DNA from: a virus
Taxonomy: Duplodnaviria; Caudoviricetes
Strand: one strand, 5' to 3'
Virus record (IMG/VR): IMGVR_UViG_3300028175_000001
Length of the DNA stretch: 64,000 nucleotides
In this document: positions 1 through 64,000 of the stretch, one piece after another
How the letters are laid out: the number at the start of each line of letters is the position of its first letter
How positions within the stretch are numbered: the stretch's first letter is position 1
Program-made: the position numbers and the translations under genes
The notes under the pieces: model-generated
Told to the model about the DNA's origin: nothing
Seen by the model: the letters and a program-made list of their open reading frames with translations, nothing else
Database searches by the model: none

Positions 1-1574
1 TTTGTCATATAATAATGAGAGTTTTTTCCATGTATCTTAACAAAAGCATCATGCATCGTAAAAATATAAGGTATGCATCTATCTTTCAGCAAATCGTAAA
101 ACCCACCAGTATGATTATGAAACACATCATATTTTTCTAAATCATTTTGTGTTACATCATCTAACCATTTTAAACTTACTTCATGCCCTCTACTTCGAGC
201 AATTCTCATATATTGATAAATCACTTCTTCTAATCCCCCATATCCTTTGGGGGGAATGTCAAGACCACATCCAACATGTATTTGCATTATTTTTAAATGA
301 TCTTCATGGACTTTTTCTTTTTCTTTTTCTAATGTATCACGCACCTGTATATTTTGTGTAGACAAAATAATTTCAGGAATTTCTATTATTCGATGACTAT
401 TAGAAATAAGATGGATTCGATTGTCTTGAGAATACCAAAAAACATTTCTATTATCTGCCGTAATAACGTCTTTTATGTTTTCAATATTGTTAGACGGTAT
501 ACGATTGTTTTCATGTAAATGCGTATTATCTGAAAAAAAACTTAATTCATGATTCGATACAGGTAATTTAGATATAATATTTGATATTGTTATTGGAGTA
601 TCATTTAAATTTATTTTAACAAAAAAATAAGAAATGTTTTTCAGGTACTTATCAAAAACTATGTCATGATCGAAAAACAGATGTCTTACTTTTGATGTTT
701 GTTCTTGATTATAATCAAAATTCAAAAAACTTACATGTTTTCTTTCTGTTTCATAATTTAATTTACTTAAATAAGTAGATTCTGCTAAATCATAGATATC
801 ATCAAAATACTTAATATTTCTAGGATATTCTAAAATGAAATTCTTTCTTTCTTCCTTTTCGTTTATAACTAATTGTGCTTCGCCACGAGGATTCCAATTT
901 CTAAAATTTTCAGATTCTCCGTGTTCTCTTGCAAGATACGTTGTTCTGGGTATAGTCAACCATTTTCCATATCTCTCTAAATTCAATAACCATTGACCAT
1001 CATTTGATAAACAAATATCACTGTCTTTGTGTTCAGGAAAACGTAATGCTGGTAGATTTTTAAATATTCTTAAATATCCAAAAATATTTGATCGCTGAGG
1101 CCATAACTTTTCAAATCCTTCTAAAAAAGAGTTATTGTCTCTTGACATATACACGTTGTCTTTAAAATTATCAAAAATATTATTTGAATTTTTAGGCAAA
1201 ACATCATGATATTTGTTTGCATTAAAATGGAGCAATACAGCTTCTGGAAACAAGTTAAAATAATGAATTATTTTTTCAAAAGTTCTCGGTAAAATTATAT
1301 CATCAGCATCTAAATGACATACAATGTCGCCAACAGCGGGGATTTGGGGATTCCACCATATTTCTTTCTTGTGTTTGGGCTCGACGATTCTTATTCTACT
1401 ATCTGTTCTTTTTAATTTTTCCATTACCGAACGGGTGTTATCAACAGAAAAATCATCAACAAGAATCCACTCCCAATGATCATAATTTTGATAAAAAACC
1501 GAACCCGCTAATTCATCTAAATAAAATTCAGCATTATAACAGGAAGTCACAAGTGATAATTTAAAATTCTTCAT
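1..1574 (-). CDS. GT2 + GT4 fusion glycosyltransferase, 3' end beyond the window (absent from the ORF track)
   Basis: Manual translation from ATG 1574, which overlaps the upstream stop, is open to base 1. N-term MKNFKLSLVTSCYNAEFYLDEL..WEWILVDDFSVD..HLDADD is GT-A/GT2. Later KIMQIHVGCGLDIPPKGYGGLEEVIYQY is the start of a GT-B/GT4 domain. Confidence 0.85.
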   Translation of the reverse strand, partial: MKNFKLSLVTSCYNAEFYLDELAGSVFYQNYDHWEWILVDDFSVDNTRSVMEKLKRTDSRIRIVEPKHKKEIWWNPQIPAVGDIVCHLDADDIILPRTFEKIIHYFNLFPEAVLLHFNANKYHDVLPKNSNNIFDNFKDNVYMSRDNNSFLEGFEKLWPQRSNIFGYLRIFKNLPALRFPEHKDSDICLSNDGQWLLNLERYGKWLTIPRTTYLAREHGESENFRNWNPRGEAQLVINEKEERKNFILEYPRNIKYFDDIYDLAESTYLSKLNYETERKHVSFLNFDYNQEQTSKVRHLFFDHDIVFDKYLKNISYFFVKINLNDTPITISNIISKLPVSNHELSFFSDNTHLHENNRIPSNNIENIKDVITADNRNVFWYSQDNRIHLISNSHRIIEIPEIILSTQNIQVRDTLEKEKEKVHEDHLKIMQIHVGCGLDIPPKGYGGLEEVIYQYMRIARSRGHEVSLKWLDDVTQNDLEKYDVFHNHTGGFYDLLKDRCIPYIFTMHDAFVKIHGKNSHYYMT

Positions 1575-4224
1575 GGGTTGTCTCTATATCTTCATTATGT
1601 AATAAAGTAGTCCCATCCTTAAAAGAATTATCTAAATATGACTCTCCAGAACATTGAATTGAGATTGGCGATTTAACTATACCACATTTCTTATCATTAA
1701 AAATATTATTATTTAACCATAAATCATAAGTATCCCATTTTGCAGTTTTCAATTGTTTTTTAAAATAAGTTCTTCTAGTTTCGTCTGTGGAAAGTAAATA
1801 ACAATGCGCTTCAGACATTCTATCTGTTACACCGAAAAATTCATAATTTTCATGTTCCCAATCAGGAATTCTTTTTCCGAAAGACATATAATATAAATTA
1901 TGCTGATTCATATCATCTAACCGGTCCATAATTGATCTATGAACTTCGTGTACTGGTTTTATAAAAATAGCATCACATTCACAAAATAAAACGGCATCAA
2001 AGTCTTCATTTAAATGTTCATTTATAGCAGATTTGTGAGCAGAAAAATTACCATAATGAGCAGGTGTTAATTTATATTCGCCCGATTTCATTTGCACATC
2101 ATTTGGTCTAGCACATGTTTTTTTCGGGGGAAAATTTTCATATAAAGGATTCACCATTTGCACATATGACCAATCTGAATATTCAGATAATTTTTTAAGA
2201 TGTGTTATTGATTTTTTTTCTCTTTCTGAATCCACATCAACAAGCATATGAACTATTTTTATTTTTGGACGTCTTATTGCCCACAAATTACCCAATTCGC
2301 CATTAGTTGTTACTTGAGAATCAGCAATAACTTGATATCCCAAACTTTCTAATCTCGTTATAAAATTAGTTGCATGAAGTTTCATTTCACCCTCAACACC
2401 AAACGGATGTGCTTCCATAGAAAGTTTTCTCAATTTATATTTAAAAAAATCATCATGAATCACTGGTAATATGTCCCATTCTGCCCCTTCACAATCCAAT
2501 TTTAACGCATCTATTCTATCAATACTATTATTTTTCATAAATTGTTCAAACGTAACACAATCAACAATTTCTTTTTTTATTACTCCCTGATTTTCTGTAT
2601 TCTTTGCGCTATTATTAAAATTATCATAAAAAGAATTACATGAACTGGATCCAATAGTAATAAATTCTCTACTGTTATTATCAAAAGAAATTGCTAAATT
2701 GTGTTTTTCAATATTTCTATATTCTCCCAAATTTTTACATAAAATATCAAATGTTGTTTTAGTGGGTTCAATTGTGTGAATATGCGAAACTCCTTGATTT
2801 AAAGCATACATATCAAAAAAACCATAATGACCACCAATATCAATTACAGTATCCCCTTCTGTCAAATTTAATTTTTTATAATACTGTAATATCAAAGTTT
2901 CATAAAAAGTATACCAGGAAGAAGGATCGTCCGCTATTCCATGAAAATGTTTATTTTTTCCGAGAATTTTAATATCAACTTCTGATTTAAGTGGAAATGT
3001 TTTTTCATATAAAAGATGATGATTATCTAACAAATTCACATCACTTAAATTAGAATAATAATCTTTAGGAGCATCAAATATCTTTACTATAAACCCGTTA
3101 ACTACATCTTTTCCGCAATGCGGCTGACACCACATTGAGTTTGTTAAAATGTGTGATCTATAGGCTAATAACCCAGTATCTATTTCATATAAGCACAACA
3201 ATTTCTCATGAAAACATTCATATAAGCTTAAAAAATGAAAAGTTATTTTGGTATCTTCAATCGAACAACTTACAAGACGATCACTAATGTTCAGTAGTCT
3301 AGACATTTTAATTAAATTAATATTCAAATCATCAGAAAGCCAAGTAACTTTTTCGTCATATTTGTCAATATAAGTGTCAAGTTTATGTGCTAATACAGGT
3401 ATATTCCAAGACAAAGCTTCTTTCACAACTAATGGATTCGTTTCTTTATCAAAACTAGTTCCCTTAGACGTAAATAAAAATAAATCCATACATGAATAAA
3501 ATTTTTCTACATCAGACCTTTCCCCCCAAACTATACAATTATCGGGCAAGTTTTTTGTTAAAGGTTCCCAATATTCTTTAAAGTTTTCCGCAAGATTCCC
3601 TACAAAATGAAATTGTACGTCAGGCAAAAGTTTAGCGTATTCAATAATTTCCACTTGATTTTTTCTTGATGTCCATAATCCAACATTTAATACATGTTTC
3701 AATGCAGGATCAACACCTAATTCTCTCAATGCAACATCTCTTTCTTTTTCTGATGTTTTTTTATCGACGGGATACTCTATAACACATGCAGGAACATCTA
3801 TTGATCTAAATTTTATTAGTTGATTATCACTACAAAATAAAAATTTATCTGGAAAAAATTTCTTTGACGAAGGATCGAAGGAAGAATCATGAGATGTTTC
3901 AAAAATCAAATAATTTCTATTTTTCTTATAAATTTTTTCAGCTATTTTATCATCCACGAAAAATTCAGGCATTTCTTCAAAATGAATAATGTCGGGTTTT
4001 ATTTTATCTAAATATGTTAAAATATCAGATTTATCATCGGACAAAGTTATTAACTGATCATTTAGAATGTTTAATATTTTATCTTTTTGAACTCTATAAG
4101 ACCCATAATCATTATACTCTATTACATAAATATCATTATCATTGTATAATAATTCGATTTTTTTAAGAAGATATTGGGGGGCTCCGCCCGTAGATAAATG
4201 AGGAGTAATATATAAAATTTTCAT
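1561..4224 (-). CDS. Tri-domain protein: GT4 glycosyltransferase + FkbM-type SAM methyltransferase + C-terminal GT-A-like domain
   Basis: MKILYITPHLSTGGA..RKNQ..ETNPLVVKEALS (GT4); VIDIGGHYGFF..IEP..LKLDCEGAE (FkbM); VLFCECDAIF (DxD-like). Confidence 0.85.
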   Translation of the reverse strand: MKILYITPHLSTGGAPQYLLKKIELLYNDNDIYVIEYNDYGSYRVQKDKILNILNDQLITLSDDKSDILTYLDKIKPDIIHFEEMPEFFVDDKIAEKIYKKNRNYLIFETSHDSSFDPSSKKFFPDKFLFCSDNQLIKFRSIDVPACVIEYPVDKKTSEKERDVALRELGVDPALKHVLNVGLWTSRKNQVEIIEYAKLLPDVQFHFVGNLAENFKEYWEPLTKNLPDNCIVWGERSDVEKFYSCMDLFLFTSKGTSFDKETNPLVVKEALSWNIPVLAHKLDTYIDKYDEKVTWLSDDLNINLIKMSRLLNISDRLVSCSIEDTKITFHFLSLYECFHEKLLCLYEIDTGLLAYRSHILTNSMWCQPHCGKDVVNGFIVKIFDAPKDYYSNLSDVNLLDNHHLLYEKTFPLKSEVDIKILGKNKHFHGIADDPSSWYTFYETLILQYYKKLNLTEGDTVIDIGGHYGFFDMYALNQGVSHIHTIEPTKTTFDILCKNLGEYRNIEKHNLAISFDNNSREFITIGSSSCNSFYDNFNNSAKNTENQGVIKKEIVDCVTFEQFMKNNSIDRIDALKLDCEGAEWDILPVIHDDFFKYKLRKLSMEAHPFGVEGEMKLHATNFITRLESLGYQVIADSQVTTNGELGNLWAIRRPKIKIVHMLVDVDSEREKKSITHLKKLSEYSDWSYVQMVNPLYENFPPKKTCARPNDVQMKSGEYKLTPAHYGNFSAHKSAINEHLNEDFDAVLFCECDAIFIKPVHEVHRSIMDRLDDMNQHNLYYMSFGKRIPDWEHENYEFFGVTDRMSEAHCYLLSTDETRRTYFKKQLKTAKWDTYDLWLNNNIFNDKKCGIVKSPISIQCSGESYLDNSFKDGTTLLHNEDIETTHEEF

Positions 4225-4248
4225 AAACGATTTTAATTATTAACTAAA

Positions 4249-4262
4249 TATAAATATAAATA
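4249..4262 (+). promoter_or_regulatory. T4-type late promoter (two overlapping TATAAATA)
   Basis: TATAAATA at 4249-4256 and 4255-4262, in the intergenic gap upstream of the virion-like ORF 4315. The motif is AT-rich and common by chance, so context carries the call. Confidence 0.6.
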
Positions 4263-4275
4263 ACAACTATTATAT

Positions 4276-4304
4276 AGTTTACACTATTTTGAACTTTTTG
4301 TCAA
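4276..4304 (-). promoter_or_regulatory. sigma70-type promoter for the GT fusion genes
   Basis: Minus strand TTGACA (4304-4299), 17 nt spacer, TAAACT (4281-4276), upstream of ORF start 4224. Confidence 0.6.
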
Positions 4305-4314
4305 TGGATTAATT

Positions 4315-5280
4315 ATGACACAATACAGACACTTATATTGGGATGCAGTAAACAAAGACCTACGACAATATTCTGATACCGAACTAGAAATTCTTAGTTA
4401 TTTTCTAAGAAAAAGATATGCGGCTCTTCTAGATGCAGGTACAGGGTATCCAGGCGAAGTAAAAACTTCAGGATCATCTCCTTTTGTTTCCATAGGAACA
4501 GCTACTAATGGATATAGAATATCCGGAAGCATGACCGAACCAGATGACACAGGCAATTATCAAGGCGCAGAACCAGACACGATAATTGGCCAACCGGATC
4601 AAACAACTTTCACATCTTCATCCGTAACATTTTATCAAAATATGAACCATTCTACAGCGGCCCCCAGTTCAGCAACCATAAACAATTCTGGATTATTATA
4701 TTGGACCTCTCCGGATTTAAAAATAGGCCCAACCACAGAAACAGATCTTCGAGATACGCTTGCTACTCACTGCCTTCAACAAATGCAAACAGGTGATGAA
4801 GTTGGATCTTATAGAGTTGCAGTATCTAATCCAGGAGGCGGAACCTGGTCTGATAAAGGAGCATTTTTTACTGATACAATATACGCTAGTAGTCCTTATG
4901 GTGCATATAAACTATGGTTAAAAACAGCAAATACTACTGAACCATCAACTCCAGATAATTATACTAGATGGGACGGCACTAATAACGAAATACAATTAGA
5001 ATCTAGCACTTCTTATGATGCTACAGCTAAATTAATAAATGATGTTTATTTAAACATAATTGCAAGAAGACATCTCGTATATAATGTTGCAACTTCAATT
5101 GTTGGAACAAATAAAGGAACTTTTTACGATAAAAAATATCAAAGCACGACTGATACATTAACTGGACCATCAGGGACACCCTCGATTTATACCAGAACAT
5201 GGACACCTTCAGGAGCCATAATTGATTCCAGCGGACCCTATTATTTTACTACAAACGGCGAAAGAACACCAACACCATAA
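4315..5280 (+). CDS. Putative virion structural protein, Thr/Ser/Gly-rich
   Basis: 321 aa T/S/G/P-rich ORF with loosely repeated LYW/RW segments, a late promoter upstream and visibly higher GC than its flanks. Confidence 0.55.
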   Translation: MTQYRHLYWDAVNKDLRQYSDTELEILSYFLRKRYAALLDAGTGYPGEVKTSGSSPFVSIGTATNGYRISGSMTEPDDTGNYQGAEPDTIIGQPDQTTFTSSSVTFYQNMNHSTAAPSSATINNSGLLYWTSPDLKIGPTTETDLRDTLATHCLQQMQTGDEVGSYRVAVSNPGGGTWSDKGAFFTDTIYASSPYGAYKLWLKTANTTEPSTPDNYTRWDGTNNEIQLESSTSYDATAKLINDVYLNIIARRHLVYNVATSIVGTNKGTFYDKKYQSTTDTLTGPSGTPSIYTRTWTPSGAIIDSSGPYYFTTNGERTPTP

Positions 5281-5291
5281 AAGGAAACATA

Positions 5292-6104
5292 ATGATTACT
5301 CTTAACGAAGCATTTCATGCCTCTGATTACGAAACATGGTTAACATATTGGAGTCGATGCAAAGTCAATACAATTTTCCATAAATATCCAGATTATACAG
5401 CAGAAGATAATCCTGTATTAGTACGATTTAGAGAAATTCCCGATGGCGAAGATGTAGAAATACCTCATCCAGACATTGAAGTAAAACAAATCGAAACTCA
5501 TCTAGACACATATTGTTTCAAGACACTACTAAAAGCATTACCCGAAAATCACAGAAACAAAACTTTAGAGGGAATACAACTACAATCAGCAAATTTTCAT
5601 GACGCCATGGCTAAAAGAGAAAAAGATTTTGATGAATTTTTAGAATATAAACTAGCCGGTAATCTTAACATAGAAACTATTGATAACACAAAACCCATTT
5701 CATGGGAATCAATAAGAACTGCTTCAACAGAAGAATTGTTTCAAACAAAACTTGAAATATTTGAAACACAACCAGTTCAAGAAAGCGATAAAAAAGAATA
5801 TCGTTCTAATATTAGAAAAGCATCATCAATTATTGAAGCAATGCACTGGTACTATTTAATAGTCAATGATATTGAAATGTCCACGTCAGAAAAATCAGAA
5901 GAAAAAATTCCCGAAAATATAGATATACTACTTGCTGATATTTCTTCAGAAACACTATTTAAATATAAATTACAGCTTTTCGAAAAAGAAGAAATTCAAA
6001 ATAGCGAAAACAAAAAAGCTAGAAGCAAACTTAGAAAAGCAACTAATTTAATTGAACTATTTTCAGCTTATAATGAAGTGATATTATTAGATAAAAAAGA
6101 ATAA
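5292..6104 (+). CDS. Hypothetical phage protein with a duplicated ~55-aa C-terminal helical repeat
   Basis: TEELFQTKLEIFETQPVQESDKKEYRSNIRKASSIIE versus SETLFKYKLQLFEKEEIQNSENKKARSKLRKATNLIE; AAGGAA RBS upstream. Confidence 0.7.
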   Translation: MITLNEAFHASDYETWLTYWSRCKVNTIFHKYPDYTAEDNPVLVRFREIPDGEDVEIPHPDIEVKQIETHLDTYCFKTLLKALPENHRNKTLEGIQLQSANFHDAMAKREKDFDEFLEYKLAGNLNIETIDNTKPISWESIRTASTEELFQTKLEIFETQPVQESDKKEYRSNIRKASSIIEAMHWYYLIVNDIEMSTSEKSEEKIPENIDILLADISSETLFKYKLQLFEKEEIQNSENKKARSKLRKATNLIELFSAYNEVILLDKKE

Positions 6105-6733
6105 TCAATTTCTTCATTTTTAAAATGTACTATTTTAATATCATCATGAAACCCGTCCAAATAAACATATTCTCCTGGATACATTGCGTTTATTGAAGCA
6201 AGTTCTTTTAAATTTTTTTTATTACACATTCTAGTCACCCATGTTGATGGAAGATATTTCAATTTTAATTTTTTCTTTACTTGATCTTCTATGAAAAATT
6301 GTTCTCCATTAACTGGCCCTGTTGTTATTTTAAGGGTAATATAATATTGCGACCAATAATTAATATTGCCCATAAATTCATCATAAATGTATTTACAATC
6401 TTTCGGATAATACTTTTGAAATCCTCCGCATAATGAATAATTTTCATTCCAAGTATCTTTCCACCAAGATTTGGCTGTTAAAAATTCCCCTCTTTCTATA
6501 GGATAATCGATAGCTTTAGTGTAATCATTAATATAAAAAGTATCAATATCAATTACAAGAACCGGCTCATCAATATCCATATTCATGACTCGTAATTTAT
6601 TCCATTGTAAATCTACTCCAGGCAATTCATCTCTAATCCATGTAACATTCGATATTTTTGAATTAATATAATCTTCAACTCTTTGATCATATTTGTCACG
6701 TACTCTAACTGCAAATACTTTTGTTTTATTCAT
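6068..6733 (-). CDS. GT8-like (GT-A, DxD) phage glycosyltransferase
   Basis: KY..YI N-terminus, QWNKL, VLVIDID motif; paralogous to 9039 and 10829. Confidence 0.6.
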   Translation of the reverse strand: MNKTKVFAVRVRDKYDQRVEDYINSKISNVTWIRDELPGVDLQWNKLRVMNMDIDEPVLVIDIDTFYINDYTKAIDYPIERGEFLTAKSWWKDTWNENYSLCGGFQKYYPKDCKYIYDEFMGNINYWSQYYITLKITTGPVNGEQFFIEDQVKKKLKLKYLPSTWVTRMCNKKNLKELASINAMYPGEYVYLDGFHDDIKIVHFKNEEIDYSFLSNNITSL

Positions 6734-7602
6734 TCAGATTTTTTAATCATATTAAAATAATTATAAACAACACGTTCTCTTGCAACTTCTCTATATTCCC
6801 ATTCAATTTCGGGAATCCACAAACCAGCAGATGAAGCAGATTTTTCTAAAAACCAATGATGGTGATATAAAAAAATTTTTGGATCTTTATATTGTTTTTT
6901 AACTCTTTCAGTTCCAGCATATTCATTATCTCTAAATCCTTCACCGGGAATGTTTACGTTCAATAAAAATTCCCTATTCCAAATAGTCGGTTGATGACAT
7001 AACAAAAACCCCCCATCTTTTTTAGCCTTTAAAATTTTTTTATTTTGTATATAATGGTCTGTTTCTTCGTATTCATCTAAAACATAAGGAGAAGTAAGTC
7101 GGTGTAATCTCAAACCATTCACATCATTGAATCGTACAAAATTTAATAATTTATTAAATAATATTGCATCAATTTGCTTAAATGGCCACTGGTCTTCTTG
7201 CATGTATAAAACATATTTTGTTTGAACCGAGTTTAAAGCAGTTATAAGTCTATCACTCCATCCTTCATCAATCTGTTTTGGTCCCCCATAAGTAGGCAAC
7301 CAATCTCGTTCTTCGATTCCCATATATTTTTTACTTTTACCCGTTTTAATCTGAAGGATTCTAGGATCATTAAAGGGCAATTCTATTTCTTCATTACAAA
7401 AATATATAGGCCAATCTAAATCCAAAAATCCAAAATGATCAAACATAGTATACCAACCATCCCAAAAATGACTGTATTCATCACACGTATGAATTATAAC
7501 ACTAATATTATTGAGAGGGAGCATCGTTCCAAATATTACAAAGTAAAATACGTTCTTTTGTTTCTGGTTTAGTGAAATCATATTCTCTAAAGAATTTATC
7601 AT
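6730..7602 (-). CDS. GT-A fold nucleotide-sugar transferase-like protein (likely start 7524)
   Basis: ISVIIHTCDEY..WSDRLITALNSVQTKYVLYMQEDQW..HQPTIWNREFL. Confidence 0.55.
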   Translation of the reverse strand: MINSLENMISLNQKQKNVFYFVIFGTMLPLNNISVIIHTCDEYSHFWDGWYTMFDHFGFLDLDWPIYFCNEEIELPFNDPRILQIKTGKSKKYMGIEERDWLPTYGGPKQIDEGWSDRLITALNSVQTKYVLYMQEDQWPFKQIDAILFNKLLNFVRFNDVNGLRLHRLTSPYVLDEYEETDHYIQNKKILKAKKDGGFLLCHQPTIWNREFLLNVNIPGEGFRDNEYAGTERVKKQYKDPKIFLYHHHWFLEKSASSAGLWIPEIEWEYREVARERVVYNYFNMIKKSE

Positions 7603-8599
7603 TCACATAAATTGTTATATTTTCAAGATCATCTTCAGAAAAAAAATCTGTTCTGTAACCCCAATCAGCACAAGTAAAAGAAGAATAATGAACATTATTT
7701 CTAAAAATAGAACAATTTATTTCTCCTTTTGGGGGCATAGCAAAAAACCTATATCCCCGATTTGGTTCATACCAAGCAAGACAGATCCAGGGATATTCGG
7801 CATCAGTATAAATTTTTTGTTTTTCGAAACCCGTTCTTTGAACAGATGTTTCAAGATCTTTTATCTCAACATTTTCTTCAAAGGAATCTTCCTGCTTATT
7901 CAGGTAAGATATACCCAACACATAACCCAATAACTCTTCACCTATATGAAGACCATGATTAATCATCATCTGTTTAAGATGCTGATCAGAATACATACTC
8001 AATCTACGATATAAAAAATTTACATTACACGACATAATTAATGTCATAATCTGCCAATGTCTAATTTTATCCCCAACATAGTGTTCACCATCAGGCGCAT
8101 TTAAATCTTCTGTTTCACGTTTATAAAATACTGCTTGTTTTCCTTGAGTTTCTATAATATCATAATTTTCTATTAATTCGTCATCAAATGGCAAAAATCC
8201 ATCATAATCAAATAAATGGATTACTTTTTTATTAAGCAATTTCGCATATGTAACCCCTGCGAGTAATAATCGTAAAACTGCAAATATTGTATTATTTTTA
8301 AAAAATTCTCTACTTGCAATATTAAAAATAGGAGACACGTTACCTTCATCATCAAGTTCATAAGCATAATGAATTAAATATCCTTTCAATTCAGGATCAT
8401 CGACCAACATATTATCTTTATCATAAATTGCATAATCTACTAATTCCTGAGTGTCTTTGTCAAGAGGCAAATGACTCGTAATCAAAACATCATACCCAAA
8501 AGATTTAAACTGTTTTATAAATTTATGACATACAGACTTTCTTTCTTCATCAGACAAATAAGCATGTATCAAAATTATTTCATTTGTTTTGTCTATCAT
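7508..8599 (-). CDS. Hypothetical protein, possibly GT-A-like
   Basis: 363 aa ORF tightly packed in the operon; HLFDYDGFL DxD-like motif. Confidence 0.5.
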   Translation of the reverse strand: MIDKTNEIILIHAYLSDEERKSVCHKFIKQFKSFGYDVLITSHLPLDKDTQELVDYAIYDKDNMLVDDPELKGYLIHYAYELDDEGNVSPIFNIASREFFKNNTIFAVLRLLLAGVTYAKLLNKKVIHLFDYDGFLPFDDELIENYDIIETQGKQAVFYKRETEDLNAPDGEHYVGDKIRHWQIMTLIMSCNVNFLYRRLSMYSDQHLKQMMINHGLHIGEELLGYVLGISYLNKQEDSFEENVEIKDLETSVQRTGFEKQKIYTDAEYPWICLAWYEPNRGYRFFAMPPKGEINCSIFRNNVHYSSFTCADWGYRTDFFSEDDLENITIYVNDKFFREYDFTKPETKERILLCNIWNDAPSQ

Positions 8600-8604
8600 A
8601 TGTT

Positions 8605-9075
8605 TTAAATGTTATTTTGTTGCATTATCCACCCAACTAAAGAATATTTTATTCCTTTTAAAACAGGCTTTACTCTATGTTCTAATTTCGAATCAAACCT
8701 AAGACAATCTCCCACACTCAATTCTATGGAATCACTGTCTTTAATTTCAAAAGATCCTCCTCGATATTCAGCATTTAAAGGTATAACACATGTTTCTATT
8801 CTTTTACAAGTTGACCGAGCAGTATCAAAATCGTTATGCCAATGATAATAATTTAACTTAGAATATTCTGAAAACTGAAATACCATATTAGAACTATTAA
8901 ATTTTTTTTCCAATTCAAAATCATTTAACCAAATAAAAACCTTAGATCTTCTTTCATCAGAAAATTCACTATTTACAACTCTAGCAAAACGAACCTTTTT
9001 TCTACAAGATACGATAAGATCAAAACATTCTTCTTTTGTCAATAAGTTTCTAATAATCTGTATTTTTTTGTCCAT
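8605..9075 (-). CDS. 2OG-Fe(II) oxygenase (P4H/PKHD-like)
   Basis: HWHND (HxD), YRGGSF, FDSKLEHRVKPVLKGIKYSLVGW (distal His; the usual Arg position is Lys). Confidence 0.85.
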   Translation of the reverse strand: MDKKIQIIRNLLTKEECFDLIVSCRKKVRFARVVNSEFSDERRSKVFIWLNDFELEKKFNSSNMVFQFSEYSKLNYYHWHNDFDTARSTCKRIETCVIPLNAEYRGGSFEIKDSDSIELSVGDCLRFDSKLEHRVKPVLKGIKYSLVGWIMQQNNI

Positions 9076-9605
9076 TCTTCTGTTTTCATTGCAGGCGCAA
9101 AATCATGATTAAATAAACAAATTGAATGTTCCAATTCGTCTCTATTCCAAGGATAAGACCAACACACTTTATCATAAATTTTATAATCTATTTCTCTGTA
9201 AATATATTCATCGATGCCTTTCCAATATTTTACTCTGCTATAATCTTCATCTTCATAAAATTTATCATAAATATGAACATGATTTCCCTTCCACGACATT
9301 ATTGAAGAGTTTAAAGGGGTATGAAGCGAATCTCTCCACCAGGCAGTAAGAAGAGTAAAATCGTCTTTAATTAAATGAGATATGGGACCCTTAATAATTA
9401 TATCTAAATCGAAATATAAATAATTTACATCATTAACACATTCTTTAAACATTTGCAATTTATCAAAAACAGCACCTTCTCCATCTCTTATTATATAAAC
9501 GTTTTCATATTTCAATTTTCCATGTTCACGAATCATATGAAGAATATTATCAACATACCACTCATCATATTTATTTCCCGTACATACGAGAACAACGGTT
9601 ACCAT
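9039..9605 (-). CDS. GT8-like phage glycosyltransferase
   Basis: VVLVCTGNKYDEWYV..FDKLQMF..YLYFDLDIII..LNSSIMSW. Confidence 0.65.
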   Translation of the reverse strand: MVTVVLVCTGNKYDEWYVDNILHMIREHGKLKYENVYIIRDGEGAVFDKLQMFKECVNDVNYLYFDLDIIIKGPISHLIKDDFTLLTAWWRDSLHTPLNSSIMSWKGNHVHIYDKFYEDEDYSRVKYWKGIDEYIYREIDYKIYDKVCWSYPWNRDELEHSICLFNHDFAPAMKTEEWTKKYRLLETY

Positions 9606-10507
9606 TTCCCTATCACCATAAATCTGTCATATAACGGTAAGGAGCGTTTTCCTTTATATAAAACATCTTTAATTTGATTTTTTTCAACCAACTCATTAAC
9701 ATCTTTTACACAATTTATATGATCATCTAACTCAAAATAATTATTTGATTGTATTGCTATAGTAGGTTTTATTGGATAATCTTTATAGCAGTCTTTCATT
9801 AAAGCAATATCAGCCATATGTTCTGAAGAAGTGTTTATTATTAATTGCCGTCTTCTCAATTCTGTACGTTCAAAAAAATCTCCAAATTGTGCAATTTTAA
9901 ATTTTTCATCAAAGTGATTTTTATACTGTGCAAATATTTTATGACAATTTTCATCCAAATCATATAAATCAATTTGAGATATGTTGAAATTTTTCGACAA
10001 CATTTCAATTAATGGATATCCAAACCACGAACCGATTATATCAATATGAAGATCCCCCGAATATTGTATTTTTTTTAGTTCTTGAGAAAGCCACAATTTA
10101 GATTCATATTGACCTTGAGATACGGAATCATCAAAATTATTAGAATACGACGGCAGATTATTATTAACCCACTGATTAACCCAATAATATGGAGTTTCTC
10201 GATTATCATTTTCACACATAGAAATTTTTTCTTTATGTTCTCCAATAGTATCTCTAATCGAACCAATTTCTGTATTGTGTTCTCCAATAGTATCTCTAAT
10301 CGAACCAATTTCTGTATTGTGTTTTCCGATTTCTGTATTGTGTTCTCCAATAGTGTCTTTAATCAAACCAATTTGATCATTATAAGATCCTATTTCAATA
10401 TTATGAAGACTTATATCGTTTTTATTTTTTCGCCAATTATAAATTTGTTCCATATACACAATATTGTTTATATTTTTTATTTTTACATTGTATTTCGAAT
10501 GAATCAA
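9599..10507 (-). CDS. Class I SAM methyltransferase with an N-terminal heptad-repeat coiled coil (likely start 10453)
   Basis: SQGQYESKLWL..IDIIGSWFGYP..DLYDLD..INTSSEHM..QSNNYF..HINCV, preceded by IGEHNTE/IGSIRDT heptads. Confidence 0.75.
   Translation of the reverse strand: MIHSKYNVKIKNINNIVYMEQIYNWRKNKNDISLHNIEIGSYNDQIGLIKDTIGEHNTEIGKHNTEIGSIRDTIGEHNTEIGSIRDTIGEHKEKISMCENDNRETPYYWVNQWVNNNLPSYSNNFDDSVSQGQYESKLWLSQELKKIQYSGDLHIDIIGSWFGYPLIEMLSKNFNISQIDLYDLDENCHKIFAQYKNHFDEKFKIAQFGDFFERTELRRRQLIINTSSEHMADIALMKDCYKDYPIKPTIAIQSNNYFELDDHINCVKDVNELVEKNQIKDVLYKGKRSLPLYDRFMVIGKW
10236..10374. repeat. In-frame tandem repeat: two perfect 42-bp units plus 21-bp-based variants
   Basis: tgttctccaatagtatctctaatcgaaccaatttctgtattg at 10236-10277 and 10278-10319, a 21-bp variant at 10320-10340 and a diverged partial copy at 10341-10374. 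Confidence 0.95.
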
Positions 10508-10856
10508 AAACTTCTGTTAATTCATTATCATCGACCAGTTTATTAATCGAACAAATAGGATTACAATCACCATTATGTTCTTTATCATCACCTTTTAAAA
10601 TGAAAATTCCTTTATGCATTCGACCCACAGGATATGTTTTTTCACAATTATAATGTAATACACAAGTATGCAATTTAACATCATCAAACACAAAATCATT
10701 ACACCTAACATTTGACATATATCTAAAATTAATATCATAATTTATATTATCAATTTCCATATCCAATCCCCTCAAAGTCTTGATAAACTTAAAATTGGGA
10801 CAACATAATACAGATATTTTTTCGTGATTTACAGCCCAATAGAATAAGTTTTCCAT
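10437..10856 (-). CDS. Degenerate paralog of the adjacent methyltransferase C-terminal part
   Basis: HYNCEKTY..ILKGDDKEHNGDCNPICSINKLVDDNEL resembles NTSSEHM..IQSNNYFELDDHINCVKDVNELVEKNQI of 9599. Confidence 0.5.
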   Translation of the reverse strand: MENLFYWAVNHEKISVLCCPNFKFIKTLRGLDMEIDNINYDINFRYMSNVRCNDFVFDDVKLHTCVLHYNCEKTYPVGRMHKGIFILKGDDKEHNGDCNPICSINKLVDDNELTEVFDSFEIQCKNKKYKQYCVYGTNL

Positions 10857-11635
10857 AATTCCTGTACAGGTGATTCATGTAATTCATAGTGTTTGATATC
10901 TTTCATATTTTTATTATTGAAAAGATGAGATGTATTGAACAATGTCACTTTATTTTTTAATTGATATTGTTCTTTATTATAGTTTGAAAATAGGTCTTTT
11001 TCCCACAAATTCAATTTATTATTTCTATGATGCTGATAAAACAAATATTTGTCTAAACTTTTATATGTCCATTTTATCTTTTCCCAATTATTTTTAGTAT
11101 AAGTTAAAAGCCAAGAAGCTGTCCCTTTATCCCATGCAACAAATGATGAGTTTGTATGACAAGACACTCCGCGACCATAATTGAATAAACTAATTTTTTC
11201 ATAATCATTCCAATAGTTCCATATAAATGTAATATTATGATGTTTTCTTGTTATCAATTCGGTTATATCTTCATGAACCAATACATCTAAATCTATCCAA
11301 ATATTTTTATCATATTCGTCATTATCAATAAGAAATAATTTTTCATATGTAAAAACTCTCTTTGTATCATATGGCCTAAGTTCTTGTATATCCTTTGTTT
11401 CGATTCTAGAAGATATTCCTCTAGAATCATCAGTATAGCACACAAAATGAAATGGAACTCGACAATATTTCAACAATCCACCATACGTTCTATTAACATA
11501 ATCAAAATTATATTTTGTACCCCACTTGAGACAATTAATTTTAATCTTATTCATAGATAAACAATGGCTCCATTTTTTTGAACGACTCATCAGGATCATC
11601 ATATGGCACGTCTTTGACAAACCAAGATTTATCAA
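10829..11635 (-). CDS. GT8-like phage glycosyltransferase (likely start 11554)
   Basis: INCLKWGTKYNFDYVN..FVCYTDD..EKLFL..IWIDLDVLV..NSSFVAW. Confidence 0.7.
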   Translation of the reverse strand: MINLGLSKTCHMMILMSRSKKWSHCLSMNKIKINCLKWGTKYNFDYVNRTYGGLLKYCRVPFHFVCYTDDSRGISSRIETKDIQELRPYDTKRVFTYEKLFLIDNDEYDKNIWIDLDVLVHEDITELITRKHHNITFIWNYWNDYEKISLFNYGRGVSCHTNSSFVAWDKGTASWLLTYTKNNWEKIKWTYKSLDKYLFYQHHRNNKLNLWEKDLFSNYNKEQYQLKNKVTLFNTSHLFNNKNMKDIKHYELHESPVQELWKTYSIGL

Positions 11636-12380
11636 TTTTATTATACATTATAACATCATAAACTAATTGGGCAAACTTCATGTTTTGTTCTGATGTCATG
11701 TGATTTAATAAAAAAATATCACTGTTGGACGCTTGACCAACTATATGCCCAATGGGAATTTTCACATAATCAAAATTACTCGAATCCAAAGAATCAAATA
11801 TTAACGAATTCAATAATTTGGTAGAGGTTATATTAAAATTTTTATAATAACTTATATAATGATCTAAACTAAAACAAGTGAAAACTATAAATCTAATATT
11901 TTTAAAGTTGTTAGCTATTAATCGCAAAAAAGAAATATTTTTTACATTTTCATACAAAAACATTGGTCCTAAAGATTGTGCAATAATTTTAATTTCATTA
12001 CCAAGTTTTAAAATACTTTCGAAGTTCTGAGACGTGTTCCCCGCAACTTTTTTCATGAAATGAGCATCTCCCGCATAATCATCTTCTGCTATTTGAAAAA
12101 TACCATAAGCCGAATCATTTTTATTTTTCAAAAACGAAAAGTTTAGTCTTTTTTGATCTGACAAAGCCACAAATACTGTATCATGCGGTTTAATAAGTTC
12201 TTCTTCTAATTGAAAAACAAGTTTTGTTAAGGCATCATTGGGACCCGATCCGGCCTTCCCAAAACCCCGCACGTTTTCCTTTTTCAATACTGACAATCGA
12301 TGAGGCCAACAACATTTGTCTGTAACATTTTCACAAATACAAGCAAAACTATCTCCAAAAATATGAATTGTCATTTCCAC
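11547..12380 (-). CDS. SGNH/GDSL hydrolase-like protein (acyl esterase or transferase)
   Basis: IFGDSF block I, GKAGSGP block II, NHMT distal His; ends FIYE. Confidence 0.65.
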   Translation of the reverse strand: MEMTIHIFGDSFACICENVTDKCCWPHRLSVLKKENVRGFGKAGSGPNDALTKLVFQLEEELIKPHDTVFVALSDQKRLNFSFLKNKNDSAYGIFQIAEDDYAGDAHFMKKVAGNTSQNFESILKLGNEIKIIAQSLGPMFLYENVKNISFLRLIANNFKNIRFIVFTCFSLDHYISYYKNFNITSTKLLNSLIFDSLDSSNFDYVKIPIGHIVGQASNSDIFLLNHMTSEQNMKFAQLVYDVIMYNKIDKSWFVKDVPYDDPDESFKKMEPLFIYE

Positions 12381-13411
12381 TGATCTCCAAATGTATCAAA
12401 CCCTGTACCGCATTTTTCTGCACACACTATTGATTTTCCCTGTGAACAAGAACTCATATTCCAAGACTGTTCTATTTTTCTGAAAAAACTTCCTTCTATT
12501 ATTTCATTTAATGGTTTATATAAAGCATTAATGTTTTTAATATCATCTAGATAATACCATATCTGGTTCTGTCCTAATTGTTCATATAATTTATATAATT
12601 TTCCAGCAGTCCAACAACAGGGGGTAACCAATCCCTCTGCTGAAATATAAATTTCTCTTGACTTTAAAGATTTACATTCTATTCCAGTACTGTCTAAATA
12701 ATTTTGAAAAGTGCCGTGATAGTTAAGCAGTTTATCATATTCGTTTACACTTTTATTTTGATGTTCTTTTTTGATTGGAGGCTTAATTTCATTTCCTTTA
12801 ATAGTTGTTTTTTTGAATATTTTATCATCTTTATAGCTTTGAACCCATCTACCAGTTTTTTTCTTTATAAAATCAAGACCGAATAATTTAGCCATACGTT
12901 CTGCTTCTTCCACTTGATGCTCATTGTGTTCAAATATCAAAAACACCCAAACACCTTTTCCGCCTGCTTGCGTAAACACATCCATTGAATTTTCAACTCG
13001 GGCCCAATCAACATTTACTCGATATAAATGATTCGTATCATCCAAACCATCTACCGAAAAAGACACTCTACCGTGATGTCCAAAAATTCCTGCAAGTCTT
13101 TTCCACCAATCATCTGATCGTCCTCCAGCATTTGTAGTCATATGAAGATATAAGTCTTTATTATTATATCGCAACCATTCATATATGTCAAGGGAGTCTT
13201 TTGCCGCCAGGGGGTCTCCATGATTGCCACACATGAGAAAACTAGTCAATTGTTGTGCTAAACTAACATCGATAATTTGTTTAAATTGATCAATAGAAAT
13301 TTCAGCATTCTTTATGTGTGGATTATTGGTTCTATCACACATAGGACACATTGCTTGACATTTTTGTGTAGGCTCAAAATGTATATGTCTTATATCATTA
13401 AGTCTGTACAT
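12371..13411 (-). CDS. Radical SAM protein with C-terminal twitch/SPASM (subfamily A)
   Basis: CQAMCPMC; CGNHGDP; TNAG; FSVDGL; IFEHNEHQ; C-term CKS..ISAEGLVTPCC..CAEKC. Confidence 0.92.
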   Translation of the reverse strand: MYRLNDIRHIHFEPTQKCQAMCPMCDRTNNPHIKNAEISIDQFKQIIDVSLAQQLTSFLMCGNHGDPLAAKDSLDIYEWLRYNNKDLYLHMTTNAGGRSDDWWKRLAGIFGHHGRVSFSVDGLDDTNHLYRVNVDWARVENSMDVFTQAGGKGVWVFLIFEHNEHQVEEAERMAKLFGLDFIKKKTGRWVQSYKDDKIFKKTTIKGNEIKPPIKKEHQNKSVNEYDKLLNYHGTFQNYLDSTGIECKSLKSREIYISAEGLVTPCCWTAGKLYKLYEQLGQNQIWYYLDDIKNINALYKPLNEIIEGSFFRKIEQSWNMSSCSQGKSIVCAEKCGTGFDTFGDQWK

Positions 13412-14193
13412 AAATCTTTCGCTTTTTCTAAACAGCTATCAAATCTAGGAGAACTAAAGTGCCCCTGATTATTAATCTCTTCATTGATATCTATATTTGT
13501 GGTATGTGCTATAGTATCAATATTCATTGCTCTAGATAAATGAGTCCACATTCCTTCTGTAGCAAAAATAAAATCAGACATTTGTAATATTTCTACATTT
13601 CTAGAATAGTTAAAATCCTCTAAAGGAAAAAATGTTATTTCTGGAAACTTTCTAATCAAAAAGTCTATCTTCATTCTTTGTTTTTTAGTTACTATATCTT
13701 GATTTTTATCATACACCAGATAACAAACTTTTTTTCTTTTTTCTCTAATATCAAAATCAATAGGCCAATACGATCCATCAGTCCATATTTTATTGTACAG
13801 CATATTAAAAGTATTATTATAGTAATTACACCCTGTCGGAAGAGATATTTTTTTAAAATCTTTATCGTAAGTATTCTCGTAGGTATTTTCAATCATTACA
13901 TGAGCGTCTTGCCATGATATTTTTTTCTTTAAATGCACAGTTGTAATTTTATTTTTAGGTCTTTTAAACTGAAAAAAATCAATTATTTGATAAAAATCTT
14001 CACATAAAAGTTTCTTTGGCTTTGGATGAACGTCCAGTGATTCACACATATAAACGACACTATCACGTTCAAAATAATCCATTACACTTAGAAATGCAGA
14101 AACATATACGAACCTATCTCCAAGCCCCCCGTCATTCGGGACAAAATAAAAAGTTAAAGGATCAGACAAAGAGGATTTATGGAAAACATTCAT
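13390..14193 (-). CDS. Possible GT-B glycosyltransferase (fucosyltransferase/GT9-like)
   Basis: DGGLGDR N-terminal motif; FIFATEGMWTHLSRAMNIDT C-terminal pattern. Confidence 0.4.
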   Translation of the reverse strand: MNVFHKSSLSDPLTFYFVPNDGGLGDRFVYVSAFLSVMDYFERDSVVYMCESLDVHPKPKKLLCEDFYQIIDFFQFKRPKNKITTVHLKKKISWQDAHVMIENTYENTYDKDFKKISLPTGCNYYNNTFNMLYNKIWTDGSYWPIDFDIREKRKKVCYLVYDKNQDIVTKKQRMKIDFLIRKFPEITFFPLEDFNYSRNVEILQMSDFIFATEGMWTHLSRAMNIDTIAHTTNIDINEEINNQGHFSSPRFDSCLEKAKDLCTDLMI

Positions 14194-14371
14194 ATTTTTT
14201 TACATACCATTTAATAACATTTTTATAAAATTGCTGGCTATCATGATCTGCTTTGAATTGTTTTATGAAGGCACTTGTTGCATTATGATTTGATAATATT
14301 ATTGAAGAAATGTTTTGCAATTCTCGTAAAGAATAATCTTGTATGATATTATCGATTATTTTTTCGTTCAT
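14177..14371 (-). CDS. Small hypothetical protein
   Basis: 64 aa ATG ORF filling the gap between operon genes. Confidence 0.6.
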   Translation of the reverse strand: MNEKIIDNIIQDYSLRELQNISSIILSNHNATSAFIKQFKADHDSQQFYKNVIKWYVKKYECFP

Positions 14372-14387
14372 AATTTTCTAAAACAAT

Positions 14388-15461
14388 TTATGAGCATTTC
14401 CATAAAGGCAATGAGCAATTTAATTTCTTTTTTGGAATTTTGCTATCTGCAGAACTCACACACGCATCCGTAATACAAGGTTTTACATCATTAAATAATT
14501 TAAATCCTGTTTCAATATTTCCTAAAGGAACATCTCTGCAAGAATAAGATCGCTTAATGCTCCCATCAGGCTCACGAATAATACAACTACGATAGCCAGA
14601 AGAACACATCCATTCTTTGAAATTATTAAAATTAAACGCATTGAACCTTTCAGATTGATCAAGATACCATTCATTTCCCTCATCATCATTCATCACAATT
14701 TCAAATTCTTGACGAATATTTTTGAGTTTTTTTGATTTAACTTCCATATTTGTAATCTGAGGCATTCCATTATGTAGTATATGTATTTGTTCTTTTGTAT
14801 ATCCATCAACAACAAACGTTGCGGTAGGATCACTCTGGGGTTTAAGCGTTACGTTTATACCTCGTTCATAAAAATAAAGCAGATTTTTATATGTTTCATC
14901 AAAAGTTTCTGGTATCATAACAGAATTAATTGTGACACGCACACCATTACGTTGACAAAATTCAAGTTTATCAGCAAAACCCTCAAACTTGTCCAGATCA
15001 AGATATTCACGATGAAATGATGCGGTAATAGATGCTCTTGTAAATTTTTTAGCGGATTCGACATATCGTTCAAACCATTTCATAGGCCGAGAACAATTTG
15101 ATGTCATATGTATAGAAGAATAATTAGTATTATGTACATCATCAGAAAGATGCTTAAGTATGTCTAAATATCCTGGATGAAAAGTGGGTTCACCCCCAGA
15201 TAAGCTAAAATGAAAACTATTAAACCCTCTCTGTCTCGCCTGTAATTTAATTTCATCGATTGTTTCAAGACACAACTTAGTGGGCCTATGATCTTTCGTA
15301 TTGCTTCTAGCATATGGCCAACAATACGAACATCTATAATTACAAAATCGACCTAACAGCCAGGACACTGTAAATAAGTCAGTATCCAACATTTTCCAGG
15401 TCCCAACTCGTTCAATTCTATCCCAAGGTATCTTGGTAAAATCATATTCACTTAATTTCAT
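14388..15461 (-). CDS. Radical SAM protein, subfamily C (W.LGR.C.Y.C.YC) with C-terminal SPASM-like domain
   Basis: WLLGRFCNYRCSYC; SGGEPT; C-term CSSG..EPDG..YSC..CITDAC. Confidence 0.92.
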   Translation of the reverse strand: MKLSEYDFTKIPWDRIERVGTWKMLDTDLFTVSWLLGRFCNYRCSYCWPYARSNTKDHRPTKLCLETIDEIKLQARQRGFNSFHFSLSGGEPTFHPGYLDILKHLSDDVHNTNYSSIHMTSNCSRPMKWFERYVESAKKFTRASITASFHREYLDLDKFEGFADKLEFCQRNGVRVTINSVMIPETFDETYKNLLYFYERGINVTLKPQSDPTATFVVDGYTKEQIHILHNGMPQITNMEVKSKKLKNIRQEFEIVMNDDEGNEWYLDQSERFNAFNFNNFKEWMCSSGYRSCIIREPDGSIKRSYSCRDVPLGNIETGFKLFNDVKPCITDACVSSADSKIPKKKLNCSLPLWKCS

Positions 15462-16810
15462 TTAACTCTTACTAATTCATTATTTTCAATTTGATAATTG
15501 TCATAATAATCATTAAAATTCTGACCCCAAATTTCATCTGATTTTTTTCGATATATCAAAAATCTATTAAAATTATTATAAGAAAGTTTTGTGTTTTTCA
15601 CATAATGCACAATATAGTCGAGCCATATTTTTGCTTGTCTCTCATATAATATATTACCCGTCATGTCTTTTTTTTCTATAAGTTCATAAGTTTTTTTAAT
15701 ATCGTGTTCTGTTTCTTCTGCAAAATCATACATGATCAAAGACGGATTTATATACTTCGGAGTTTGCACAATAGACGCATTAAATTGTATTTCAGAATTT
15801 GGTTTATCAGTGGGAGGATATAAATCAAGTATTGAATCAAAAATATCATACAGATCTAGCATTTGATATATTGAAGTGGTTATTGATGCGCTTAAATAAG
15901 TATGTTTATTTTCTTTTTTAAAATTATATATATTTTGTTTCAGTTTTTCCCAATCACCACCATTTCTAAAATAAGGATACATTTTTCTTCCAGCATCAAT
16001 AGATATGATTATAGACGAAGATTTAAAAGGAGCTAAAAGTTCTGATAATTTTAAAACGTCTAAATTAGGAGAATTAAAATTTGAATGAAAACTAATATTC
16101 ATATTTTTAGCATTAGGATGTTCGGCTAATCCTTTAAGCGTAGGAAAAAACTGTTTTTGATATAACAATTCTCCTCCAGAAAAATCAATATACTCCAAAT
16201 AGGGAAAATTTTCATTCAAATCATCAATGATTTTCAAAGCATCTTCTGTCGAAAGGCTCATTTCATTTTTATCATTCGGACCATGTCGATGTTCTGTTCC
16301 CAATAATTGTCTTAAATCATATTGATGCACTTCTTTATCAGGTTTATAATTTAATAGTTTAGTAATCCACCCAGAAGAATAAACCTTAGAACAATGCAAA
16401 CATGCAAAATTACATGCTGTGCTAAATCTTAATTCTAAATGCCTTAATCCCTTAAAATCAGTTTTATGATTATTTTTATCATAACATTTTAATAATGGAG
16501 TGTTACAACTTTCGCGGTTCAGCTCAGTTGTACCCCCGTGGCTTTTATGGAACCAACCATCTATCGGCAAATAATCTTTTCTCATAGAAATTAAATTATC
16601 TCGTTCCATATCTTCACATGTATCACAGCCTGACGGCCACTTGTCTTGATATAGAAGTTCTCTGAGATTTCTAAAATTTTGATGATTAAATATTTCAGAA
16701 GGCAAAACAGTTTCATGTGTATAGACCAATTGATCTGATTGTCTAGGACATGTTGTAATCACGCCATTCTTATAATTTATTCCACCCAAAGCATAATAGC
16801 ATTTTAACAT
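15458..16810 (-). CDS. Radical SAM protein with N-terminal twitch domain (subfamily B)
   Basis: N-term CYY..TTCP..GCDTCEDME..SMR; CNFACLHC; SGGELL; SIDA. Confidence 0.92.
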   Translation of the reverse strand: MLKCYYALGGINYKNGVITTCPRQSDQLVYTHETVLPSEIFNHQNFRNLRELLYQDKWPSGCDTCEDMERDNLISMRKDYLPIDGWFHKSHGGTTELNRESCNTPLLKCYDKNNHKTDFKGLRHLELRFSTACNFACLHCSKVYSSGWITKLLNYKPDKEVHQYDLRQLLGTEHRHGPNDKNEMSLSTEDALKIIDDLNENFPYLEYIDFSGGELLYQKQFFPTLKGLAEHPNAKNMNISFHSNFNSPNLDVLKLSELLAPFKSSSIIISIDAGRKMYPYFRNGGDWEKLKQNIYNFKKENKHTYLSASITTSIYQMLDLYDIFDSILDLYPPTDKPNSEIQFNASIVQTPKYINPSLIMYDFAEETEHDIKKTYELIEKKDMTGNILYERQAKIWLDYIVHYVKNTKLSYNNFNRFLIYRKKSDEIWGQNFNDYYDNYQIENNELVRVK

Positions 16811-17748
16811 TAAAATTCTTCATCTATAAATACATCTTGATTAGATTGCTTGCACGTAGTCCAACATTTTTCCATCGGATTTTTGTTCCAAGAGTTTATT
16901 ACATAATCATATAATTCTCCCGTCATTACTTCATCAGGAGTATTATATTTTAAATTAATTTCAAGAGGCCCTCCCAATTCTTGATACTTTTTCATAAATC
17001 TAGTTTCTATTTCGTTACCACCATAGACCTGTAAATATTCAGAATTAAAAAAACAACATGGCAATAATGCTCCAGTATGACTTAAAAAAATTCTTTTTTG
17101 ATTTCCATATTTACACACTATTTTATGTTCCATCTTTCTAGTTTTAGTCTTTGATTCTTTATTATCATTTCTATGGGAATATATCAATCTGAAATTTTCA
17201 AATCCTTCTTCTTTTGCTATTCGTTTTGCATCATCTATCAAATGCTCATTATGTTCAAATGCTATAAATTGCCAAGTCGCATGTCCTCCTGCTTTTATAA
17301 ATTCTTTCCAATTTTCTTGGATTTTTTTATAATTAGAACCTATTCTATATTTTTCTAATGATTTTTGATCAACCCCGTCGATACCAAAAAATATAGATAT
17401 TCTTCTTTCTCCTAAATTTTTCCAAAATTTCTTAGTTTTGGTTGAACCATTAGTTGATATGTTTATATTTACATCATCTAAATAATCTAAAATTTCTAAT
17501 AATTCAGGATGCAATGTTGGTTCATCTATTGATCCACAAAAATTTATCAACTTGCAATTAGGAAAAGTTTTCTTTGTAATCCATTTTTTAATTTGTTTGA
17601 GTGATATTACATCTTTATTTAAAACACTGTTTACTTTGTTTCTTTTAATTTGACGAAAACATCCAGGACAATCAATATTACAATATGATGTCAATTCTAT
17701 ATCAATCCACTCAATCGTGTCTCTAGACCACATAAACTCTCTTTCCAA
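16810..17748 (-). CDS. Radical SAM protein with C-terminal twitch (subfamily A)
   Basis: ELTSYCNIDCPGC; CGSIDEP; TNGS; FGIDG; FEHNEH; VCK..TGALLPCC..CWTTC. Confidence 0.92.
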   Translation of the reverse strand: MEREFMWSRDTIEWIDIELTSYCNIDCPGCFRQIKRNKVNSVLNKDVISLKQIKKWITKKTFPNCKLINFCGSIDEPTLHPELLEILDYLDDVNINISTNGSTKTKKFWKNLGERRISIFFGIDGVDQKSLEKYRIGSNYKKIQENWKEFIKAGGHATWQFIAFEHNEHLIDDAKRIAKEEGFENFRLIYSHRNDNKESKTKTRKMEHKIVCKYGNQKRIFLSHTGALLPCCFFNSEYLQVYGGNEIETRFMKKYQELGGPLEINLKYNTPDEVMTGELYDYVINSWNKNPMEKCWTTCKQSNQDVFIDEEF

Positions 17749-18971
17749 TTAGTATTTCTTGCTTTATCTAGATCATTAAGATAATTTATCAATATATCGC
17801 CATTATCTGACCAACCATCTTTTTCAAACATATAATTTATATAAAAAGGCAAAACTTCTTTTGCTTTTTCGGTAAACATATATGAATCAATATTTTTTTT
17901 GATTTCATTTTTTAGTTCAATGGGCAAATTTTGTGCCGACAGGTGATACGGTTCTGTGACATGGTTTTCAAATAAAAATCTTATGTTTGGAAAATTTTCA
18001 CGCAAAAAATCATATGTATCAATAAGATAAAACATACTCACATTACTACACGTCCATTGAAATGATACATCAAAATTCGAAGGAAATTCTTTTAGATTAT
18101 TACACCATTCATCCCACTTCAAACCATATCTAAAATACTCTCCAGCCCGTTCAACACAATCAACCGAAAGCCTAAGTCTCACTTTTTTAAAATTCTCCAT
18201 ATTTTCAAATTTTAAAGAACCATTACTCACATATGATATTTCCACATTCTTAGCATATGAACTTCCATTCAACCGCTTAATAAATTCATTATGTCGTTTA
18301 TTCCAAAAACTTTCGCCGCCTAGAAAATTATATCTTTTTATTTGACTTATATCTAAATTATCCCAAAACGCACTATCTTGCGATATCCAAGCATTAGTAT
18401 CATACCCAGTTCTATGAATATAATTATATTTTTCTATTAGTGTTCTATCTTCGAGCCATCTCGAACTAACGGCAGGATTACAATGAATGCATTTAAAATT
18501 ACAAATTGTACCTGTACGAACATCTATATGAAAAGGATGAACGTTTACATCACCATCATCCATTGTATGTGAGATTAAATGTTCATATTTATCAAACCAC
18601 ATGTGATTTTCATCCATGCGTTTACTCACGCCGTTCAATTCTTCAACGTGCTTACATCTATTACAGTTTTCAGGCCATTCATTATTTAAAAATGATTTGC
18701 GTATTTCTTTAAAATATAAACCATTCCATTGATCTTCTATACTACTGTTATCTAATTTGTTAACCCATTTCAGATATTCTTCGCCGAACTCCTTATTCAA
18801 TGAATTAAAACTCCCCTCAGGAGGATTTTCAGATAGAGTGGGAATCCAATCAATATCTCGTTTACGAAACATTTGTTTCCATTGTTTTTCGATATCACTA
18901 TAACCACACACTCTAGGTCTACCTGAAAGATTAGTTCCGAAATTAATCCAGGGTAAAATACAGGGCGTCAT
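17697..18971 (-). CDS. Radical SAM protein with N-terminal twitch (subfamily B)
   Basis: CILPW..GRPRVC..NCNRCKHVE..SKR; CNFKCIHC; LGGESF; LSVD. Confidence 0.92.
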   Translation of the reverse strand: MTPCILPWINFGTNLSGRPRVCGYSDIEKQWKQMFRKRDIDWIPTLSENPPEGSFNSLNKEFGEEYLKWVNKLDNSSIEDQWNGLYFKEIRKSFLNNEWPENCNRCKHVEELNGVSKRMDENHMWFDKYEHLISHTMDDGDVNVHPFHIDVRTGTICNFKCIHCNPAVSSRWLEDRTLIEKYNYIHRTGYDTNAWISQDSAFWDNLDISQIKRYNFLGGESFWNKRHNEFIKRLNGSSYAKNVEISYVSNGSLKFENMENFKKVRLRLSVDCVERAGEYFRYGLKWDEWCNNLKEFPSNFDVSFQWTCSNVSMFYLIDTYDFLRENFPNIRFLFENHVTEPYHLSAQNLPIELKNEIKKNIDSYMFTEKAKEVLPFYINYMFEKDGWSDNGDILINYLNDLDKARNTNWKESLCGLETRLSGLI

Positions 18972-19804
18972 AATGACCTCAATAACGGTCTAATCCCTAC
19001 AGGCTTATCATCATCCAATGCCAAATGAATTGTTTTTGTGGGTTTTAAATTAAAATCTTCACAAATTTTAAAATAGTTTTTTTCATATTTTCTCCAGAAA
19101 TATTCTGGACCAAATTCCTCCATAAAACGAATTCCTAGATACATTAAAGGATGTTGATTCATATTAAAATTATTCATCAGTGTAATAGATCCTTCGGGTT
19201 CTTCACGAGCAAATCTTACACCAATTCTATTACCCCCAATACCAGCTTTACTCAAACTGACCGCAAATGTTTTAATCGCAGGATGATCGAAATTAAATTC
19301 AATATCACGAATACACCCAATCCAAGCAGAATCAACATGCACCGATATGTTTAATTCATGACATTTATCTAAAATTTCATACATATTTGGATGCATATCA
19401 CCATAATAAGGAAACGGCATAGCAATTAACAATTCTTTATTTGAATTTAATGTATCTATTGTAGCATATTTTATATTATTATTCAACCTCCAATGGTATT
19501 TGTAATCTTTTTCAAAAGTTTGTATGTCTCCACATCTTTGATATAAATCATCAATAAAATGAGTACATCCTTGTATTACATGTTTCACAGGAAAAGCATT
19601 AATACCGCTAAACGTACTAAATTTATGATGTTTTAACCAATCAACAAGGGTATCTATAAAATAATCATCTAAACTCCCTTGTTGTGTTGGGCTATCTCTA
19701 AAAACACCAGCATAAAATTCGTTTATACTTTCATCAAACATTGGTTGCTGACGTTCATATTGCAACCATTCTCTTTTATATTCTCTATTTGGATTATCTC
19801 TCAT
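18968..19804 (-). CDS. PLP-dependent enzyme (fold type I-like, aminotransferase or decarboxylase)
   Basis: VHVDSAW (Asp motif) and SLSK (Schiff-base Lys); paralog of 42386. Confidence 0.6.
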   Translation of the reverse strand: MRDNPNREYKREWLQYERQQPMFDESINEFYAGVFRDSPTQQGSLDDYFIDTLVDWLKHHKFSTFSGINAFPVKHVIQGCTHFIDDLYQRCGDIQTFEKDYKYHWRLNNNIKYATIDTLNSNKELLIAMPFPYYGDMHPNMYEILDKCHELNISVHVDSAWIGCIRDIEFNFDHPAIKTFAVSLSKAGIGGNRIGVRFAREEPEGSITLMNNFNMNQHPLMYLGIRFMEEFGPEYFWRKYEKNYFKICEDFNLKPTKTIHLALDDDKPVGIRPLLRSL

Positions 19805-20836
19805 TTAAAAAAATAAATCTATATATTCTTCCATTTTTTCAGGAGGATTGTTAGTTAAAATTTTTTGTTTTATGATTTTAAAATTCTTTTCAGAATACGA
19901 ATTTGAAGATAAAAATTTACTCAATGATCCTTTAAGAAATTCATCAAACTCTCTATTGTGTTTTAAAATAAAAGATTTAATATGATTAGGTAAATATGAA
20001 ATATTTAACCAAGCAGGCTCATTTAAAAAATCCCATGACCAATTACGCATTTCTACTTTTGACCAATTGTATGTTTCTTGATAAAAAGGAGCATTCAAGG
20101 TATGCATAACAAAATGAGGTATTATAAAAACTTTAGGCCTTTTATCTAAATGCCAATTATACCACTTATTCCAATTTTTTTCAAACTTGCTCCATTTGGT
20201 ACCATATCTAACAAATTCTGCTATTTCTCCTATTCCATCAATGCTTATGTTGAGGTCTACGTGTTTAAAATCTAAAAGAAGATTTAAAAGTTCAGTATTG
20301 GGGAAAATAGAATTATTTGTAACCAACATCAAATTTATATTTTTTCTTGGGACATTTTTTAATAATTCAAAATTTCTTTTTTCTAAAAAGGGCTCGCCCC
20401 CAAGTAATTTTAAATGAATCAAATCATTAAAATTAGTAAACTCTGGTAAATTATTTTTTAAAATTGGACCAAATTGATTCGAAAATCTAGGACCACAATC
20501 AATACATTTAAAATTACACTTATTGGATAATGAAACTTCTAACGTTTTAAATACTGGATTTTTGATATATTTTTTATCAAATTGAGCATTAAATTGATCT
20601 CTATATGATCTCCAAGATTTTCCTCCATGAGCTTCGTCTATATCACACTTTTCACACTCGGGCAGTTTTTCTCCACTTAACATCCTTTTTCGTATTTTTT
20701 GATTTTCTTCACTGTCAAAGGCGTCTTTAATATCATTATATTTTTTGTCAAATGGCTTATCAAACATACAACATGTTCTATATTGACCATCGGGATTATG
20801 AACCATATGCACGAATGGGGCCATGCAAAATGTCAT
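19805..20836 (-). CDS. Radical SAM protein with N-terminal twitch (subfamily B)
   Basis: FCMAPF..DGQYRTCC..ECEKC; CNFKCIDC; LGGEPF; SIDG. Confidence 0.92.
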   Translation of the reverse strand: MTFCMAPFVHMVHNPDGQYRTCCMFDKPFDKKYNDIKDAFDSEENQKIRKRMLSGEKLPECEKCDIDEAHGGKSWRSYRDQFNAQFDKKYIKNPVFKTLEVSLSNKCNFKCIDCGPRFSNQFGPILKNNLPEFTNFNDLIHLKLLGGEPFLEKRNFELLKNVPRKNINLMLVTNNSIFPNTELLNLLLDFKHVDLNISIDGIGEIAEFVRYGTKWSKFEKNWNKWYNWHLDKRPKVFIIPHFVMHTLNAPFYQETYNWSKVEMRNWSWDFLNEPAWLNISYLPNHIKSFILKHNREFDEFLKGSLSKFLSSNSYSEKNFKIIKQKILTNNPPEKMEEYIDLFF

Positions 20837-21798
20837 TTTATAACCTTTCTTTTAGCAAAATCCCCACATGACAAATAACATCTAGCCAAATGTAAAGGAT
20901 GACTTTTATTCCAGGAATCAATTAAAATTTTATCATACCATTCTGATTGGATTATATCATAAAATTTCGATGTCCTTAAGTCATTTTTCAATCCAATAGT
21001 AGTTAATATATCAGTTTTTCCTGAAACCTGCTCATCATGTAAATGACAACACGGCCACACTCTTCCTTCTGAAGTTATGAACAATTCATTTTCTATTTGA
21101 TGTCTACATACAATATTCGCCGCATCATATACTCCCTGCCTTGCTCGGTTTTCTACTGTCTCATATACGTCACTATCAATCTTTAATGATTCGCTCGATT
21201 TAAATTTTGCGGAATTGGCAGTATTTCTCCAACTAACTCTTATTTTTAATTCTACACCTAACTCTTCTGCTTTCTTTTTTGCTAATGGAATTTCATCTGC
21301 ATTATAATCAAAATGAATATACTGCCATATTGCTTTACCACCAGCATCATAATACGTGTGAAAATTTTCCCAAACTTTATCTATTGAAACATTTTCCCTA
21401 TAATCATTTTTGGTAACACCATCTATTGACCAATGCACAAATAATTTTTTATTACTCAATTTCGATAATGTTGCTAACTCGGTCCAAAATTTTTTAGATC
21501 TAGTTCCCCCATTTGTCGATATTTCAATACTTTTAACTTTTTTTTCTAAAATAAGATATGAACAAATATCAATACAATCAGGATTTATGATAGGATCACC
21601 TAACACACCGCATAATTTTATTCTTGCATTTTTTAAATTTACACCATCAAACCAATCACATAACTCAGCTATCGTTATATTACCCTTATGATAATATGCA
21701 CCTCTATTATCCAGCATCGTTCTTTGACACCCAGAACAAAGAGCATTACATAGAGAACTAATCTCCAATTCTAATCTAAACGGTTTCTGTAGGTCCAT
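20833..21798 (-). CDS. Radical SAM protein with C-terminal twitch (subfamily A)
   Basis: EISSLCNALCSGC; CGVLGDP; TNGG; WSIDG; VCR..SEGRVWPCC..CYLSC. Confidence 0.92.
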   Translation of the reverse strand: MDLQKPFRLELEISSLCNALCSGCQRTMLDNRGAYYHKGNITIAELCDWFDGVNLKNARIKLCGVLGDPIINPDCIDICSYLILEKKVKSIEISTNGGTRSKKFWTELATLSKLSNKKLFVHWSIDGVTKNDYRENVSIDKVWENFHTYYDAGGKAIWQYIHFDYNADEIPLAKKKAEELGVELKIRVSWRNTANSAKFKSSESLKIDSDVYETVENRARQGVYDAANIVCRHQIENELFITSEGRVWPCCHLHDEQVSGKTDILTTIGLKNDLRTSKFYDIIQSEWYDKILIDSWNKSHPLHLARCYLSCGDFAKRKVIK

Positions 21799-22936
21799 CT
21801 AATTCCATAAAAATTCTTTTAGTTGTTATGTCAGTAATCCAATCACTCGTTTTTTGAGAAACATTTTCATAAGTTAATTCATCTATTGTGTGTTTATTAA
21901 ATAAATCATCAATAGATGTTTTAGATTTTGTTACACACATCCCACAGCCACAAAAAGTTTTCGGGCAAGTAATCATTGGAACTTTCTTTTGGTATAAACT
22001 ATCAGCAAGATCATCTATAATTTTATCAAATTGAGAAATTTTACCAAGAGGAGCTACTTCTCCCAGTAAATTAACTCCACACGTTTGATGAGTATAAACA
22101 ACATCAGCCTCCGAATTTAAAAAAAGAAAATACCAATTAACCATGCACTTCCAGCCTAAAAAATTAGTGGACGGAAGAAAAAAAGAATCTGCATCGTTTG
22201 CTTTGAAACTCCTTCCACCACAACAGGGTCTTCCAAGTCCCCGTTGGGTGTTTCCTGTTTCAGTGACGCTTTGGCCTTTATATTTCCAATAATCACGAAA
22301 CCATTTCATTTGATTTCTATCGTACTTATGAGTATACCCCAATTCAATAGATTTTTTATCATCAGGATGATCGTCTCCTATAATTCTTGGTACAAAATCT
22401 ACACTATTTTTTTCTAATGTTTCACACACATCTACACATTCCCAAAAATAATCTTTATGAAACATCACATTAACTTTATACGTCTGTCTTAATTGTATTG
22501 CATTTGATACGACTTGTTCTTTTTGCTGTTTTGTTGCTTCACAATGATAAGACAACGACCCCCCGGTAGTCAATGATAAAATTTTATCTAGAACAGTATT
22601 ACTAAACCACCCATTAGTGGTTAATCCTCTACTAAAATCGGGATATTCATTTTTTACATATTTTAAAAATTTAAAAAAATCAGAATGCACTGTGGGCTCG
22701 CCTCCAGTAAAACTCAATTTTTTAAGAGCGGGCTTCTTTCTAAACCGGTCATACAATAATGCATATTCTGCAACATTATCAACAGTTTTGCATAATTTAT
22801 CATAATCTAAAAGCGGAGACCATTTATTATTTCGATGCGGGGGGCAATATGTACACGCATAAGAACATCTTCTACCTAAATCCCAAATAATTTGATACCG
22901 ATTTGATTTATCCTCTATAGTTTCTATACTATTCAT
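21776..22936 (-). CDS. Radical SAM protein, subfamily C
   Basis: WDLGRRCSYACTYC; TGGEPT; TTNG; C-term Cys-rich CCGG..CMV..TCG..CPKTFCGCGMC. Confidence 0.92.
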   Translation of the reverse strand: MNSIETIEDKSNRYQIIWDLGRRCSYACTYCPPHRNNKWSPLLDYDKLCKTVDNVAEYALLYDRFRKKPALKKLSFTGGEPTVHSDFFKFLKYVKNEYPDFSRGLTTNGWFSNTVLDKILSLTTGGSLSYHCEATKQQKEQVVSNAIQLRQTYKVNVMFHKDYFWECVDVCETLEKNSVDFVPRIIGDDHPDDKKSIELGYTHKYDRNQMKWFRDYWKYKGQSVTETGNTQRGLGRPCCGGRSFKANDADSFFLPSTNFLGWKCMVNWYFLFLNSEADVVYTHQTCGVNLLGEVAPLGKISQFDKIIDDLADSLYQKKVPMITCPKTFCGCGMCVTKSKTSIDDLFNKHTIDELTYENVSQKTSDWITDITTKRIFMELDGPTETV

Positions 22937-24362
22937 ACCACTGCAACCATTCTAAATCAGGAAAAATTTTTATAAAATTTAAGTTTCTTTTGCTGGCAAT
23001 CGTAAAACACCATTCAGCAGTTTCGGGCAATCTCTCAGACCAATCTTCAGAATTCATAAAAGACACAAGTCCTTCAAGTCTTTTTATACCATACGGCAAT
23101 TCTCTCCATTGTTTAAAGTCAATATTTTCATCTTTAACTCCATTACATTTTTTCCAATTTTCTTCAAGCCACGGATAAAATTCTTCAAATTTATCAGATA
23201 TTTCTTGTTTAAACCATTTAGGTAATACTTTACAATTTAATTGGGGGGGCCAATACGCAAGATGTAAATCAATCATACCCGCTCCAGCAGGAAATTTATT
23301 AAGCAATTTCCAATCTTCGTTCAATTTCCAAATTATAAATTCCGGAAGATAAAAAATATTAAGAGCAGTAATTGTAGTTGCTGTAGTCAGTCTAAGATTA
23401 CCATGAGGATAATTGTCTAATACACGCATTTGAGATGTAATATCATTCCAACGAGAAGGATAACGAATAAAATGATTTTTATCCTCGTATGAATCAACGC
23501 TAAAATGAAAAATTACATTCTTAAACTCTTTCCACAAATCAAACAAACACGATTCCCATTCCAGACCATTCGAATTATATCTAAGTTCAATATCTTTTGC
23601 ATACCCCATATCAACAATTTTTTCAAGCACCATATAATGCTCTTTCATGATTAATGCTTCACCACCCGCCCAATATAACTGTTTAAGTGTTGGAACTTGA
23701 GTATAGAATTCTGTCCAAAAAGTTGGATTCGATTTATGCCAAGCATATGATCCCCCAGACCAAGCCAGCTTACCGGATTCTTTTTCCCATAATTGCGAAG
23801 TTTTTAATCTAGGATTTTTTATATTTGGATATATTTCTTTATATTCCTTTACCCATTTAGAAGAATCATGAGGACTACACATAACACAGGCAAGTTGACA
23901 TTTGCTACCAAGCCGAAGATCAATATATCGCACTTTAGGAGGAACAGTTCCTTCTTCTGTGGTTTCACCAATAATTTCTTCAAGCCCGATTTCATTAACC
24001 CATTTCGCAGTTTCCCATTGTCGTTTCGACCTATGACCAGCATCTTCTTCTTTAAAACATTTTAAGCAAGAGGATGGACGTTCTCCTCTAAGCATCATTT
24101 TTCGCACGGTCTTCATGTATTCATTGTTCCATGCATCTAACAAGCTCGTTGTTGCTAAATTAGCAGGCTTCCCATCATCTCTTTTAAGAACACCCGCTTC
24201 CGAAACTGTTTTATTTGTTGAATCTTTATCCTGAACCGAAGAAGCATTTGCAGTACAGCATACACGCATATGACCGTTTGGTCTAGTGGAAATATGCATC
24301 CAGGGCAATGCACAAAAAGTTTTTGATGGCAAATTTTTAGGATCGTTATCAATCACAAACAT
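22929..24362 (-). CDS. Radical SAM protein with N-terminal twitch (subfamily B)
   Basis: FCALPW..GHMRVCC..SCLKCFKEE..SKR; CQLACVMC; AGGEAL; YNSNG; FSVD. Confidence 0.92.
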   Translation of the reverse strand: MFVIDNDPKNLPSKTFCALPWMHISTRPNGHMRVCCTANASSVQDKDSTNKTVSEAGVLKRDDGKPANLATTSLLDAWNNEYMKTVRKMMLRGERPSSCLKCFKEEDAGHRSKRQWETAKWVNEIGLEEIIGETTEEGTVPPKVRYIDLRLGSKCQLACVMCSPHDSSKWVKEYKEIYPNIKNPRLKTSQLWEKESGKLAWSGGSYAWHKSNPTFWTEFYTQVPTLKQLYWAGGEALIMKEHYMVLEKIVDMGYAKDIELRYNSNGLEWESCLFDLWKEFKNVIFHFSVDSYEDKNHFIRYPSRWNDITSQMRVLDNYPHGNLRLTTATTITALNIFYLPEFIIWKLNEDWKLLNKFPAGAGMIDLHLAYWPPQLNCKVLPKWFKQEISDKFEEFYPWLEENWKKCNGVKDENIDFKQWRELPYGIKRLEGLVSFMNSEDWSERLPETAEWCFTIASKRNLNFIKIFPDLEWLQWYE

Positions 24363-24376
24363 GTTATAATTAAATA

Positions 24377-24994
24377 TTAAATATAGTTAACCGATATATT
24401 TTTATTAAAAGAAGGAATCATATCATGAGTAATATGATGTTGACGGCGATTTAATGTTTCATCTTTAATTCCGACACCCATAAGCACTATTGGCTCATCA
24501 TCGGTTTTTAGAATACTTTTGATTTTTTCACCATCAAAACAAGCACAACAGCCCGTTTGATACCCCAATAAAGATGCAGTCAAATTAACCATACCAGCGG
24601 CAACACCTATAGACTGATGCAAATCTTTATCTAATGTGGCTTGATTTGCTTCTGTATCTTTCCCATGCATTTTATTATAAGTTTCTTGATTGGCATCGGT
24701 TCTTAAGTCATTTTTTGTAAATGCTAAAAGCAAATTTGCTAATACTTGAGGATTAGTTCTTCCCGAACCCTCGCCATAATCATTTTCAAAAAAAGTAACA
24801 TCATGTATATCTTCAATTATTTCTCTATTTTGAATCACATGAACATTATAAAAACATATGTTTTGTTTAGAAGGACATTCCGTTGCGGCAATTACTATTG
24901 TTTTTAAATCAGCCTCTGGAATAGTTTTCTCAAGATTCCAATTTCTTTGACATCTTTGCGATTTTTTAATCGAAACTTCTATTTGGTTATTCAT
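24377..24994 (-). CDS. Nitroreductase-family (FMN) protein
   Basis: SQRCQRNW..AATECPSKQN..AAGMVNLTASLLGYQTGCCACFD; paralog of 39143. Confidence 0.85.
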   Translation of the reverse strand: MNNQIEVSIKKSQRCQRNWNLEKTIPEADLKTIVIAATECPSKQNICFYNVHVIQNREIIEDIHDVTFFENDYGEGSGRTNPQVLANLLLAFTKNDLRTDANQETYNKMHGKDTEANQATLDKDLHQSIGVAAGMVNLTASLLGYQTGCCACFDGEKIKSILKTDDEPIVLMGVGIKDETLNRRQHHITHDMIPSFNKNISVNYI

Positions 24995-25700
24995 ACTTTA
25001 AAATCTCCTGAAAAAGTAAATTCGTGGATGCCGGAATTTTTTTTCCGGTAAGATTATTTACACCTTCAACTATTTTTTTAGTATAATCGGGGTTCCACTC
25101 TTTACTATATATGTATTCTTTAAAATTTTCTATATTTATTGTTTTTTTAACTTCGGGGTGCAACGTTGCAATATCAAGAAACCCTTGCTGAAATATTATT
25201 TCATGGGGATTCAAATCTAACATATTTATATTATTAATGTCAAACACATTAAGTATAGAAATATTAGTTTTCCATGACACTTTATGAGATTTCCATTTTT
25301 CCAAATTATCATAATAAACTTTCCAATCAAATCCGACCCATGCCACAAATTCAGCAACATCTTTTACGCCATTACAGGCAACAGAAATATCCCATTCTGG
25401 CTTTAAATAATTTGGATATTTGCAACCATTAGTATGAATTAATACCTTTGTATGGGGTTTTATATTAGAAAGAAACTCTTCTGTTCGCTTGTCTTGAAAA
25501 GGATCTCCTCCTGACAATTCTAAATATTCCAACGAATCAAAATCTATTTCATAATCCTTCAACATCTCTCTATAACCCAAAAACCTATTACTATATTCGG
25601 GTCCACAAATACGACATTTTAAATTACAAATATTACTAAGGCGGACTTTTAAAAATCGCTTATCAATTGGCGTATTTTTCCAGCTATATTCCTCAATCAT
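24987..25700 (-). CDS. Compact radical SAM protein (subfamily B core lacking the twitch domain)
   Basis: LSNICNLKCRICGPEYS; SGGDPF; HTNG. Confidence 0.88.
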   Translation of the reverse strand: MIEEYSWKNTPIDKRFLKVRLSNICNLKCRICGPEYSNRFLGYREMLKDYEIDFDSLEYLELSGGDPFQDKRTEEFLSNIKPHTKVLIHTNGCKYPNYLKPEWDISVACNGVKDVAEFVAWVGFDWKVYYDNLEKWKSHKVSWKTNISILNVFDINNINMLDLNPHEIIFQQGFLDIATLHPEVKKTINIENFKEYIYSKEWNPDYTKKIVEGVNNLTGKKIPASTNLLFQEILKYE

Positions 25701-26493
25701 AAATAAATTCCTGTGGAGGGTTATCTAAAAAACCAAAAGCCCACATTCTTTCTTCACACCACCAACATTTACCACAATGAAACGTATAATTTCCTGATTC
25801 ATAATCAGACCCCTCACAGCTTCTAGTGATCGGGAAAAGACTATATGTCAAATTATACTTATCATATAATTTTTTTATATCTTTTTTATTAATTTTAAAA
25901 AATGGATTTATATAATGAGCAAACCCACTCCATGATTCCAATGGCCTATCAGCAGATTCGTCTCTAACGTGTTCTTTATTTCTAGAAATTGTTTTGTCGT
26001 TTTTTGGGGGATTGCTTGTTATACCACTATATAATATATCAATATCTCCAGAACCAAAATTATCCATATCTCTCTCTTTAAATTCTTTTATTTCTCTCTG
26101 ATATGGATCATTTATATCGGGATAATATACAATATGATCATTCATTTTAAAATCCAATGCTTCTTCAATAAAATCTATAACATATCCAGCATATATCGGA
26201 TTCCAACCCCTACCTCTCCTCACGGATAATGGTTGAAATTTTATATCAAGATTTTCATCTTTTATTTTTTTACATAACATATATGCAAGAATTGAGCTGT
26301 CTGCACCCCCGGACATCCATTGTCCTATAGTTTTTGTAGTTTTTATGTCAAATTTTTCTTTGACATGATCTATTAAATGATTATTATTCTCTATCTCGTC
26401 AACATCATCAAAATATCCTATTTCAGTTAATTTTTTCATAACCGAAGAAGTATAACGCTTAACCGTTTTAGGTATTGATAGTTCAATGTTCAT
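25693..26493 (-). CDS. queC: QueC-like PP-loop ATP pyrophosphatase
   Basis: MSGGADSS PP-loop; TRSC..HCGKCWWCEER zinc site as in 7-cyano-7-deazaguanine synthase. True substrate is uncertain. Confidence 0.65.
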   Translation of the reverse strand: MNIELSIPKTVKRYTSSVMKKLTEIGYFDDVDEIENNNHLIDHVKEKFDIKTTKTIGQWMSGGADSSILAYMLCKKIKDENLDIKFQPLSVRRGRGWNPIYAGYVIDFIEEALDFKMNDHIVYYPDINDPYQREIKEFKERDMDNFGSGDIDILYSGITSNPPKNDKTISRNKEHVRDESADRPLESWSGFAHYINPFFKINKKDIKKLYDKYNLTYSLFPITRSCEGSDYESGNYTFHCGKCWWCEERMWAFGFLDNPPQEFIYD

Positions 26494-27532
26494 TTATTAT
26501 GTTCCAAATTTCAGGATTTACATCTTTGAAGTTTATTCCTTGATGCTTATCACATGTTAATAAAAAATCTTTTATTTTTTTATATTCTAAATCAACTGCA
26601 ACATTGCTATAAATTATATTATTAAAATCATTATTTTCAGTTAATTCTGTTATTCCCCAGTTTTTTCTATGCTCTAACGAGACTTGTTCAAGTCGTAAAA
26701 AATTTGGATTAAATAAAGGATTCATTCTACTTCGACCTCCATGATATTCATCTCCCCCCGCAAAATCATAAACTTCATTCATTTTATTCACGTTTAGAAC
26801 TGATATTGTAGAATATATATGCACACAATTCCAATAAGAAATGTGTTTCTTAATATTTGCTTCAACATCATTCCAATTTGTACCAAATCGAATACATTCT
26901 GCTAGTGGACCAACAGCATCGATACTCACATCAACATGTACATCTGAAAATTTATCTAATTCCGTTAAAATCTTTTTATCAGGAAAAATACTTCCATTAG
27001 TATTAAATAAAATTTTTAACTTTTTTGGCAATTTACGTAAAAACCCCAATAGTCGTTTTGAAAAAAATGGCTCTCCACCCACAATTCTAACTTCTTTTAA
27101 TTCGCTTAAATCACTATAATTTAAAAATTTTTCTTGAGCAGGTCCAAATGTTTTTCTATTTTTATCTTTATAGTAATGGTCTTTATCAAATCTAGACCAA
27201 TCTTCATCCACAAAATCCCATTTAGAAGACAGTGCTGGTCTACAAATTCTACACATAAAATTACAAGTAAAATCAAGGGATATTTGCATTCCGTTTTTTA
27301 TAGCGGTTTGTCTCATAGATTCATGTCCCTTTTTTTCATTAACTTCACATATCGAACATTCTGGAATCCATCCTTTTTTAAGTCGTTCTCTCGCATCAAC
27401 CCATTCACTTTCGACATCACCAGTATAAATATTTGATTTCCATCCATGTGAAGCATCAAAAAGACAGCATGGTGTTACTCTACCATCCGGCGAACATATA
27501 TCGATGTGTCCATCTAATCTATTACATTTCAT
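26483..27532 (-). CDS. Radical SAM protein with N-terminal twitch (subfamily B)
   Basis: MKC..DGRVTPCC..ECSICEVNE..SMR; CNFMCRIC; VGGEPF; NTNG; SIDA. Confidence 0.92.
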   Translation of the reverse strand: MKCNRLDGHIDICSPDGRVTPCCLFDASHGWKSNIYTGDVESEWVDARERLKKGWIPECSICEVNEKKGHESMRQTAIKNGMQISLDFTCNFMCRICRPALSSKWDFVDEDWSRFDKDHYYKDKNRKTFGPAQEKFLNYSDLSELKEVRIVGGEPFFSKRLLGFLRKLPKKLKILFNTNGSIFPDKKILTELDKFSDVHVDVSIDAVGPLAECIRFGTNWNDVEANIKKHISYWNCVHIYSTISVLNVNKMNEVYDFAGGDEYHGGRSRMNPLFNPNFLRLEQVSLEHRKNWGITELTENNDFNNIIYSNVAVDLEYKKIKDFLLTCDKHQGINFKDVNPEIWNIINEH

Positions 27533-28275
27533 AAAAAATTTGATTTGAATTGTGATGGGTTTGGAACTATTTTATTAATAAAAAAATTCATTATTTGATC
27601 GGCTAATATTACATGATTTTCAAAAGATAAATGATTATTTCTTGTATCGTTTTCAAAAAAAATTACATCATTATTTTCGACTTTTCTTTTTTCACAATAA
27701 GAAATTAAATTTAAGCACCTAGAAACTATATGCACATTATTCGGAACTTCTAATGTATAATTATAATTTCGAAAAGGATAACCATTACCCGACGACGGCC
27801 ATATTAGAATTTTTTTATATTTTTTATGTTTTGTAAAAATAAAACTTACAAACAACACCTCTAAAATTCTATGCAATCCCGTTGAATAAAAAGACTCATA
27901 ATCTTTAAAAATTTTATTTGATTGATCTGCTATTTCATCATCTATCATTTCAGGTAAATCAAAACTTTTTTTATTCATCACACTATAAATCATACTAGCA
28001 TCTGACATCTTTTCTTCAGATAAATATTCTAACCATAATCGATTCATATCAGGTAAACAGATCAACAAAAAATCGCTGAATTTTGTAAATCCCATAAATT
28101 TTTCTAAACACCATTGGGCACCAACACCATGTAACGAGGTGTTCTTTACTTCAAAATTATATTTTTTTTCTAAAAGTTCCATCCACGAATCTGAAACATC
28201 AACTTTTGATTTCGGGCACGAAAAACTATCACCTAAAATATCAATTGAATTCCCAATTGTCTTCATCGATTTCAT
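27529..28275 (-). CDS. SGNH/GDSL hydrolase-like protein
   Basis: ILGDSFS..SWMELL..SLHGVG..NNHLSFENH. Confidence 0.65.
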   Translation of the reverse strand: MKSMKTIGNSIDILGDSFSCPKSKVDVSDSWMELLEKKYNFEVKNTSLHGVGAQWCLEKFMGFTKFSDFLLICLPDMNRLWLEYLSEEKMSDASMIYSVMNKKSFDLPEMIDDEIADQSNKIFKDYESFYSTGLHRILEVLFVSFIFTKHKKYKKILIWPSSGNGYPFRNYNYTLEVPNNVHIVSRCLNLISYCEKRKVENNDVIFFENDTRNNHLSFENHVILADQIMNFFINKIVPNPSQFKSNFL

Positions 28276-29185
28276 TTCTTTTACATTTGATATTACAAAT
28301 TTCCATTAATTTTAAATTTTTCCAAAGTTTTGAAAAAACTTCACTCTTAATAATTTCATCAAAATCACTATATTTTAAATTATTTTCTAATAAATGATTA
28401 ATCGTGTTTCCAAAAAAATTATAAAATTTTTGAATATAATAGGATGAACCCATCCAACAACAAGGCCAAACTGTTCCATTTACATCAATAAAAAATGATT
28501 TTTCCAATTCTTCATTGAAGTAAGTTGCTTTACATTTTATAAAATCATGTGATATATTTTTTTTCTTTACTTCCACGACTTCATGATTCTCTCTTTCAGA
28601 ATATTTTTCATTAAAAGCATAAAACTTTTCAATTTTTGATATTTTTTTTGCTTGAGATAATTGATGCTTATTATGTTCAAATATTATAAATTGCCAAATA
28701 GCTTTGCCCCCATGACGTATGAATGTTTTATAATTATCTTCTAATTTTGACCAATTTACATTTTTTCTATAAATATGATTCGTATCTGATAACCCATCAA
28801 TACCAAATACAACAACTGTATTATATTTCGCTAAGGTTTTCCAAAATTTTTTTGTTTTTGTACCACCATTTGTCGCAATCCAAATTTCTACATTTGGATA
28901 TTTAAAATTAACATATTCACATATTAACAACAAATCAGGATTTAAAGTCGGTTCATCAATGTTTCCACAAAAATGTATTTTTTGTAAATTCTTAAAGTCA
29001 TGGTTAATCCATTTTTTAAAATCGGTTAAACTTATAAATTTATCATTCAATCGTCTAGAGTAGGGGTTTGTTAAGTCAACAGAATATTCATGTCTTTCAC
29101 AAGAAGGGCATTTTGCATTGCAAAAAGAAGTAAGTTCTATTTGCAATCTAGTTATATCATTTAATGAAATTGGCCACTTAGACAT
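28241..29185 (-). CDS. Radical SAM protein with C-terminal twitch (subfamily A)
   Basis: ELTSFCNAKCPSC; CGNIDEP; TNGG; FGIDG; FEHNKHQ; KCK..NGTVWPCC..CNIKC. Confidence 0.92.
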   Translation of the reverse strand: MSKWPISLNDITRLQIELTSFCNAKCPSCERHEYSVDLTNPYSRRLNDKFISLTDFKKWINHDFKNLQKIHFCGNIDEPTLNPDLLLICEYVNFKYPNVEIWIATNGGTKTKKFWKTLAKYNTVVVFGIDGLSDTNHIYRKNVNWSKLEDNYKTFIRHGGKAIWQFIIFEHNKHQLSQAKKISKIEKFYAFNEKYSERENHEVVEVKKKNISHDFIKCKATYFNEELEKSFFIDVNGTVWPCCWMGSSYYIQKFYNFFGNTINHLLENNLKYSDFDEIIKSEVFSKLWKNLKLMEICNIKCKRNEIDEDNWEFN

Positions 29186-30248
29186 ATTCTTTTAATTTTC
29201 TATAAACAAACAATGCTTCTTCAGGTGCTTTTTGAAATGTTTCAAGATACTGTGTGTAAATTATAAATTGTCTGCAATAGTCAACATTATAATCACTAGT
29301 GTTTAATATATTTTGAATAAAGTCATCAGTTGGCAATTCTTTTTTAATTTCATCAGGTAAATATTCTGGACTTAAATACTTAGGAGAAAAACAATTTGTT
29401 TTCCTCATTTTAATATCCAATGATGTTAAATATTTTTCTGTATCATCAACATTAAATATATTATAATTAGTCATAACAAAATTTGAACACACTCCACTTG
29501 TTAAATCCCCATAAGTATATTGTTTATGGTCTTTCAATAAATGCTTCCACCTCAAAGCATTTTTTTCCCAAATATCCATTTTCAAACCCAATCTAACCCA
29601 CTCGCCAACAGGACCAATTCCATCAATACTCACCATGATCATAACTCTTTTCAATTTCTTAATAAAATTCGACCATGAATTATGTACAAATTTTGTACAA
29701 TTTGTATTCATCGAAAAAAACAATACATCATAATTTACATGTTGATCCAACATTTTAAAAAATTCAGGCGAAAATTCTCTTTGAATTGTAGGTTCACCGC
29801 CTGTAAAAGACAAGTGTTTTAATTTACTAAAATCTACATTATCATAATTAGGTTTTATTTTATCGATCTTACCTTCACGATTTTCCCAAACAGTGCTTGA
29901 TTCTGGTTTACATGTAACACAAGCAAAATTGCACTTATTACTAAAAGAAAGTTCCAAACCCTCAAGAAAAAAATCTTCACGATATGAATGTTCTTGATTG
30001 ATAACTTGTCTTTGCGAAAGTTCTCCTACCGAATCATAATAATAGCAAGATCCACATTCTTCAATATAATCTCTATTCAACATGCGTTCACGTAGAAGAT
30101 TCATTTCTTCTCCCATAAAAGCATCTATGACATTTGTATATCGTTTTCTAATAGGGGAATGATAGCAACATGTCCGATAAGTTCCATCAGGACCACCGGT
30201 CATTCTGCTAAATGGCGCCATGCAAAATGTGGTCATAAGAATCGACAT
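29178..30248 (-). CDS. Radical SAM protein with N-terminal twitch (subfamily B)
   Basis: FCMAPF..DGTYRTCC..ECGSC; CNFACVTC; TGGEPT; SIDG. Confidence 0.92.
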   Translation of the reverse strand: MSILMTTFCMAPFSRMTGGPDGTYRTCCYHSPIRKRYTNVIDAFMGEEMNLLRERMLNRDYIEECGSCYYYDSVGELSQRQVINQEHSYREDFFLEGLELSFSNKCNFACVTCKPESSTVWENREGKIDKIKPNYDNVDFSKLKHLSFTGGEPTIQREFSPEFFKMLDQHVNYDVLFFSMNTNCTKFVHNSWSNFIKKLKRVMIMVSIDGIGPVGEWVRLGLKMDIWEKNALRWKHLLKDHKQYTYGDLTSGVCSNFVMTNYNIFNVDDTEKYLTSLDIKMRKTNCFSPKYLSPEYLPDEIKKELPTDDFIQNILNTSDYNVDYCRQFIIYTQYLETFQKAPEEALFVYRKLKEYV

Positions 30249-30981
30249 TAAGTGCTATGAAAAATTGATACACGTCATCTTTAAATGCGAAAGCATCGTG
30301 CCATTTCAAAGTGTTTATTAAATACAACCTACCAGGTTCAATATTTATCTCTGATCTGTATATCTCATGTTCTTGTTTAGTTTCATTCCACATACAAAAA
30401 CCATCAGTTGTATCTTCTGTTTTAAATCGTAAATATACACCATCTGGATTAGTTGTTCCCCATAACCTCAACCAGCGAACAGGGTGCCATGTGTCATAAT
30501 GGGGTTTAAAATTCGCTCTCGTATCCCATTTTAAAATACAGCTTCTGATCATATATTTTTTTATATCATTCAATGGATCAAGTGAAGGCATATTAAGTAC
30601 AGGGGTAGGTTCTGTAAAATCAACCTCTAAGTCTAATTTATCAACATTAACATTATTTTGTATGTCTTTATAGAAGTTAGTGAATTCTTCTGAGGTATCA
30701 TTATATCCTAAATTTACAAAATTCCATCTATCGAGCGGCCAACACGCAGGTTCAGGAACATTATCTAATCTACCATTTTTATTAACTAACGGCAACCCAA
30801 ATCTTGGCAAATCTGTAAATTTATCACCCCATTGTTTAAAAAACGAATCATATTGATGTATGTCATTTAAAAAAGATTCAACATCTATGCGCATATTTAA
30901 GGGAACTAAATTTTGACTATGCAATTCATTATATTTTTTTTCAGAAATAAAGGTCATAATATGCCTTTTTAGCAGATGCAC
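30208..30981 (-). CDS. Cupin / 2OG-Fe(II)-type oxygenase-like protein (Asp/Asn beta-hydroxylase-like)
   Basis: FKPHYD (HxD) and GRLYLINTLKWHDAF (distal His). Confidence 0.55.
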   Translation of the reverse strand: MHLLKRHIMTFISEKKYNELHSQNLVPLNMRIDVESFLNDIHQYDSFFKQWGDKFTDLPRFGLPLVNKNGRLDNVPEPACWPLDRWNFVNLGYNDTSEEFTNFYKDIQNNVNVDKLDLEVDFTEPTPVLNMPSLDPLNDIKKYMIRSCILKWDTRANFKPHYDTWHPVRWLRLWGTTNPDGVYLRFKTEDTTDGFCMWNETKQEHEIYRSEINIEPGRLYLINTLKWHDAFAFKDDVYQFFIALNVDSYDHILHGAI

Positions 30982-31423
30982 TAAATGGATCTAAACTCAA
31001 ATTACATAAATGTTTAGATAATTCAAAACCCCTAAAAACACTTTCCCAAAAAGTATCATAAGGAAGCGGTGTATCGAAATTACTTATTTCCCAGCAAGAT
31101 TTTTGAAATGAAATAGGAAAACAGGGCACTTCGTCAGAGTCTTCTTTCAATTCCGAATTTTTAACCTTATAAAAATAATCAATCCGCTTGCTTAACCACT
31201 CTGAAAATAATTCATTTGTCGGTAGAGTGGCAGACAATAACATACCCCTTTTATCATTTAACAGTGTCAATTTTCTATATACACCATAATCAGAGGCTAT
31301 CTGCAAAATAACTTTTTGATAATTGTGAGGTATAAACCCATCATGATCTATACAAAAATCTATTGTATTGTTCCAAATTTTGTCAGGATATTTTTTACTT
31401 CGTATTTCAAATTGAAATTTCAT
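30941..31423 (-). CDS. Hypothetical protein
   Basis: 160 aa co-oriented ORF overlapping both neighbours; no motif recognised. Confidence 0.65.
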   Translation of the reverse strand: MKFQFEIRSKKYPDKIWNNTIDFCIDHDGFIPHNYQKVILQIASDYGVYRKLTLLNDKRGMLLSATLPTNELFSEWLSKRIDYFYKVKNSELKEDSDEVPCFPISFQKSCWEISNFDTPLPYDTFWESVFRGFELSKHLCNLSLDPFSASAKKAYYDLYF

Positions 31424-32048
31424 TGCTCATCACCAATTTAACTTTCCAATCAACGGGAAATGGTTCGTTATAAAACTCAGTAACGAAATTATTGGCCCAA
31501 CACGCTAAATCGGGACTCCAATGATCCATTACATCAACTGAGTTAGTTGCCCAAGTATTAAAGAAATCGTGTTTAATATAAGTTTCCATTGTACGGCCAT
31601 TCCAAAAATTATCATTAGTTATTTGACCACCAGTCATTATGTCAACAAACTCTCCAGTATCATATATCGGATGAAGAAAAGACGAAACATCCGTTCCAAA
31701 AACATTATGAACATGTATATGAGGAAAATTCCACTTACCACACATAAATTTTTTATGTTCTTCTTGTATCCATTGCAATAACCATCTATAGGCTTCATCC
31801 TCCGTATTGAAACACAACACATGATTCACATAAATCCCATCTGACCATATCAAAAATACAGGTAATGGCCAAATACCCTCGCCCTCTTTAAATTTATTTT
31901 GTGTATTTACAATTTCTCTACAGCAAGGATTTCTTGTACAGCCATCACGATATTTGTCAATAACAATATGCCTCTCGGCAGAATATAATTCTTTTGAATT
32001 AGACCAAACACGTTTTTCAACATTTAATCTTAAATTATATGCATACAT
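31407..32048 (-). CDS. Hypothetical protein
   Basis: 213 aa co-oriented ORF overlapping both neighbours; no motif recognised. Confidence 0.65.
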   Translation of the reverse strand: MYAYNLRLNVEKRVWSNSKELYSAERHIVIDKYRDGCTRNPCCREIVNTQNKFKEGEGIWPLPVFLIWSDGIYVNHVLCFNTEDEAYRWLLQWIQEEHKKFMCGKWNFPHIHVHNVFGTDVSSFLHPIYDTGEFVDIMTGGQITNDNFWNGRTMETYIKHDFFNTWATNSVDVMDHWSPDLACWANNFVTEFYNEPFPVDWKVKLVMSNEISI

Positions 32049-33172
32049 TTATTATAAATGGTTAAAGATTCTTCAGGAATTTCATCTAAAATCATCAAAT
32101 ATTTCGTATATTCTATAAATTCCTTTATTCTGGTACTATTGTATATATTCGAATTAAATATTTTTTCTACAAATTCTCTATGAGTATCATTATAAAAAGG
32201 CATTTGCAATATATCATCTTTTACATTATCAGGTAAATACGCAACATTTAATTTTTCGGGAGAATAACAATTTCTTAAATCAAGAATAATATCATTTTCA
32301 TCTGCCCATTTCATTGAATCATAAATGTTAAGAATATTGTAAGTTTGTACAACAAACATTATTCTTAAGCCTGTAAGATGAGGAGGCCTTAACTTATAAT
32401 CAGGGTTTCCATTTCTTTCAAATTTGCTCTGATCAAACCAGGTCTTCCATTTTTTCAAATTAACACCAAACCTTTTCATAGTTAAACCTTTTCGGCAAAA
32501 TTCTCCAACCTCGCCTATTCCATCTAAACTCAAATATATTAAAACATTATCACATCTATCAATAAAATTAAAAAATTCTGATTTGGGAAATACAGAATTA
32601 TTAGTAGCCATAGTGAAGAATTTTGTTTTCCTGTCTTTAAAAAAATCGCCGGAATACTCTTTCATAATCATCGGTTCACCCCCCGATATAGTAATAAGAT
32701 CTAAATCATCAAGACCGTCAAGAAGATATATTTTTTGGGGTTTATCATCTATTATTTGTAAAGGCTCTTTTTCCCACATACTGCTGGCGCTTGAATTGCA
32801 AATAGTACATCTAAAATTGCATTTATTCGATGGATAAATTTCAATTTCTGTTAGTTTAGAAACAGGTGACGTATCATGACAAGAATTAATACTCTGGCGG
32901 AGACTCATTAAACCTAAAGACTCTAGATGATAACAATATCGACATCCATCTAAAAATTTCCCGGTCAACATTTTTTGGCGAAGAGATTTCATTTCTTCGC
33001 CATCAAAGGCCGCTAATAAATTATCATATTTGTCTTTGGGAATAAAAATTTGTTTTTCGGAACACGTTCCATCACCAGTTGTTTCATTATAATGAGTACA
33101 TGTATTGAGATTACCATTCCACCATTGAGTCATTCTTACGAATGGACTCATACAAAAAGTATTTGAATCCAT
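32030..33172 (-). CDS. Radical SAM protein with N-terminal twitch (subfamily B)
   Basis: FCMSPF..NTC..GCRYC..SLR; CNFRCTIC; SGGEPM; SLDG. Confidence 0.92.
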   Translation of the reverse strand: MDSNTFCMSPFVRMTQWWNGNLNTCTHYNETTGDGTCSEKQIFIPKDKYDNLLAAFDGEEMKSLRQKMLTGKFLDGCRYCYHLESLGLMSLRQSINSCHDTSPVSKLTEIEIYPSNKCNFRCTICNSSASSMWEKEPLQIIDDKPQKIYLLDGLDDLDLITISGGEPMIMKEYSGDFFKDRKTKFFTMATNNSVFPKSEFFNFIDRCDNVLIYLSLDGIGEVGEFCRKGLTMKRFGVNLKKWKTWFDQSKFERNGNPDYKLRPPHLTGLRIMFVVQTYNILNIYDSMKWADENDIILDLRNCYSPEKLNVAYLPDNVKDDILQMPFYNDTHREFVEKIFNSNIYNSTRIKEFIEYTKYLMILDEIPEESLTIYNKCMHII

Positions 33173-33915
33173 TATTCTAAGGACGTGTCATTTTCCATTA
33201 TGAAAGTATTTTCGATTGCCCAATCAGAAACATTATTAACATCACTCAAATAGTCATATACATAAGAACTTATCAAAGACCAATTCTTTTTATTATCAAC
33301 ATTAAAACAATGATGTATTTCACTCTCACCGAACGATTCTTTATCTTGACAATTACAAACCATCTTTCTTGGATTAGAAATATTATCATAACTACTATCC
33401 AATTCAGCTAGATCGGCATATGTTATGTCATTTTTACTAGGAGCATCTTCCCCAAAAAGAGAAGTGTTATAGAAGTCATCTAATGGCGGGGAATAAAAAT
33501 TAACTGGTCCATATTCTGCCCAAAACACTGAATATAGTCTTTTTAAAAGAATATCAGCATTAAAAACTTCCCTACTTCTCATTGAAACATCAGTAGACCA
33601 AGATAAATTATATTGATGAAACATTGTAAAATACAATTCTTTCGTTTGATCATTCATATTTAACAAATCAAACGAAACGCCCTCATAAAACATTAAACAA
33701 TTTATTTTAGTATTATCAGCAAAACAAAATAACCCAAGAGTCCCATTAAGATTAAATCCCTCTTCGTCAAGTTGCGTTGTTAAAAAGGGGGGGTATACAT
33801 CATAATCAACTGACGGCTGATTATTAGATTCAAGCAACGTTAAATATTCATCCGCATTATTCCATGTCCGAGAATCATCAGGTAAGTGAGTCAATTCAAA
33901 TAAAATGCATTTCAT
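33172..33915 (-). CDS. Hypothetical acidic protein
   Basis: 247 aa co-oriented ORF abutting both neighbours; no motif recognised. Confidence 0.65.
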   Translation of the reverse strand: MKCILFELTHLPDDSRTWNNADEYLTLLESNNQPSVDYDVYPPFLTTQLDEEGFNLNGTLGLFCFADNTKINCLMFYEGVSFDLLNMNDQTKELYFTMFHQYNLSWSTDVSMRSREVFNADILLKRLYSVFWAEYGPVNFYSPPLDDFYNTSLFGEDAPSKNDITYADLAELDSSYDNISNPRKMVCNCQDKESFGESEIHHCFNVDNKKNWSLISSYVYDYLSDVNNVSDWAIENTFIMENDTSLE

Positions 33916-33916
33916 A

Positions 33917-35017
33917 TTATCCTTTCTGTGTTAAAAAGCTTGAACATTCTTTTGGAACTTTTACAAATGTATTTAGGTATTTAGTATATTGTAAAAATTT
34001 CGCATGAATTAATTCAGATTCATCATTTTTTTCTAAAACATCCAAAACGAATTTTTTATGATTTTGATCATAAAATTCTGATTCGATTATTTCTTTCTTA
34101 TATTTATTAGGCAAATATGCAGGACACAAATAGTCTGGTTCAAACGCAGTTGTTAACATCACACGATCTCTCATATTAAATGCATTTACATATCTAAGAG
34201 TATCGGTTAAATTAAAAACATTATAGTTGCTTAATACAAAATTTATCCAAGGACCATCATGTCTTGAAGTTTTATCATAAGTTCTGTTTGAAAAAAACTC
34301 TAACCATTTTAAAAAATTTTTACGCCATACTCTTTCTTTCCATCCCAACCGACAAAATTCTCCAACCTCACCAACACCATCCAACGAAATACCTATGCAA
34401 ACATGTTTTAATCCTGATAAAAATTCCATCCATCGTTCATTTGGATACGATGAACAATTGGTAATCATTTGAAACCACGTATCATTATTGGTTTTACTCT
34501 CTATCAAATCCCAAAATTCATCTGTATAATACGGTTCTAAAGTTGGCTCGCCCCCCATTATCGTTAGTTGTATTAAATTATCAACACCATCCAACTCTAT
34601 TGGTAATTTGTGTAAAATTTGACTATCAATAAATCTAAATTCTTTATTTCTAGACTCCCAACCCGAAGATGCAGATTCGTTACATGTTACGCATATAAAA
34701 TTACATTTATTTGAAGCCGCAAAATCAAGCTCCCTCAACAAAGTAGATGGTGGGGGATCTGGATATCTTTCATTTATATCTTGTCGGCAAGAATATTGAT
34801 TTGAATCATCATAAAAATAACACCATTCACACTCTGTTCTTCGTTTTCCTTCTAACATTTCTTGACGAATAACTTCCATTTCGTCACTTAAAAATGCATT
34901 TTGTATAGTTTTATAATTATTTTTTAATGGAGGATGATAAACACATGTTCTTAAATCACCATTTGGTGATCTTGTCATTCTTGTAAACGGTGATGCACAA
35001 AAATATTTGGTATTCAT
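33917..35017 (-). CDS. Radical SAM protein with N-terminal twitch (subfamily B)
   Basis: FCASPF..GDLRTC..ECEWC; CNFICVTC; MGGEPT; SLDG. Confidence 0.92.
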   Translation of the reverse strand: MNTKYFCASPFTRMTRSPNGDLRTCVYHPPLKNNYKTIQNAFLSDEMEVIRQEMLEGKRRTECEWCYFYDDSNQYSCRQDINERYPDPPPSTLLRELDFAASNKCNFICVTCNESASSGWESRNKEFRFIDSQILHKLPIELDGVDNLIQLTIMGGEPTLEPYYTDEFWDLIESKTNNDTWFQMITNCSSYPNERWMEFLSGLKHVCIGISLDGVGEVGEFCRLGWKERVWRKNFLKWLEFFSNRTYDKTSRHDGPWINFVLSNYNVFNLTDTLRYVNAFNMRDRVMLTTAFEPDYLCPAYLPNKYKKEIIESEFYDQNHKKFVLDVLEKNDESELIHAKFLQYTKYLNTFVKVPKECSSFLTQKG

Positions 35018-35541
35018 TCAAAAACCAAATCTAATTTTATTTTCCATTTTTCAGTCATTATTTTACAATTTACAATATCAATATCCCAAATTATTTGGTT
35101 TTCTCCATAAATCGATATAACCTCCCTATAGGTCATCCAACCTTTATTACTTTTTTTCATAATATTAGATATTCTCGAATCAGCATTTGTAGTAATTACA
35201 ATATTTTTAGTGTTATCAATTTCTTGACAATGATCAATAGATAAGCCAGCCATCACATTTGAAAAAAATCGTTCTTCAATCGTTGGACCCCAACATCTTG
35301 GGCTATATTTTGTTGTTATTGCTCTTGTTAAAATTCTATAAGTATTTGGTACAAATTCACTAATATCATCTATTCCCGATAACATGGCTAATTTATCATT
35401 TTTAAAAAATAAAAAACATTTAAGCATTTTTTCAATATTTAAATATTTAATATCATAATTTAATTTTCGTTTTTTCCAATCTAATATAAATTTTTGCAAT
35501 AATTTTAAATCTGTATATCTAAAATCTCTAACAATTATCAT
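35014..35541 (-). CDS. Hypothetical protein, possibly GNAT-fold acyltransferase
   Basis: 175 aa; weak alpha/beta pattern (RILTRA.., IYGENQIIW); adjacent to the ANL ligase. Confidence 0.35.
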   Translation of the reverse strand: MIIVRDFRYTDLKLLQKFILDWKKRKLNYDIKYLNIEKMLKCFLFFKNDKLAMLSGIDDISEFVPNTYRILTRAITTKYSPRCWGPTIEERFFSNVMAGLSIDHCQEIDNTKNIVITTNADSRISNIMKKSNKGWMTYREVISIYGENQIIWDIDIVNCKIMTEKWKIKLDLVFE

Positions 35542-36475
35542 AAGTTTCAGTTCTGACCAGCTTATTCATCTCATTCACTTTTATTTTTTCAACTCTTCTC
35601 ACATTAACAGAAGAATCCTTATACCATTCTTGAACCTTTTCTTTAACTATTAAAGCCTCTTCGTCTCCATCATAAAACATCCAAACTTTGTCATTTTTTA
35701 TGGTTAACATACATCGATTAACAGAGGTATTGTCTAAAACATGTTTTTCAATTGTTTCGGGATGAATACGTGAACAGTTTAAAGCTAATATATTTTTCGT
35801 TCTACCAATAAATTTTAATTCATCATCAACGATATCACCCGATGCCCAATAAGAATCTTGTATTTTCCATTTTATAAACAATTCATTATCATTCACATAA
35901 TAGTCTATTAAAGATGAAAGATTTTGTCCTATTTGCTGTTCATCTTCTGAATCAGAAATAGCAGGCGGTACTTCTGTTGAACCATACAAATGATGAAATT
36001 TTTTAGCTCCCTTAGAAAGCACATCTTCTTTAAAACCAACAGGAACAATATCTGCACCGCATGAAACCGTCATATCTGTAAAATTAAAATTTTTCCATTT
36101 ATCAGTTCTTTTCAATACTCTATAAACTGCGGGTAAAATAAAAGCATGGGTTGCATTTTGAATTTCGTCCAAATAATCATTTGGGCGAAATGCTATTACT
36201 TTCAAATTACAATTTGTCATCAAAGCAGGCAAAACTGAAAGAACTGGATACCCTATCGAGGTGGCAGGTAATGACATATTAACAATATAATCATTATTCG
36301 TATAATTATTATATCTACAATTTTCTTCAGCAACCATTTTCATAAGCTCATAGGAATGAACTATTTTTTTAGGTTTTCCAGTAGACCCTGAAGTAAAATA
36401 AACAAAATCCTCTTTTCTTTGAAATCTTCTTATAATGTCTTCAGTTTCTTCTTTATAATTTACACAATCAATCAT
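35528..36475 (-). CDS. ANL-superfamily AMP-forming ligase (short acyl-CoA ligase-like)
   Basis: YFTSGSTGKPK (A3), YGSTE (A5), SGD (A7), GR.KN (A8), C-terminal Lys (A10-like). Confidence 0.88.
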   Translation of the reverse strand: MIDCVNYKEETEDIIRRFQRKEDFVYFTSGSTGKPKKIVHSYELMKMVAEENCRYNNYTNNDYIVNMSLPATSIGYPVLSVLPALMTNCNLKVIAFRPNDYLDEIQNATHAFILPAVYRVLKRTDKWKNFNFTDMTVSCGADIVPVGFKEDVLSKGAKKFHHLYGSTEVPPAISDSEDEQQIGQNLSSLIDYYVNDNELFIKWKIQDSYWASGDIVDDELKFIGRTKNILALNCSRIHPETIEKHVLDNTSVNRCMLTIKNDKVWMFYDGDEEALIVKEKVQEWYKDSSVNVRRVEKIKVNEMNKLVRTETYDNC

Positions 36476-36485
36476 AATAATCTAC

Positions 36486-37742
36486 TTAATGGTTTAATTG
36501 TTTTTTAGGTGCATAATTTTTCATTTGATTTAAATATATCCCCAATTGACACCAAATACCATCTGGAAACACCCACTGATAAGAACCAGTATATTTTTGA
36601 TAATTATCCCAAATGAAATTACTACCGGAAATACTATTTGCCCCTTTCTGAGAATCAAGCCAAAATCGAGTATCATTTCTACTGCTTAATACATAATGAG
36701 CTAACTGAAATCTAAGACCATCATTCCATATTCTTCTCATTATACGATTATATGATTTCTTGCTATAACCCCTTTTTATCGTATTCACTAATTGTGTAAT
36801 ACCACTTTGAGTCATAAACAAAGCCGTCGCCTCAAGTGGATCAACAAAACCAGAAGATGTTCCAATAGCAACCACATTATCAGACCAAGGATTCTGTAAA
36901 ATCATCGGATCCCACTGAATAAACCGTTCTTCTTTTTGTGAAGACAGGGGAGTTCTATCGAGGGCCTCATAAATTTCTCGAAATTCTTTAAGTGCTTCTT
37001 CTTTATTCACATAACGAGATGCAAATATATAACCCATACCCACACGATTTTGTAAACTAACTTCAAATGTCCAACCATACTTCCTGGCAATTGATTTAGT
37101 CACATCTGAATCATTGGGCGAATTTTCCATAGGACACACCCATGCAGAATCAACAAAATGAAAATCTGAAATATTCATTTTAGTAAAATCTCGTATAAAT
37201 TTTCTACCAAAACCCGTTGCATCAATATAAAGATCAAACCCCTTAGGTAACTCTGAAAGTTCTTCCTCGATTAAAACAGTTTTTTTGCAATGATTTTTTA
37301 CTATATCAGCAGAAGCCTCCGCACAGACATGATAAGCATAATCAGATCTTGAATCTGGATTATCAAATTCTCTATAAAAATTTTCCTCAATTATTTTCCC
37401 AGCAACATCAAAGTTGGTAGGATCAGCCATCATTTGATCAAATTTATTATTATCATTAAACCAAAATCTTGTGACAAATGGTTTATCAAATTCTGGCGCA
37501 TTCCACCCCTCTTTATAATTTCCATATTTTAAAACGGCATCAGAATTTTTTACCCAATCCTTTTCTTCGATACCCAATTCCTCCCACCACCATTTAAGTT
37601 GAGGCAAGGTTGATTCCCCAACACCCATTGATGGAATATCAGGAGCATCATAAATTGTAATTTCCCAATCTGGTAAATGTTTTTCAAAATAACCCGCGGC
37701 CCACCATCCTGCAGTACTGCCGCCTACTATGCAAAGTTTCAT
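36486..37742 (-). CDS. Flavin-dependent tryptophan-halogenase-like protein
   Basis: IVGGSTAG; GVGESTLP; DAVLKYG (catalytic Lys position); YIDATGF; GFVDPLEATAL. The WxWxIP motif is replaced by GWTFEVSL. Confidence 0.85.
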   Translation of the reverse strand: MKLCIVGGSTAGWWAAGYFEKHLPDWEITIYDAPDIPSMGVGESTLPQLKWWWEELGIEEKDWVKNSDAVLKYGNYKEGWNAPEFDKPFVTRFWFNDNNKFDQMMADPTNFDVAGKIIEENFYREFDNPDSRSDYAYHVCAEASADIVKNHCKKTVLIEEELSELPKGFDLYIDATGFGRKFIRDFTKMNISDFHFVDSAWVCPMENSPNDSDVTKSIARKYGWTFEVSLQNRVGMGYIFASRYVNKEEALKEFREIYEALDRTPLSSQKEERFIQWDPMILQNPWSDNVVAIGTSSGFVDPLEATALFMTQSGITQLVNTIKRGYSKKSYNRIMRRIWNDGLRFQLAHYVLSSRNDTRFWLDSQKGANSISGSNFIWDNYQKYTGSYQWVFPDGIWCQLGIYLNQMKNYAPKKQLNH

Positions 37743-38047
37743 GTTTCTACCTCTATAGGATCGCTTACTTTATAATAATATACAATTTTAGTTAATTGGT
37801 GGATAACATCTTTTCGTAAAAGTTCAGAATCAAAATATAATTTTTTCGTAGGATATCGTTGTGTTAAAACAACCAAATTAGGCAGGATAAACGTCATAGA
37901 AAACAGATGTTCACCAAATTCATCTGCTATTTTTTGATTATATTTTCTAAACGGATGAAATTCTATAAAACTATACAAATAACGTTTAATTTCTTGCTTA
38001 GATTTGAAATCACATTTTGTTTTAATAACTGAATTTATCAATATCAT
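37739..38047 (-). CDS. Hypothetical protein
   Basis: 102 aa co-oriented ORF overlapping both neighbours. Confidence 0.6.
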   Translation of the reverse strand: MILINSVIKTKCDFKSKQEIKRYLYSFIEFHPFRKYNQKIADEFGEHLFSMTFILPNLVVLTQRYPTKKLYFDSELLRKDVIHQLTKIVYYYKVSDPIEVET

Positions 38048-39131
38048 TTATCAACTCCAAAAAATTATCCATAATATCAGTATTTTCTATTTCTATAGAA
38101 CCATTAAAATCTATATGCCAAATAAATCGAAAAAAATCGCCATATTTGGCATATATTTCCATTGTTCTATTAAAATTATGCTGTGCTTTTAAGTCCACAT
38201 CAAAATCAGACAAAATCCCAATATCATCGCACAAATCACTTACCATATTAAAACATGATTTATATCGTTTTTTTAATGATGGACCATCATATATATTAAA
38301 ATAATTAATAAATCCTTGCTGTTCTAAAAACTTGTAAATACCAGAATTACTCAAAACAATAAAGGGCTTTTTCCAAATCAAATTTTTAACTATTTTTTCC
38401 GTAAAAGATAATCCAAACGTAAGAGTTGATTCTTGATAATAATCTACATAACTCTGAAAATATTCAACGGGGGGGAATATGCATTCTGGAAAAAACGTAT
38501 TGTGATATTTTTTCCCTATAACCCGTCTAGCATTCTTTGTTATATCTTCAGACAAACGTATGCGGTCTATTTTAAAACCCCTAACCACAACATCATCTTC
38601 GGGCTTTAATGAGACCTCATCATTTATAATCACACGATTTTTATTCAAATATATCGTTTTAATATCTATATTATTTCTCATATGGTCATTCGTATAACTC
38701 ATATGATCTTCATTATACGGATATAAAGAATATACAATATTTTTCAACTGCATTACGTCCCCGACAGATAAAACTCTAAGAGCCGCAGGCCGTCTATTTA
38801 AATGACATACATGATATTTTTTTTCGAAATTATCATCTAAAGAAAAATCTCTCGACAAATGTTGTACATGCTGACAAATGACTTTCCAAGGAAATCCATA
38901 ATAATTTTTATTGTGATCTATAGAAGTAACATCAGAATCTATTATATAAATATTGTCTTGTAAAGGCAATAATTGCTTAGGCGAAGAACTTGGACCAGAA
39001 TCCGACTCAATTACAAATAGTCTATCCGAATCTTTTAATTTTTTTAAATAACTATCATATGAACTATGTAATCTCTGTATACCAGGAGATATTTCATTAT
39101 CTTTATCTAACGTAGTAACAATATAATCCAT
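38022..39131 (-). CDS. TEK..K...KPF family protein (putative GT-B/exostosin-like glycosyltransferase)
   Basis: ESTLTFGLSFTEKIVKNLIWKKPFI; paralog of 46796 and 48037. The GT role is inference. Confidence 0.45.
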   Translation of the reverse strand: MDYIVTTLDKDNEISPGIQRLHSSYDSYLKKLKDSDRLFVIESDSGPSSSPKQLLPLQDNIYIIDSDVTSIDHNKNYYGFPWKVICQHVQHLSRDFSLDDNFEKKYHVCHLNRRPAALRVLSVGDVMQLKNIVYSLYPYNEDHMSYTNDHMRNNIDIKTIYLNKNRVIINDEVSLKPEDDVVVRGFKIDRIRLSEDITKNARRVIGKKYHNTFFPECIFPPVEYFQSYVDYYQESTLTFGLSFTEKIVKNLIWKKPFIVLSNSGIYKFLEQQGFINYFNIYDGPSLKKRYKSCFNMVSDLCDDIGILSDFDVDLKAQHNFNRTMEIYAKYGDFFRFIWHIDFNGSIEIENTDIMDNFLELINDIDKFSY

Positions 39132-39142
39132 TATTATAAATT

Positions 39143-39826
39143 CTAAGAATGGGTTATAACCTCAATATTTTTCATTTTTTTCAAGGTTGGAAATTTAAAA
39201 TTTTCATAATGATGTTGTCTCCTATCTTTAGATAAATCTGCACAGCCCACTCCCATTAATAATACAGGAACTTCTCCCAAAATATCAGCTATAGCACTAG
39301 AGTCCATACACTTACAACATCCTGTAGCATATCCTAATTGAGTAGCTACGATATTTACATATCCTGCGGCTATACCAATTGCAATAGAACGGTCTTCTGC
39401 CCATTCATCATCATATTGAACATTAGGTACATATGTATCCTGCCGTTTCAATAACGGATTTTCATTTTCAGTAAACACTAACAATAATTGACCAAGCACT
39501 TGTGGATTAGTATAATATTTACCCTCTTCTGTTGTTTTTTCGTCAAATGAATTTTCTTTTCTTAATTCAGAATCATAATCTGAATAAATTGGACCAAATC
39601 CAACAGTTTTTTTATGAATTTCTTCTATCATGTCCCGGTCTTCTATGACATGTAACCGATAATAATTCAAATTTTGTTTAGAAGGACAATTTGTCGCTGA
39701 CTCTATTAATAGCTGTTTGTCTTCTTCGGGTATAGATTTACTTAAATCCCAATTTCGCTGACATTTTTGCGATTCGTGTATTGTTTCTCGTATCATTTTG
39801 CGATACGAACCATGAGTTATTGCCAT
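39143..39826 (-). CDS. Nitroreductase-family (FMN) protein
   Basis: SQKCQRNW..ATNCPSKQN..AAGYVNIVATQLGYATGCCKC. Confidence 0.85.
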   Translation of the reverse strand: MAITHGSYRKMIRETIHESQKCQRNWDLSKSIPEEDKQLLIESATNCPSKQNLNYYRLHVIEDRDMIEEIHKKTVGFGPIYSDYDSELRKENSFDEKTTEEGKYYTNPQVLGQLLLVFTENENPLLKRQDTYVPNVQYDDEWAEDRSIAIGIAAGYVNIVATQLGYATGCCKCMDSSAIADILGEVPVLLMGVGCADLSKDRRQHHYENFKFPTLKKMKNIEVITHS

Positions 39827-39855
39827 TATTATGCTCCAAAATTTAAATATTTATG

Positions 39856-40617
39856 TTATATTAATCTATAATAATTATTAATATTATAGTAATCTTTTTG
39901 TCTCCAAACCTTACCTGCACTTTTTAATAATCCATCTGTCAAAATTTCTTCGTTATAATTAGAATATGAGCATCCTCTAAAATCAAAAGAAATACGTGTA
40001 TTGATAGAAGAATTATGAGGTATAGATCCATGTAAAATTTTACATCCATAAAATTTTACAAATTGACCGTATTTTATATTTACAGGATATAAAATATTAT
40101 CAGAATGTAATATATACAGGGTATTATGATCATCTACATCCATTAACGGCATCCAAAAATTCTCTTCAAATTCAGGATGAAGTGCTATTTCATTATCAGT
40201 ATGAAGACTATAATCAATACCGTTTTTATTTATCAAATCATTATCACAATATTTCACTGTACTTTTAGAGGGTACTATTTTAATTGAAGGCAACCGTTGC
40301 ATTACAATAACGTTTTTGTTTAACATAGTAAACTCGCCAGGAGAAACATTTAACGCAAGTTTTAATATATTTTCACAAAAAGATTTCCATAATAAATTAA
40401 AATCAGCATCATTACGAAAATAAGAATATATTGTATGTATTAAATCACCATACGTGCTTTTTGGTTGTACATCACTAACCCAATTCCATGCATCTTCTGA
40501 AACATATTTCAAATGCAAGTTTTCAAGAGAACACTTCAGCAAATTTTCTAATAATTGCTTCCAATTATAAACACTTGTGTCATATTCATAGATTACACCA
40601 AACTTTTCTTCCATCAT
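39856..40617 (-). CDS. StrG-like / PhyH-like 2OG-Fe(II) oxygenase
   Basis: LHTDNE (HxD), NFWMPL, FYGCKILHGS..NTRISFDFR. Confidence 0.7.
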   Translation of the reverse strand: MMEEKFGVIYEYDTSVYNWKQLLENLLKCSLENLHLKYVSEDAWNWVSDVQPKSTYGDLIHTIYSYFRNDADFNLLWKSFCENILKLALNVSPGEFTMLNKNVIVMQRLPSIKIVPSKSTVKYCDNDLINKNGIDYSLHTDNEIALHPEFEENFWMPLMDVDDHNTLYILHSDNILYPVNIKYGQFVKFYGCKILHGSIPHNSSINTRISFDFRGCSYSNYNEEILTDGLLKSAGKVWRQKDYYNINNYYRLI

Positions 40618-41981
40618 TAAAAAATCTCCATCCCCTCAAACGGCATATTATTATTTTTTTTATCCATCATAGGTTCTCCTTTAATATTCAATGACGTATT
40701 GAGTAACATTGGACAACCAGACTCTTGTTTCCATTCTTGCAATAATTGTTTATGCTCATCAGTTTCAACAATTTGGACTCTAGAAGTACCATCTAAATGA
40801 ACTATACCAGGATACATTTTTCTAGTATGATTCAATGCAGTGAATGTTGTGTTCATATAAGGCGAATAAATATTATTTTTAAAATATGATGTCAAGTCTT
40901 CTTTTAAGATCATGGGGGCAAAGGGTCTAAAATTATCCCGGCCTTTTATTTTATTCACTCTATCTTTTATATTTATAATAGAAGGATCGGCTAAAATTGA
41001 TCTATTACCCAAAGCTCTGGGTCCAAATTCAGCCTTACCAGAAATCACTCCCGCAATACCATTGGTCTTGAGTTCTTTGATCAAATTTTCTACAGGATAT
41101 TTTCCAACAACGTCATATCCCAAATACGGAGAAGGGTCTATTTTTGTTTTAGTTCTTGCAAGAACACATCCTATGGCTGAACCACCGTCTCCTGGATTGC
41201 ATGGTATATGAACATTACTAAATTTTTTATACAACAATCGATTGGCAGAAACATTTAAAGCACATCCTCCAACAACTATTAAATTATCATCTTCAATTTC
41301 CGAAATAATATCATCAAACACTTCTTCATATACTTGCTGTGTAGCGGAAGCTATTTCAAATTTATCCATAGTCAAATCTATTCCACGATGAAAATTAGTA
41401 CCGTTGTCCCACAAATTTCGTATAATAGAATAATTTTCAAAAGTCGAATTACGATTTACTCCAGCCGCACCCATCAAAATATATTCTTCTTCGTTTGGTT
41501 TCCATCCAGCCGATTGTGTCATTGCTGAATAAAATAATCCTATTGATTTAGGATAGTTCCACTGTTTTATTATTTTAAATTCACCATAAATAACTTTCCA
41601 CTGGGTCATTGTGGCCCATTCACCTATAGCATCTATTACTAATACTGTACAATTTTCAAATGACGATGTATAATACCCATAACACGCATGAGAATAATGA
41701 TGTTCTGTGGGTATAGTATCATATTTAAATTCAAAAGGGGTTATCAGTTTTTGCCCCGCTAACTCTCTCCTTCTATTTTTTATTCGTATATCTTCATAAA
41801 AATATACTTTATTTGGAACACCCCAGTGTTCTTCCGCGAATTTGATAAGATTATCTGGTATTATAGAATCATTTTTCTTACGTGACCAACGTTCTGCATC
41901 AGATGCAAATACGAGTTTAGTATCTTCAAACACGGCCAAAGCCCCATCATGTGAACCAAAAGTGGTTCCCCAGCTAATCAT
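40617..41981 (-). CDS. Carbamoyltransferase (NodU/CmcH/TobZ family)
   Basis: SHDGALA..AERWSRKK..EHHYSHA..DAIGE..GGCALN..AEFGPRALGNRSIL..RPFAP..DGTSRVQ..LNTSLN. Confidence 0.93.
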   Translation of the reverse strand: MISWGTTFGSHDGALAVFEDTKLVFASDAERWSRKKNDSIIPDNLIKFAEEHWGVPNKVYFYEDIRIKNRRRELAGQKLITPFEFKYDTIPTEHHYSHACYGYYTSSFENCTVLVIDAIGEWATMTQWKVIYGEFKIIKQWNYPKSIGLFYSAMTQSAGWKPNEEEYILMGAAGVNRNSTFENYSIIRNLWDNGTNFHRGIDLTMDKFEIASATQQVYEEVFDDIISEIEDDNLIVVGGCALNVSANRLLYKKFSNVHIPCNPGDGGSAIGCVLARTKTKIDPSPYLGYDVVGKYPVENLIKELKTNGIAGVISGKAEFGPRALGNRSILADPSIINIKDRVNKIKGRDNFRPFAPMILKEDLTSYFKNNIYSPYMNTTFTALNHTRKMYPGIVHLDGTSRVQIVETDEHKQLLQEWKQESGCPMLLNTSLNIKGEPMMDKKNNNMPFEGMEIF

Positions 41982-42462
41982 TATATAACCCCGATAACTG
42001 TAAAGTTAATTTATCATATTTACTAAAATTTATTGCAAAATGTTCTATTGTGCTGTCCCAACAAGTTGCTTCTCCTATACTCCATCTGGAAATAGTTTTG
42101 TTAGAGCATTCTACTAATTGACCAAAATACCATTTGCTCAAAAAAACATTAATTCTCACTTTAATTTTATTTGTTGGAATATCATTTAATGGCCAAAATT
42201 TATCATAATGTGATGCATTCACTGAACCCGGTTTTTGTAAAATCAAAGTAGCATATTTAATGTCAACATTTAACTGATGATTTAATTGATTCAAATTAGA
42301 TATATCATCTAAATCAATAAATTGCTGTAATATATTACAGTTCAAATCTGCATATCCTAATGCATTTGTTGACGTGCATGAGGTATCAACTAACCGAAAG
42401 TTGTCTTGAAATTTCTCCTGAAAGACATAATCGATTGACACCTGATCTATTATATGCATCAT
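41974..42462 (-). CDS. Cupin / 2OG-Fe(II)-type oxygenase-like protein
   Basis: QKPGSVNASHYD (HxD); WDSTIEHFAIN..KLTLQLSG. Confidence 0.55.
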   Translation of the reverse strand: MMHIIDQVSIDYVFQEKFQDNFRLVDTSCTSTNALGYADLNCNILQQFIDLDDISNLNQLNHQLNVDIKYATLILQKPGSVNASHYDKFWPLNDIPTNKIKVRINVFLSKWYFGQLVECSNKTISRWSIGEATCWDSTIEHFAINFSKYDKLTLQLSGLYND

Positions 42463-43261
42463 ATTGTTTATTTCCTATTCCCATAAGTATATTATCAGTA
42501 TATTCAAGCTGTAACTGATCACATATTTTTTTATAAATTGCGCCATAGTTTAGCCAATTGAAATCAAAAGGATATTTTAATATTAATTCATTCGCAACAC
42601 CTATACTCAACAAATTTAGCATTTGTATTCCTTTTGAATTTAAAATATCAATACCATCATCCGAATTTTCTCTCTGTAACCGGATCCCCACTCTCAAATG
42701 TTCTGCCCCATAAAAGGATTTTGAAATACTAAATGCTAAAGTATCTATGCACGAATAATTATCAAAATCTATATTTATATTTTTAGACACGGTAGCATGA
42801 CAAAAATCCAATAAAACAGGAATATTATATTTTTCGCATACATCTAACCAATAAAAAAATTCTGTGTGGATTTTACCATATCCCGTAAAAGGTACACTCA
42901 TAATAAATGCATTATTTTTGGTCGTCTTTAAAGTCTCATCAACACGGCCAAAATTATAATTATTTTTCAAAGCGGCTCGATGATACATGAATTCACCATC
43001 GAACAATCTAAACGTTTTATTTTTATGCTTTATATAAAAATGATCAAAAATATGAACACTTCCATTAGTAATTTGGACATTATTAAACGAGGTTATATTT
43101 AAAAAATTGTTTAACTTAGAAGAAGAAATCCATTCCACAAAATTTTGTTTAAACGTGTTTATCAAATCCAAATCATATAAAAAGTTCATAGAATCTATCG
43201 ACATTATGAACTTTTTAACTTCCGGATCTTTAATAGCTGTTAAATTTTTAAAATCATGCAT
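42386..43261 (-). CDS. PLP-dependent enzyme (fold type I-like)
   Basis: VLLDFCH and FSISKSF..RVGIR; paralog of 18968. Confidence 0.6.
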   Translation of the reverse strand: MHDFKNLTAIKDPEVKKFIMSIDSMNFLYDLDLINTFKQNFVEWISSSKLNNFLNITSFNNVQITNGSVHIFDHFYIKHKNKTFRLFDGEFMYHRAALKNNYNFGRVDETLKTTKNNAFIMSVPFTGYGKIHTEFFYWLDVCEKYNIPVLLDFCHATVSKNINIDFDNYSCIDTLAFSISKSFYGAEHLRVGIRLQRENSDDGIDILNSKGIQMLNLLSIGVANELILKYPFDFNWLNYGAIYKKICDQLQLEYTDNILMGIGNKQYDAYNRSGVNRLCLSGEISRQLSVS

Positions 43262-43276
43262 ATTCTAACAATCCAT

Positions 43277-43999
43277 TCATTCTTCCCATAATTTAAAATG
43301 AGTATATTCATTGCTCGCATAAACACTTTTATGCGGCATATCATCTTTGTTATAAGTACTGTTACTCAAATAATAAAAAAAACGTATTGCACACCGACTA
43401 ATTTTATTTGGACTATTTACGGTTCTAACAGAATGCCAATCTTTTATTTTACCCGTAACATTTTCTTTAACAATAAGTCTATTAAACAATGGAGCTACAT
43501 CATATAATAATTTTGAATTAGTATTATTGTCTATATTATCAGACCAACATTCATGGTGCCCACCCCATTCCTCAGACCAATCAGGAGTTAAAAATAATAT
43601 TGAGGACAAAGTCCGATGTAATCTTAATCGATCATTCCAATTAAAATCATAATGACATTTTAAACTATCTCCAGGCCGTATTATAGAAAACCCCGCACCA
43701 ACTATATGAGGATCAGGCAACAATCCAACTATTCCCGTCATCTGTTCCAAGTCATATATCATTTCACCCGAATGCATCAAATCATATGTGATATTATGAG
43801 CAATAGGTGTATATATCAAATCACGATATTCTTCCATCCTAGATCCGGATCTAGTAAACACAGTCCAACCACCCCTTGGAGCTGAAACACATTCTTCATA
43901 TAGTTTTATACACGTAGCTTCGTCTAAAAAATTATCAAACACTGCATGGGGTATACCAGATTTTTTATTACATTCCCACTCATTTTTTTTATTCAACAT
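43277..43999 (-). CDS. 2OG-Fe(II) oxygenase (prolyl-hydroxylase-like)
   Basis: LKCHYDFN (HxD), EEWGGH, PLFNRL, WHSV..RCAI. Confidence 0.88.
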   Translation of the reverse strand: MLNKKNEWECNKKSGIPHAVFDNFLDEATCIKLYEECVSAPRGGWTVFTRSGSRMEEYRDLIYTPIAHNITYDLMHSGEMIYDLEQMTGIVGLLPDPHIVGAGFSIIRPGDSLKCHYDFNWNDRLRLHRTLSSILFLTPDWSEEWGGHHECWSDNIDNNTNSKLLYDVAPLFNRLIVKENVTGKIKDWHSVRTVNSPNKISRCAIRFFYYLSNSTYNKDDMPHKSVYASNEYTHFKLWEE

Positions 44000-44023
44000 A
44001 TTTTAAACCACCAAAAAATAAAT

Positions 44024-45832
44024 TTAACAAAAAAATTTTTCCGATCTCCTACCCCACCATATACACTCTCTAGCCCACTTTTCTAAATCTCCATCATATT
44101 CAATATAAGGATCTTTCATTTTATGATACTGTTCGTTTATTAATGAAGAATCAAGATTATATTGTTTTTTTATAAAAACACATATTTCATCATAAAATCT
44201 ACGTTTTTCTTTAACTAAATGAATAATAGTAGCTTCCTCATACTCCCAATATATATTTGAAACGTCTAATACTTTTCTACCCCAAGGTATTTTTTGTTCA
44301 AATACTTTTTTTAACAGCCTCTTTGTTATATAATATTCTTTATAAAGAAATGTTGTATCATTATTGATAAACCACATAAAAAGATCATCATAAAATTGCC
44401 TCAATGTTATTTTATATTCCTTTTTTAATTTCAGTGCAAGTATTCTTAACCACCCCAAAAAATGAAAAGAAATCATATACCATTTCCAAAGAGTTGCTTC
44501 AATATAGTCGTCAAACGACATAACAGTTGAACCAACAACAACATTATTCACATCTTTCATAAGCTCTTCTGAAGGATGATCATGATGAAAAAAAGCTGGA
44601 GTTGTTTGCCTAATTTTAATGCCGTATTTATTTAAATATTCTTTATCACCAAAGGGAGTATTAGGTAAGGCCACCATCACATATATACCAATATAATTAT
44701 GATAATCAACATCATCGATCAATTTATACAGCCCCTCCTTAAAACTAGTTAATGTTTCTTCGGGTAACCCTAAAATTGTTTCTATGTAAGCAGGCATTCC
44801 TATTGTTTTGAGTTTTGATATGACTTGAACTAAATTAGTATTTTCATTTGTTCTTCCTATAGCCTTTAACGTTTTGTGATTTGTAGACTGTAACGCAATC
44901 GTCACACTCTTATTTAGACCAGCTTTCCACAAATCTTCAGCCATGTCAAAAAGATAGGGCTTTTTATGTTTTGCCCAAGTAATATTTAATGCGGTTGGAA
45001 ATCCAATCGTTTTAAAGTTTTTTATCAATAAATCAGAAATAATCTTATGTTCTCTATACATGCCAAAATTATTAGCAATCAAATGCAAATATTCAATATT
45101 GTGTTCAGAAATCCAATTGATTTCTTTCAGCATCTTATCATAATCTTGTTTGATAATTTTTGTCCAATGTCTATCGCCAACCTCACAAAAAGAACACGTA
45201 TAAGGACAACCTCTCTCTATTTCTATAAGACTTTCCCATTCATAATTATGATCTTTAACAGAAATAAGATCGTCAAAAAGACCATTAAGGTATGGGCTAG
45301 GTAGTTTAGATATGTTTTTTATTCGTTCTTCTAAAGGAGTTTGAAATTGATGTGTCGTAATACCTTTAACTGATCTTATATTAAATCCATGAATAATTGT
45401 TTTCAATATATTTTTAAAAACAATTTCGCCCTCATTATGCACAATAACATCAATAAACGGTCTTTCATCTAAAAATTCTCTGCACCTTCCGTGTTTAGGA
45501 GTACCTAGACCACCATACACTATCAAACAGTTGGGATTTATTTTTTTAATTTCAGCACATACTCTATCGCTTACATAAGTGTTCCAAACAAAATAGGAAA
45601 CACCCACAACATCACATTGGGCCAATTTTTGAGCAGTTGATAAAACATCGAAAGACCCGTCAAGCACATAATGCCAATCAGCAACATTAAAAGAAAAATT
45701 ATTTAATATTTCATCGTCTGATCTACAATAACTCCACACACATCCTGTAGAATACGGTAATTTAATTTGATTGGTAAAAATGTGGGACAGCTCTAAAAAG
45801 CCTATCCTCTTCTTAAATCCAGCGTTACACAA
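44024..45832 (-). CDS. Cobalamin-binding radical SAM enzyme (class B-like)
   Basis: N-terminal B12-binding domain (DVVGVSYFVWN..IVYGG..EGE) followed by ERGCPYTCSFC and a TIM barrel. Confidence 0.9.
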   Translation of the reverse strand: MCNAGFKKRIGFLELSHIFTNQIKLPYSTGCVWSYCRSDDEILNNFSFNVADWHYVLDGSFDVLSTAQKLAQCDVVGVSYFVWNTYVSDRVCAEIKKINPNCLIVYGGLGTPKHGRCREFLDERPFIDVIVHNEGEIVFKNILKTIIHGFNIRSVKGITTHQFQTPLEERIKNISKLPSPYLNGLFDDLISVKDHNYEWESLIEIERGCPYTCSFCEVGDRHWTKIIKQDYDKMLKEINWISEHNIEYLHLIANNFGMYREHKIISDLLIKNFKTIGFPTALNITWAKHKKPYLFDMAEDLWKAGLNKSVTIALQSTNHKTLKAIGRTNENTNLVQVISKLKTIGMPAYIETILGLPEETLTSFKEGLYKLIDDVDYHNYIGIYVMVALPNTPFGDKEYLNKYGIKIRQTTPAFFHHDHPSEELMKDVNNVVVGSTVMSFDDYIEATLWKWYMISFHFLGWLRILALKLKKEYKITLRQFYDDLFMWFINNDTTFLYKEYYITKRLLKKVFEQKIPWGRKVLDVSNIYWEYEEATIIHLVKEKRRFYDEICVFIKKQYNLDSSLINEQYHKMKDPYIEYDGDLEKWARECIWWGRRSEKFFC

Positions 45833-46815
45833 TGAAATCCCCCTCCCAAAGTTCTAGAATGCCTCAAATACAATGGAATACTATCAATTCCATATTGACT
45901 CAATAGTTTTATCAAAGCTATTTGATTTCCATCAACAATAACTAAATCATTATTAACACTTAACAAATTAAGACCTATAGAATCACTTGATATTCCATAA
46001 TCTATAATATCAGTTGAAACAATATCACTAAAAAATATTTTTTCCCAATCTTTGAAAAATTTAGGATAATTGTCTTGATCACATCTTAATCCATTTAATA
46101 ATACAAGCCCCTCTCTTAATGGAATTACCGTACTATCAAAATGTGCGCCTGAATATGCATCACGTTCAATATGAATTTTATAATCAGGAAACATTCGTTG
46201 CAACCATTCTGCTCCTTTTTCGTTTCCACTATTGCTTATTTGAAAAATCAAATCATTATCAATCCTTACTACATTTGGTGCATCGAAAAGTATTTCTTTA
46301 TTCATTAATGTTGATTGTGATAAATCAGAAAAATCAAAACTTACGTCTTCAACAATTTGTTTTGGAGCGGAAAACCAATTTGTACCATCATCAAATGCTT
46401 CATGCAAAATTTTATTATAAGACCAAGTTTCAAACATCCTGCTTCTCATTACGCTAGGTACTTCAACAATATTATTACCCAAAACTAAAAAAATGTCTCT
46501 AGGACAATAATTATACCAACCAGTAGTTTTCCATTTTGGAGTCTGAATTAGATGACGATGTTGTATTTTTTCTGGCCTATGAACTATCACACCACAGTCT
46601 TCCAACACTTCAGATAAAATATCAAGATCTTCACTTGTCTCTTCAAGAACCTCTTGATCATATGGACCAACATATTTTTTTATTTCTTCAATTGTTAAAT
46701 TTGCATACATGAAATTTTTCATCGAAGAATCTACTGGAGGAATATGTGCAAAATCTGCACGTCCTACAATTATCTCATGAAGAGGATCATAATCATTAGT
46801 CGAGTGTATTAACAT
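45802..46815 (-). CDS. Amidinotransferase (glycine / inosamine-phosphate amidinotransferase family)
   Basis: YCPRD, FDAPN, SGN..G, HFDS, terminal GGGFHCVTLD with the catalytic Cys. Confidence 0.92.
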   Translation of the reverse strand: MLIHSTNDYDPLHEIIVGRADFAHIPPVDSSMKNFMYANLTIEEIKKYVGPYDQEVLEETSEDLDILSEVLEDCGVIVHRPEKIQHRHLIQTPKWKTTGWYNYCPRDIFLVLGNNIVEVPSVMRSRMFETWSYNKILHEAFDDGTNWFSAPKQIVEDVSFDFSDLSQSTLMNKEILFDAPNVVRIDNDLIFQISNSGNEKGAEWLQRMFPDYKIHIERDAYSGAHFDSTVIPLREGLVLLNGLRCDQDNYPKFFKDWEKIFFSDIVSTDIIDYGISSDSIGLNLLSVNNDLVIVDGNQIALIKLLSQYGIDSIPLYLRHSRTLGGGFHCVTLDLRRG

Positions 46816-48028
46816 AATTCTCTATTTCATCTTGAAAGACTTGATACTTATCATCATCGCAACCTCTAAATAATTTATAAGAAATATCACTACATATTTG
46901 ATAATTATGATTTAATTTATATTTAAGCGTACTTATAATACTCATTAGACCATTTAAATCCATTTGTAATATTTTTTCACACTCGATCATATACGCTTTT
47001 AATCTTTTTCCATATTGCCCAATACCATCAAACGAATAATCAAACAATTCATCATAAAGCACAAATCCGTGATCCGTTAAAAATTTATAATAATTCTTAG
47101 AAGCAAAGGTTAAAAATGGTTTTTTATAAAAAAAATTTTTGACTGTTTTTTCTGTAATATGTGTAGCACAATCTGTTTGAGTTTCACAAACAAAATTCAC
47201 CGCAGATTTCAAATATTCATCAGGAACAATATTATACAAATACCAAGGACAAGTCTGATATTCTTTTTCTAAATCCACATCGGAATAATCTGCGGAATAT
47301 TCTGTGTTTAAAGATCTATTCAACATAACACGGGCGGGATTTTTTAATTTTTTTAAATCTGGACTAAAATATATTTTTTTGGATGAGTTGAAATTATTAA
47401 AACCAAATAAGTAATTTAGTGAAGTTTCATCACCCGATATTTTATCAGTATTGTGCGTATGTGAACAATAATCATAATAAGAAATATTAAAACAATCATC
47501 AAGCAAATCATATTTAATAACTTTTCGGCGAGCCACTTGATCGATCATATCAATATAACCTAAATTCGAATATATAAAAGTATCATATTTACTCAATTCT
47601 GACATTATATAATCTCTACAAAATCTTCTTCCCCCAGATAAAAATATAGCATTGTGTTCTATACGAGGCTGAACATTATCTTTCAAAATATAAGTACCAA
47701 TTTCTCCAGGAAAAAAATATTCATAAACAAAAAACCAAGGAAATGAAACAATTTTTAAATTTAAACTTGATTTTACTGATTGTTTTACTTTTTCATAATT
47801 TTGCTTAAGATGAATATCCGCGCCGACAAATGTAATATTAAACGTGTCGTCAAATTCATTGAGTAAATGATAAAAAAGCGCCCTAGTATTTCGCTTATGA
47901 TATCCCCCCACGTTCAAATACGGGAACAAAGAATATGGTTCTGCATAATTATAAAGAATTACTGTTTTTTCAGCTCTTATTTCATTTAATATTTTTTTTG
48001 AAATATGCTCGCAGTGCAAAAATTTCAT
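46796..48028 (-). CDS. TEK..K...KPF family protein (putative GT-B-like)
   Basis: VCETQ..ITEKTVKNFFYKKPFL..GFVLYDELFDYSFD. Confidence 0.45.
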   Translation of the reverse strand: MKFLHCEHISKKILNEIRAEKTVILYNYAEPYSLFPYLNVGGYHKRNTRALFYHLLNEFDDTFNITFVGADIHLKQNYEKVKQSVKSSLNLKIVSFPWFFVYEYFFPGEIGTYILKDNVQPRIEHNAIFLSGGRRFCRDYIMSELSKYDTFIYSNLGYIDMIDQVARRKVIKYDLLDDCFNISYYDYCSHTHNTDKISGDETSLNYLFGFNNFNSSKKIYFSPDLKKLKNPARVMLNRSLNTEYSADYSDVDLEKEYQTCPWYLYNIVPDEYLKSAVNFVCETQTDCATHITEKTVKNFFYKKPFLTFASKNYYKFLTDHGFVLYDELFDYSFDGIGQYGKRLKAYMIECEKILQMDLNGLMSIISTLKYKLNHNYQICSDISYKLFRGCDDDKYQVFQDEIENYVNTLD

Positions 48029-48036
48029 CTAATCCC

Positions 48037-49239
48037 CTAAACAAACGCTTTTTGTTCATTTATCATAAATTTCAAATAGTTAAAATCATCTAATTCAGAA
48101 GCAATATACCATATTTGCTTCTGATTCGCCACATGAAAACAATTATACTGTATTTTTTCTCTAAATGTTTCTATTTTAGCAGTTAAGTGGTGAGTAGACA
48201 TAGCTAAAATTGGTTTTATCTGTTTCATAATAGAATCAAATCTTTGATCAAATGATTTATCATCGAATGAATAATCAAACAATTCTTCATATAGATAAAA
48301 CCCCGCTTTTTTCAAAAACTGATGCGAATTTCTTGCGCTTAATAATATAAAAGGTTTATTTAATGAAATAGGTTTAAAAGTTTTTTCTGTTAATGCAATG
48401 CTTTCATCAACATATGATTCTGTCACAAGGTCTATACAGCTCTGAATATATTCTAAAGGAACACATCTTTGAAAAGCATCATGCTTTGAAGCAAAAGTTT
48501 TTGATATATCTTTCTTTGATCGAAAATTTAGTGGAACTTCACTTTTTTTCATAAAAAGTAAGGGATCATATATTTCATTTAATTCTGTTAATTCATTTAA
48601 TAATTCATTATCTTCATCATTATCAAAAACATCTTCCATTTGTTGAGGATCTTCAAATGGATAATACGAATACATAAAATTTTCTATGCCACGCAGTGCT
48701 TTGATTGTTTTTATTCTCTGATGTTTTTTTGTACTGTTTAATGAAATAACATTATATTTTGGTTCATACTCTATTTTTTTATCATCAACAGTTAAACTAA
48801 AATTGTTAATATTAACGCATCCTATCTTCGCATTTGAATGGGGTAATTCAGTTTGCGAAGCACTGGAGGATTCAATCTCATAATCATTAAAAAAACCATA
48901 CATATAAGGATTAATTAATGGAATAATATCTGTTTTTATTTCATTACAAGAAATTATTTTTTTTAATCGGTTTAAATTAGACCATATGTTAAAATCTGAA
49001 GTGACATAATATACATTTTTATCTTTAAAATCCAGAGTTAAAATATTATATAAGGTATAATCATCAAACTCATCTAATGGAGCAAGTCTATCAGCTTCTG
49101 AATCAATGAAAATCACATTTTCGTCATCTGTTTGCAACACTTCATCTATAATTGTCTGATCAGCCGAAACACATTTCAATGTTTCTATAACATTTTGTAT
49201 CGGTACTGTATCAATACACTGGTCAACATGTATTCTCAT
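48037..49239 (-). CDS. TEK..K...KPF family protein (putative GT-B-like)
   Basis: VTESY..LTEKTFKPISLNKPFI..GFYLYEELFDYSFD. Confidence 0.45.
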   Translation of the reverse strand: MRIHVDQCIDTVPIQNVIETLKCVSADQTIIDEVLQTDDENVIFIDSEADRLAPLDEFDDYTLYNILTLDFKDKNVYYVTSDFNIWSNLNRLKKIISCNEIKTDIIPLINPYMYGFFNDYEIESSSASQTELPHSNAKIGCVNINNFSLTVDDKKIEYEPKYNVISLNSTKKHQRIKTIKALRGIENFMYSYYPFEDPQQMEDVFDNDEDNELLNELTELNEIYDPLLFMKKSEVPLNFRSKKDISKTFASKHDAFQRCVPLEYIQSCIDLVTESYVDESIALTEKTFKPISLNKPFILLSARNSHQFLKKAGFYLYEELFDYSFDDKSFDQRFDSIMKQIKPILAMSTHHLTAKIETFREKIQYNCFHVANQKQIWYIASELDDFNYLKFMINEQKAFV

Positions 49240-50414
49240 AATAAAAGTTTTTTTCCATAATGAATTATTTTTAGTGGGACAAGATGTTTATTGGTTTTAA
49301 ATTCTCTCCAGGGATCCACAACTATACTATCTTTATTAAAATTAAAATCATAATGACATCCTCTATGGGCAAGTAAATATGTGCATGGAACATCATTCAT
49401 ATTTTCATCAAAACCCAGTTCAAAATTCGACAATTCATTTACATAATATCCCACTAATAACGCATATGAACCATCAGTATAACTTATTTTTGGCTTAAAC
49501 GACTTTCCCAATATAACAATCGGTAATTTGAAACTCACTAATTTTTCAGCCAATCTCTTTGCTTGAACCTCTCTAGAAGTCATAATTGCATCAAATAAAT
49601 CATACCCTAAGTCTAATTTATTTACAAGAAATCTTAAAGCAATATTATCTCTGGGATGACAGGGACCACCATCTCCCATACCAGGCTTCATATATAATTT
49701 ACTTATAATCCTCTGTGATGAATTTGACAACGCATTAGCAACTACATCACAATCTACATTACCGTTTAGTTCTGCTACATCTTGTATCATATTAACTAAA
49801 CTAACTTTAGCAGATATAAACGTATTATAAAATATTTTAATACATTCTGCTTCATCTAGGGTAACCAATTCAAATCTAGTTTTTTTCTTCTGTAAAATTT
49901 TTATATAAAACATTTTAAGATCATAAACAATACTTTGAAGTACATTATTCGATCCCATTATAATCATTTCAGGATTCAGCATATCCCAAGTTGTTGTACC
50001 CATAGCAATCAAATATGGATTGTATATAAAATTCACTCCTTTTTTGATTATTGGCAAAAAGTCTTTTCTACAGGTTCCAGGTAAAACTGTACTAATTAAT
50101 ACAATAGTCTGACCCTCTCTAATATATTCGTTTATTTGAAGTAAAGCATTGATTACGAATTCATACTGAAAATCTTTGGGATCTAAATGCGAGGAAGGCT
50201 TGGTTCCATCATAATCTTCATGATGAGGAGTTTCAACCGCTAAAAATATAAAGTTGTTATATTGTATTGCATCTTTTATATTTTTATGAATAATAATTTT
50301 ATTGCTTTTTTTCTCACGCAAATCAAAACCATGCACACAAATATCATCTTGGGCCATTGCTTCTGCACATTCTAATCCTAATTTACCCAATCCTATAAAA
50401 CCAACATCAGTCAT
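49236..50414 (-). CDS. ugd: UDP-glucose/GDP-mannose 6-dehydrogenase family (start refined to ATG 50414)
   Basis: GFIGLGKLG; AVETP; STVLPG; YNPYLIAMG; ECIKIFYNTF; GGPCHPRD catalytic Cys; GKSFK. Confidence 0.9.
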   Translation of the reverse strand: MTDVGFIGLGKLGLECAEAMAQDDICVHGFDLREKKSNKIIIHKNIKDAIQYNNFIFLAVETPHHEDYDGTKPSSHLDPKDFQYEFVINALLQINEYIREGQTIVLISTVLPGTCRKDFLPIIKKGVNFIYNPYLIAMGTTTWDMLNPEMIIMGSNNVLQSIVYDLKMFYIKILQKKKTRFELVTLDEAECIKIFYNTFISAKVSLVNMIQDVAELNGNVDCDVVANALSNSSQRIISKLYMKPGMGDGGPCHPRDNIALRFLVNKLDLGYDLFDAIMTSREVQAKRLAEKLVSFKLPIVILGKSFKPKISYTDGSYALLVGYYVNELSNFELGFDENMNDVPCTYLLAHRGCHYDFNFNKDSIVVDPWREFKTNKHLVPLKIIHYGKKLLL

Positions 50415-50629
50415 AGATAAATTTTTCAAGTTTTTCTCCTTCGGTTTTATATAGATTTTTATGAAAGGTTTCAGTGAGAGTGGTATCGTAGAAAAAATTT
50501 GATAATTTATTAAGCAGAACATCTACTTTTATTTACAACTGGTTATTCTATCATATCAAACCACGCACGATAAAATAATGGATTACTCAGCTCATCGCCA
50601 TAACTATCTCCAAAAATATAAACGATCAT
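50407..50629 (-). pseudogene. Internally deleted fifth SGNH-like paralog
   Basis: ATG 50629 gives MIVYIFGDSYGDELSNPLFYRAWFDMIE* (stop 50545-50543). Another frame gives DVLLNKLSNFFYDTTLTETFHKNLYKTEGEKLEKFIYD* ending at 50407, matching the C-terminus of neighbours 50631 and 51404. Confidence 0.75.
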
Positions 50630-50630
50630 A

Positions 50631-51407
50631 TCATTCGTATATAAAATGGTCTCTGCCTAAAGAAGGATCATTCCAAGTTGTTAAAATATGTTTATTCCAG
50701 ATATCATCCAATACAACAGAGTCTGTAGTGAAAAAATTCAAAAGTATATTAGTTAAAATTCTATGATTACAAAAAGACAAATGATTAGCCCTGTAATTAT
50801 GTTTATTGTCGTAATCTTTAAAATTAACAGATTCTTCTATGCTCACATGATATAGTGGTTTGATATGAATATTAAAATATTCATCATTTAATTTGCTCAA
50901 TTCATAAATTTCTTTAACATTAACATAATCATGAACCCCTGTCCTATTAAATCCAAAACATAAAAAAACCATGATCTTAATTTTTTTTAACTGCGATAAT
51001 ACCTTTAAAAAATAAATGTTTTTTATATTTGCTCTAAAAATTTCTTCTTTTAAAATTTTATGAGTAAATAAAATTTCATATTCTAAAGATTTTAAAACAG
51101 TATCTTTATCTCCTCTTAATACATCCAAACAAATGGGTTGATTATATAAATCTATCGGTAGTCTATATTGACAAGATAAAAAAAATATTACTTTATCGGT
51201 TATTTTTTTAGTTTCAAAACATTCATAAAAATCTTCAAATATCGTATATGGCCCCAACCCACCTTCTGCAAAAGTATGAACTTTTTCTCCTGTTTCGTTC
51301 TCCAAAATATCATACCACAAATCTCCTGTTTTCCCATTGAAATAATGGGGATCTTTTGGAGACCCATCTATTGTCGCAAAACTATCACCGAAAATAAAAT
51401 AAGTCAT
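50631..51407 (-). CDS. SGNH/GDSL hydrolase-like protein
   Basis: IFGDSFA..FAEGGLGP..ANHLSFCNH; ends FIYE. Confidence 0.65.
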   Translation of the reverse strand: MTYFIFGDSFATIDGSPKDPHYFNGKTGDLWYDILENETGEKVHTFAEGGLGPYTIFEDFYECFETKKITDKVIFFLSCQYRLPIDLYNQPICLDVLRGDKDTVLKSLEYEILFTHKILKEEIFRANIKNIYFLKVLSQLKKIKIMVFLCFGFNRTGVHDYVNVKEIYELSKLNDEYFNIHIKPLYHVSIEESVNFKDYDNKHNYRANHLSFCNHRILTNILLNFFTTDSVVLDDIWNKHILTTWNDPSLGRDHFIYE

Positions 51408-52231
51408 TCGTAAATATAATCCACCTTTTTAGTTAATTCATGATATTCATCTAAAAAATTAGACTTAAATTCTACCTTTGACCTTAAACCTTTTTCAAAA
51501 AAATCGATCATTGCTTTAGCTATTTTATTATGATTCACCTCACTAAAATGATTTAATCTGATATCGTTCATATAAATTTTTTCACCTTTTACAAACTTAT
51601 ATGTTACGGGTTCATCAAAATGACATTCTTCATGGTCATAAAATTCTTCTATTGTCAAAATATTAAAAGGATATTCGAAATAATAGAAATTTTTTGAATT
51701 TAAAATATTCAATTGATTATCATCATTAATAAATCCACCATTTGCTTCTTCAACCTTATCTATACCAAAAGTTAGAGCAACAAAAAATTTAGAATCTGGT
51801 AAAAAAAATTCAGACAAACAATATAATAAAAATAAATTTTTATAATTAGTTAGTCTCATTTCATTAGAATATGTTTTATAAAAAAAATCAACCCTTTTTT
51901 TATTCTCTTCTGATAAACTATCTGAGTACAAATACTGTAATCCCATATGCTTATCCTCTTCTGAAAGAAAATCAAAATCTATTCTTTCTGGGGCAGATAA
52001 AAGAAAAATAAATTTATCACCATTTAAATTGAACAACCCCTTTTTATCACCGCATAATTGCATAAATTTTTTAAACGTATAATCAGGACCCGAACCAGCT
52101 CGAGCAAAATTTACCAACTCTTCATCAAAATACTTCGAAACCTGACGATAATAAAGATACTCTGTTTCTTTATAACCCTTTCCGGTAGGTGCTGATCCAA
52201 AACTATCTCCAAATAGATATATCATGTTCAA
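51404..52231 (-). CDS. SGNH/GDSL hydrolase-like protein
   Basis: LFGDSFG..FARAGSGP..LNHFSEVNH; ends YIYE. Confidence 0.65.
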   Translation of the reverse strand: MNMIYLFGDSFGSAPTGKGYKETEYLYYRQVSKYFDEELVNFARAGSGPDYTFKKFMQLCGDKKGLFNLNGDKFIFLLSAPERIDFDFLSEEDKHMGLQYLYSDSLSEENKKRVDFFYKTYSNEMRLTNYKNLFLLYCLSEFFLPDSKFFVALTFGIDKVEEANGGFINDDNQLNILNSKNFYYFEYPFNILTIEEFYDHEECHFDEPVTYKFVKGEKIYMNDIRLNHFSEVNHNKIAKAMIDFFEKGLRSKVEFKSNFLDEYHELTKKVDYIYE

Positions 52232-52551
52232 TATTCATTATATTTTTGTAATAAGCATTGTTTTTTACAACATTGCGGAGTTGTTTCTAATTTTTGCCAT
52301 TTCTCAACTGTAATATATTCTCTAAATGTTTTTATTATTTCGTCTATTGAATGATGTTTTAAAGAATTCCAATTCTTAGGTAATCCATCCAAATATTCAT
52401 CATAAAAAGTTCCATCTAAAAAATGAAATGCATGAAGAGTGCAACAAGGATATACGTGTAAATCACTAGAAATTTCTATTTCGGTCCAGTCATTAACAAT
52501 AAGCCCTCGATCTCCATGGTTTATACAATACACTACTCTTTCCATGTGCAA
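52228..52551 (-). CDS. Stand-alone twitch/SPASM-like Fe-S domain
   Basis: YC..ISSDLHVYPCC..NSLKHHSIDEII..CCKKQC; homologous to the C-terminal domain of subfamily A rSAMs. Confidence 0.75.
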   Translation of the reverse strand: MHMERVVYCINHGDRGLIVNDWTEIEISSDLHVYPCCTLHAFHFLDGTFYDEYLDGLPKNWNSLKHHSIDEIIKTFREYITVEKWQKLETTPQCCKKQCLLQKYNEY

Positions 52552-52817
52552 TTATCTTTACATAAAGGGGGACAGTTATCACTATTCCAAACATCTTCAT
52601 TTAAAACCTCTTTAAATTGTTTTAAAATATTTTCTAACTTATTAGTTTTAAGCGAAGTATCAATATGAATTAATACAGTTTCATTTATAATTTTATCTAG
52701 ACCAATGCCTAGTTTATTTAAATAAAAAAAACAACATGGATATATATTCAGACCCAAATCTATTTCATATTGTTTCCATTGTTTTAACTCATAATTATAG
52801 AAATCACAGTTTATCAT
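52533..52817 (-). CDS. Stand-alone twitch/SPASM-like Fe-S domain
   Basis: NC..IDLGLNIYPCC..SLKTNKLENIL..CPPLCKDNC. Confidence 0.75.
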   Translation of the reverse strand: MINCDFYNYELKQWKQYEIDLGLNIYPCCFFYLNKLGIGLDKIINETVLIHIDTSLKTNKLENILKQFKEVLNEDVWNSDNCPPLCKDNCTWKE

Positions 52818-53509
52818 AGATTAACATAGTTACATTGATGATCTTTTACATCATATTTGTTTAAAATATTTTTCAATTTAATTAAATTTTTTTCTGTTAT
52901 TTTTAAACAATCTCTCTCATTAATTCTCACCTGCAATTTTATGTTTTTTTCTCTAGCTAATGCTATAACCTGTTCCACTTCTTGAAAATTATGATCAAAT
53001 ACTGTAAAATCCCATTTTGTAACACGTTGTTTGGCGGATTTAAACATATTAGCAAAAGCAAGACTGGTATTAACACCTATTCTATATAATTTATTTGTTT
53101 CATGTGTTAAACCATCAATAGCAAACACTAAAAATAACTTTTTATTTTTTTGTAAAAAAGAATTAATCCATTCGGGAGTTTTTAATCCACCATTCGTATA
53201 CAATTCTACTCGATCAAAAAAATTTGAAGCTGATATAACCAATTGATCTATTTTCGGATGCAGTAAAGGATCACCCAATTCTCCGCAAAACTTCGCAACA
53301 ATATTATCAGATAGTCTTATGTTTTTTAAATATTTTACATTTTCCCACAGAAAATTATCAAAATCATCTATTGACAAATGTTTTAATTTTAAATTTTTAT
53401 CAATAGTTCTAAAACAACTTGGGCATTTAGCATTACAATATGATGTTATTTCAAAATTAAATAAAATGAATCTTTGTGCTTTATATCCATCTACGTGTAC
53501 AACCTCCAT
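52814..53509 (-). CDS. Radical SAM core (subfamily A) lacking the C-terminal twitch
   Basis: EITSYCNAKCPSC; CGELGDP; TNGG; FAIDG; FDHN; stops after the barrel. Confidence 0.88.
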   Translation of the reverse strand: MEVVHVDGYKAQRFILFNFEITSYCNAKCPSCFRTIDKNLKLKHLSIDDFDNFLWENVKYLKNIRLSDNIVAKFCGELGDPLLHPKIDQLVISASNFFDRVELYTNGGLKTPEWINSFLQKNKKLFLVFAIDGLTHETNKLYRIGVNTSLAFANMFKSAKQRVTKWDFTVFDHNFQEVEQVIALAREKNIKLQVRINERDCLKITEKNLIKLKNILNKYDVKDHQCNYVNL

Positions 53510-54228
53510 TAATTACCCAGAGTAAGAGTGCTTACTCCCCCCTCATGTTTATGTTTTTCGTATAAATAGGTAGCCATACGTTTTCGCTTTTCGTTTATAA
53601 GAAATTTTGGTCTTTGATTAAATTTTAAATGAATAGTTATATTATTAGTTTTCGCAAACGACAATGCATCAGGAATTTCGAAAAAATTATGATTAAAAAT
53701 TAAAAATTGCCAATAAGTATTGACCCAACCGTTTTTTGTATTAGCAAAAGCGGCCATATTTGATAAAGCCCGTTCCGTCCTTACTCTTCTTCGATATATT
53801 TGATTAGTGTCATCTTTCATACCATCTATTGAAAAAATCATTTCTAAATTTTTATACCGTGTACCGAGTTCTTTATAAAAATCAGATTTTCTATTTCCAC
53901 CGTTTGTAACAATTTTTAAAGTTCCGAAAATAGAACATCCATAATCAATAAATTTCATAACTTGAGGATGAACCATAGCATCACCCAATTCCCCCTCAAA
54001 AGTAACCACATATCCTTTAAAATTATGCATGTTTTTCTCAATAACCTCCTTAAAATCCTCAAATTTTATATGTAATTGTCTTAAACTGGGATGTAATTTT
54101 TGATTTGGATCCACAGATGAATCCAGAGGAATAGGATCAGAATATGTTCCATATCTTTTACAAGAAGGACATGCCGCATTACAATAACTTGAAATTGAAA
54201 AATCATAAATAATATTTTTATTAATCAT
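53509..54228 (-). CDS. Radical SAM core (subfamily A) lacking the C-terminal twitch
   Basis: SISSYCNAACPSC; EGELGDA; TNGG; FSIDG; QFLIFNHN. Confidence 0.88.
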   Translation of the reverse strand: MINKNIIYDFSISSYCNAACPSCKRYGTYSDPIPLDSSVDPNQKLHPSLRQLHIKFEDFKEVIEKNMHNFKGYVVTFEGELGDAMVHPQVMKFIDYGCSIFGTLKIVTNGGNRKSDFYKELGTRYKNLEMIFSIDGMKDDTNQIYRRRVRTERALSNMAAFANTKNGWVNTYWQFLIFNHNFFEIPDALSFAKTNNITIHLKFNQRPKFLINEKRKRMATYLYEKHKHEGGVSTLTLGN

Positions 54229-54238
54229 ACAGTATATA

Positions 54239-54883
54239 TTATGAATAATTATTTCTAAGCTCTATAAACTTATCAATCCAATTATCCCTATGTTCAATAA
54301 AAACTTGTGGCACGTCATCTGCTACAGCAATAATTATTGCAATATAGGGTATAGGTATACCCGACATTTCTTCCCACATAACAGAATAAGCAGAACATTG
54401 CATAAAATAATTATCAATCCATTCTTCTTTTTTGGGTTTACTAGAAGTCTTAAAATCGATTATGTGATTTTTTCCACGAAATTTACCAATACAATCAACT
54501 CTTCCAGCGGTTTTTAAATGATTTGAAAATAATGCACGTTCTTGCCCATAAACCAATTCTATTTCATCAAGAATTGGTTGAATACTTTTAAACATAACAA
54601 CATTATCAGGTGTACATTTGTCAAATGACAAATCATTATTTAAATAATTTTCACAAAGTTTATGGACTCTTGTTCCACGACGAGAAGCTTGAGTGGAAAT
54701 TTTATTGGCTTCTTTTTCTCCAACACGCTTTCTCCATTTAATTATACCTTCTTTTTTATAATTAGAAAGTATAGTAGTGACGGAAGGATACTTTTCACCA
54801 GCAGGAGTAATATAATATCTTTTTCCGTTTTCATTTAACGTTTTTAAGTCTAAATCTCCAAAAACATTTTCATGTATAAACAT
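54239..54883 (-). CDS. PD-(D/E)XK exonuclease typical of T4-like phages
   Basis: YPSVTTIL..WRKRVG..RGTRVH..AGRVDCI..IIDFKTS..YFMQCSAY. Confidence 0.88.
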   Translation of the reverse strand: MFIHENVFGDLDLKTLNENGKRYYITPAGEKYPSVTTILSNYKKEGIIKWRKRVGEKEANKISTQASRRGTRVHKLCENYLNNDLSFDKCTPDNVVMFKSIQPILDEIELVYGQERALFSNHLKTAGRVDCIGKFRGKNHIIDFKTSSKPKKEEWIDNYFMQCSAYSVMWEEMSGIPIPYIAIIIAVADDVPQVFIEHRDNWIDKFIELRNNYS

Positions 54884-55170
54884 TATTCAATTACATTGAG
54901 GGTGCTACCATGATGTGCATTTTTTATTTCTTTTAACTTATCATTAAAAGAAGCATCTGGTTTATTGGGTCCTATATTATCATAAGCAAATCCTGGAGCA
55001 AAAATTCTCAGCTTAATATCACATTTTACACCACTTGAATGTGATGAACCCTTTACCTTACATTCGGGATGAGGTTGAGAACGAATTAACGGCTCTTTTC
55101 TCATATCAATAGGTAAAAACTCTTCAAAGGTTAACCCGCATTTAACACATTCGTAATCATACGTTGGCAT
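54883..55170 (-). CDS. FmdB-like zinc-ribbon protein
   Basis: MPTYDYECVKCG..FE.. second Cys site (PECK). Confidence 0.75.
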   Translation of the reverse strand: MPTYDYECVKCGLTFEEFLPIDMRKEPLIRSQPHPECKVKGSSHSSGVKCDIKLRIFAPGFAYDNIGPNKPDASFNDKLKEIKNAHHGSTLNVIE

Positions 55171-55200
55171 AATATTATTCCTTATTAAAACACAAAATTA

Positions 55201-55917
55201 TCAAACGAATTCCATGTTTTTTGACATTGACATATATTGTTGTTTAGTATTAATAAATTGAACTGAATCGTTATCTAATATCACACTAATATTATCAAGC
55301 TGTTTAGGAATAACATTATCAAATAAACACATATCTTTATTTCCGATTACATTAAATATCATTGGATTTAAATAACACGCTCCTGATGTTGCTAAAAGCT
55401 GTTTATTCAATTTATATTCGGGCTTAACTATAATTTTTTCTATTTTATCAGAACCGTTTTTATATTTAATGAAATTTTTATATTTACCATCTTCCATGGT
55501 CATATGTGACAAAATAGAAATTATTTTTCCATTATTTTTATGAACATTATAATAATTTTCTATATCAAAATTATATAAATTGTCACCATCCAAAAATAAA
55601 AAATCTCCTCCATCTAATTTATGACTTAATGATTTTAAAGTTTGAGCTGTTCCTACACATTTAGAAAGTTTATGTGTATTAATTTTTAAATCTGATGAAA
55701 ACAATATTTCAATTTGATATTTATTTAATGCTAATTCAATTTGATTGTGATGATATTTTGTCGCAACAATTACTTCATCAATATCATATTTTTGCAACCA
55801 TTCAAGATTGTGAAATAGAATCGATTTCGTTTTTATTGACAATAAACACTTTGGCATCATATCTGTAAAGGGCCGTAACTCTATATTCATGCCAGTACAA
55901 TTCATCAATACTTTCAT
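55201..55917 (-). CDS. Sugar-1-phosphate nucleotidyltransferase-like protein with a degenerate signature
   Basis: LRPFTDMMPKCLLSI..GTAQTL..FLFLDGDNL..SGACYL; the GGxGTR loop is replaced by CTGMNIE. Confidence 0.7.
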   Translation of the reverse strand: MKVLMNCTGMNIELRPFTDMMPKCLLSIKTKSILFHNLEWLQKYDIDEVIVATKYHHNQIELALNKYQIEILFSSDLKINTHKLSKCVGTAQTLKSLSHKLDGGDFLFLDGDNLYNFDIENYYNVHKNNGKIISILSHMTMEDGKYKNFIKYKNGSDKIEKIIVKPEYKLNKQLLATSGACYLNPMIFNVIGNKDMCLFDNVIPKQLDNISVILDNDSVQFINTKQQYMSMSKNMEFV

Positions 55918-56462
55918 TTTTTAGATTTCTCATTATTCTTAGGTATTGATTTTTCAGTTTTCGAAAAACGGCCCTGATTATCTCTTTCGGGTTCGGGACT
56001 GGGTTGTTGAACTCCCTCCGGGAAAGAGTTATAAGCCACACTATGAGTAATTTTATCATATTTTTCTTGAAGTTTTTTATCCTTCATATACCAAAGATCA
56101 TCAGCTTCAGAAGGATGCAACGAGCTAACTAATGAATGCCAAAGGGTTTCTCGCTTTAAGCTAGTCAAAGTTGGATGTCCGCCCTCGACAAATAAATACA
56201 TTTTTCTTACTTCATAATTCAATGTAGCACCATCATCATTAGCTCCCAAATTTGGGAAATAACTATTTTGCGGTTCAAAGTCTTCCGTTCTTAAAGTTGG
56301 TCGACCTTCAGGAAGAAGGAATTTTATATCTGAATTAAAATTACATATTAACAGTTGTCGTACTGCCTTAGTGTGGTGATGCCGTAAATAATTAATACGT
56401 TCTTCATCTGTAGATAACTCATTTGCATGAGAAAAAATCTCGCTTGTCATTTGTGCAGTCAT
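55914..56462 (-). CDS. Conserved T4-like phage hypothetical protein (DUF6433-like)
   Basis: IKFLLPEG.P..LYLFVEGG..KRETL....L..LHP.EA pattern recalled from T4-like phages, next to rnh. Confidence 0.65.
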   Translation of the reverse strand: MTAQMTSEIFSHANELSTDEERINYLRHHHTKAVRQLLICNFNSDIKFLLPEGRPTLRTEDFEPQNSYFPNLGANDDGATLNYEVRKMYLFVEGGHPTLTSLKRETLWHSLVSSLHPSEADDLWYMKDKKLQEKYDKITHSVAYNSFPEGVQQPSPEPERDNQGRFSKTEKSIPKNNEKSKK

Positions 56463-56471
56463 AATATTCTC

Positions 56472-57377
56472 CTAAAATTCATTTATTTGCTCCATTAAGA
56501 TTTTAAGTTTATGTTTTATAAAATAATTAAAAAGTTTAGATCTACCAACTTCGGGTAAATTATCATATTCATCTACAATATTGGTTTGCAACCATTCAGG
56601 TATTTTAGTCAAATCTATCAACATTTCATTTCTACGATAATTACGTAACTGTTCACCTTCGCAAAAAGCATCAGGGTCAAGTTCAGACCAAACTGATACT
56701 TTTTTCTTCAATATGGGGGTTTGTCTTTTATCGGTAACAAACGTGTCGTCGGAAGACATAAAATTAGGAACACCATCGGTTGCATCACCCCTCAATATAT
56801 GCTCTCTTAAAAAATTAACCGGATTATCACTATTGAGATATTTTTTAGAGAGGGGCGAATATTGAGTTACATTTTCATATTTTTGTAATTGAATAAAATC
56901 TTTATCACTTGATAATATTAAAACGGGTTCTGGAACAAAAAATAATTCTTCAATAGATGTAACAACTGCATCAGAATCATGACCATCTTTCAATTTACTC
57001 GTTTTCTTTTCTCGAAACATTACAAGAGTAGCAATAATATCATCTGCCTCTGCTTTATCTATATATACAACTTTATAAGGAAAATTTTCACTTAACTCTT
57101 CTCGAATTTTATGTAATATTCTATACAATTCAGACCAATCAAAATCAGATTTATCTTTTATTATTTTTCTATTAGCTTTATAATATTTAAATACATCTTT
57201 TCGCCAATTATTTCTCGCATCACAGCAAACAACTAAGTTACCGTATTCCTCGTTAAATTTATGATGATACATTCTTATAGTATTTAATACTGTATGTCTG
57301 ACATAATCTTCAGACATTAGTTTTTTATTCATCATCACATTTGCAATAACGATTTGCGAATAATCAAGTAATATCAT
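56472..57377 (-). CDS. rnh: T4-type RNase H (FEN/5'-3' exonuclease family)
   Basis: MILLDYSQI..VVCCD..WRK..YKANR..EADDIIA..ILSSDKDFIQL..GDATDGVPN. Confidence 0.93.
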   Translation of the reverse strand: MILLDYSQIVIANVMMNKKLMSEDYVRHTVLNTIRMYHHKFNEEYGNLVVCCDARNNWRKDVFKYYKANRKIIKDKSDFDWSELYRILHKIREELSENFPYKVVYIDKAEADDIIATLVMFREKKTSKLKDGHDSDAVVTSIEELFFVPEPVLILSSDKDFIQLQKYENVTQYSPLSKKYLNSDNPVNFLREHILRGDATDGVPNFMSSDDTFVTDKRQTPILKKKVSVWSELDPDAFCEGEQLRNYRRNEMLIDLTKIPEWLQTNIVDEYDNLPEVGRSKLFNYFIKHKLKILMEQINEF

Positions 57378-58546
57378 TTTATAATTTTAAGAAGTATAGT
57401 TTCATTATTAATACGACCAGTTAAATCTTTTTCTTTAGACTTAATAGAATCATATTGTCGTTTAATCACCAGTTTACTTCCAGAAAGTATCTTTGTTAAT
57501 ATACTTTCTGGTTTTCTTAATGTTTTACATTTAGAAAGGGTTAAATTGAATCCTTGAATAGTGCTTCCTTTTACAGATAGACCAGCAGGCCCATCGGATT
57601 TATACATACCAAGTTTACGATACTTTGAATTAAATACATACAATTGATCAGCACCAATAATTTCAGAAGGATTAATTGATACTATTTTATACTCATCATC
57701 TTGTTTTTTATACTTCAATTTGGAAATTTGTTTAATAATTGAAACTTGTTTTTTCTTTCGTGGAAGTTTTTGACTGTTAACATTGGCGGAATATCGTTCA
57801 CAGTCATTAATAATTGCGTGTATAAACTTACCATATTCAATAAATTGGTTCTTCGTCATGTTGGCATAAGATTCTGCTACATAGTCATCTGTTGATACCA
57901 ATTCTAGTTCTTTTAAATACGGCTGAAATTCATTTGATATTTTTTTAGCAATTAATCCTTTAATTCCTTTCTTAACCAACCAATCATATGTGCTTATGGT
58001 CGACTCATAATTATTATCAATGAAGTCATCTATGGTACCTTCTAGTTCAGTAGCATAGTGAACTACTTGTTCTCTTATATGATCTTGTATTGATGGTTTG
58101 TTATCTCCATTAGTTTCTTTTTCTTCAACTTTTTTCTGAACAACAACAGAACCATTTCGCTTACAAAATTCTATATAAGATTTAATTGTTTTTACATATT
58201 TTTCTGGAAGAGTTTCAAAACCTCTCAATACCATTCTTCCAAGAAATCCAGCAGTTCTTAAATTAATAATTGTTGAACCTTCAATAAAAACACCAGACTT
58301 CCCCCAGGAAGAAAGTTTAACATGTAGAGTATCTTCTTTAGAATATCCAGCATGTTTCATATAATCAATCAACCAACGTTTAGCTTGGTCTGCTTCACAA
58401 AAATGCGAATACCAATTCAATCCAGTCGCAATATCAATCCACTTAGATTTATCATCGAAGACGGGTTCGGAATCCTTCTGTAATTTATCAAAAGCTTTTC
58501 TTGAACTAATAAAGGTATTAACTTTTTTTGATTTCTTTAGCGGCAT
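57374..58546 (-). CDS. Conserved hypothetical T4-like phage protein
   Basis: 390 aa; LNWYS..A..WL N-terminus and GLSVKG..I.GF..S..KTLRKP..LTGRIN C-terminus; lies in the core block. Confidence 0.7.
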   Translation of the reverse strand: MPLKKSKKVNTFISSRKAFDKLQKDSEPVFDDKSKWIDIATGLNWYSHFCEADQAKRWLIDYMKHAGYSKEDTLHVKLSSWGKSGVFIEGSTIINLRTAGFLGRMVLRGFETLPEKYVKTIKSYIEFCKRNGSVVVQKKVEEKETNGDNKPSIQDHIREQVVHYATELEGTIDDFIDNNYESTISTYDWLVKKGIKGLIAKKISNEFQPYLKELELVSTDDYVAESYANMTKNQFIEYGKFIHAIINDCERYSANVNSQKLPRKKKQVSIIKQISKLKYKKQDDEYKIVSINPSEIIGADQLYVFNSKYRKLGMYKSDGPAGLSVKGSTIQGFNLTLSKCKTLRKPESILTKILSGSKLVIKRQYDSIKSKEKDLTGRINNETILLKIIK

Positions 58547-59504
58547 AATCTAAGTCATATGTTAAGTTATCGAGAAAATCAGTCCATTGGTCAATTCGCT
58601 TATCCCAACTATAATGAGTATGTGAATATTCCACTGCATTATCAAGATTTTTTTGAACATCTTTTGTCCAGTATATATCCATTACATCTTCAAGTTCATC
58701 AGCAAATTTTTCAGCATGTTTATTTTTATTTTCTGTATAATTATACATGTACGCAAACTCGCCACATGTTTCGGGTAAAGCGCCCCAATTAGAAGTAACA
58801 ATTGCACAATGAGCAGACATTGCTTCCATGGCAACTCTGCATGAAGTTTCTTGCCAAGTAGACGGATAGGCCAATATATGCATATTTTTCCAGTGGTTTC
58901 TCATTTCATCGTAAGGAACTGCTCCATAATACGTCACTCTTGGGTCCGATTCGCACTTTTCAAATAAATGTTTATAGGGTTCATCGTTTTGCTTCCATCC
59001 ATACAAACTATAACTAGAAAAAACATGTAAATGAAAATCAGTCCTATCAATTAAATCCAAGGAGGCCATAAGCACATCAAGACCTCGTTGAGGAGTTGAT
59101 GCGTATACTAATTGAAGATCCTTTGTTTCAGATTTTTGGTGTTTAGGAATAGGAACAATAGCATTTTTAATCACTTCACCACGTTCATATGGTATTTTTA
59201 ATAATGTATTAAACTGCTGTTGTTGCCAGTGACTAACGAAAACTAATTTATCAAACAGGTCTATTGATGGAGTTGTTAGTAAAGAATGAACGGGATCTAA
59301 TGCAAGATCATGTAACCAATAAATCCTACGTTTATTTTCTTCTATATCATTAACTCTTGAAACAATAAATTGAAATTTATCTTTATATTCTTGAGACAAT
59401 CTGCGGAATAATTCCATTGAAAGAAGTTCTGTCCCGCCTAAAGAATTTTCAGCAAGATTCCCTTTTTCGTGTTGAGGTATTTTTACATCTACATTATCAA
59501 GCAT
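58518..59504 (-). CDS. GT4-like glycosyltransferase
   Basis: GGTEL..WLHD..VFVSHWQ..YASTPQRGL..YPSTWQETSCRVAMEAM. Confidence 0.85.
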   Translation of the reverse strand: MLDNVDVKIPQHEKGNLAENSLGGTELLSMELFRRLSQEYKDKFQFIVSRVNDIEENKRRIYWLHDLALDPVHSLLTTPSIDLFDKLVFVSHWQQQQFNTLLKIPYERGEVIKNAIVPIPKHQKSETKDLQLVYASTPQRGLDVLMASLDLIDRTDFHLHVFSSYSLYGWKQNDEPYKHLFEKCESDPRVTYYGAVPYDEMRNHWKNMHILAYPSTWQETSCRVAMEAMSAHCAIVTSNWGALPETCGEFAYMYNYTENKNKHAEKFADELEDVMDIYWTKDVQKNLDNAVEYSHTHYSWDKRIDQWTDFLDNLTYDLDYAAKEIKKS

Positions 59505-59551
59505 AATTCACCTTTATATTCAAAACAATTGACCTTCCACAAACAAGATCA

Positions 59552-59755
59552 TTAAATATTATTATTAAAACCTTCTTTTATTTGCAATAAACCTTTTGTT
59601 CCACAATGGGGACAATACATTGATTTTACTATTTTCTTATGCATTTCTTCTTTATTGTCAATAGTTTTTACATAACTCCACCATTTCTCGCATTTTCCAC
59701 AATTAAAATGATATAACATTTCATAAACAAAAACATGTTCCCATTCATCGAGCAT
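59552..59755 (-). CDS. Small zinc-ribbon protein
   Basis: CGKC...CPHC. Confidence 0.65.
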   Translation of the reverse strand: MLDEWEHVFVYEMLYHFNCGKCEKWWSYVKTIDNKEEMHKKIVKSMYCPHCGTKGLLQIKEGFNNNI

Positions 59756-59818
59756 AACAATTTCTTTCTATTGCGTAAATGTTTTGTCAAAAAAACCAAA
59801 GTAACATATAAGGATTCC

Positions 59819-60067
59819 TTAATTTAAATAGGGCGAGTCTACATCTTTAACTTCGGGGCTTTTGGCAGACATTTTTTCACAAAAATCATGAAAATCATCT
59901 AAATTGTCTTCTTCGTGAAAATGAGCTTCATCATAACGTGTAAATAATTCTTTTGCTTCCCGCAACATTTCGACACGAAATTCGTGGATTGTGCCATCGG
60001 GCTCATGAGCCAATAAACAACCCTGTTCTTTTTTATAAAACAAATCTATACTTGTTATCGAAAACAT
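59819..60067 (-). CDS. Hypothetical acidic protein (start refined to ATG 60067)
   Basis: The track's 25-aa N-terminal extension overlaps a GC-rich structured element; MFSITSID is the more plausible start. Confidence 0.6.
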   Translation of the reverse strand: MFSITSIDLFYKKEQGCLLAHEPDGTIHEFRVEMLREAKELFTRYDEAHFHEEDNLDDFHDFCEKMSAKSPEVKDVDSPYLN

Positions 60068-60085
60068 TATTATATTATGTTGAAG

Positions 60086-60165
60086 TCGAATGATTGAAAG
60101 GGGCGCGGCCTGGGTGGTGGGGGTGCAGATCCATTCTTCCACTCAGACCTCCCTGCGCCATTCGA
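60086..60165. ncRNA. Candidate structured RNA: GC-rich nested stem element in an intergenic gap
   Basis: 42/60 GC over 60100-60159. Nested stems TCGAATG/CATTCGA, GGCGC/GCGCC and GCCTGGGT/ACTCAGAC. Strand and class unresolved. Confidence 0.45.
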
Positions 60166-60169
60166 AAAA

Positions 60170-60358
60170 TTATTTATTATTTGATGTTTTTATATTTATA
60201 AAAACATATAAAAGAGCAAAAAACACACCTAAAATAATAAAAAGCTGAAGAGGTAAAAACACTGCACTCCAGCTCCATAAAATATTACCTGTTAATTTTA
60301 ATATTATTAAAATTAACGTTATAACAAAAAATAATGGACCAATGGAAACAATTTTCAT
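60170..60358 (-). CDS. Small two-TM membrane protein
   Basis: Hydrophobic LFFVITLILIILKLTG.I.WSW..VFLP pattern. Confidence 0.7.
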   Translation of the reverse strand: MKIVSIGPLFFVITLILIILKLTGNILWSWSAVFLPLQLFIILGVFFALLYVFINIKTSNNK

Positions 60359-60576
60359 CTAGTTGATTTCCCAACAATCCTTGTATAAAAATCTCGGTCC
60401 ATTGAAACATTAATATTAGAACCCATTCTTTGATTTTCTGAAATCACGGGTTTAATTTGTTCTGGTACAATACATTCTAATTTTGTAATTTTACCACCTT
60501 TTTCTAAATATTCATCAATTTTAACATTTAAATTGCTTCTTGATATTTTAAATTTCTTTTTAGTCTTCTTAGCCAT
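60355..60576 (-). CDS. Hypothetical phage protein
   Basis: 73 aa basic ORF; IDEYLEKGGKITKL pattern. Confidence 0.65.
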   Translation of the reverse strand: MAKKTKKKFKISRSNLNVKIDEYLEKGGKITKLECIVPEQIKPVISENQRMGSNINVSMDRDFYTRIVGKSTR

Positions 60577-60620
60577 TTTTCTCGATTATAATAGGTTAAT
60601 TATAAAAAAACAATTTTCGT

Positions 60621-60664
60621 ATTTATTGTTTATTGAATACTTATTTATTGTTTATTGAATACTT
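60621..60664. repeat. Perfect 22-bp tandem duplication
   Basis: atttattgtttattgaatactt at 60621-60642 and 60643-60664. Confidence 0.9.
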
Positions 60665-60737
60665 ACGAATAAGACATTCAATACCATCCTCAATTGCTGA
60701 CCGATCTTTTACAAAGTTTCTCAGTCGTTTTACAATT

Positions 60738-61175
60738 TCAAGATATGTCACGAATAAAAACAGAATTCAAATCCTCAAATCCATTCCAATCATAACGAAA
60801 GTCGCAACCTTTTTCGGACAAAGTATGTAGTTCAGTGCAATCCCAAGTAGCAACTTGCCATTCATTCTTTGAGGCAACCCAAACATAAACATATTCAAGA
60901 TGTGAACTTTCTTTAATATATTCTTCAAATTCAAAATAGTTTTCATATGTTATTGGTTCGAGATCATTGCCCCGATCTGCATGAGAATCTTCAATCGATT
61001 TTTCTAAGGATGATGCGTAACCCAAAGACGTTGCCAGCTCATAGGCTTTTTCTTTATTATTATAGGTTTCTAACAACCGTTCACCAACACCTCTTATATA
61101 ACCATCATAATGTATGTATGATGTAGTAACTTTCCAATCCTCATCCATATATGCAACTAAACTGTTCGTACTCAT
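60738..61175 (-). CDS. Hypothetical phage early protein
   Basis: YIHYDGY..GVG..L..Y pattern; AAGGAG RBS. Confidence 0.75.
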   Translation of the reverse strand: MSTNSLVAYMDEDWKVTTSYIHYDGYIRGVGERLLETYNNKEKAYELATSLGYASSLEKSIEDSHADRGNDLEPITYENYFEFEEYIKESSHLEYVYVWVASKNEWQVATWDCTELHTLSEKGCDFRYDWNGFEDLNSVFIRDIS

Positions 61176-61216
61176 AATATATCTCCTTTAGCCTATTATA
61201 ATCACATTATCATAAA

Positions 61217-61303
61217 TTAAAAAGAATACATAATAATTATCGTCAAATACATCATACCAAACAACAATAACGCTGTTGTAATTTCTTTAATCAACATAGT
61301 CAT
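61217..61303 (-). CDS. 28-aa hydrophobic micropeptide (below the ORF track cut-off)
   Basis: MTMLIKEITTALLLFGMMYLTIIIMYSF*; first ORF after the promoter at 61359-61387, with the same leader motif as gene 61397. Confidence 0.5.
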   Translation of the reverse strand: MTMLIKEITTALLLFGMMYLTIIIMYSF

Positions 61304-61358
61304 AATCAAATCTCAGTTGAGTTAAAACAGAAAGGAATAATTCCTAACCTTCACTTAT

Positions 61359-61387
61359 ATTATCTCAAATATAGGATGAAGTGTCAA
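61359..61387 (-). promoter_or_regulatory. sigma70-type early promoter
   Basis: TTGACA (61387-61382), 17 nt, GATAAT (61364-61359). Confidence 0.8.
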
Positions 61388-61396
61388 GTCTTTTCT

Positions 61397-61801
61397 TCAT
61401 TTGGTTCCAGTGTATGTGAAAGGCTTATCCCATTTTCCAATACCGGTAAAGACATAAAATGCCGTAGAAAAATAATCAGTCATCATATCTGAATCATCGT
61501 ACCAATCTTTTCCCCCATCTTTTGCAGGAGCGGTTTTGGCAATCGTGTCAATTCGATCTAACAGTGTCTTTACTTCGTCTTTCGGAGTCATCCAAGGAGA
61601 AACTCTTCCGAACCCATATCCGTTCCCTTCGTTACAATCGTATTCTGGATTGGCCTCTAAATTCCATTTAGTAGATGACAACAATTTAATATCTACACCA
61701 GAGTGGTGTCTGTTTTTCACTGAAAATTTCAGTGTTTTTCCGAACTCTTCTTTAAGAGCTTTACGGATTGATTTCGTTTCTTCTGAACTAAGATGGGCCA
61801 T
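61397..61801 (-). CDS. Early protein resembling LPD29/LPD25-type polyvalent-protein domains (start refined to ATG 61801)
   Basis: KFSVK..S.VDI and WYDDSDMMTDYFSTAFY..IGKWDKPF motifs; family assignment from recall. Confidence 0.55.
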   Translation of the reverse strand: MAHLSSEETKSIRKALKEEFGKTLKFSVKNRHHSGVDIKLLSSTKWNLEANPEYDCNEGNGYGFGRVSPWMTPKDEVKTLLDRIDTIAKTAPAKDGGKDWYDDSDMMTDYFSTAFYVFTGIGKWDKPFTYTGTK

Positions 61802-61850
61802 TTTCAAATCTCGTTTGGGTTAACTTAATCTTTACTCATTCTCTACTACT

Positions 61851-61879
61851 ATGGTATCAAATCCAGCTGAAAGTGTCAA
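61851..61879 (-). promoter_or_regulatory. sigma70-type early promoter
   Basis: TTGACA (61879-61874), 17 nt, TACCAT (61856-61851); spacer shares CTT..TTTGA with the 61359 promoter. Confidence 0.75.
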
Positions 61880-61898
61880 GCTAAACCATAATTATATA

Positions 61899-61973
61899 TG
61901 GTACTCCGTATGGGTTCTGCCCCCATCTGACTGCCTTGAAAGGACAGTGACCACACTAGCCGTCCCACGGAGC
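61899..61973 (-). tRNA. tRNA-Glu(UUC) with a non-canonical T-loop
   Basis: GCTCCGT/ACGGAGT acceptor, CTGTC-CTTTCAA-GGCAG anticodon arm, ATGGG-GGCAGAA-CCCAT T-arm, ACCA end. Confidence 0.85.
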
Positions 61974-61974
61974 A

Positions 61975-62289
61975 TTATTTATAATCAAACCATCTAATGG
62001 GTTTGTTGTATCGTGTTAATAGTTCGTCTAAATTTATAATCAATTCATCAGACTTGAAGTCCCAAAGCCAATCGCTTAATGCGTTCCAATCTTCTGTTTG
62101 CATCACAGGAAGATGGATTTCCCAACCACGAGGATGGAAGTTTTCGTTTTCGGAATCACCACCTCTAATATCAATTCTACCACCTGACCATTCACCACCG
62201 TGTTTATCTGTCCATTCTCGACCCTTTTCTAACAGACACCATTCGGCATCTATTGGCCCCATCCAGTTCGAACAATAATTATATTTCAT
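61975..62289 (-). CDS. Hypothetical Trp-rich phage protein
   Basis: 104 aa ATG ORF overlapping the upstream stop. Confidence 0.7.
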   Translation of the reverse strand: MKYNYCSNWMGPIDAEWCLLEKGREWTDKHGGEWSGGRIDIRGGDSENENFHPRGWEIHLPVMQTEDWNALSDWLWDFKSDELIINLDELLTRYNKPIRWFDYK

Positions 62290-62582
62290 GGTACTTTTGG
62301 CCCTGTTATACCACCGTGTTTTTCACACACTTCATCCACCACTTCGATAGGAACCCATCCATAAACTGTCCCTGTCAATTCATCTTTGTTTTCAGCATAA
62401 CTTTCTATCAACGATTCTGCTGAACTCGGAAAACCAATTTCAACGGTGTATGGCCCACTGTAATGGTAATGACTATTCTGCACGCTCATAGAAAATCCAT
62501 CTTTACATTCTACGACAGATACTAGCTCTGGCCGATATTTGAGGTGTCCTCTATATTTATTCATGTATGTTGATATATTCAT
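62286..62582 (-). CDS. Conserved hypothetical phage protein
   Basis: CKDGFSMSVQ..HYS..VEIGFPS..YAE..TVYGWVP..HGG pattern. Confidence 0.75.
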   Translation of the reverse strand: MNISTYMNKYRGHLKYRPELVSVVECKDGFSMSVQNSHYHYSGPYTVEIGFPSSAESLIESYAENKDELTGTVYGWVPIEVVDEVCEKHGGITGPKVP

Positions 62583-62869
62583 TCCAAATCCATGTTTAAG
62601 GTTTCTAAATCAGACATTTTAATTTCTTCCGTCATCATCAGTGTTAAAAAGCACGACCACGCATCGTCTTCTGTGCCAAAATCTTTATCGTATGAGGCAA
62701 ACCCCTTTTCAGATAATCCTCTCACGGATACTCTAAATGTGAAGATTACCGAATGTGGGGTGATGTCGCCATGATAAACTACGAGTGCCAATTCTTCACA
62801 TTCACCATGAACGGAAGTTTGGTGAAATGACAAATCAGTTTTTTTATATATTTCAACTCTCGGTATCAT
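62579..62869 (-). CDS. Hypothetical protein
   Basis: 96 aa ATG ORF directly after tRNA-Trp, overlapping the next gene. Confidence 0.65.
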   Translation of the reverse strand: MIPRVEIYKKTDLSFHQTSVHGECEELALVVYHGDITPHSVIFTFRVSVRGLSEKGFASYDKDFGTEDDAWSCFLTLMMTEEIKMSDLETLNMDLE

Positions 62870-62880
62870 ATCATTTTCTC

Positions 62881-62954
62881 TGGCTGGTCATGTAGGAATC
62901 GAACCCACGTCTTCAAGTTTGGAATTTGAGGTTTTACCATTAAACTAATGACCA
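62881..62954 (-). tRNA. tRNA-Trp(CCA)
   Basis: Cloverleaf; loop TTCCAAA; GGTTCGATTCC T-arm; CCA encoded. Confidence 0.92.
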
Positions 62955-62961
62955 TTTAAAC

Positions 62962-63036
62962 TGGAGCCTCGTATTGGAATCGAACCAATATCTGAAGATT
63001 ACAAATCATCTGTAATTGCCATTATACTAACAAGGC
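62962..63036 (-). tRNA. tRNA-Thr(UGU)
   Basis: Cloverleaf; loop TTTGTAA; TTCGATT T-loop; CCA encoded. Confidence 0.92.
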
Positions 63037-63038
63037 GT

Positions 63039-63114
63039 TGGTAGGCGTGGGTGGATTTGAACCACCTTTGGAAGTATATAAGACTCCGAGCTTAACCAAT
63101 TAGCAGACACGCCT
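63039..63114 (-). tRNA. tRNA-Ile(UAU)
   Basis: AGGCGTG/CACGCCT acceptor; GGAGT-CTTATAT-ACTTC anticodon arm; TTCAAAT T-loop; ACCA end. Confidence 0.9.
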
Positions 63115-63129
63115 ATTGTTACTAAAATA

Positions 63130-63203
63130 TGGCGGCCTTTGAGGTATTTGAAACCTCCCTAAATGCTTGACAAGCATTCGTGCTACCACTACACCAAAAG
63201 GCC
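63130..63203 (-). tRNA. tRNA-Asp(GUC)
   Basis: AATGC-TTGTCAA-GCATT anticodon arm; GCCA end. Confidence 0.92.
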
Positions 63204-63209
63204 AAATTG

Positions 63210-63286
63210 TGGTGGCGGAGGTGAGAATCGAACTCACTTTATACCTGCTTATGAGACAGGTCAAGATGCCTACCTTGCCCTCCGCT
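63210..63286 (-). tRNA. tRNA with CAU anticodon (Met, possibly initiator-like)
   Basis: CCTGT-CTCATAA-GCAGG; A1:C72 mismatch; A11-U24; ACCA end. Confidence 0.88.
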
Positions 63287-63313
63287 ATTGTTAAAATAAT
63301 CTTCTATGAAAAA

Positions 63314-63389
63314 TGGAGCGAGTAGAGGGATTCGAACCCCCACCAAAAGATTGGAAATCTCTTGTGCTACCCTTGAACACCATACTCGC
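63314..63389 (-). tRNA. tRNA-Gly(UCC)
   Basis: AGAGA-TTTCCAA-TCTTT; GGTTCGAATCC; TCCA end. Confidence 0.93.
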
Positions 63390-63401
63390 AGTCTATTATA
63401 G

Positions 63402-63671
63402 TTATTTTGCCAGAATAGTTAGTTTGTCAAGCTGTCCGATAGGATCATATCCTGGCATAATGTCACACACTCTATTATCTTTCAAATGAGTTTGTAATCG
63501 ATCACTAACGTGATCATATACACCTTCGTGTTGTTCCATCATATCAGCCATCATTGAAATCAGATAACCAAACTCGTGATATATTCTATTAGGTTCTGAT
63601 ACATCATAATGAACAGAACTTTCCTCCAACATCTGTTTCACTGTTTCTTCATTCTTACGCCAAGTATTCAT
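63402..63671 (-). CDS. Hypothetical protein inside the tRNA cluster
   Basis: 89 aa ATG ORF with AGGTGA RBS. Confidence 0.7.
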   Translation of the reverse strand: MNTWRKNEETVKQMLEESSVHYDVSEPNRIYHEFGYLISMMADMMEQHEGVYDHVSDRLQTHLKDNRVCDIMPGYDPIGQLDKLTILAK

Positions 63672-63713
63672 TTATCACCTGTATCATATTAAATATTTAT
63701 CATAATGTAAGTA

Positions 63714-63834
63714 AAGAGTAGATAGGAACATGAGCATGTCGCCCGTCTGTACACGCTCTTAGCGTGCCAACATTTATAATGAGACTCGATTACGGGATTT
63801 CTTGCGCTCCGCTTCCACATTCCTATCCACTCTT
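63714..63834 (-). ncRNA. Candidate ~120-nt structured small RNA with its own consensus promoter
   Basis: 5' AAGAGTGGATAGGAATGTG pairs with 3' CATGTTCCTATCTACTCTT (16 WC + 3 G-U), enclosing CCCGT/ACGGG and hairpins CATT-ATA-AATG and CACGCT-AAG-AGCGTG; begins at the predicted TSS. Confidence 0.75.
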
Positions 63835-63842
63835 CATATACT

Positions 63843-63871
63843 ATTATACAGTAAAGTAAACTGTTTGTCAA
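63843..63871 (-). promoter_or_regulatory. Perfect-consensus sigma70 promoter
   Basis: TTGACA (63871-63866), 17 nt, TATAAT (63848-63843). Confidence 0.9.
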
Positions 63872-63893
63872 GTTATTTCTCAACTATTTTCAC

Positions 63894-63985
63894 TGGCAGA
63901 GCCGACAGGATTCGAACCTGTGGAAGTTTTATTAAACCCCTCTTCATTAGCAATGAAGTGCTTTAGGCCACTCAGCCACGACTCT
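63894..63985 (-). tRNA. tRNA-Ser(GCU), long variable arm
   Basis: CTTCA-TTGCTAA-TGAAG; long extra arm; GGTTCGAATCC; GCCA end. Confidence 0.93.
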
Positions 63986-63993
63986 ATTAATTT

Positions 63994-64000
63994 TGGCGGA
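63994..64000 (-). tRNA. 3' end (..CCGCCA) of a further tRNA cut by the window edge
   Basis: tggcgga matches the CCA-end pattern of the neighbouring tRNAs; only 7 nt are visible. Confidence 0.4.

Follow-up and report, generated by a model that had tools for sequence, protein, structure and literature searches.

In the genome of an abundant marine phage, T4-like and uncultured, an island of genes lies inserted between late-transcription gene 33 and rnh. It probably serves to make unusual sugars in the cytoplasm, to modify them by radical chemistry and to transfer them onto a soluble acceptor, for which phage proteins are the favoured candidate and the host surface a possible one. Modified DNA, RiPPs or a free metabolite would be less likely products. 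The analysis covered a 64,000-nt stretch of viral DNA (the window), in which the original prediction had described positions 6068-54228 as one co-oriented, mostly overlapping run of genes with 18 CxxxCxxC proteins. This description was borne out: each of the segment's 55 ORFs reads from the minus strand, 43 of their 54 junctions overlap or abut, and exactly one CxxxCxxC motif is found in each of the 18 ORFs named. When residues were permuted within each of the 55 proteins, 1000 shuffles yielded on average 0.22 motif-bearing proteins and never more than 3. All 18 proteins match PF04055, 11 of them above the Pfam gathering score; the other seven either pass NF033640 (NCBIfam; cut-off, 170 bits) or are linked by BLAST, as paralogs, to passing members. 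The radical-SAM (rSAM) genes, named here by their first coordinate, are as follows, together with two free-standing twitch/SPASM-like domains (52228..52817).

12371..13411, minus: family A, C-terminal SPASM/twitch, core member (PF04055, 36.9 bits)
14388..15461, minus: separate family, weakly viperin/MoaA-like, core member (PF04055, 56.9 bits)
15458..16810, minus: family B, N-terminal twitch (NF033640, 208.6 bits)
16810..17748, minus: family A (PF04055, 42.5 bits, and paralog BLAST)
17697..18971, minus: family B (NF033640, 263.8 bits)
19805..20836, minus: family B (NF033640, 211.6 bits)
20833..21798, minus: family A with SPASM (PF04055 and PF13186)
21776..22936, minus: separate family, 15 Cys, conserved partner of 22929 (PF04055, 36.9 bits)
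22929..24362, minus: family B (NF033640, 389.5 bits)
24987..25700, minus: family B lacking the N-terminal twitch domain (NF033640, 67.6 bits, model positions 97-357; alignment)
26483..27532, minus: family B (NF033640, 160.6 bits, slightly below cut-off; PF04055, 31.2 bits)
28241..29185, minus: family A with SPASM (PF04055, 45.2 bits; PF13186, 28.6 bits)
29178..30248, minus: family B (NF033640, 184.2 bits)
32030..33172, minus: family B (NF033640, 173.8 bits)
33917..35017, minus: family B (NF033640, 177.3 bits)
44024..45832, minus: B12-binding rSAM, KedN5-family C-methyltransferase-like (NF033712, 206.7 bits, below the cut-off of 700; PF04055, PF02310)
52228..52817, minus: two free-standing Cys-rich twitch/SPASM-like domains, ~100 aa each (family-A C-terminal HMM)
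52814..54228, minus: two family-A cores, 52814-53509 and 53509-54228 (PF04055, 38.1 and 18.2 bits)

The rSAMs fall into two paralog families, A and B, with 14388 and 21776 each set apart as a separate family. Rather than a PqqD-like RRE, family B has as its N-terminal extension a twitch domain with Cys residues, which aligns with the twitch domain of BtrN. Alignment of family A shows 52814 and 53509 to stop after the barrel, their C-terminal domain missing; an HMM built from the family-A C-terminal domains recovers 52228 (E 2.7e-6) and 52533 (E 9e-5), with the PCC...C...C cysteines aligned. The best-conserved gene of the island is 22929, with ~3000 homologs, for the most part viral; counterparts of its partner 21776 in relatives are 77-86% identical. 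The structures closest to the AF2 model of 22929 (pLDDT 87.6) are mainly peptide maturases (SkfB, CteB, SuiB), plus viperin and MoaA, an observation that counts against a sugar reading. The island rSAMs are too distant from any characterised enzyme for a reaction to be assigned.

Among the enzyme classes said to be interleaved with the rSAMs, the amidino- and carbamoyltransferase, dehydrogenase, halogenase-like, ANL, QueC-like, nitroreductase, 2OG oxygenase, glycosyltransferase (GT) and SGNH-like members were recovered; matches behind the PLP (18968/42386) and methyltransferase (9599) assignments are weak. About half of the island ORFs obtained no family in Pfam/NCBIfam profile searches.

9039..12380, minus: tail part of the conserved core module, by synteny in a complete relative (G001), comprising 9039 and 10829 (DxD, judged GT-A-like by motif alone), 9599 (N-terminal repeats and a class-I-MTase-like C-terminus, a high-scoring language-model lead), 10437 (139 aa, 9 Cys) and 11547 (SGNH-like, FGDSF)
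18968..19804, minus: short PLP-fold-like protein, weak (NCBIfam transaminase segment, E 5.6e-6)
24377..24994, minus: nitroreductase-family flavoprotein (PF00881)
25693..26493, minus: QueC-like PP-loop ATP pyrophosphatase (PF06508, 26.4 bits)
35528-36475, minus: truncated ANL adenylating enzyme (PF00501, 45 bits)
36486-37742, minus: flavin-dependent Trp-halogenase-family protein (PF04820, 207 bits)
39143..39826, minus: nitroreductase-family flavoprotein (PF00881)
39856..40617, minus: possible PhyH/2OG oxygenase, weak (TIGR04324, E 1e-5, below cut-off)
40617..41981, minus: NodU/CmcH/TobZ-type carbamoyltransferase (PF16861, 163 bits; PF02543, 99 bits)
43277..43999, minus: 2OG-Fe(II) oxygenase (PF13640, 46 bits)
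45802..46815, minus: amidinotransferase (StrB1 1bwd, E 1.8e-84, full length)
49236..50522, minus: UDP-glucose/GDP-mannose dehydrogenase family (PF00984 and PF03721)
50631..52231, minus: two SGNH/GDSL-like paralogs (N-terminal FGDSF block and paralogy with 11547)

The amidinotransferase conserves the C-terminal HC context of the catalytic Cys, and 25693 carries SGGADS at residue 61 and CGKCWWC at 240. A motif search found no WxWxIP halogenase motif in the 36486 protein. By BLAST, the two nitroreductases are paralogs (42%), and 18968, whose homologs also occur in cellular loci, is paralogous to 42386-43261. FGDSF N-termini of SGNH type are shared by 11547, 50631 and 51404; profile HMM searches gave no match for the 50631-52231 pair. 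Two 2OG oxygenases are clear in the island; the family hit by 39856, TIGR04324, is named 'sporadic carbohydrate cluster 2OG-Fe(II) oxygenase'.

Sugar-related genes extend beyond 6068-54228 on either side, through GT fusions at 1-4224 on the left and an NTP transferase (55201) and a GT1 (58518) on the right, bringing the sugar-building DNA to a total of ~60 kb.

1..1574, minus: GT2-GT4-TibC-like fusion, N-terminal 524 of 1139 aa, the remainder lying past the window start (Pfam GT2)
1561..4224, minus: GT1 and FkbM methyltransferase fusion, 887 aa (PF00534 and PF05050)
4315..6104, plus: two opposite-strand genes, for a Ser/Thr/Gly/Pro-rich 321-aa and an acidic 270-aa protein
6068..9075, minus: TibC-module accessory genes 6068 (DxD, GT-A-like from motif only), 6730, 7508 and 8605 (2OG-Fe(II) oxygenase, Pfam)
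38022..39131, minus: GT-B-fold GT (BLAST paralog of 46796 and 48037)
46796..49239, minus: two GT-B-fold GT paralogs, 46796-48028 and 48037-49239
54239..57377, minus: right flank, with PD-(D/E)XK exonuclease (54239), Zn-ribbon protein, NTP_transferase (55201-55917), DUF6433 and T4 RNase H (56472-57377)
58518..59504, minus: GT1-family GT beyond RNase H, with an ortholog in G001 (PF00534, 49 bits)

The fusion ORF is complete elsewhere (L016:12651-16070); its C-terminal residues 789-1131 align with TibC (4rap) at E 8e-66, including four of four iron-finger cysteines; the TibC-like protein O-heptosyltransferase domain is near full-length and intact. The GT1-FkbM fusion accompanies a TibC-like GT in 29 of 80 viral loci, 6730 and 7508 (no family) in 16 and 17, and a homolog of 4315 adjoins such GTs in 10. 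The genes at 4315..6104, preceded by tandem T4-late-promoter-like TATAAATA boxes (4249-4262), gave no match in family searches; one might speculate that a product of theirs is the glycan acceptor. The AF2 model of 48037 (pLDDT 85.6) matches T4 BGT in Foldseek (E 3e-4) and T4 AGT by VIA (Z 10.6), in a tie with many GT4 enzymes (Z 9-10); this ranking, too, counts against the sugar reading.

Several lines of evidence bear on the origin and integrity of the island. T4 gp32, gp59 and gp33 lie just past the left end of the window, with baseplate genes also on that side, and the right flank holds the exonuclease and RNase H genes; thus the predicted junction with T4-like core genes holds. Independent assemblies have yielded more than 100 contigs, 50-204 kb long, that encode proteins identical to those of the island, and island DNA occurs in marine metagenomes of at least 10 studies. 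Since the same DNA recurs in so many independent assemblies, it belongs to a phage and is no chimera. Relaxed selection, another concern raised at the outset, is contradicted by dN/dS values of 0.08-0.29 across 30 genes, 15 of them rSAMs (12371, 0.15; 14388, 0.12; 20833, 0.075): island genes are under purifying selection. As to expression, four metatranscriptome runs cover the rSAM region, coverage that carried-over DNA could also explain.

The notion of a single 48-kb assembly line is not supported by the synteny search, which recovered viral relatives as well as Bdellovibrionota loci and a Parcubacteria locus. The region is a composite of three or more modules that move independently, namely a TibC-type module with its protein O-heptosyltransferase and GTs, the rSAM core, and a module of amidino-/carbamoyltransferase, B12-rSAM and GT-B genes. 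In G001, a relative whose complete genome measures 177 kb, the core adjoins exonuclease/RNase H; some 100 kb separate it from the amidinotransferase/B12-rSAM/GT-B genes, and the carbamoyltransferase sits at a further separate place. The TibC-type module, found in 132 viral contigs, travels apart from the others and is absent from G001; protein priming by TibC is therefore not a general requirement of the rSAM module, which counts against the favoured reading. Such variation in gene content among close relatives would fit selection for diverse glycan structures.

A sugar orientation is indicated by the GT fusions, the three GT-B paralogs, the GT1, the NTP transferase and dehydrogenase, the StrB1-like amidinotransferase, the carbamoyltransferase, the KedN5-like B12-rSAM and the alignment of family B with the BtrN twitch. 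Altogether the island combines at least eight GT domains, nucleotide-sugar supply enzymes, 18 intact rSAMs and amidino-, carbamoyl- and C-methyl-transferase-type enzymes. Against this reading, the region yielded none of the usual NDP-sugar 4,6-dehydratase/SDR/DegT enzymes. The NTP transferase and dehydrogenase would provide activated sugars, from which twitch/SPASM rSAMs, by analogy, may abstract C-H hydrogens, leading to epimerisation, oxidation, dehydration, deamination or decarboxylation. The remaining tailoring enzymes would attach guanidino, carbamoyl, methyl, acyl and perhaps amidine groups, and GTs working in the cytoplasm would build the product up on a soluble acceptor. Such a cytoplasmic acceptor is suggested because the 55 island proteins are all soluble, none of them having more than one hydrophobic segment, and because the TibC-like domain is near full-length and retains its four iron-finger cysteines. 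The likeliest acceptor would be a phage protein primed by this O-heptosyltransferase, in keeping with the virion proteins among the targets originally proposed; host surface-glycan synthesis would be less likely.

The same sugar chemistry, differing in the acceptor alone, could serve to remodel the host surface, a reading that we regard as rather unlikely. Modified nucleotide-sugars would be loaded onto host lipid-linked intermediates and the host flippase/polymerase would export an altered O-antigen or capsule, blocking superinfection or re-adsorption to debris. Hypervariable islands of pelagimyophages contain GT/LPS genes and rSAM cassettes for which a host-surface role has been proposed (PMC7029224); furthermore, G001 retains the rSAM core without a TibC-like GT, and two annotated Bdellovibrionota loci hold 7-9-TM proteins typical of surface-polysaccharide loci. 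However, no priming phosphoglycosyltransferase, flippase, polymerase or multi-pass membrane protein was recognised in the ~60 kb, the region contains an intact protein-directed TibC-like transferase, and the phage, being lytic, would leave little time for surface turnover.

It is improbable that the amidinotransferase/carbamoyltransferase/B12-rSAM/GT-B/halogenase-like part and some rSAMs make a free aminoglycoside- or nucleoside-antibiotic-like molecule during infection, which might act as an inhibitor, for example of competitors or of host functions. StrB1 of streptomycin synthesis is the closest match of the amidinotransferase, which is joined by a TobZ/NodU-type carbamoyltransferase and a KedN5/GenK-type B12-rSAM; in cyanophage S-SCSM2R (PMC12801897), a similar trio has been interpreted as 'antibiotic synthesis genes'. 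However, enzymes of these classes are also used to decorate surface glycans, GTs surround the module, and the region showed no recognisable cyclitol synthase, exporter or resistance gene. Slightly harder to credit is maturation of phage proteins or peptides, in which SPASM/twitch rSAMs would cross-link or epimerise residues, aided by nitroreductase-family, ANL, PP-loop and halogenase-like enzymes: SkfB, CteB, SuiB and YydG are among the structural and profile neighbours, but neither a precursor-like small ORF nor an RRE domain was found and in the cellular loci GTs rather than peptides surround the homologs. Most doubtful is a complex glycan placed by GTs and tailoring enzymes on a modified base of phage DNA, a target originally listed, for although the island lies among replication genes, T4 beta- and alpha-glucosyltransferases rank first for 48037, and both glycans on phage DNA and rSAMs that take part in thymidine hypermodification are known (PMC8989533; bioRxiv 2023.12.21.572611), many GT4 enzymes tie with these T4 matches, homologous clusters adjoin membrane proteins in bacterial chromosomes, a Tet_JBP search gave no match (its control likewise blank), and support is lost because G001 has ThyX and lacks a ThyA-type hydroxymethylase and a TGT/DpdA homolog.

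The favoured reading, sugar tailoring for a soluble acceptor, can be set against known systems. No characterised pathway with this architecture was found, as originally stated. New here are the counterparts of the phage core in GT-rich clusters of Bdellovibrionota and Parcubacteria: the rSAM core (22929, 14388, 12371, 9599) recurs at 50-60% identity in ~60 Bdellovibrionota genomes and a Parcubacteria genome. Homologs of 22929 (~50% identity) occur in these ~60 genomes, clustered in ~50 of the 60 loci with those of 14388, 12371 and 9599; 14388 homologs (52-61%) occur in ~49 cellular loci, a 12371 homolog (34-43%) adjoins that of 22929 in ~50, and the 9599 C-terminal domain recurs in at least 29 Bdellovibrionota loci. 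The cellular clusters have a median of 6 rSAM genes, and up to 12, together with GTs; in three annotated loci, 4-12 rSAM genes lie among GT2/GT1/GT28, GNAT, aminotransferase, AsnB-like and QueC-like genes. The multi-rSAM and GT architecture is thus not peculiar to phages. As the core also resides in sugar-transferase clusters of predatory Bdellovibrio-type bacteria, it probably represents an unstudied route to heavily modified glycans, its rSAM chemistry being modelled here on that of BtrN, NeoN, AprD4, DesII and BlsE.

The window is AT-rich (GC 27-39%), and its minus strand carries nearly all of the transcription. All 55 ORFs between positions 6068 and 54228 (designated here by their start coordinates) lie on this strand; at 43 of the 54 junctions, neighbouring ORFs overlap or abut, and just two gaps are longer than 30 nt. 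A CxxxCxxC motif was found in exactly 18 of these ORFs, the same ones named in the original prediction, and all 18 match PF04055 and thus belong to the radical SAM (rSAM) superfamily. When residues were shuffled within each island protein (1000 trials), the motif-bearing proteins averaged 0.22 and never exceeded 3. The multi-rSAM island is real and striking. About half of its ORFs found no family in Pfam and NCBIfam searches, NCBIfam yielding no more than sub-threshold hints for 20 unannotated ORFs.

The surroundings of the island are those of a T4-like phage. The RNase H encoded at 56472 is 44-45% identical to the RNase H of Melnitz and T4-like cyanophages, and 54239 is a phage PD-(D/E)XK exonuclease. 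In a contig with the same genes, the leftward continuation consists of two giant glycosyltransferase (GT) fusions followed by T4 gp33, gp59 and gp32 and then by baseplate genes. An insertion of about 60 kb thus fills the gene 33-rnh slot, whose genes are adjacent in T4 itself. For three island proteins, exact copies turn up in 180-270 indexed blocks of public assemblies; over 100 of these blocks have contigs of 50-200 kb (one contig measures 204 kb). In addition, 100% of the sampled words of a 10-kb piece occur in marine/seawater metagenomes from at least 10 studies (2012-2019). Together with the T4 flanks, this recurrence excludes a chimeric assembly or a cellular locus, possibilities raised along with the original prediction. 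The relaxed selection (dN/dS near 1) considered there for most rSAMs is likewise not seen: Nei-Gojobori dN/dS values against the closest relatives range from 0.08 to 0.29 for 30 island genes, including 15 rSAMs, and are to be read as rough since dS often exceeds 1. Contigs from four metatranscriptome runs (three studies) cover 26-30 of the 30 bins over 12371-32370 at 99% identity or higher, a signal that may be DNA carry-over. Among GenBank phages, the right flank gave no megablast match, and tblastn with 22929 in cultured phages gave three weak matches only.

Sorting the 18 rSAM ORFs by BLAST and NCBIfam produced the following groups:

12371, 16810, 20833, 28241, 52814, 53509 (minus strand): rSAM family A; motif close to the N-terminus; the first four also have a C-terminal SPASM/twitch domain
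15458, 17697, 19805, 22929, 26483, 29178, 32030, 33917 and a shortened member, 24987 (minus strand): rSAM family B; NF033640, N-terminal twitch domain
14388, 21776 (minus strand): singletons, separate families
44024 (minus strand): B12-binding rSAM, KedN5-like

Seven ORFs pass the curated cut-off of NF033640 N_Twi_rSAM (170 bits) with 174-390 bits; below it are 26483 (161 bits) and 24987, which aligns over the core only. The N-terminal domain of family B bears conserved Cys residues aligned with C17, C35/36, C99 and C102 of 22929, and the N-terminal 65 positions of the profile (5-70) align to the C-terminal twitch domain of BtrN (residues 167-238). In family A, 53509 and 52814 are cores without the C-terminal domain and are followed by two ORFs of about 100 aa, 52533 and 52228. 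An HMM of the family-A C-terminal domain matches both small ORFs (E 9e-5 and 3e-6), which also have the Cys pattern of that domain; by sequence, this confirms a split architecture with core and C-terminal domain in separate ORFs. The AlphaFold model of 22929 (pLDDT 87.6) matches solved rSAM cores; its fold neighbours are SkfB, CteB, SuiB, viperin, MoaA, anSME, BlsE and DesII, none near enough for a reaction to be assigned. PDB sequence searches gave no match for 22929 and a best E value of 0.02 for 14388.

The rSAM genes are interspersed with, and flanked by, genes for other tailoring enzymes. Secure Pfam assignments are:

8605, 43277 (minus strand): 2OG oxygenases
24377, 39143 (minus strand): nitroreductase-family proteins
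35528 (minus strand): ANL fragment
40617 (minus strand): carbamoyltransferase
49236 (minus strand): UDP-Glc/GDP-Man dehydrogenase-family protein
55201: NTP transferase
58518: GT1

The closest relative of amidinotransferase 45802 is streptomycin StrB1 (full-length match to 1bwd over residues 3-336, E 1.8e-84); an HC motif lies 12 residues before the C-terminus, the alignment of the catalytic Cys being judged by eye. The PP-loop protein 25693 has SGGADS at residue 61 and a QueC-type CGKCWWC at 240, and is not claimed as a QueC ortholog because its Pfam match is C-terminal only (26 bits). As for the gene originally described as halogenase-like, 36486, the family stood (PF04820, 207 bits) and the halogenase motif did not: WxWxIP, which separates halogenases from monooxygenases, is absent, and the FAD motif reads GGSTAG. 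We therefore class 36486 as no more than a halogenase-family flavoprotein. Motifs point to four proteins with SGNH-like FGDSF N-termini and three small proteins with DxD. The island proteins have one hydrophobic segment at most; accordingly, flippase, polymerase, transporter and priming transferase are absent from the island.

Several GTs became apparent from long alignments or from structure. In the 1139-aa GT2-GT4-TibC-like fusion whose N-terminus lies at 1-1574, the C-terminal 343 aa align near full-length to residues 40-386 of TibC (PDB 4rap; 229 bits). The four iron-finger Cys of TibC (Cys339, 342, 358 and 370; PMC4358343) all align to Cys in the phage protein. The model of 48037, an ORF with no HMM match, has a GT-B fold (pLDDT 85.6), matching many GT-B chains over 250-270 residues at Z scores of 9-10.6; 46796 and 38022 are its paralogs. 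PDB sequence searches found no match for 46796 or for the 887-aa GT1-FkbM fusion at 1561-4224. TibC-like heptosyltransferase domains (33-42% identical) also occur in the cultured cyanophage Mel-JY01 of Microcystis (7378-8427, in a gene annotated as FkbM methyltransferase) and in the uncultured 636-735-kb megaphages LR756501/03/04. Judging from these sequences, protein O-heptosylation may be widespread among phages; literature searches on phage TibC found no description.

Next to the fusions, the region has its only pair of plus-strand genes:

4249-4262 (plus strand): two overlapping T4-late-promoter-like TATAAATA boxes, 53-66 nt before the gene pair
4315-5280 (plus strand): Ser/Thr/Gly/Pro-rich protein of 321 aa, first of the pair

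Homologs of the 321-aa protein adjoin TibC-like GTs in 10 viral contigs. By its position, this protein is a candidate glycan acceptor for the TibC-like domain, and it may be a late, perhaps structural, protein. PHROGs had no match for 4315, 5292, 6068, 6730 or 7508. The TATAAATA T4 late-promoter box is not enriched (13 found versus 18 expected), and none precedes the island genes; sigma-70-like sites are not enriched either (121 versus 121), strong ones occurring at 61-64 kb only. The segment concerned, 60000-64000 on the minus strand, holds small ORFs and all of the strong sigma-70-like promoters that the right half has:

63871-63843 (minus strand): sigma-70-like promoter, 12/12
61879-61851 (minus strand): sigma-70-like promoter
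61387-61359 (minus strand): sigma-70-like promoter, 11/12 with TG

All of them read toward the island with no convincing terminator in between, and read-through from early/middle transcription may reach it.

Comparison with related viruses showed the region to be composite. Among IMG/VR relatives, 22929 and 21776 are common at 77-90% identity and the remaining genes differ widely. The complete 177-kb genome of one relative (G001) has 13 of the genes in the same order beside exonuclease/RNase H (22929, 25693, 21776, 20833, 16810, 15458, 19805, 14388, 12371, 10829, 10437, 9599 and 9039). This genome has its B12-rSAM, amidinotransferase, GT-B and SGNH-like genes elsewhere, at 122-135 kb, and its carbamoyltransferase at 89 kb. 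G001 has no TibC-like GT; another relative (G003) and 132 viral contigs do, and there the gene is accompanied by the 887-aa GT, 6730, 7508 and sometimes 4315. Because the parts are separated among relatives, the window joins at least three modules (approximately <1-9 kb, 9-35 kb and 35-54 kb), and the single assembly line originally envisaged is not supported. All five relatives examined have rSAM matches (12-15 in four, 4 in G005). Two RNA runs (X15 and X18) contain a contig in which 24 other letters connect 18343 to 20724; its depths are 41 and 185, far above the 1-7 elsewhere. The junction looks like a co-occurring variant or relative without 18968-19804 and most of 19805-20836; such a loss would be cassette-level variation within the rSAM module.

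Searching one genome per prokaryote species with aligned 22929 orthologs gave 70 loci. A few lie in marine MAGs of unrelated phyla, at 55-87% identity and in phage gene order, and were taken for binned phage contigs. L027-L032 (MAGs labelled Chloroflexota, Acidimicrobiaceae, Verrucomicrobiales, Rickettsiales, Gammaproteobacteria and Planctomycetota) carry the phage rSAM module with these same properties; their contigs, as long as 161 kb, are most likely phage sequences that were binned with bacterial genomes. About 60 of the 70 loci belong to Bdellovibrionales, Bacteriovoracaceae and Halobacteriovoraceae (47-53% identity) and include the isolate Bdellovibrio sp. HCB2-146 and megabase chromosomes; Parcubacteria and Dojkabacteria gave single matches. 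In the cellular loci, the 22929 homolog sits a few kb from homologs of 14388 (52-61%), 12371 (34-43%) and the methyltransferase-like C-terminal domain of 9599 (25-33%). Extra family-A and family-B rSAMs also occur, the median being 6 rSAM genes per 21 kb, and the gene periphery varies as it does among phages.

Gene content of three cellular loci, from stored annotations
Bdellovibrio sp. HCB2-146: 4 rSAMs; five GT2, a GNAT; 7-TM membrane protein
Halobacteriovoraceae: 6 rSAMs; four GT2, QueC-like gene, amine oxidase; 9-TM membrane protein
Parcubacteria MAG (L100; 1.27-Mb contig, 825389-846771): 12 rSAMs in 21 kb; aminotransferase, YrdC-like, GT1, AsnB-like, GT28; no membrane protein found

The rSAM density of the Parcubacteria locus, from a CPR bacterium, equals that of the phage island. 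In the Bdellovibrio isolate, a 1959-aa protein with a Peptidase_S74 chaperone domain of fibre/tailspike type (17278-21377 of its locus) adjoins the rSAM-GT cluster; no such gene is beside any of the other Bdellovibrionota loci, and a link to fibres was dropped. In phage 9599 (9599-10507), the N-terminal 100 aa form about six degenerate tandem repeats of an IGxxxDTIGEHNTE-like unit ahead of the methyltransferase-like domain; the repeat region weakly matches the RiPP precursor family TigB (E 7e-4), and the Bdellovibrio homologs (241 aa) do not have it. A tree of 22929 homologs places the viral clade beside the marine Bacteriovoracaceae/Halobacteriovoraceae branch. A single clade of Bdellovibrionota is compatible with the AU test (p 0.074), so no donor or direction of transfer is claimed. 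Literature searches on Bdellovibrio rSAM clusters and on the N-terminal-twitch family found no description.

In phages and cells alike, these rSAMs are constantly accompanied by GTs and sugar-modifying enzymes, and this, with the BtrN-type auxiliary domain, is why we read the rSAMs as sugar-tailoring. It is the gene context that speaks for such a role of the twitch enzymes, sequence and fold neighbours being mixed. From domain assignments and neighbourhoods we infer that the rSAMs probably tailor sugars and that the whole region probably serves glycan biosynthesis. Among the targets originally put forward, a glycan on virion proteins or the host surface is the best reading available. Cytoplasmic glycosylation of phage proteins is favoured by the intact TibC-like domain and by a set of proteins that are all soluble. 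Remodelling of the host surface, which gains some weight from the membrane proteins encoded in the bacterial loci and from the lack of TibC in G001, appears rather unlikely. We consider it improbable that the product is a free aminoglycoside-like metabolite: StrB1 amidinotransferase and TobZ/NodU carbamoyltransferases have strong full-length matches here, but no enzyme that forms an aminocyclitol was detected, and the surroundings are rich in GTs, unlike those of an antibiotic cluster. Peptide or protein maturation is very improbable; neither an RRE match nor a precursor-like ORF was seen among the island ORFs, though such elements may escape recognition. Hypermodification of DNA has the slimmest chance: T4 DNA alpha/beta-glucosyltransferases do rank first for 48037, tied within 1 Z with GT4 enzymes, but G001, which has ThyX, has no ThyA-type hydroxymethylase and no TGT, and the DNA target is not supported.

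Returning to sugar tailoring, a more tentative proposal can be made. Possibly, 22929, 14388, 12371 and the methyltransferase-like domain of 9599 are the conserved heart of an unrecognised rSAM route to hyper-modified sugars, common to marine T4-like phages, predatory Bdellovibrionota and at least one CPR bacterium, with variable paralogous rSAMs and GTs diversifying the product. These enzymes would then perform sugar chemistry undescribed for rSAMs. Since the phages, the Bdellovibrionota and the CPR bacterium all live by attaching to other cells, the glycans may decorate attachment or surface structures. We know of no explanation of why an abundant ocean phage keeps 18 oxygen-sensitive iron-sulfur enzymes under purifying selection. 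If the enzymes do tailor sugars, several thousand mostly viral proteins would join carbohydrate enzymology as one family, which would hint at glycan diversification as a major investment of marine phages. The core in the cultivable Bdellovibrio sp. HCB2-146 offers a genetic system for finding the product.

The twitch rSAMs BtrN, NeoN, AprD4, DesII and BlsE resemble the present enzymes in joining an rSAM core to a Cys-ligated auxiliary-cluster domain and in being encoded among sugar genes. However, their auxiliary domain is C-terminal, whereas that of family B is N-terminal, similarity is marginal (E 1e-6 or worse), and their pathways have one or two copies where the island has 18. The bacterial autotransporter heptosyltransferases (BAHT) TibC/Aah (4rap; PMC4358343) transfer heptose from ADP-heptose to Ser of a beta-helical protein. 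With them, the phage protein has in common the 343-aa homology and the four Cys; here, however, the domain is phage-encoded and fused behind GT2 and GT4, and no autotransporter substrate is present. Further parallels are the hypervariable "host recognition cluster" of pelagimyophages and cyanomyophages (PMC7029224) and a T4-like marine EVG (PMC5332604), which likewise have variable islands of GTs, LPS-type sugar genes and rSAM cassettes. Twelve rSAM genes were mentioned for the EVG in 2017 (PMC5332604) and rSAM cassettes for pelagimyophage islands in 2020 (PMC7029224), each in one or two sentences and with no analysis, and neither describes a modular make-up or a link to Bdellovibrionota and CPR. 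Moreover, the pelagimyophage island lies between vrlC and gp14 (PMC7029224), the present one between gene 33 and rnh. Sugar genes in phage islands were thus known, and rSAM-rich T4-like genomes had received brief mention; new are the division of the island into modules, the conserved core and its occurrence in a cultivable Bdellovibrio. In mycobacteriophage virion glycosylation, the GTs and the enzymes of sugar synthesis come from the virus itself, and structural proteins are glycosylated in the cytoplasm, as may be the case for the present virion. The glycan clusters of chloroviruses and mimiviruses are further virus-encoded glycosylation machineries. None of these machineries is known to rely on rSAM enzymes, whereas the island described here, a feature not unique to phages, is probably an rSAM-dominated form of virus-encoded glycan machinery.

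Follow-up and report, generated by a model that had tools for sequence, protein, structure and literature searches.

The window analysed in this study, the whole 64,000-nt stretch of DNA from a virus of the Caudoviricetes (IMG/VR record IMGVR_UViG_3300028175_000001), has a GC content of approximately 30 % and carries nearly all of its genes on the minus strand. Read along that strand, the locus comprises tRNA-Ser(GCU) (63894-63985), an early promoter (63843-63871) with the tRNA-Ser gene directly upstream of it, an inverted-repeat element, an AU-rich spacer, ORF89 (63402-63671) and a block of six tRNA genes (62881-63389; Gly, Met, Asp, Ile-UAU, Thr and Trp), the tRNA genes having been located with ARAGORN. 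The element itself consists of a 5′ arm (63816-63836), an 83-nt interior or ‘loop’ (63733-63815) and a 3′ arm (63714-63732), and the ORF list contains an open frame of 43 codons within it (63689-63820). The spacer (63672-63713) separates the helix formed by the two arms from ORF89 by 43 nt and contains the ribosome-binding site of that gene, AGGUGA (63680-63675). ORF89, present in the ORF list and among the gene calls, encodes a helical orphan protein of 89 aa and is probably the first cistron behind the promoter; the six tRNA genes, which begin 12 nt after it, are likely to be co-transcribed.

The wider setting could be seen in a longer metagenome contig from the same phage (L036:1-13042), in which positions 11027-13042 correspond to 61985-64000 of the window. 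Here the locus forms part of an array in which 22 tRNA genes occupy about 8 kb; the array is broken into sub-clusters by small ORFs and promoter cassettes and includes both tRNA-Ile(UAU) and tRNA-Ile(GAU). Within the array, tRNA-Thr(UGU) (window 62962-63036) was only ~53 % identical to its counterpart in four related contigs (L012, L002, L021 and L032), whereas the tRNAs flanking it were 94-100 % identical in the same contigs, a pattern that looks like the allelic replacement of a single tRNA gene. A separate intergenic element of the window (60086-60165) is GC-rich (~70 %) and contains nested complementary runs, with no Rfam match at the gathering score. Approximately 2.5 kb upstream of the inverted-repeat element, related contigs (L001/L008/L013:1-1372) carry adjacent genes with Pfam matches to PycTM (PF18967) and Lipase_3 (PF01764); the former is the membrane effector domain of Pycsar defence systems, found here inside a phage genome.

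The promoter consists of TTGACA (63871-63866) and TATAAT (63848-63843) separated by 17 nt, and was the sole site with a 12/12 match in a 4-kb scan; the extended promoter pattern occurs once in the window. From promoter geometry, transcription is predicted to start at 63835-63837, 6-8 nt past the −10 hexamer. The promoter belongs to a family of cassettes whose conserved part, CTG-TATAAT-AGTATRTG-AAGAGTGAGA, recurs at another site of the same genome (L036:2424), where it precedes an unrelated gene, and in the IMG/VR contigs L038 and L039; looser copies of the motif lie at window position 61364 and at L012:3589, L012:3804 and L020:253. A profile built from eight other cassettes, from which the locus under study was left out, detected the locus promoter at E=0.0035, and at least eight other promoters with this start motif, in the same and related phages, drive ordinary small genes. 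One 89-bp cassette, composed of TTGACA-17-GATAAT and a leader, was found twice in one genome at 98.9 % identity (window 61300-61388 and L036:3827-3915). It is very likely that a minus-strand RNA beginning with the terminal helix is made, since the promoter is perfect, is conserved in the ~25 metagenome contigs described below and is a member of a recognizable promoter family. The leader hairpins of the sister cassettes were weak, with z scores not above shuffles, and the notion that all early leaders of this phage carry hairpins was dropped for this reason. Two further observations concern the cassettes: the window copy of the 89-bp cassette precedes a hydrophobic mini-ORF of 28-30 aa (61309-61217), and on one of the IMG/VR contigs with the cassette motif ARAGORN calls a permuted tmRNA with the tag ANNDDYTAYSFALAA (L039:7113-7526).

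The terminal helix pairs 63834-63816 with 63732-63714 over 19 bp, three of them G-U, and is extendable to 63836, giving a length of 19-22 bp. When the full leader is folded, pairing in the helix extends to predicted nucleotide 1 or 2 at pair probabilities of 0.92-1.0, and the ribosome site and AUG of ORF89 lie outside the helix and are mostly unpaired. On the minus strand the element of ~120 nt (63836-63714) had a minimum free energy of −45.0 kcal/mol, against −30.2 ± 3.5 kcal/mol for shuffled sequences (z −4.27); the plus strand reached −34.6 kcal/mol (z −3.04), approximately 10 kcal/mol weaker. The minimum-energy structure also contains a CCCGU/ACGGG helix and one 7-bp apical hairpin, GCACGCU-AAG-AGCGUGU (63767-63751). 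However, the 83-nt interior folded on its own gave −17.3 kcal/mol against −19.3 ± 2.9 kcal/mol for shuffles (z +0.69), no better than chance, and so the enclosed helices are no more than chance structures and the whole folding signal is the inverted repeat. The helix is therefore the feature to be explained. The interior is made up of two blocks of ~55-60 % GC around an AT-rich centre, and this richness in GC relative to a genome of 30 % GC could mean that the interior matters.

These results bear out much of a preliminary description of the locus, which had proposed a perfect minus-strand sigma70 promoter with a 19-bp helix starting exactly where that promoter predicts transcription to begin; both features were confirmed. 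The same description read the three G-U pairs as support for a real minus-strand RNA. These pairs do form on the minus strand only, and that strand does fold better, but the polarity argues only weakly for selection on it, because three transition differences between inverted copies would all fall in this direction by chance in one case out of eight. Of the internal structure described, CCCGT/ACGGG with two hairpins, the former and a single hairpin were recovered in the minimum-energy fold and the second hairpin was absent from it.

On the minus strand, no terminator-like site was found between 63900 and 63400. The base of the helix is A-U rich, lacks a U tract and is followed by UACUUACAUUAU; the GC-rich hairpin and U tract of an intrinsic terminator, such as would bound an sRNA gene, were not found. 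The only other promoter-like site before ORF89 matches the consensus at 9/12 positions and would start transcription inside the ribosome site, and no strong promoter was found between ORF89 and the six tRNA genes. On the simplest reading the hairpin is therefore a 5′ leader, since there is no terminator and ORF89 follows 43 nt downstream with a good ribosome site and without a convincing promoter of its own. ORF89 looks like a real gene, as it was called in all contigs and its variable sites comprise seven synonymous and six non-synonymous changes. Its only relatives in protein sets of 5.8 billion and 1.84 billion sequences, the latter a set of representatives searched exhaustively with HMMER, were members of its own cluster (≥96 % identity), which places diverged copies of the element out of reach through ORF89. 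The protein had no Pfam or PHROG family, its model was a helical bundle (pLDDT 74) for which a fold search of PDB and BFVD returned no match at E≤0.001, and a language-model atlas yielded nothing usable.

Contigs assembled from RNA libraries span the hairpin and ORF89 without a break and continue into the tRNA genes (X1 record 2 and X4 record 22), which is consistent with one transcript without being proof of it. As assembled contigs, these records reveal no starts, ends, strand or levels of RNA, and their uncovered parts carry no meaning. They also cover the non-transcribed spacer of the promoter and may reflect read-through or carried-over DNA. In three RNA libraries the contigs branch into other contexts at 63828 and at 63858/63878, and the ends of contigs at 63861 and 63828 mark branching at the repeated promoter and not the termini of an RNA.

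We searched widely for relatives of the element. ARAGORN and the Rfam tRNA model (RF00005) found only the flanking tRNAs, even at E≤10, in agreement with the earlier statement that the element is not a tRNA. Although the apical hairpin allows an anticodon arm to be drawn, a degenerate tRNA was rejected, as the element has neither a T arm with the GTTCRANYC loop nor an acceptor stem. The earlier statement that the class of RNA is not recognized likewise held when the Rfam comparison was run: no family reached its gathering score and none of relevance appeared at E≤10, and no covariance model, whether of 6S RNA, bacterial Y RNA (YrlA) or another Rfam family, matched the element. The rows at E≤10 that overlap 63714-63837 were sR4, Spy779816 (at the promoter edge) and emrB-Lactobacillus (on the other strand), all unrelated families that scored far under their gathering scores. 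At the nucleotide level, blastn of the region against 50,697 phage records gave no match, a scan for the interior of the element found it absent from 185,579 prokaryote species genomes, and a scan of genome contigs for the cassette likewise yielded no match. Exact and degenerate pattern scans of IMG/VR found the 51-mer absent, and an 18-mer hairpin pattern had only a chance match there (L016), on a contig without tRNAs and without homology. Searches through neighbouring genes were of a similar outcome. Homologues of ORF92 and ORF104 (47-79 % identity) were on short contigs or on contigs without the element, tblastn of neighbouring proteins against cultured phages gave distant matches only, and the contigs reached through neighbouring proteins either lacked the element or carried the same near-identical module.

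The homologues that were recovered all belong to one nearly clonal population, approximately 25 metagenome contigs that were collected via ORF89 and an invariant 24-mer and are 95-100 % identical across the element. The 24-mer scan of metagenomes contributed nine contigs, all with the same two haplotypes or mixtures of them. Haplotype A has GUG-GAUAGG with CCUAUC and haplotype B has GUGAGAGAGG with CCUCUC, the difference amounting to one double change from U-A to G-C and a one-base bulge. The helix is kept in all haplotypes, at −36 to −45 kcal/mol, and the sole arm substitution seen is matched on the opposite arm in ~9 contigs. This matched change is not usable as covariation, since the arms are copies of each other and gene conversion could produce it too; nor does conservation of the helix demonstrate selection, because the population is nearly clonal. 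Mixed combinations of arms, with a mismatch, were present in four contigs (L002, L009, L012 and L033), and these discordant combinations show that the helix tolerates a mismatch. Counted from alignments, the element has ~6 variable positions in 123 nt and ORF89 has 13 in 270 nt, so that per site the element varies about as much as the gene. Of five relatives whose features were compared one by one, four had the AU-rich spacer in identical form (100 %) and the fifth, L001, carried a single change in it.

A further variant was seen at low depth in an RNA-library contig, in which 51 nt of the interior are missing between two GAGCG repeats and the 3′ arm is shortened. This variant refolds into a hairpin of −34 kcal/mol at the 5′ end, and two further changes in its arm turn U-G to C-G and G-U to A-U. 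It would fit a view in which the helix matters and the interior does not, although it could instead be an artefact of reverse transcription or assembly.

The 5′ arm is the start-of-transcript motif of the cassette family, extended by the locus-specific GAUAGGAAUGUG, and the 3′ arm is an inverted copy of the leader of this locus in particular. The duplex of the 3′ arm with its own 5′ arm had an energy of −28.2 kcal/mol, against −12.3 ± 2.6 kcal/mol for shuffled arms, and with the leaders of other cassettes the 3′ arm paired no better than shuffled sequence. An anti-leader sRNA directed against all early messages was dropped on these grounds. The inverted repeats extend beyond the helix, to 63679-63694/63836-63851, and thereby reach the real −10 hexamer. 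On the plus strand, a comparison by eye of the L012:3804 cassette with CATAAT, the spacer GTAAGTA (63701-63713) and the six helix-arm bases that follow gave a match at 17/19 positions; this suggestive continuation of the inverted copy past the RNA helix has a −10-like hexamer and no −35. A profile search placed the plus-strand cassette copy at a weak E=9.5, yet this was the best plus-strand match in the window. A convergent antisense promoter was rejected, as the plus strand has neither a −35 nor an extended −10. Inverted similarity past the helix is not explained by selection at the level of RNA, and this points to an origin of the arms in an inverted duplication at the level of DNA, with weak support from the plus-strand profile (E=9.5).

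Such an origin may be seen beside the promoter early stem-loops (PeSLs), which are mobile regulatory cassettes of T4-type phages described for RB49/phi1, PST/T4 and nt-1/KVP40 (PMC2839356, PMC4122927). In common with PeSLs, a near-consensus sigma70 promoter is repeated here in variable regions with conserved flanks, identical promoter copies stand before different genes, homology between related phages breaks inside the cassette, and partial or degraded copies lie nearby. The cassettes also coincide with insertions, deletions and replacements between close relatives. ORF96 is 80 % and tRNA-Thr 53 % identical between relatives whose adjoining modules are at 96-100 %, and one contig (L032:549-1100, reverse strand) carries the module with an unrelated upstream region, without tRNA-Ser and without the −35, its homology to the window beginning at the −10 (ACTG-TATAAT). 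The L032 module could be a real recombinant or a chimeric assembly. In these comparisons the cassettes behave as recombination seams, as described for PeSL cassettes. However, in classical PeSLs the stem-loop precedes the −35 and serves as terminator of the gene before it (PMC2839356, PMC4122927), whereas here the promoter is preceded by tRNA-Ser and then 22 nt without a hairpin, and the hairpin that is present is found downstream, where it forms part of the transcript, and has about ten times the size.

Taking this evidence together, we consider there to be about an even chance that the element is the 5′-terminal leader hairpin of an ORF89-tRNA transcript, with an end-protecting or RNase III processing role, and that it represents an oversized variant of a PeSL-like cassette. 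Under this reading, a strong sigma70-type promoter, one copy of a cassette repeated through the variable regions of this phage group, would start transcription at ~63836. The first ~20 transcribed bases, being the conserved start motif of the cassette and a short locus-specific stretch, would pair with their own inverted copy ~85 nt downstream into a helix of 19-22 bp flush with the 5′ end. Transcription would run on through the 43-nt spacer with its free ribosome site, ORF89 and the six tRNA genes. The arms may have arisen when the promoter-proximal leader underwent a local inverted duplication or gene conversion, and the interior would be largely dispensable filler.

The helix would then act in cis, its paired 5′ end being expected to hinder attack of the RppH/RNase E type on a message that lies in a tRNA-processing operon. 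Base pairing at the 5′ terminus protects E. coli mRNAs from 5′-end-dependent decay (Emory 1992, Bouvet & Belasco 1992, as cited in PMC3997798). As in the E. coli 5′ stabilizers of ompA and papA, the helix would begin 0-2 nt from the predicted 5′ end, which would place it within the limit of ~2 nt for a stabilizer if transcription starts at 63835-63837, as promoter geometry predicts. The known stabilizers, in contrast to the element, are hairpins of 10-30 nt from E. coli. The processing role would also be in keeping with the anatomy: the helix spans about two turns and occupies the leader of a first early cistron that follows a strong promoter, in which it resembles the stabilizers and the leader sites of RNase III alike. 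Helices of about two turns are a known kind of RNase III substrate, as in the early R sites of T7 and the N leader of lambda, and at 19-22 bp the present one is a predicted site by the measure of ~20 bp or more of regular duplex. The hairpin would also be carried on read-through RNA from the upstream tRNA array, and cleavage by RNase III at the helix may separate the tRNA-Ser precursor from the ORF89 message. A protective or processing role would be sensible in this position, where without it the message released by cleavage after tRNA-Ser would begin with a vulnerable 5′ end. Against the leader reading stands the size of the element, as 120 nt far exceeds the needs of a protective hairpin.

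Among the alternatives, the discrete novel sRNA of ~120 nt put forward in the preliminary description, possibly acting as a decoy, was not upheld: no terminator ends it, its interior folds at chance level, its 5′ arm is generic to the cassette family, and ORF89 lies 43 nt downstream without a good promoter of its own. A discrete, stable RNA of ~120-130 nt could still be freed by weak termination or by cleavage in the spacer and act in trans on a protein or on RNA polymerase, and we regard this as rather unlikely. The strong promoter and the very stable closed rod behind it would suit such an RNA, as would the G-U pairs that favour the minus strand and an interior that is GC-rich for this genome, and a hairpin flanked by AU-rich single strand would survive cleavage by RNase E and could accumulate. 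An accumulating hairpin could, however, be a mere remnant of decay, and the natural variant lacking 51 nt of the interior, an element no more conserved than the neighbouring gene, the absence of any Rfam family at E≤10 (6S and Y-type included) and the failure of the 3′ arm to pair well with any leader other than its own, which leaves an antisense role against other early leaders unsupported, all argue against an sRNA. The location in a tRNA array parallels that of T4 rnaC (species 1, 139 nt) and rnaD (species 2, 119 nt), which are of similar size and lie in the tRNA region. The analogy, which the preliminary description had drawn, nevertheless breaks down at the level of anatomy, the two T4 RNAs being tRNA-derived. 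A canonical tRNA T arm (GGGUUCGAAUCCC) and an acceptor-like closing stem are present in T4 rnaC, which adjoins tRNA-Arg as part of a precursor; the element, in contrast, lacks any tRNA-like arm, possesses a promoter of its own and precedes a protein gene. There is a slim prospect that the hairpin, once cut out or terminated, builds up into a stable, phage-specific RNA that has its own function and belongs to a class without known relatives; such an RNA might, for example, serve as a double-stranded decoy of host proteins that bind RNA or act in defence, or as a leader RNA that modifies the polymerase so that it reads through the tRNA array.

A second alternative takes the inverted leader copies to be a functionless scar, left by cassette recombination or a local inverted duplication, in which the hairpin is incidental and tolerated; to this we also attach a low probability. 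The inverted similarity appears to pass from the transcribed helix into the −10-like hexamer and beyond, promoter cassettes are the recombination seams of this region, and degraded half-cassettes near indels are known for PeSLs (PMC4122927). A scar would likewise accommodate an interior that is random-like in its folding, the circulation of mismatched arm combinations and a rate of change about that of the neighbouring gene. Against it, the plus-strand cassette match is statistically weak (E=9.5), and on the transcribed strand each of the three transition differences between the arms gives a G-U pair. In ~9 contigs the single observed arm substitution is accompanied by a matching change in the opposite arm, and the two further changes of the variant arm replace G-U wobbles with C-G and A-U pairs. 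A long hairpin right at a strong promoter is, moreover, unlikely to be neutral for downstream expression.

It is very improbable, finally, that the element encodes a 43-aa protein (AUG at 63820-63818, stop at 63689) whose start is masked by the 5′/3′ fold-back in the manner of repressed small toxin messages. The frame stays open over 43 codons, with its stop 17 nt ahead of the ORF89 start, its AUG is preceded by the purine-rich AGGA, the 51-nt deletion of the variant is in frame and restores an AUG to that frame, and of four substitutions within the frame two are synonymous; but AGGA adjoins the AUG with zero spacing, this ribosome site and the AUG are locked in the helix with a pair probability near 1, the C-terminus is frameshifted in the 51-nt-deletion variant, the frame was never called as a gene in 24 or more contigs by callers that report ORFs of such size, it has no Pfam match, no language-model look-alike and no hydrophobic stretch of transmembrane length, no credible antisense promoter accompanies it, and an open stretch of 43 codons in one of three frames is not unusual. 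A type I toxin–antitoxin module was rejected on the same features, the frame having no hydrophobic stretch or family and the plus strand offering a −10-like hexamer with no −35.

In summary, the wider consequence of the element is small unless a discrete RNA with its own activity exists. If the reading of the element as the 5′ leader of the ORF89-tRNA transcript is true, the locus shows how a large tRNA operon of an uncultured marine phage accommodates a protein gene, which gains its own strong promoter cassette and a paired 5′ end made by inverting a piece of that cassette. On the same condition, the PeSL idea of portable, recombining promoter cassettes would extend to marine phages and to hairpins carried within the transcript.
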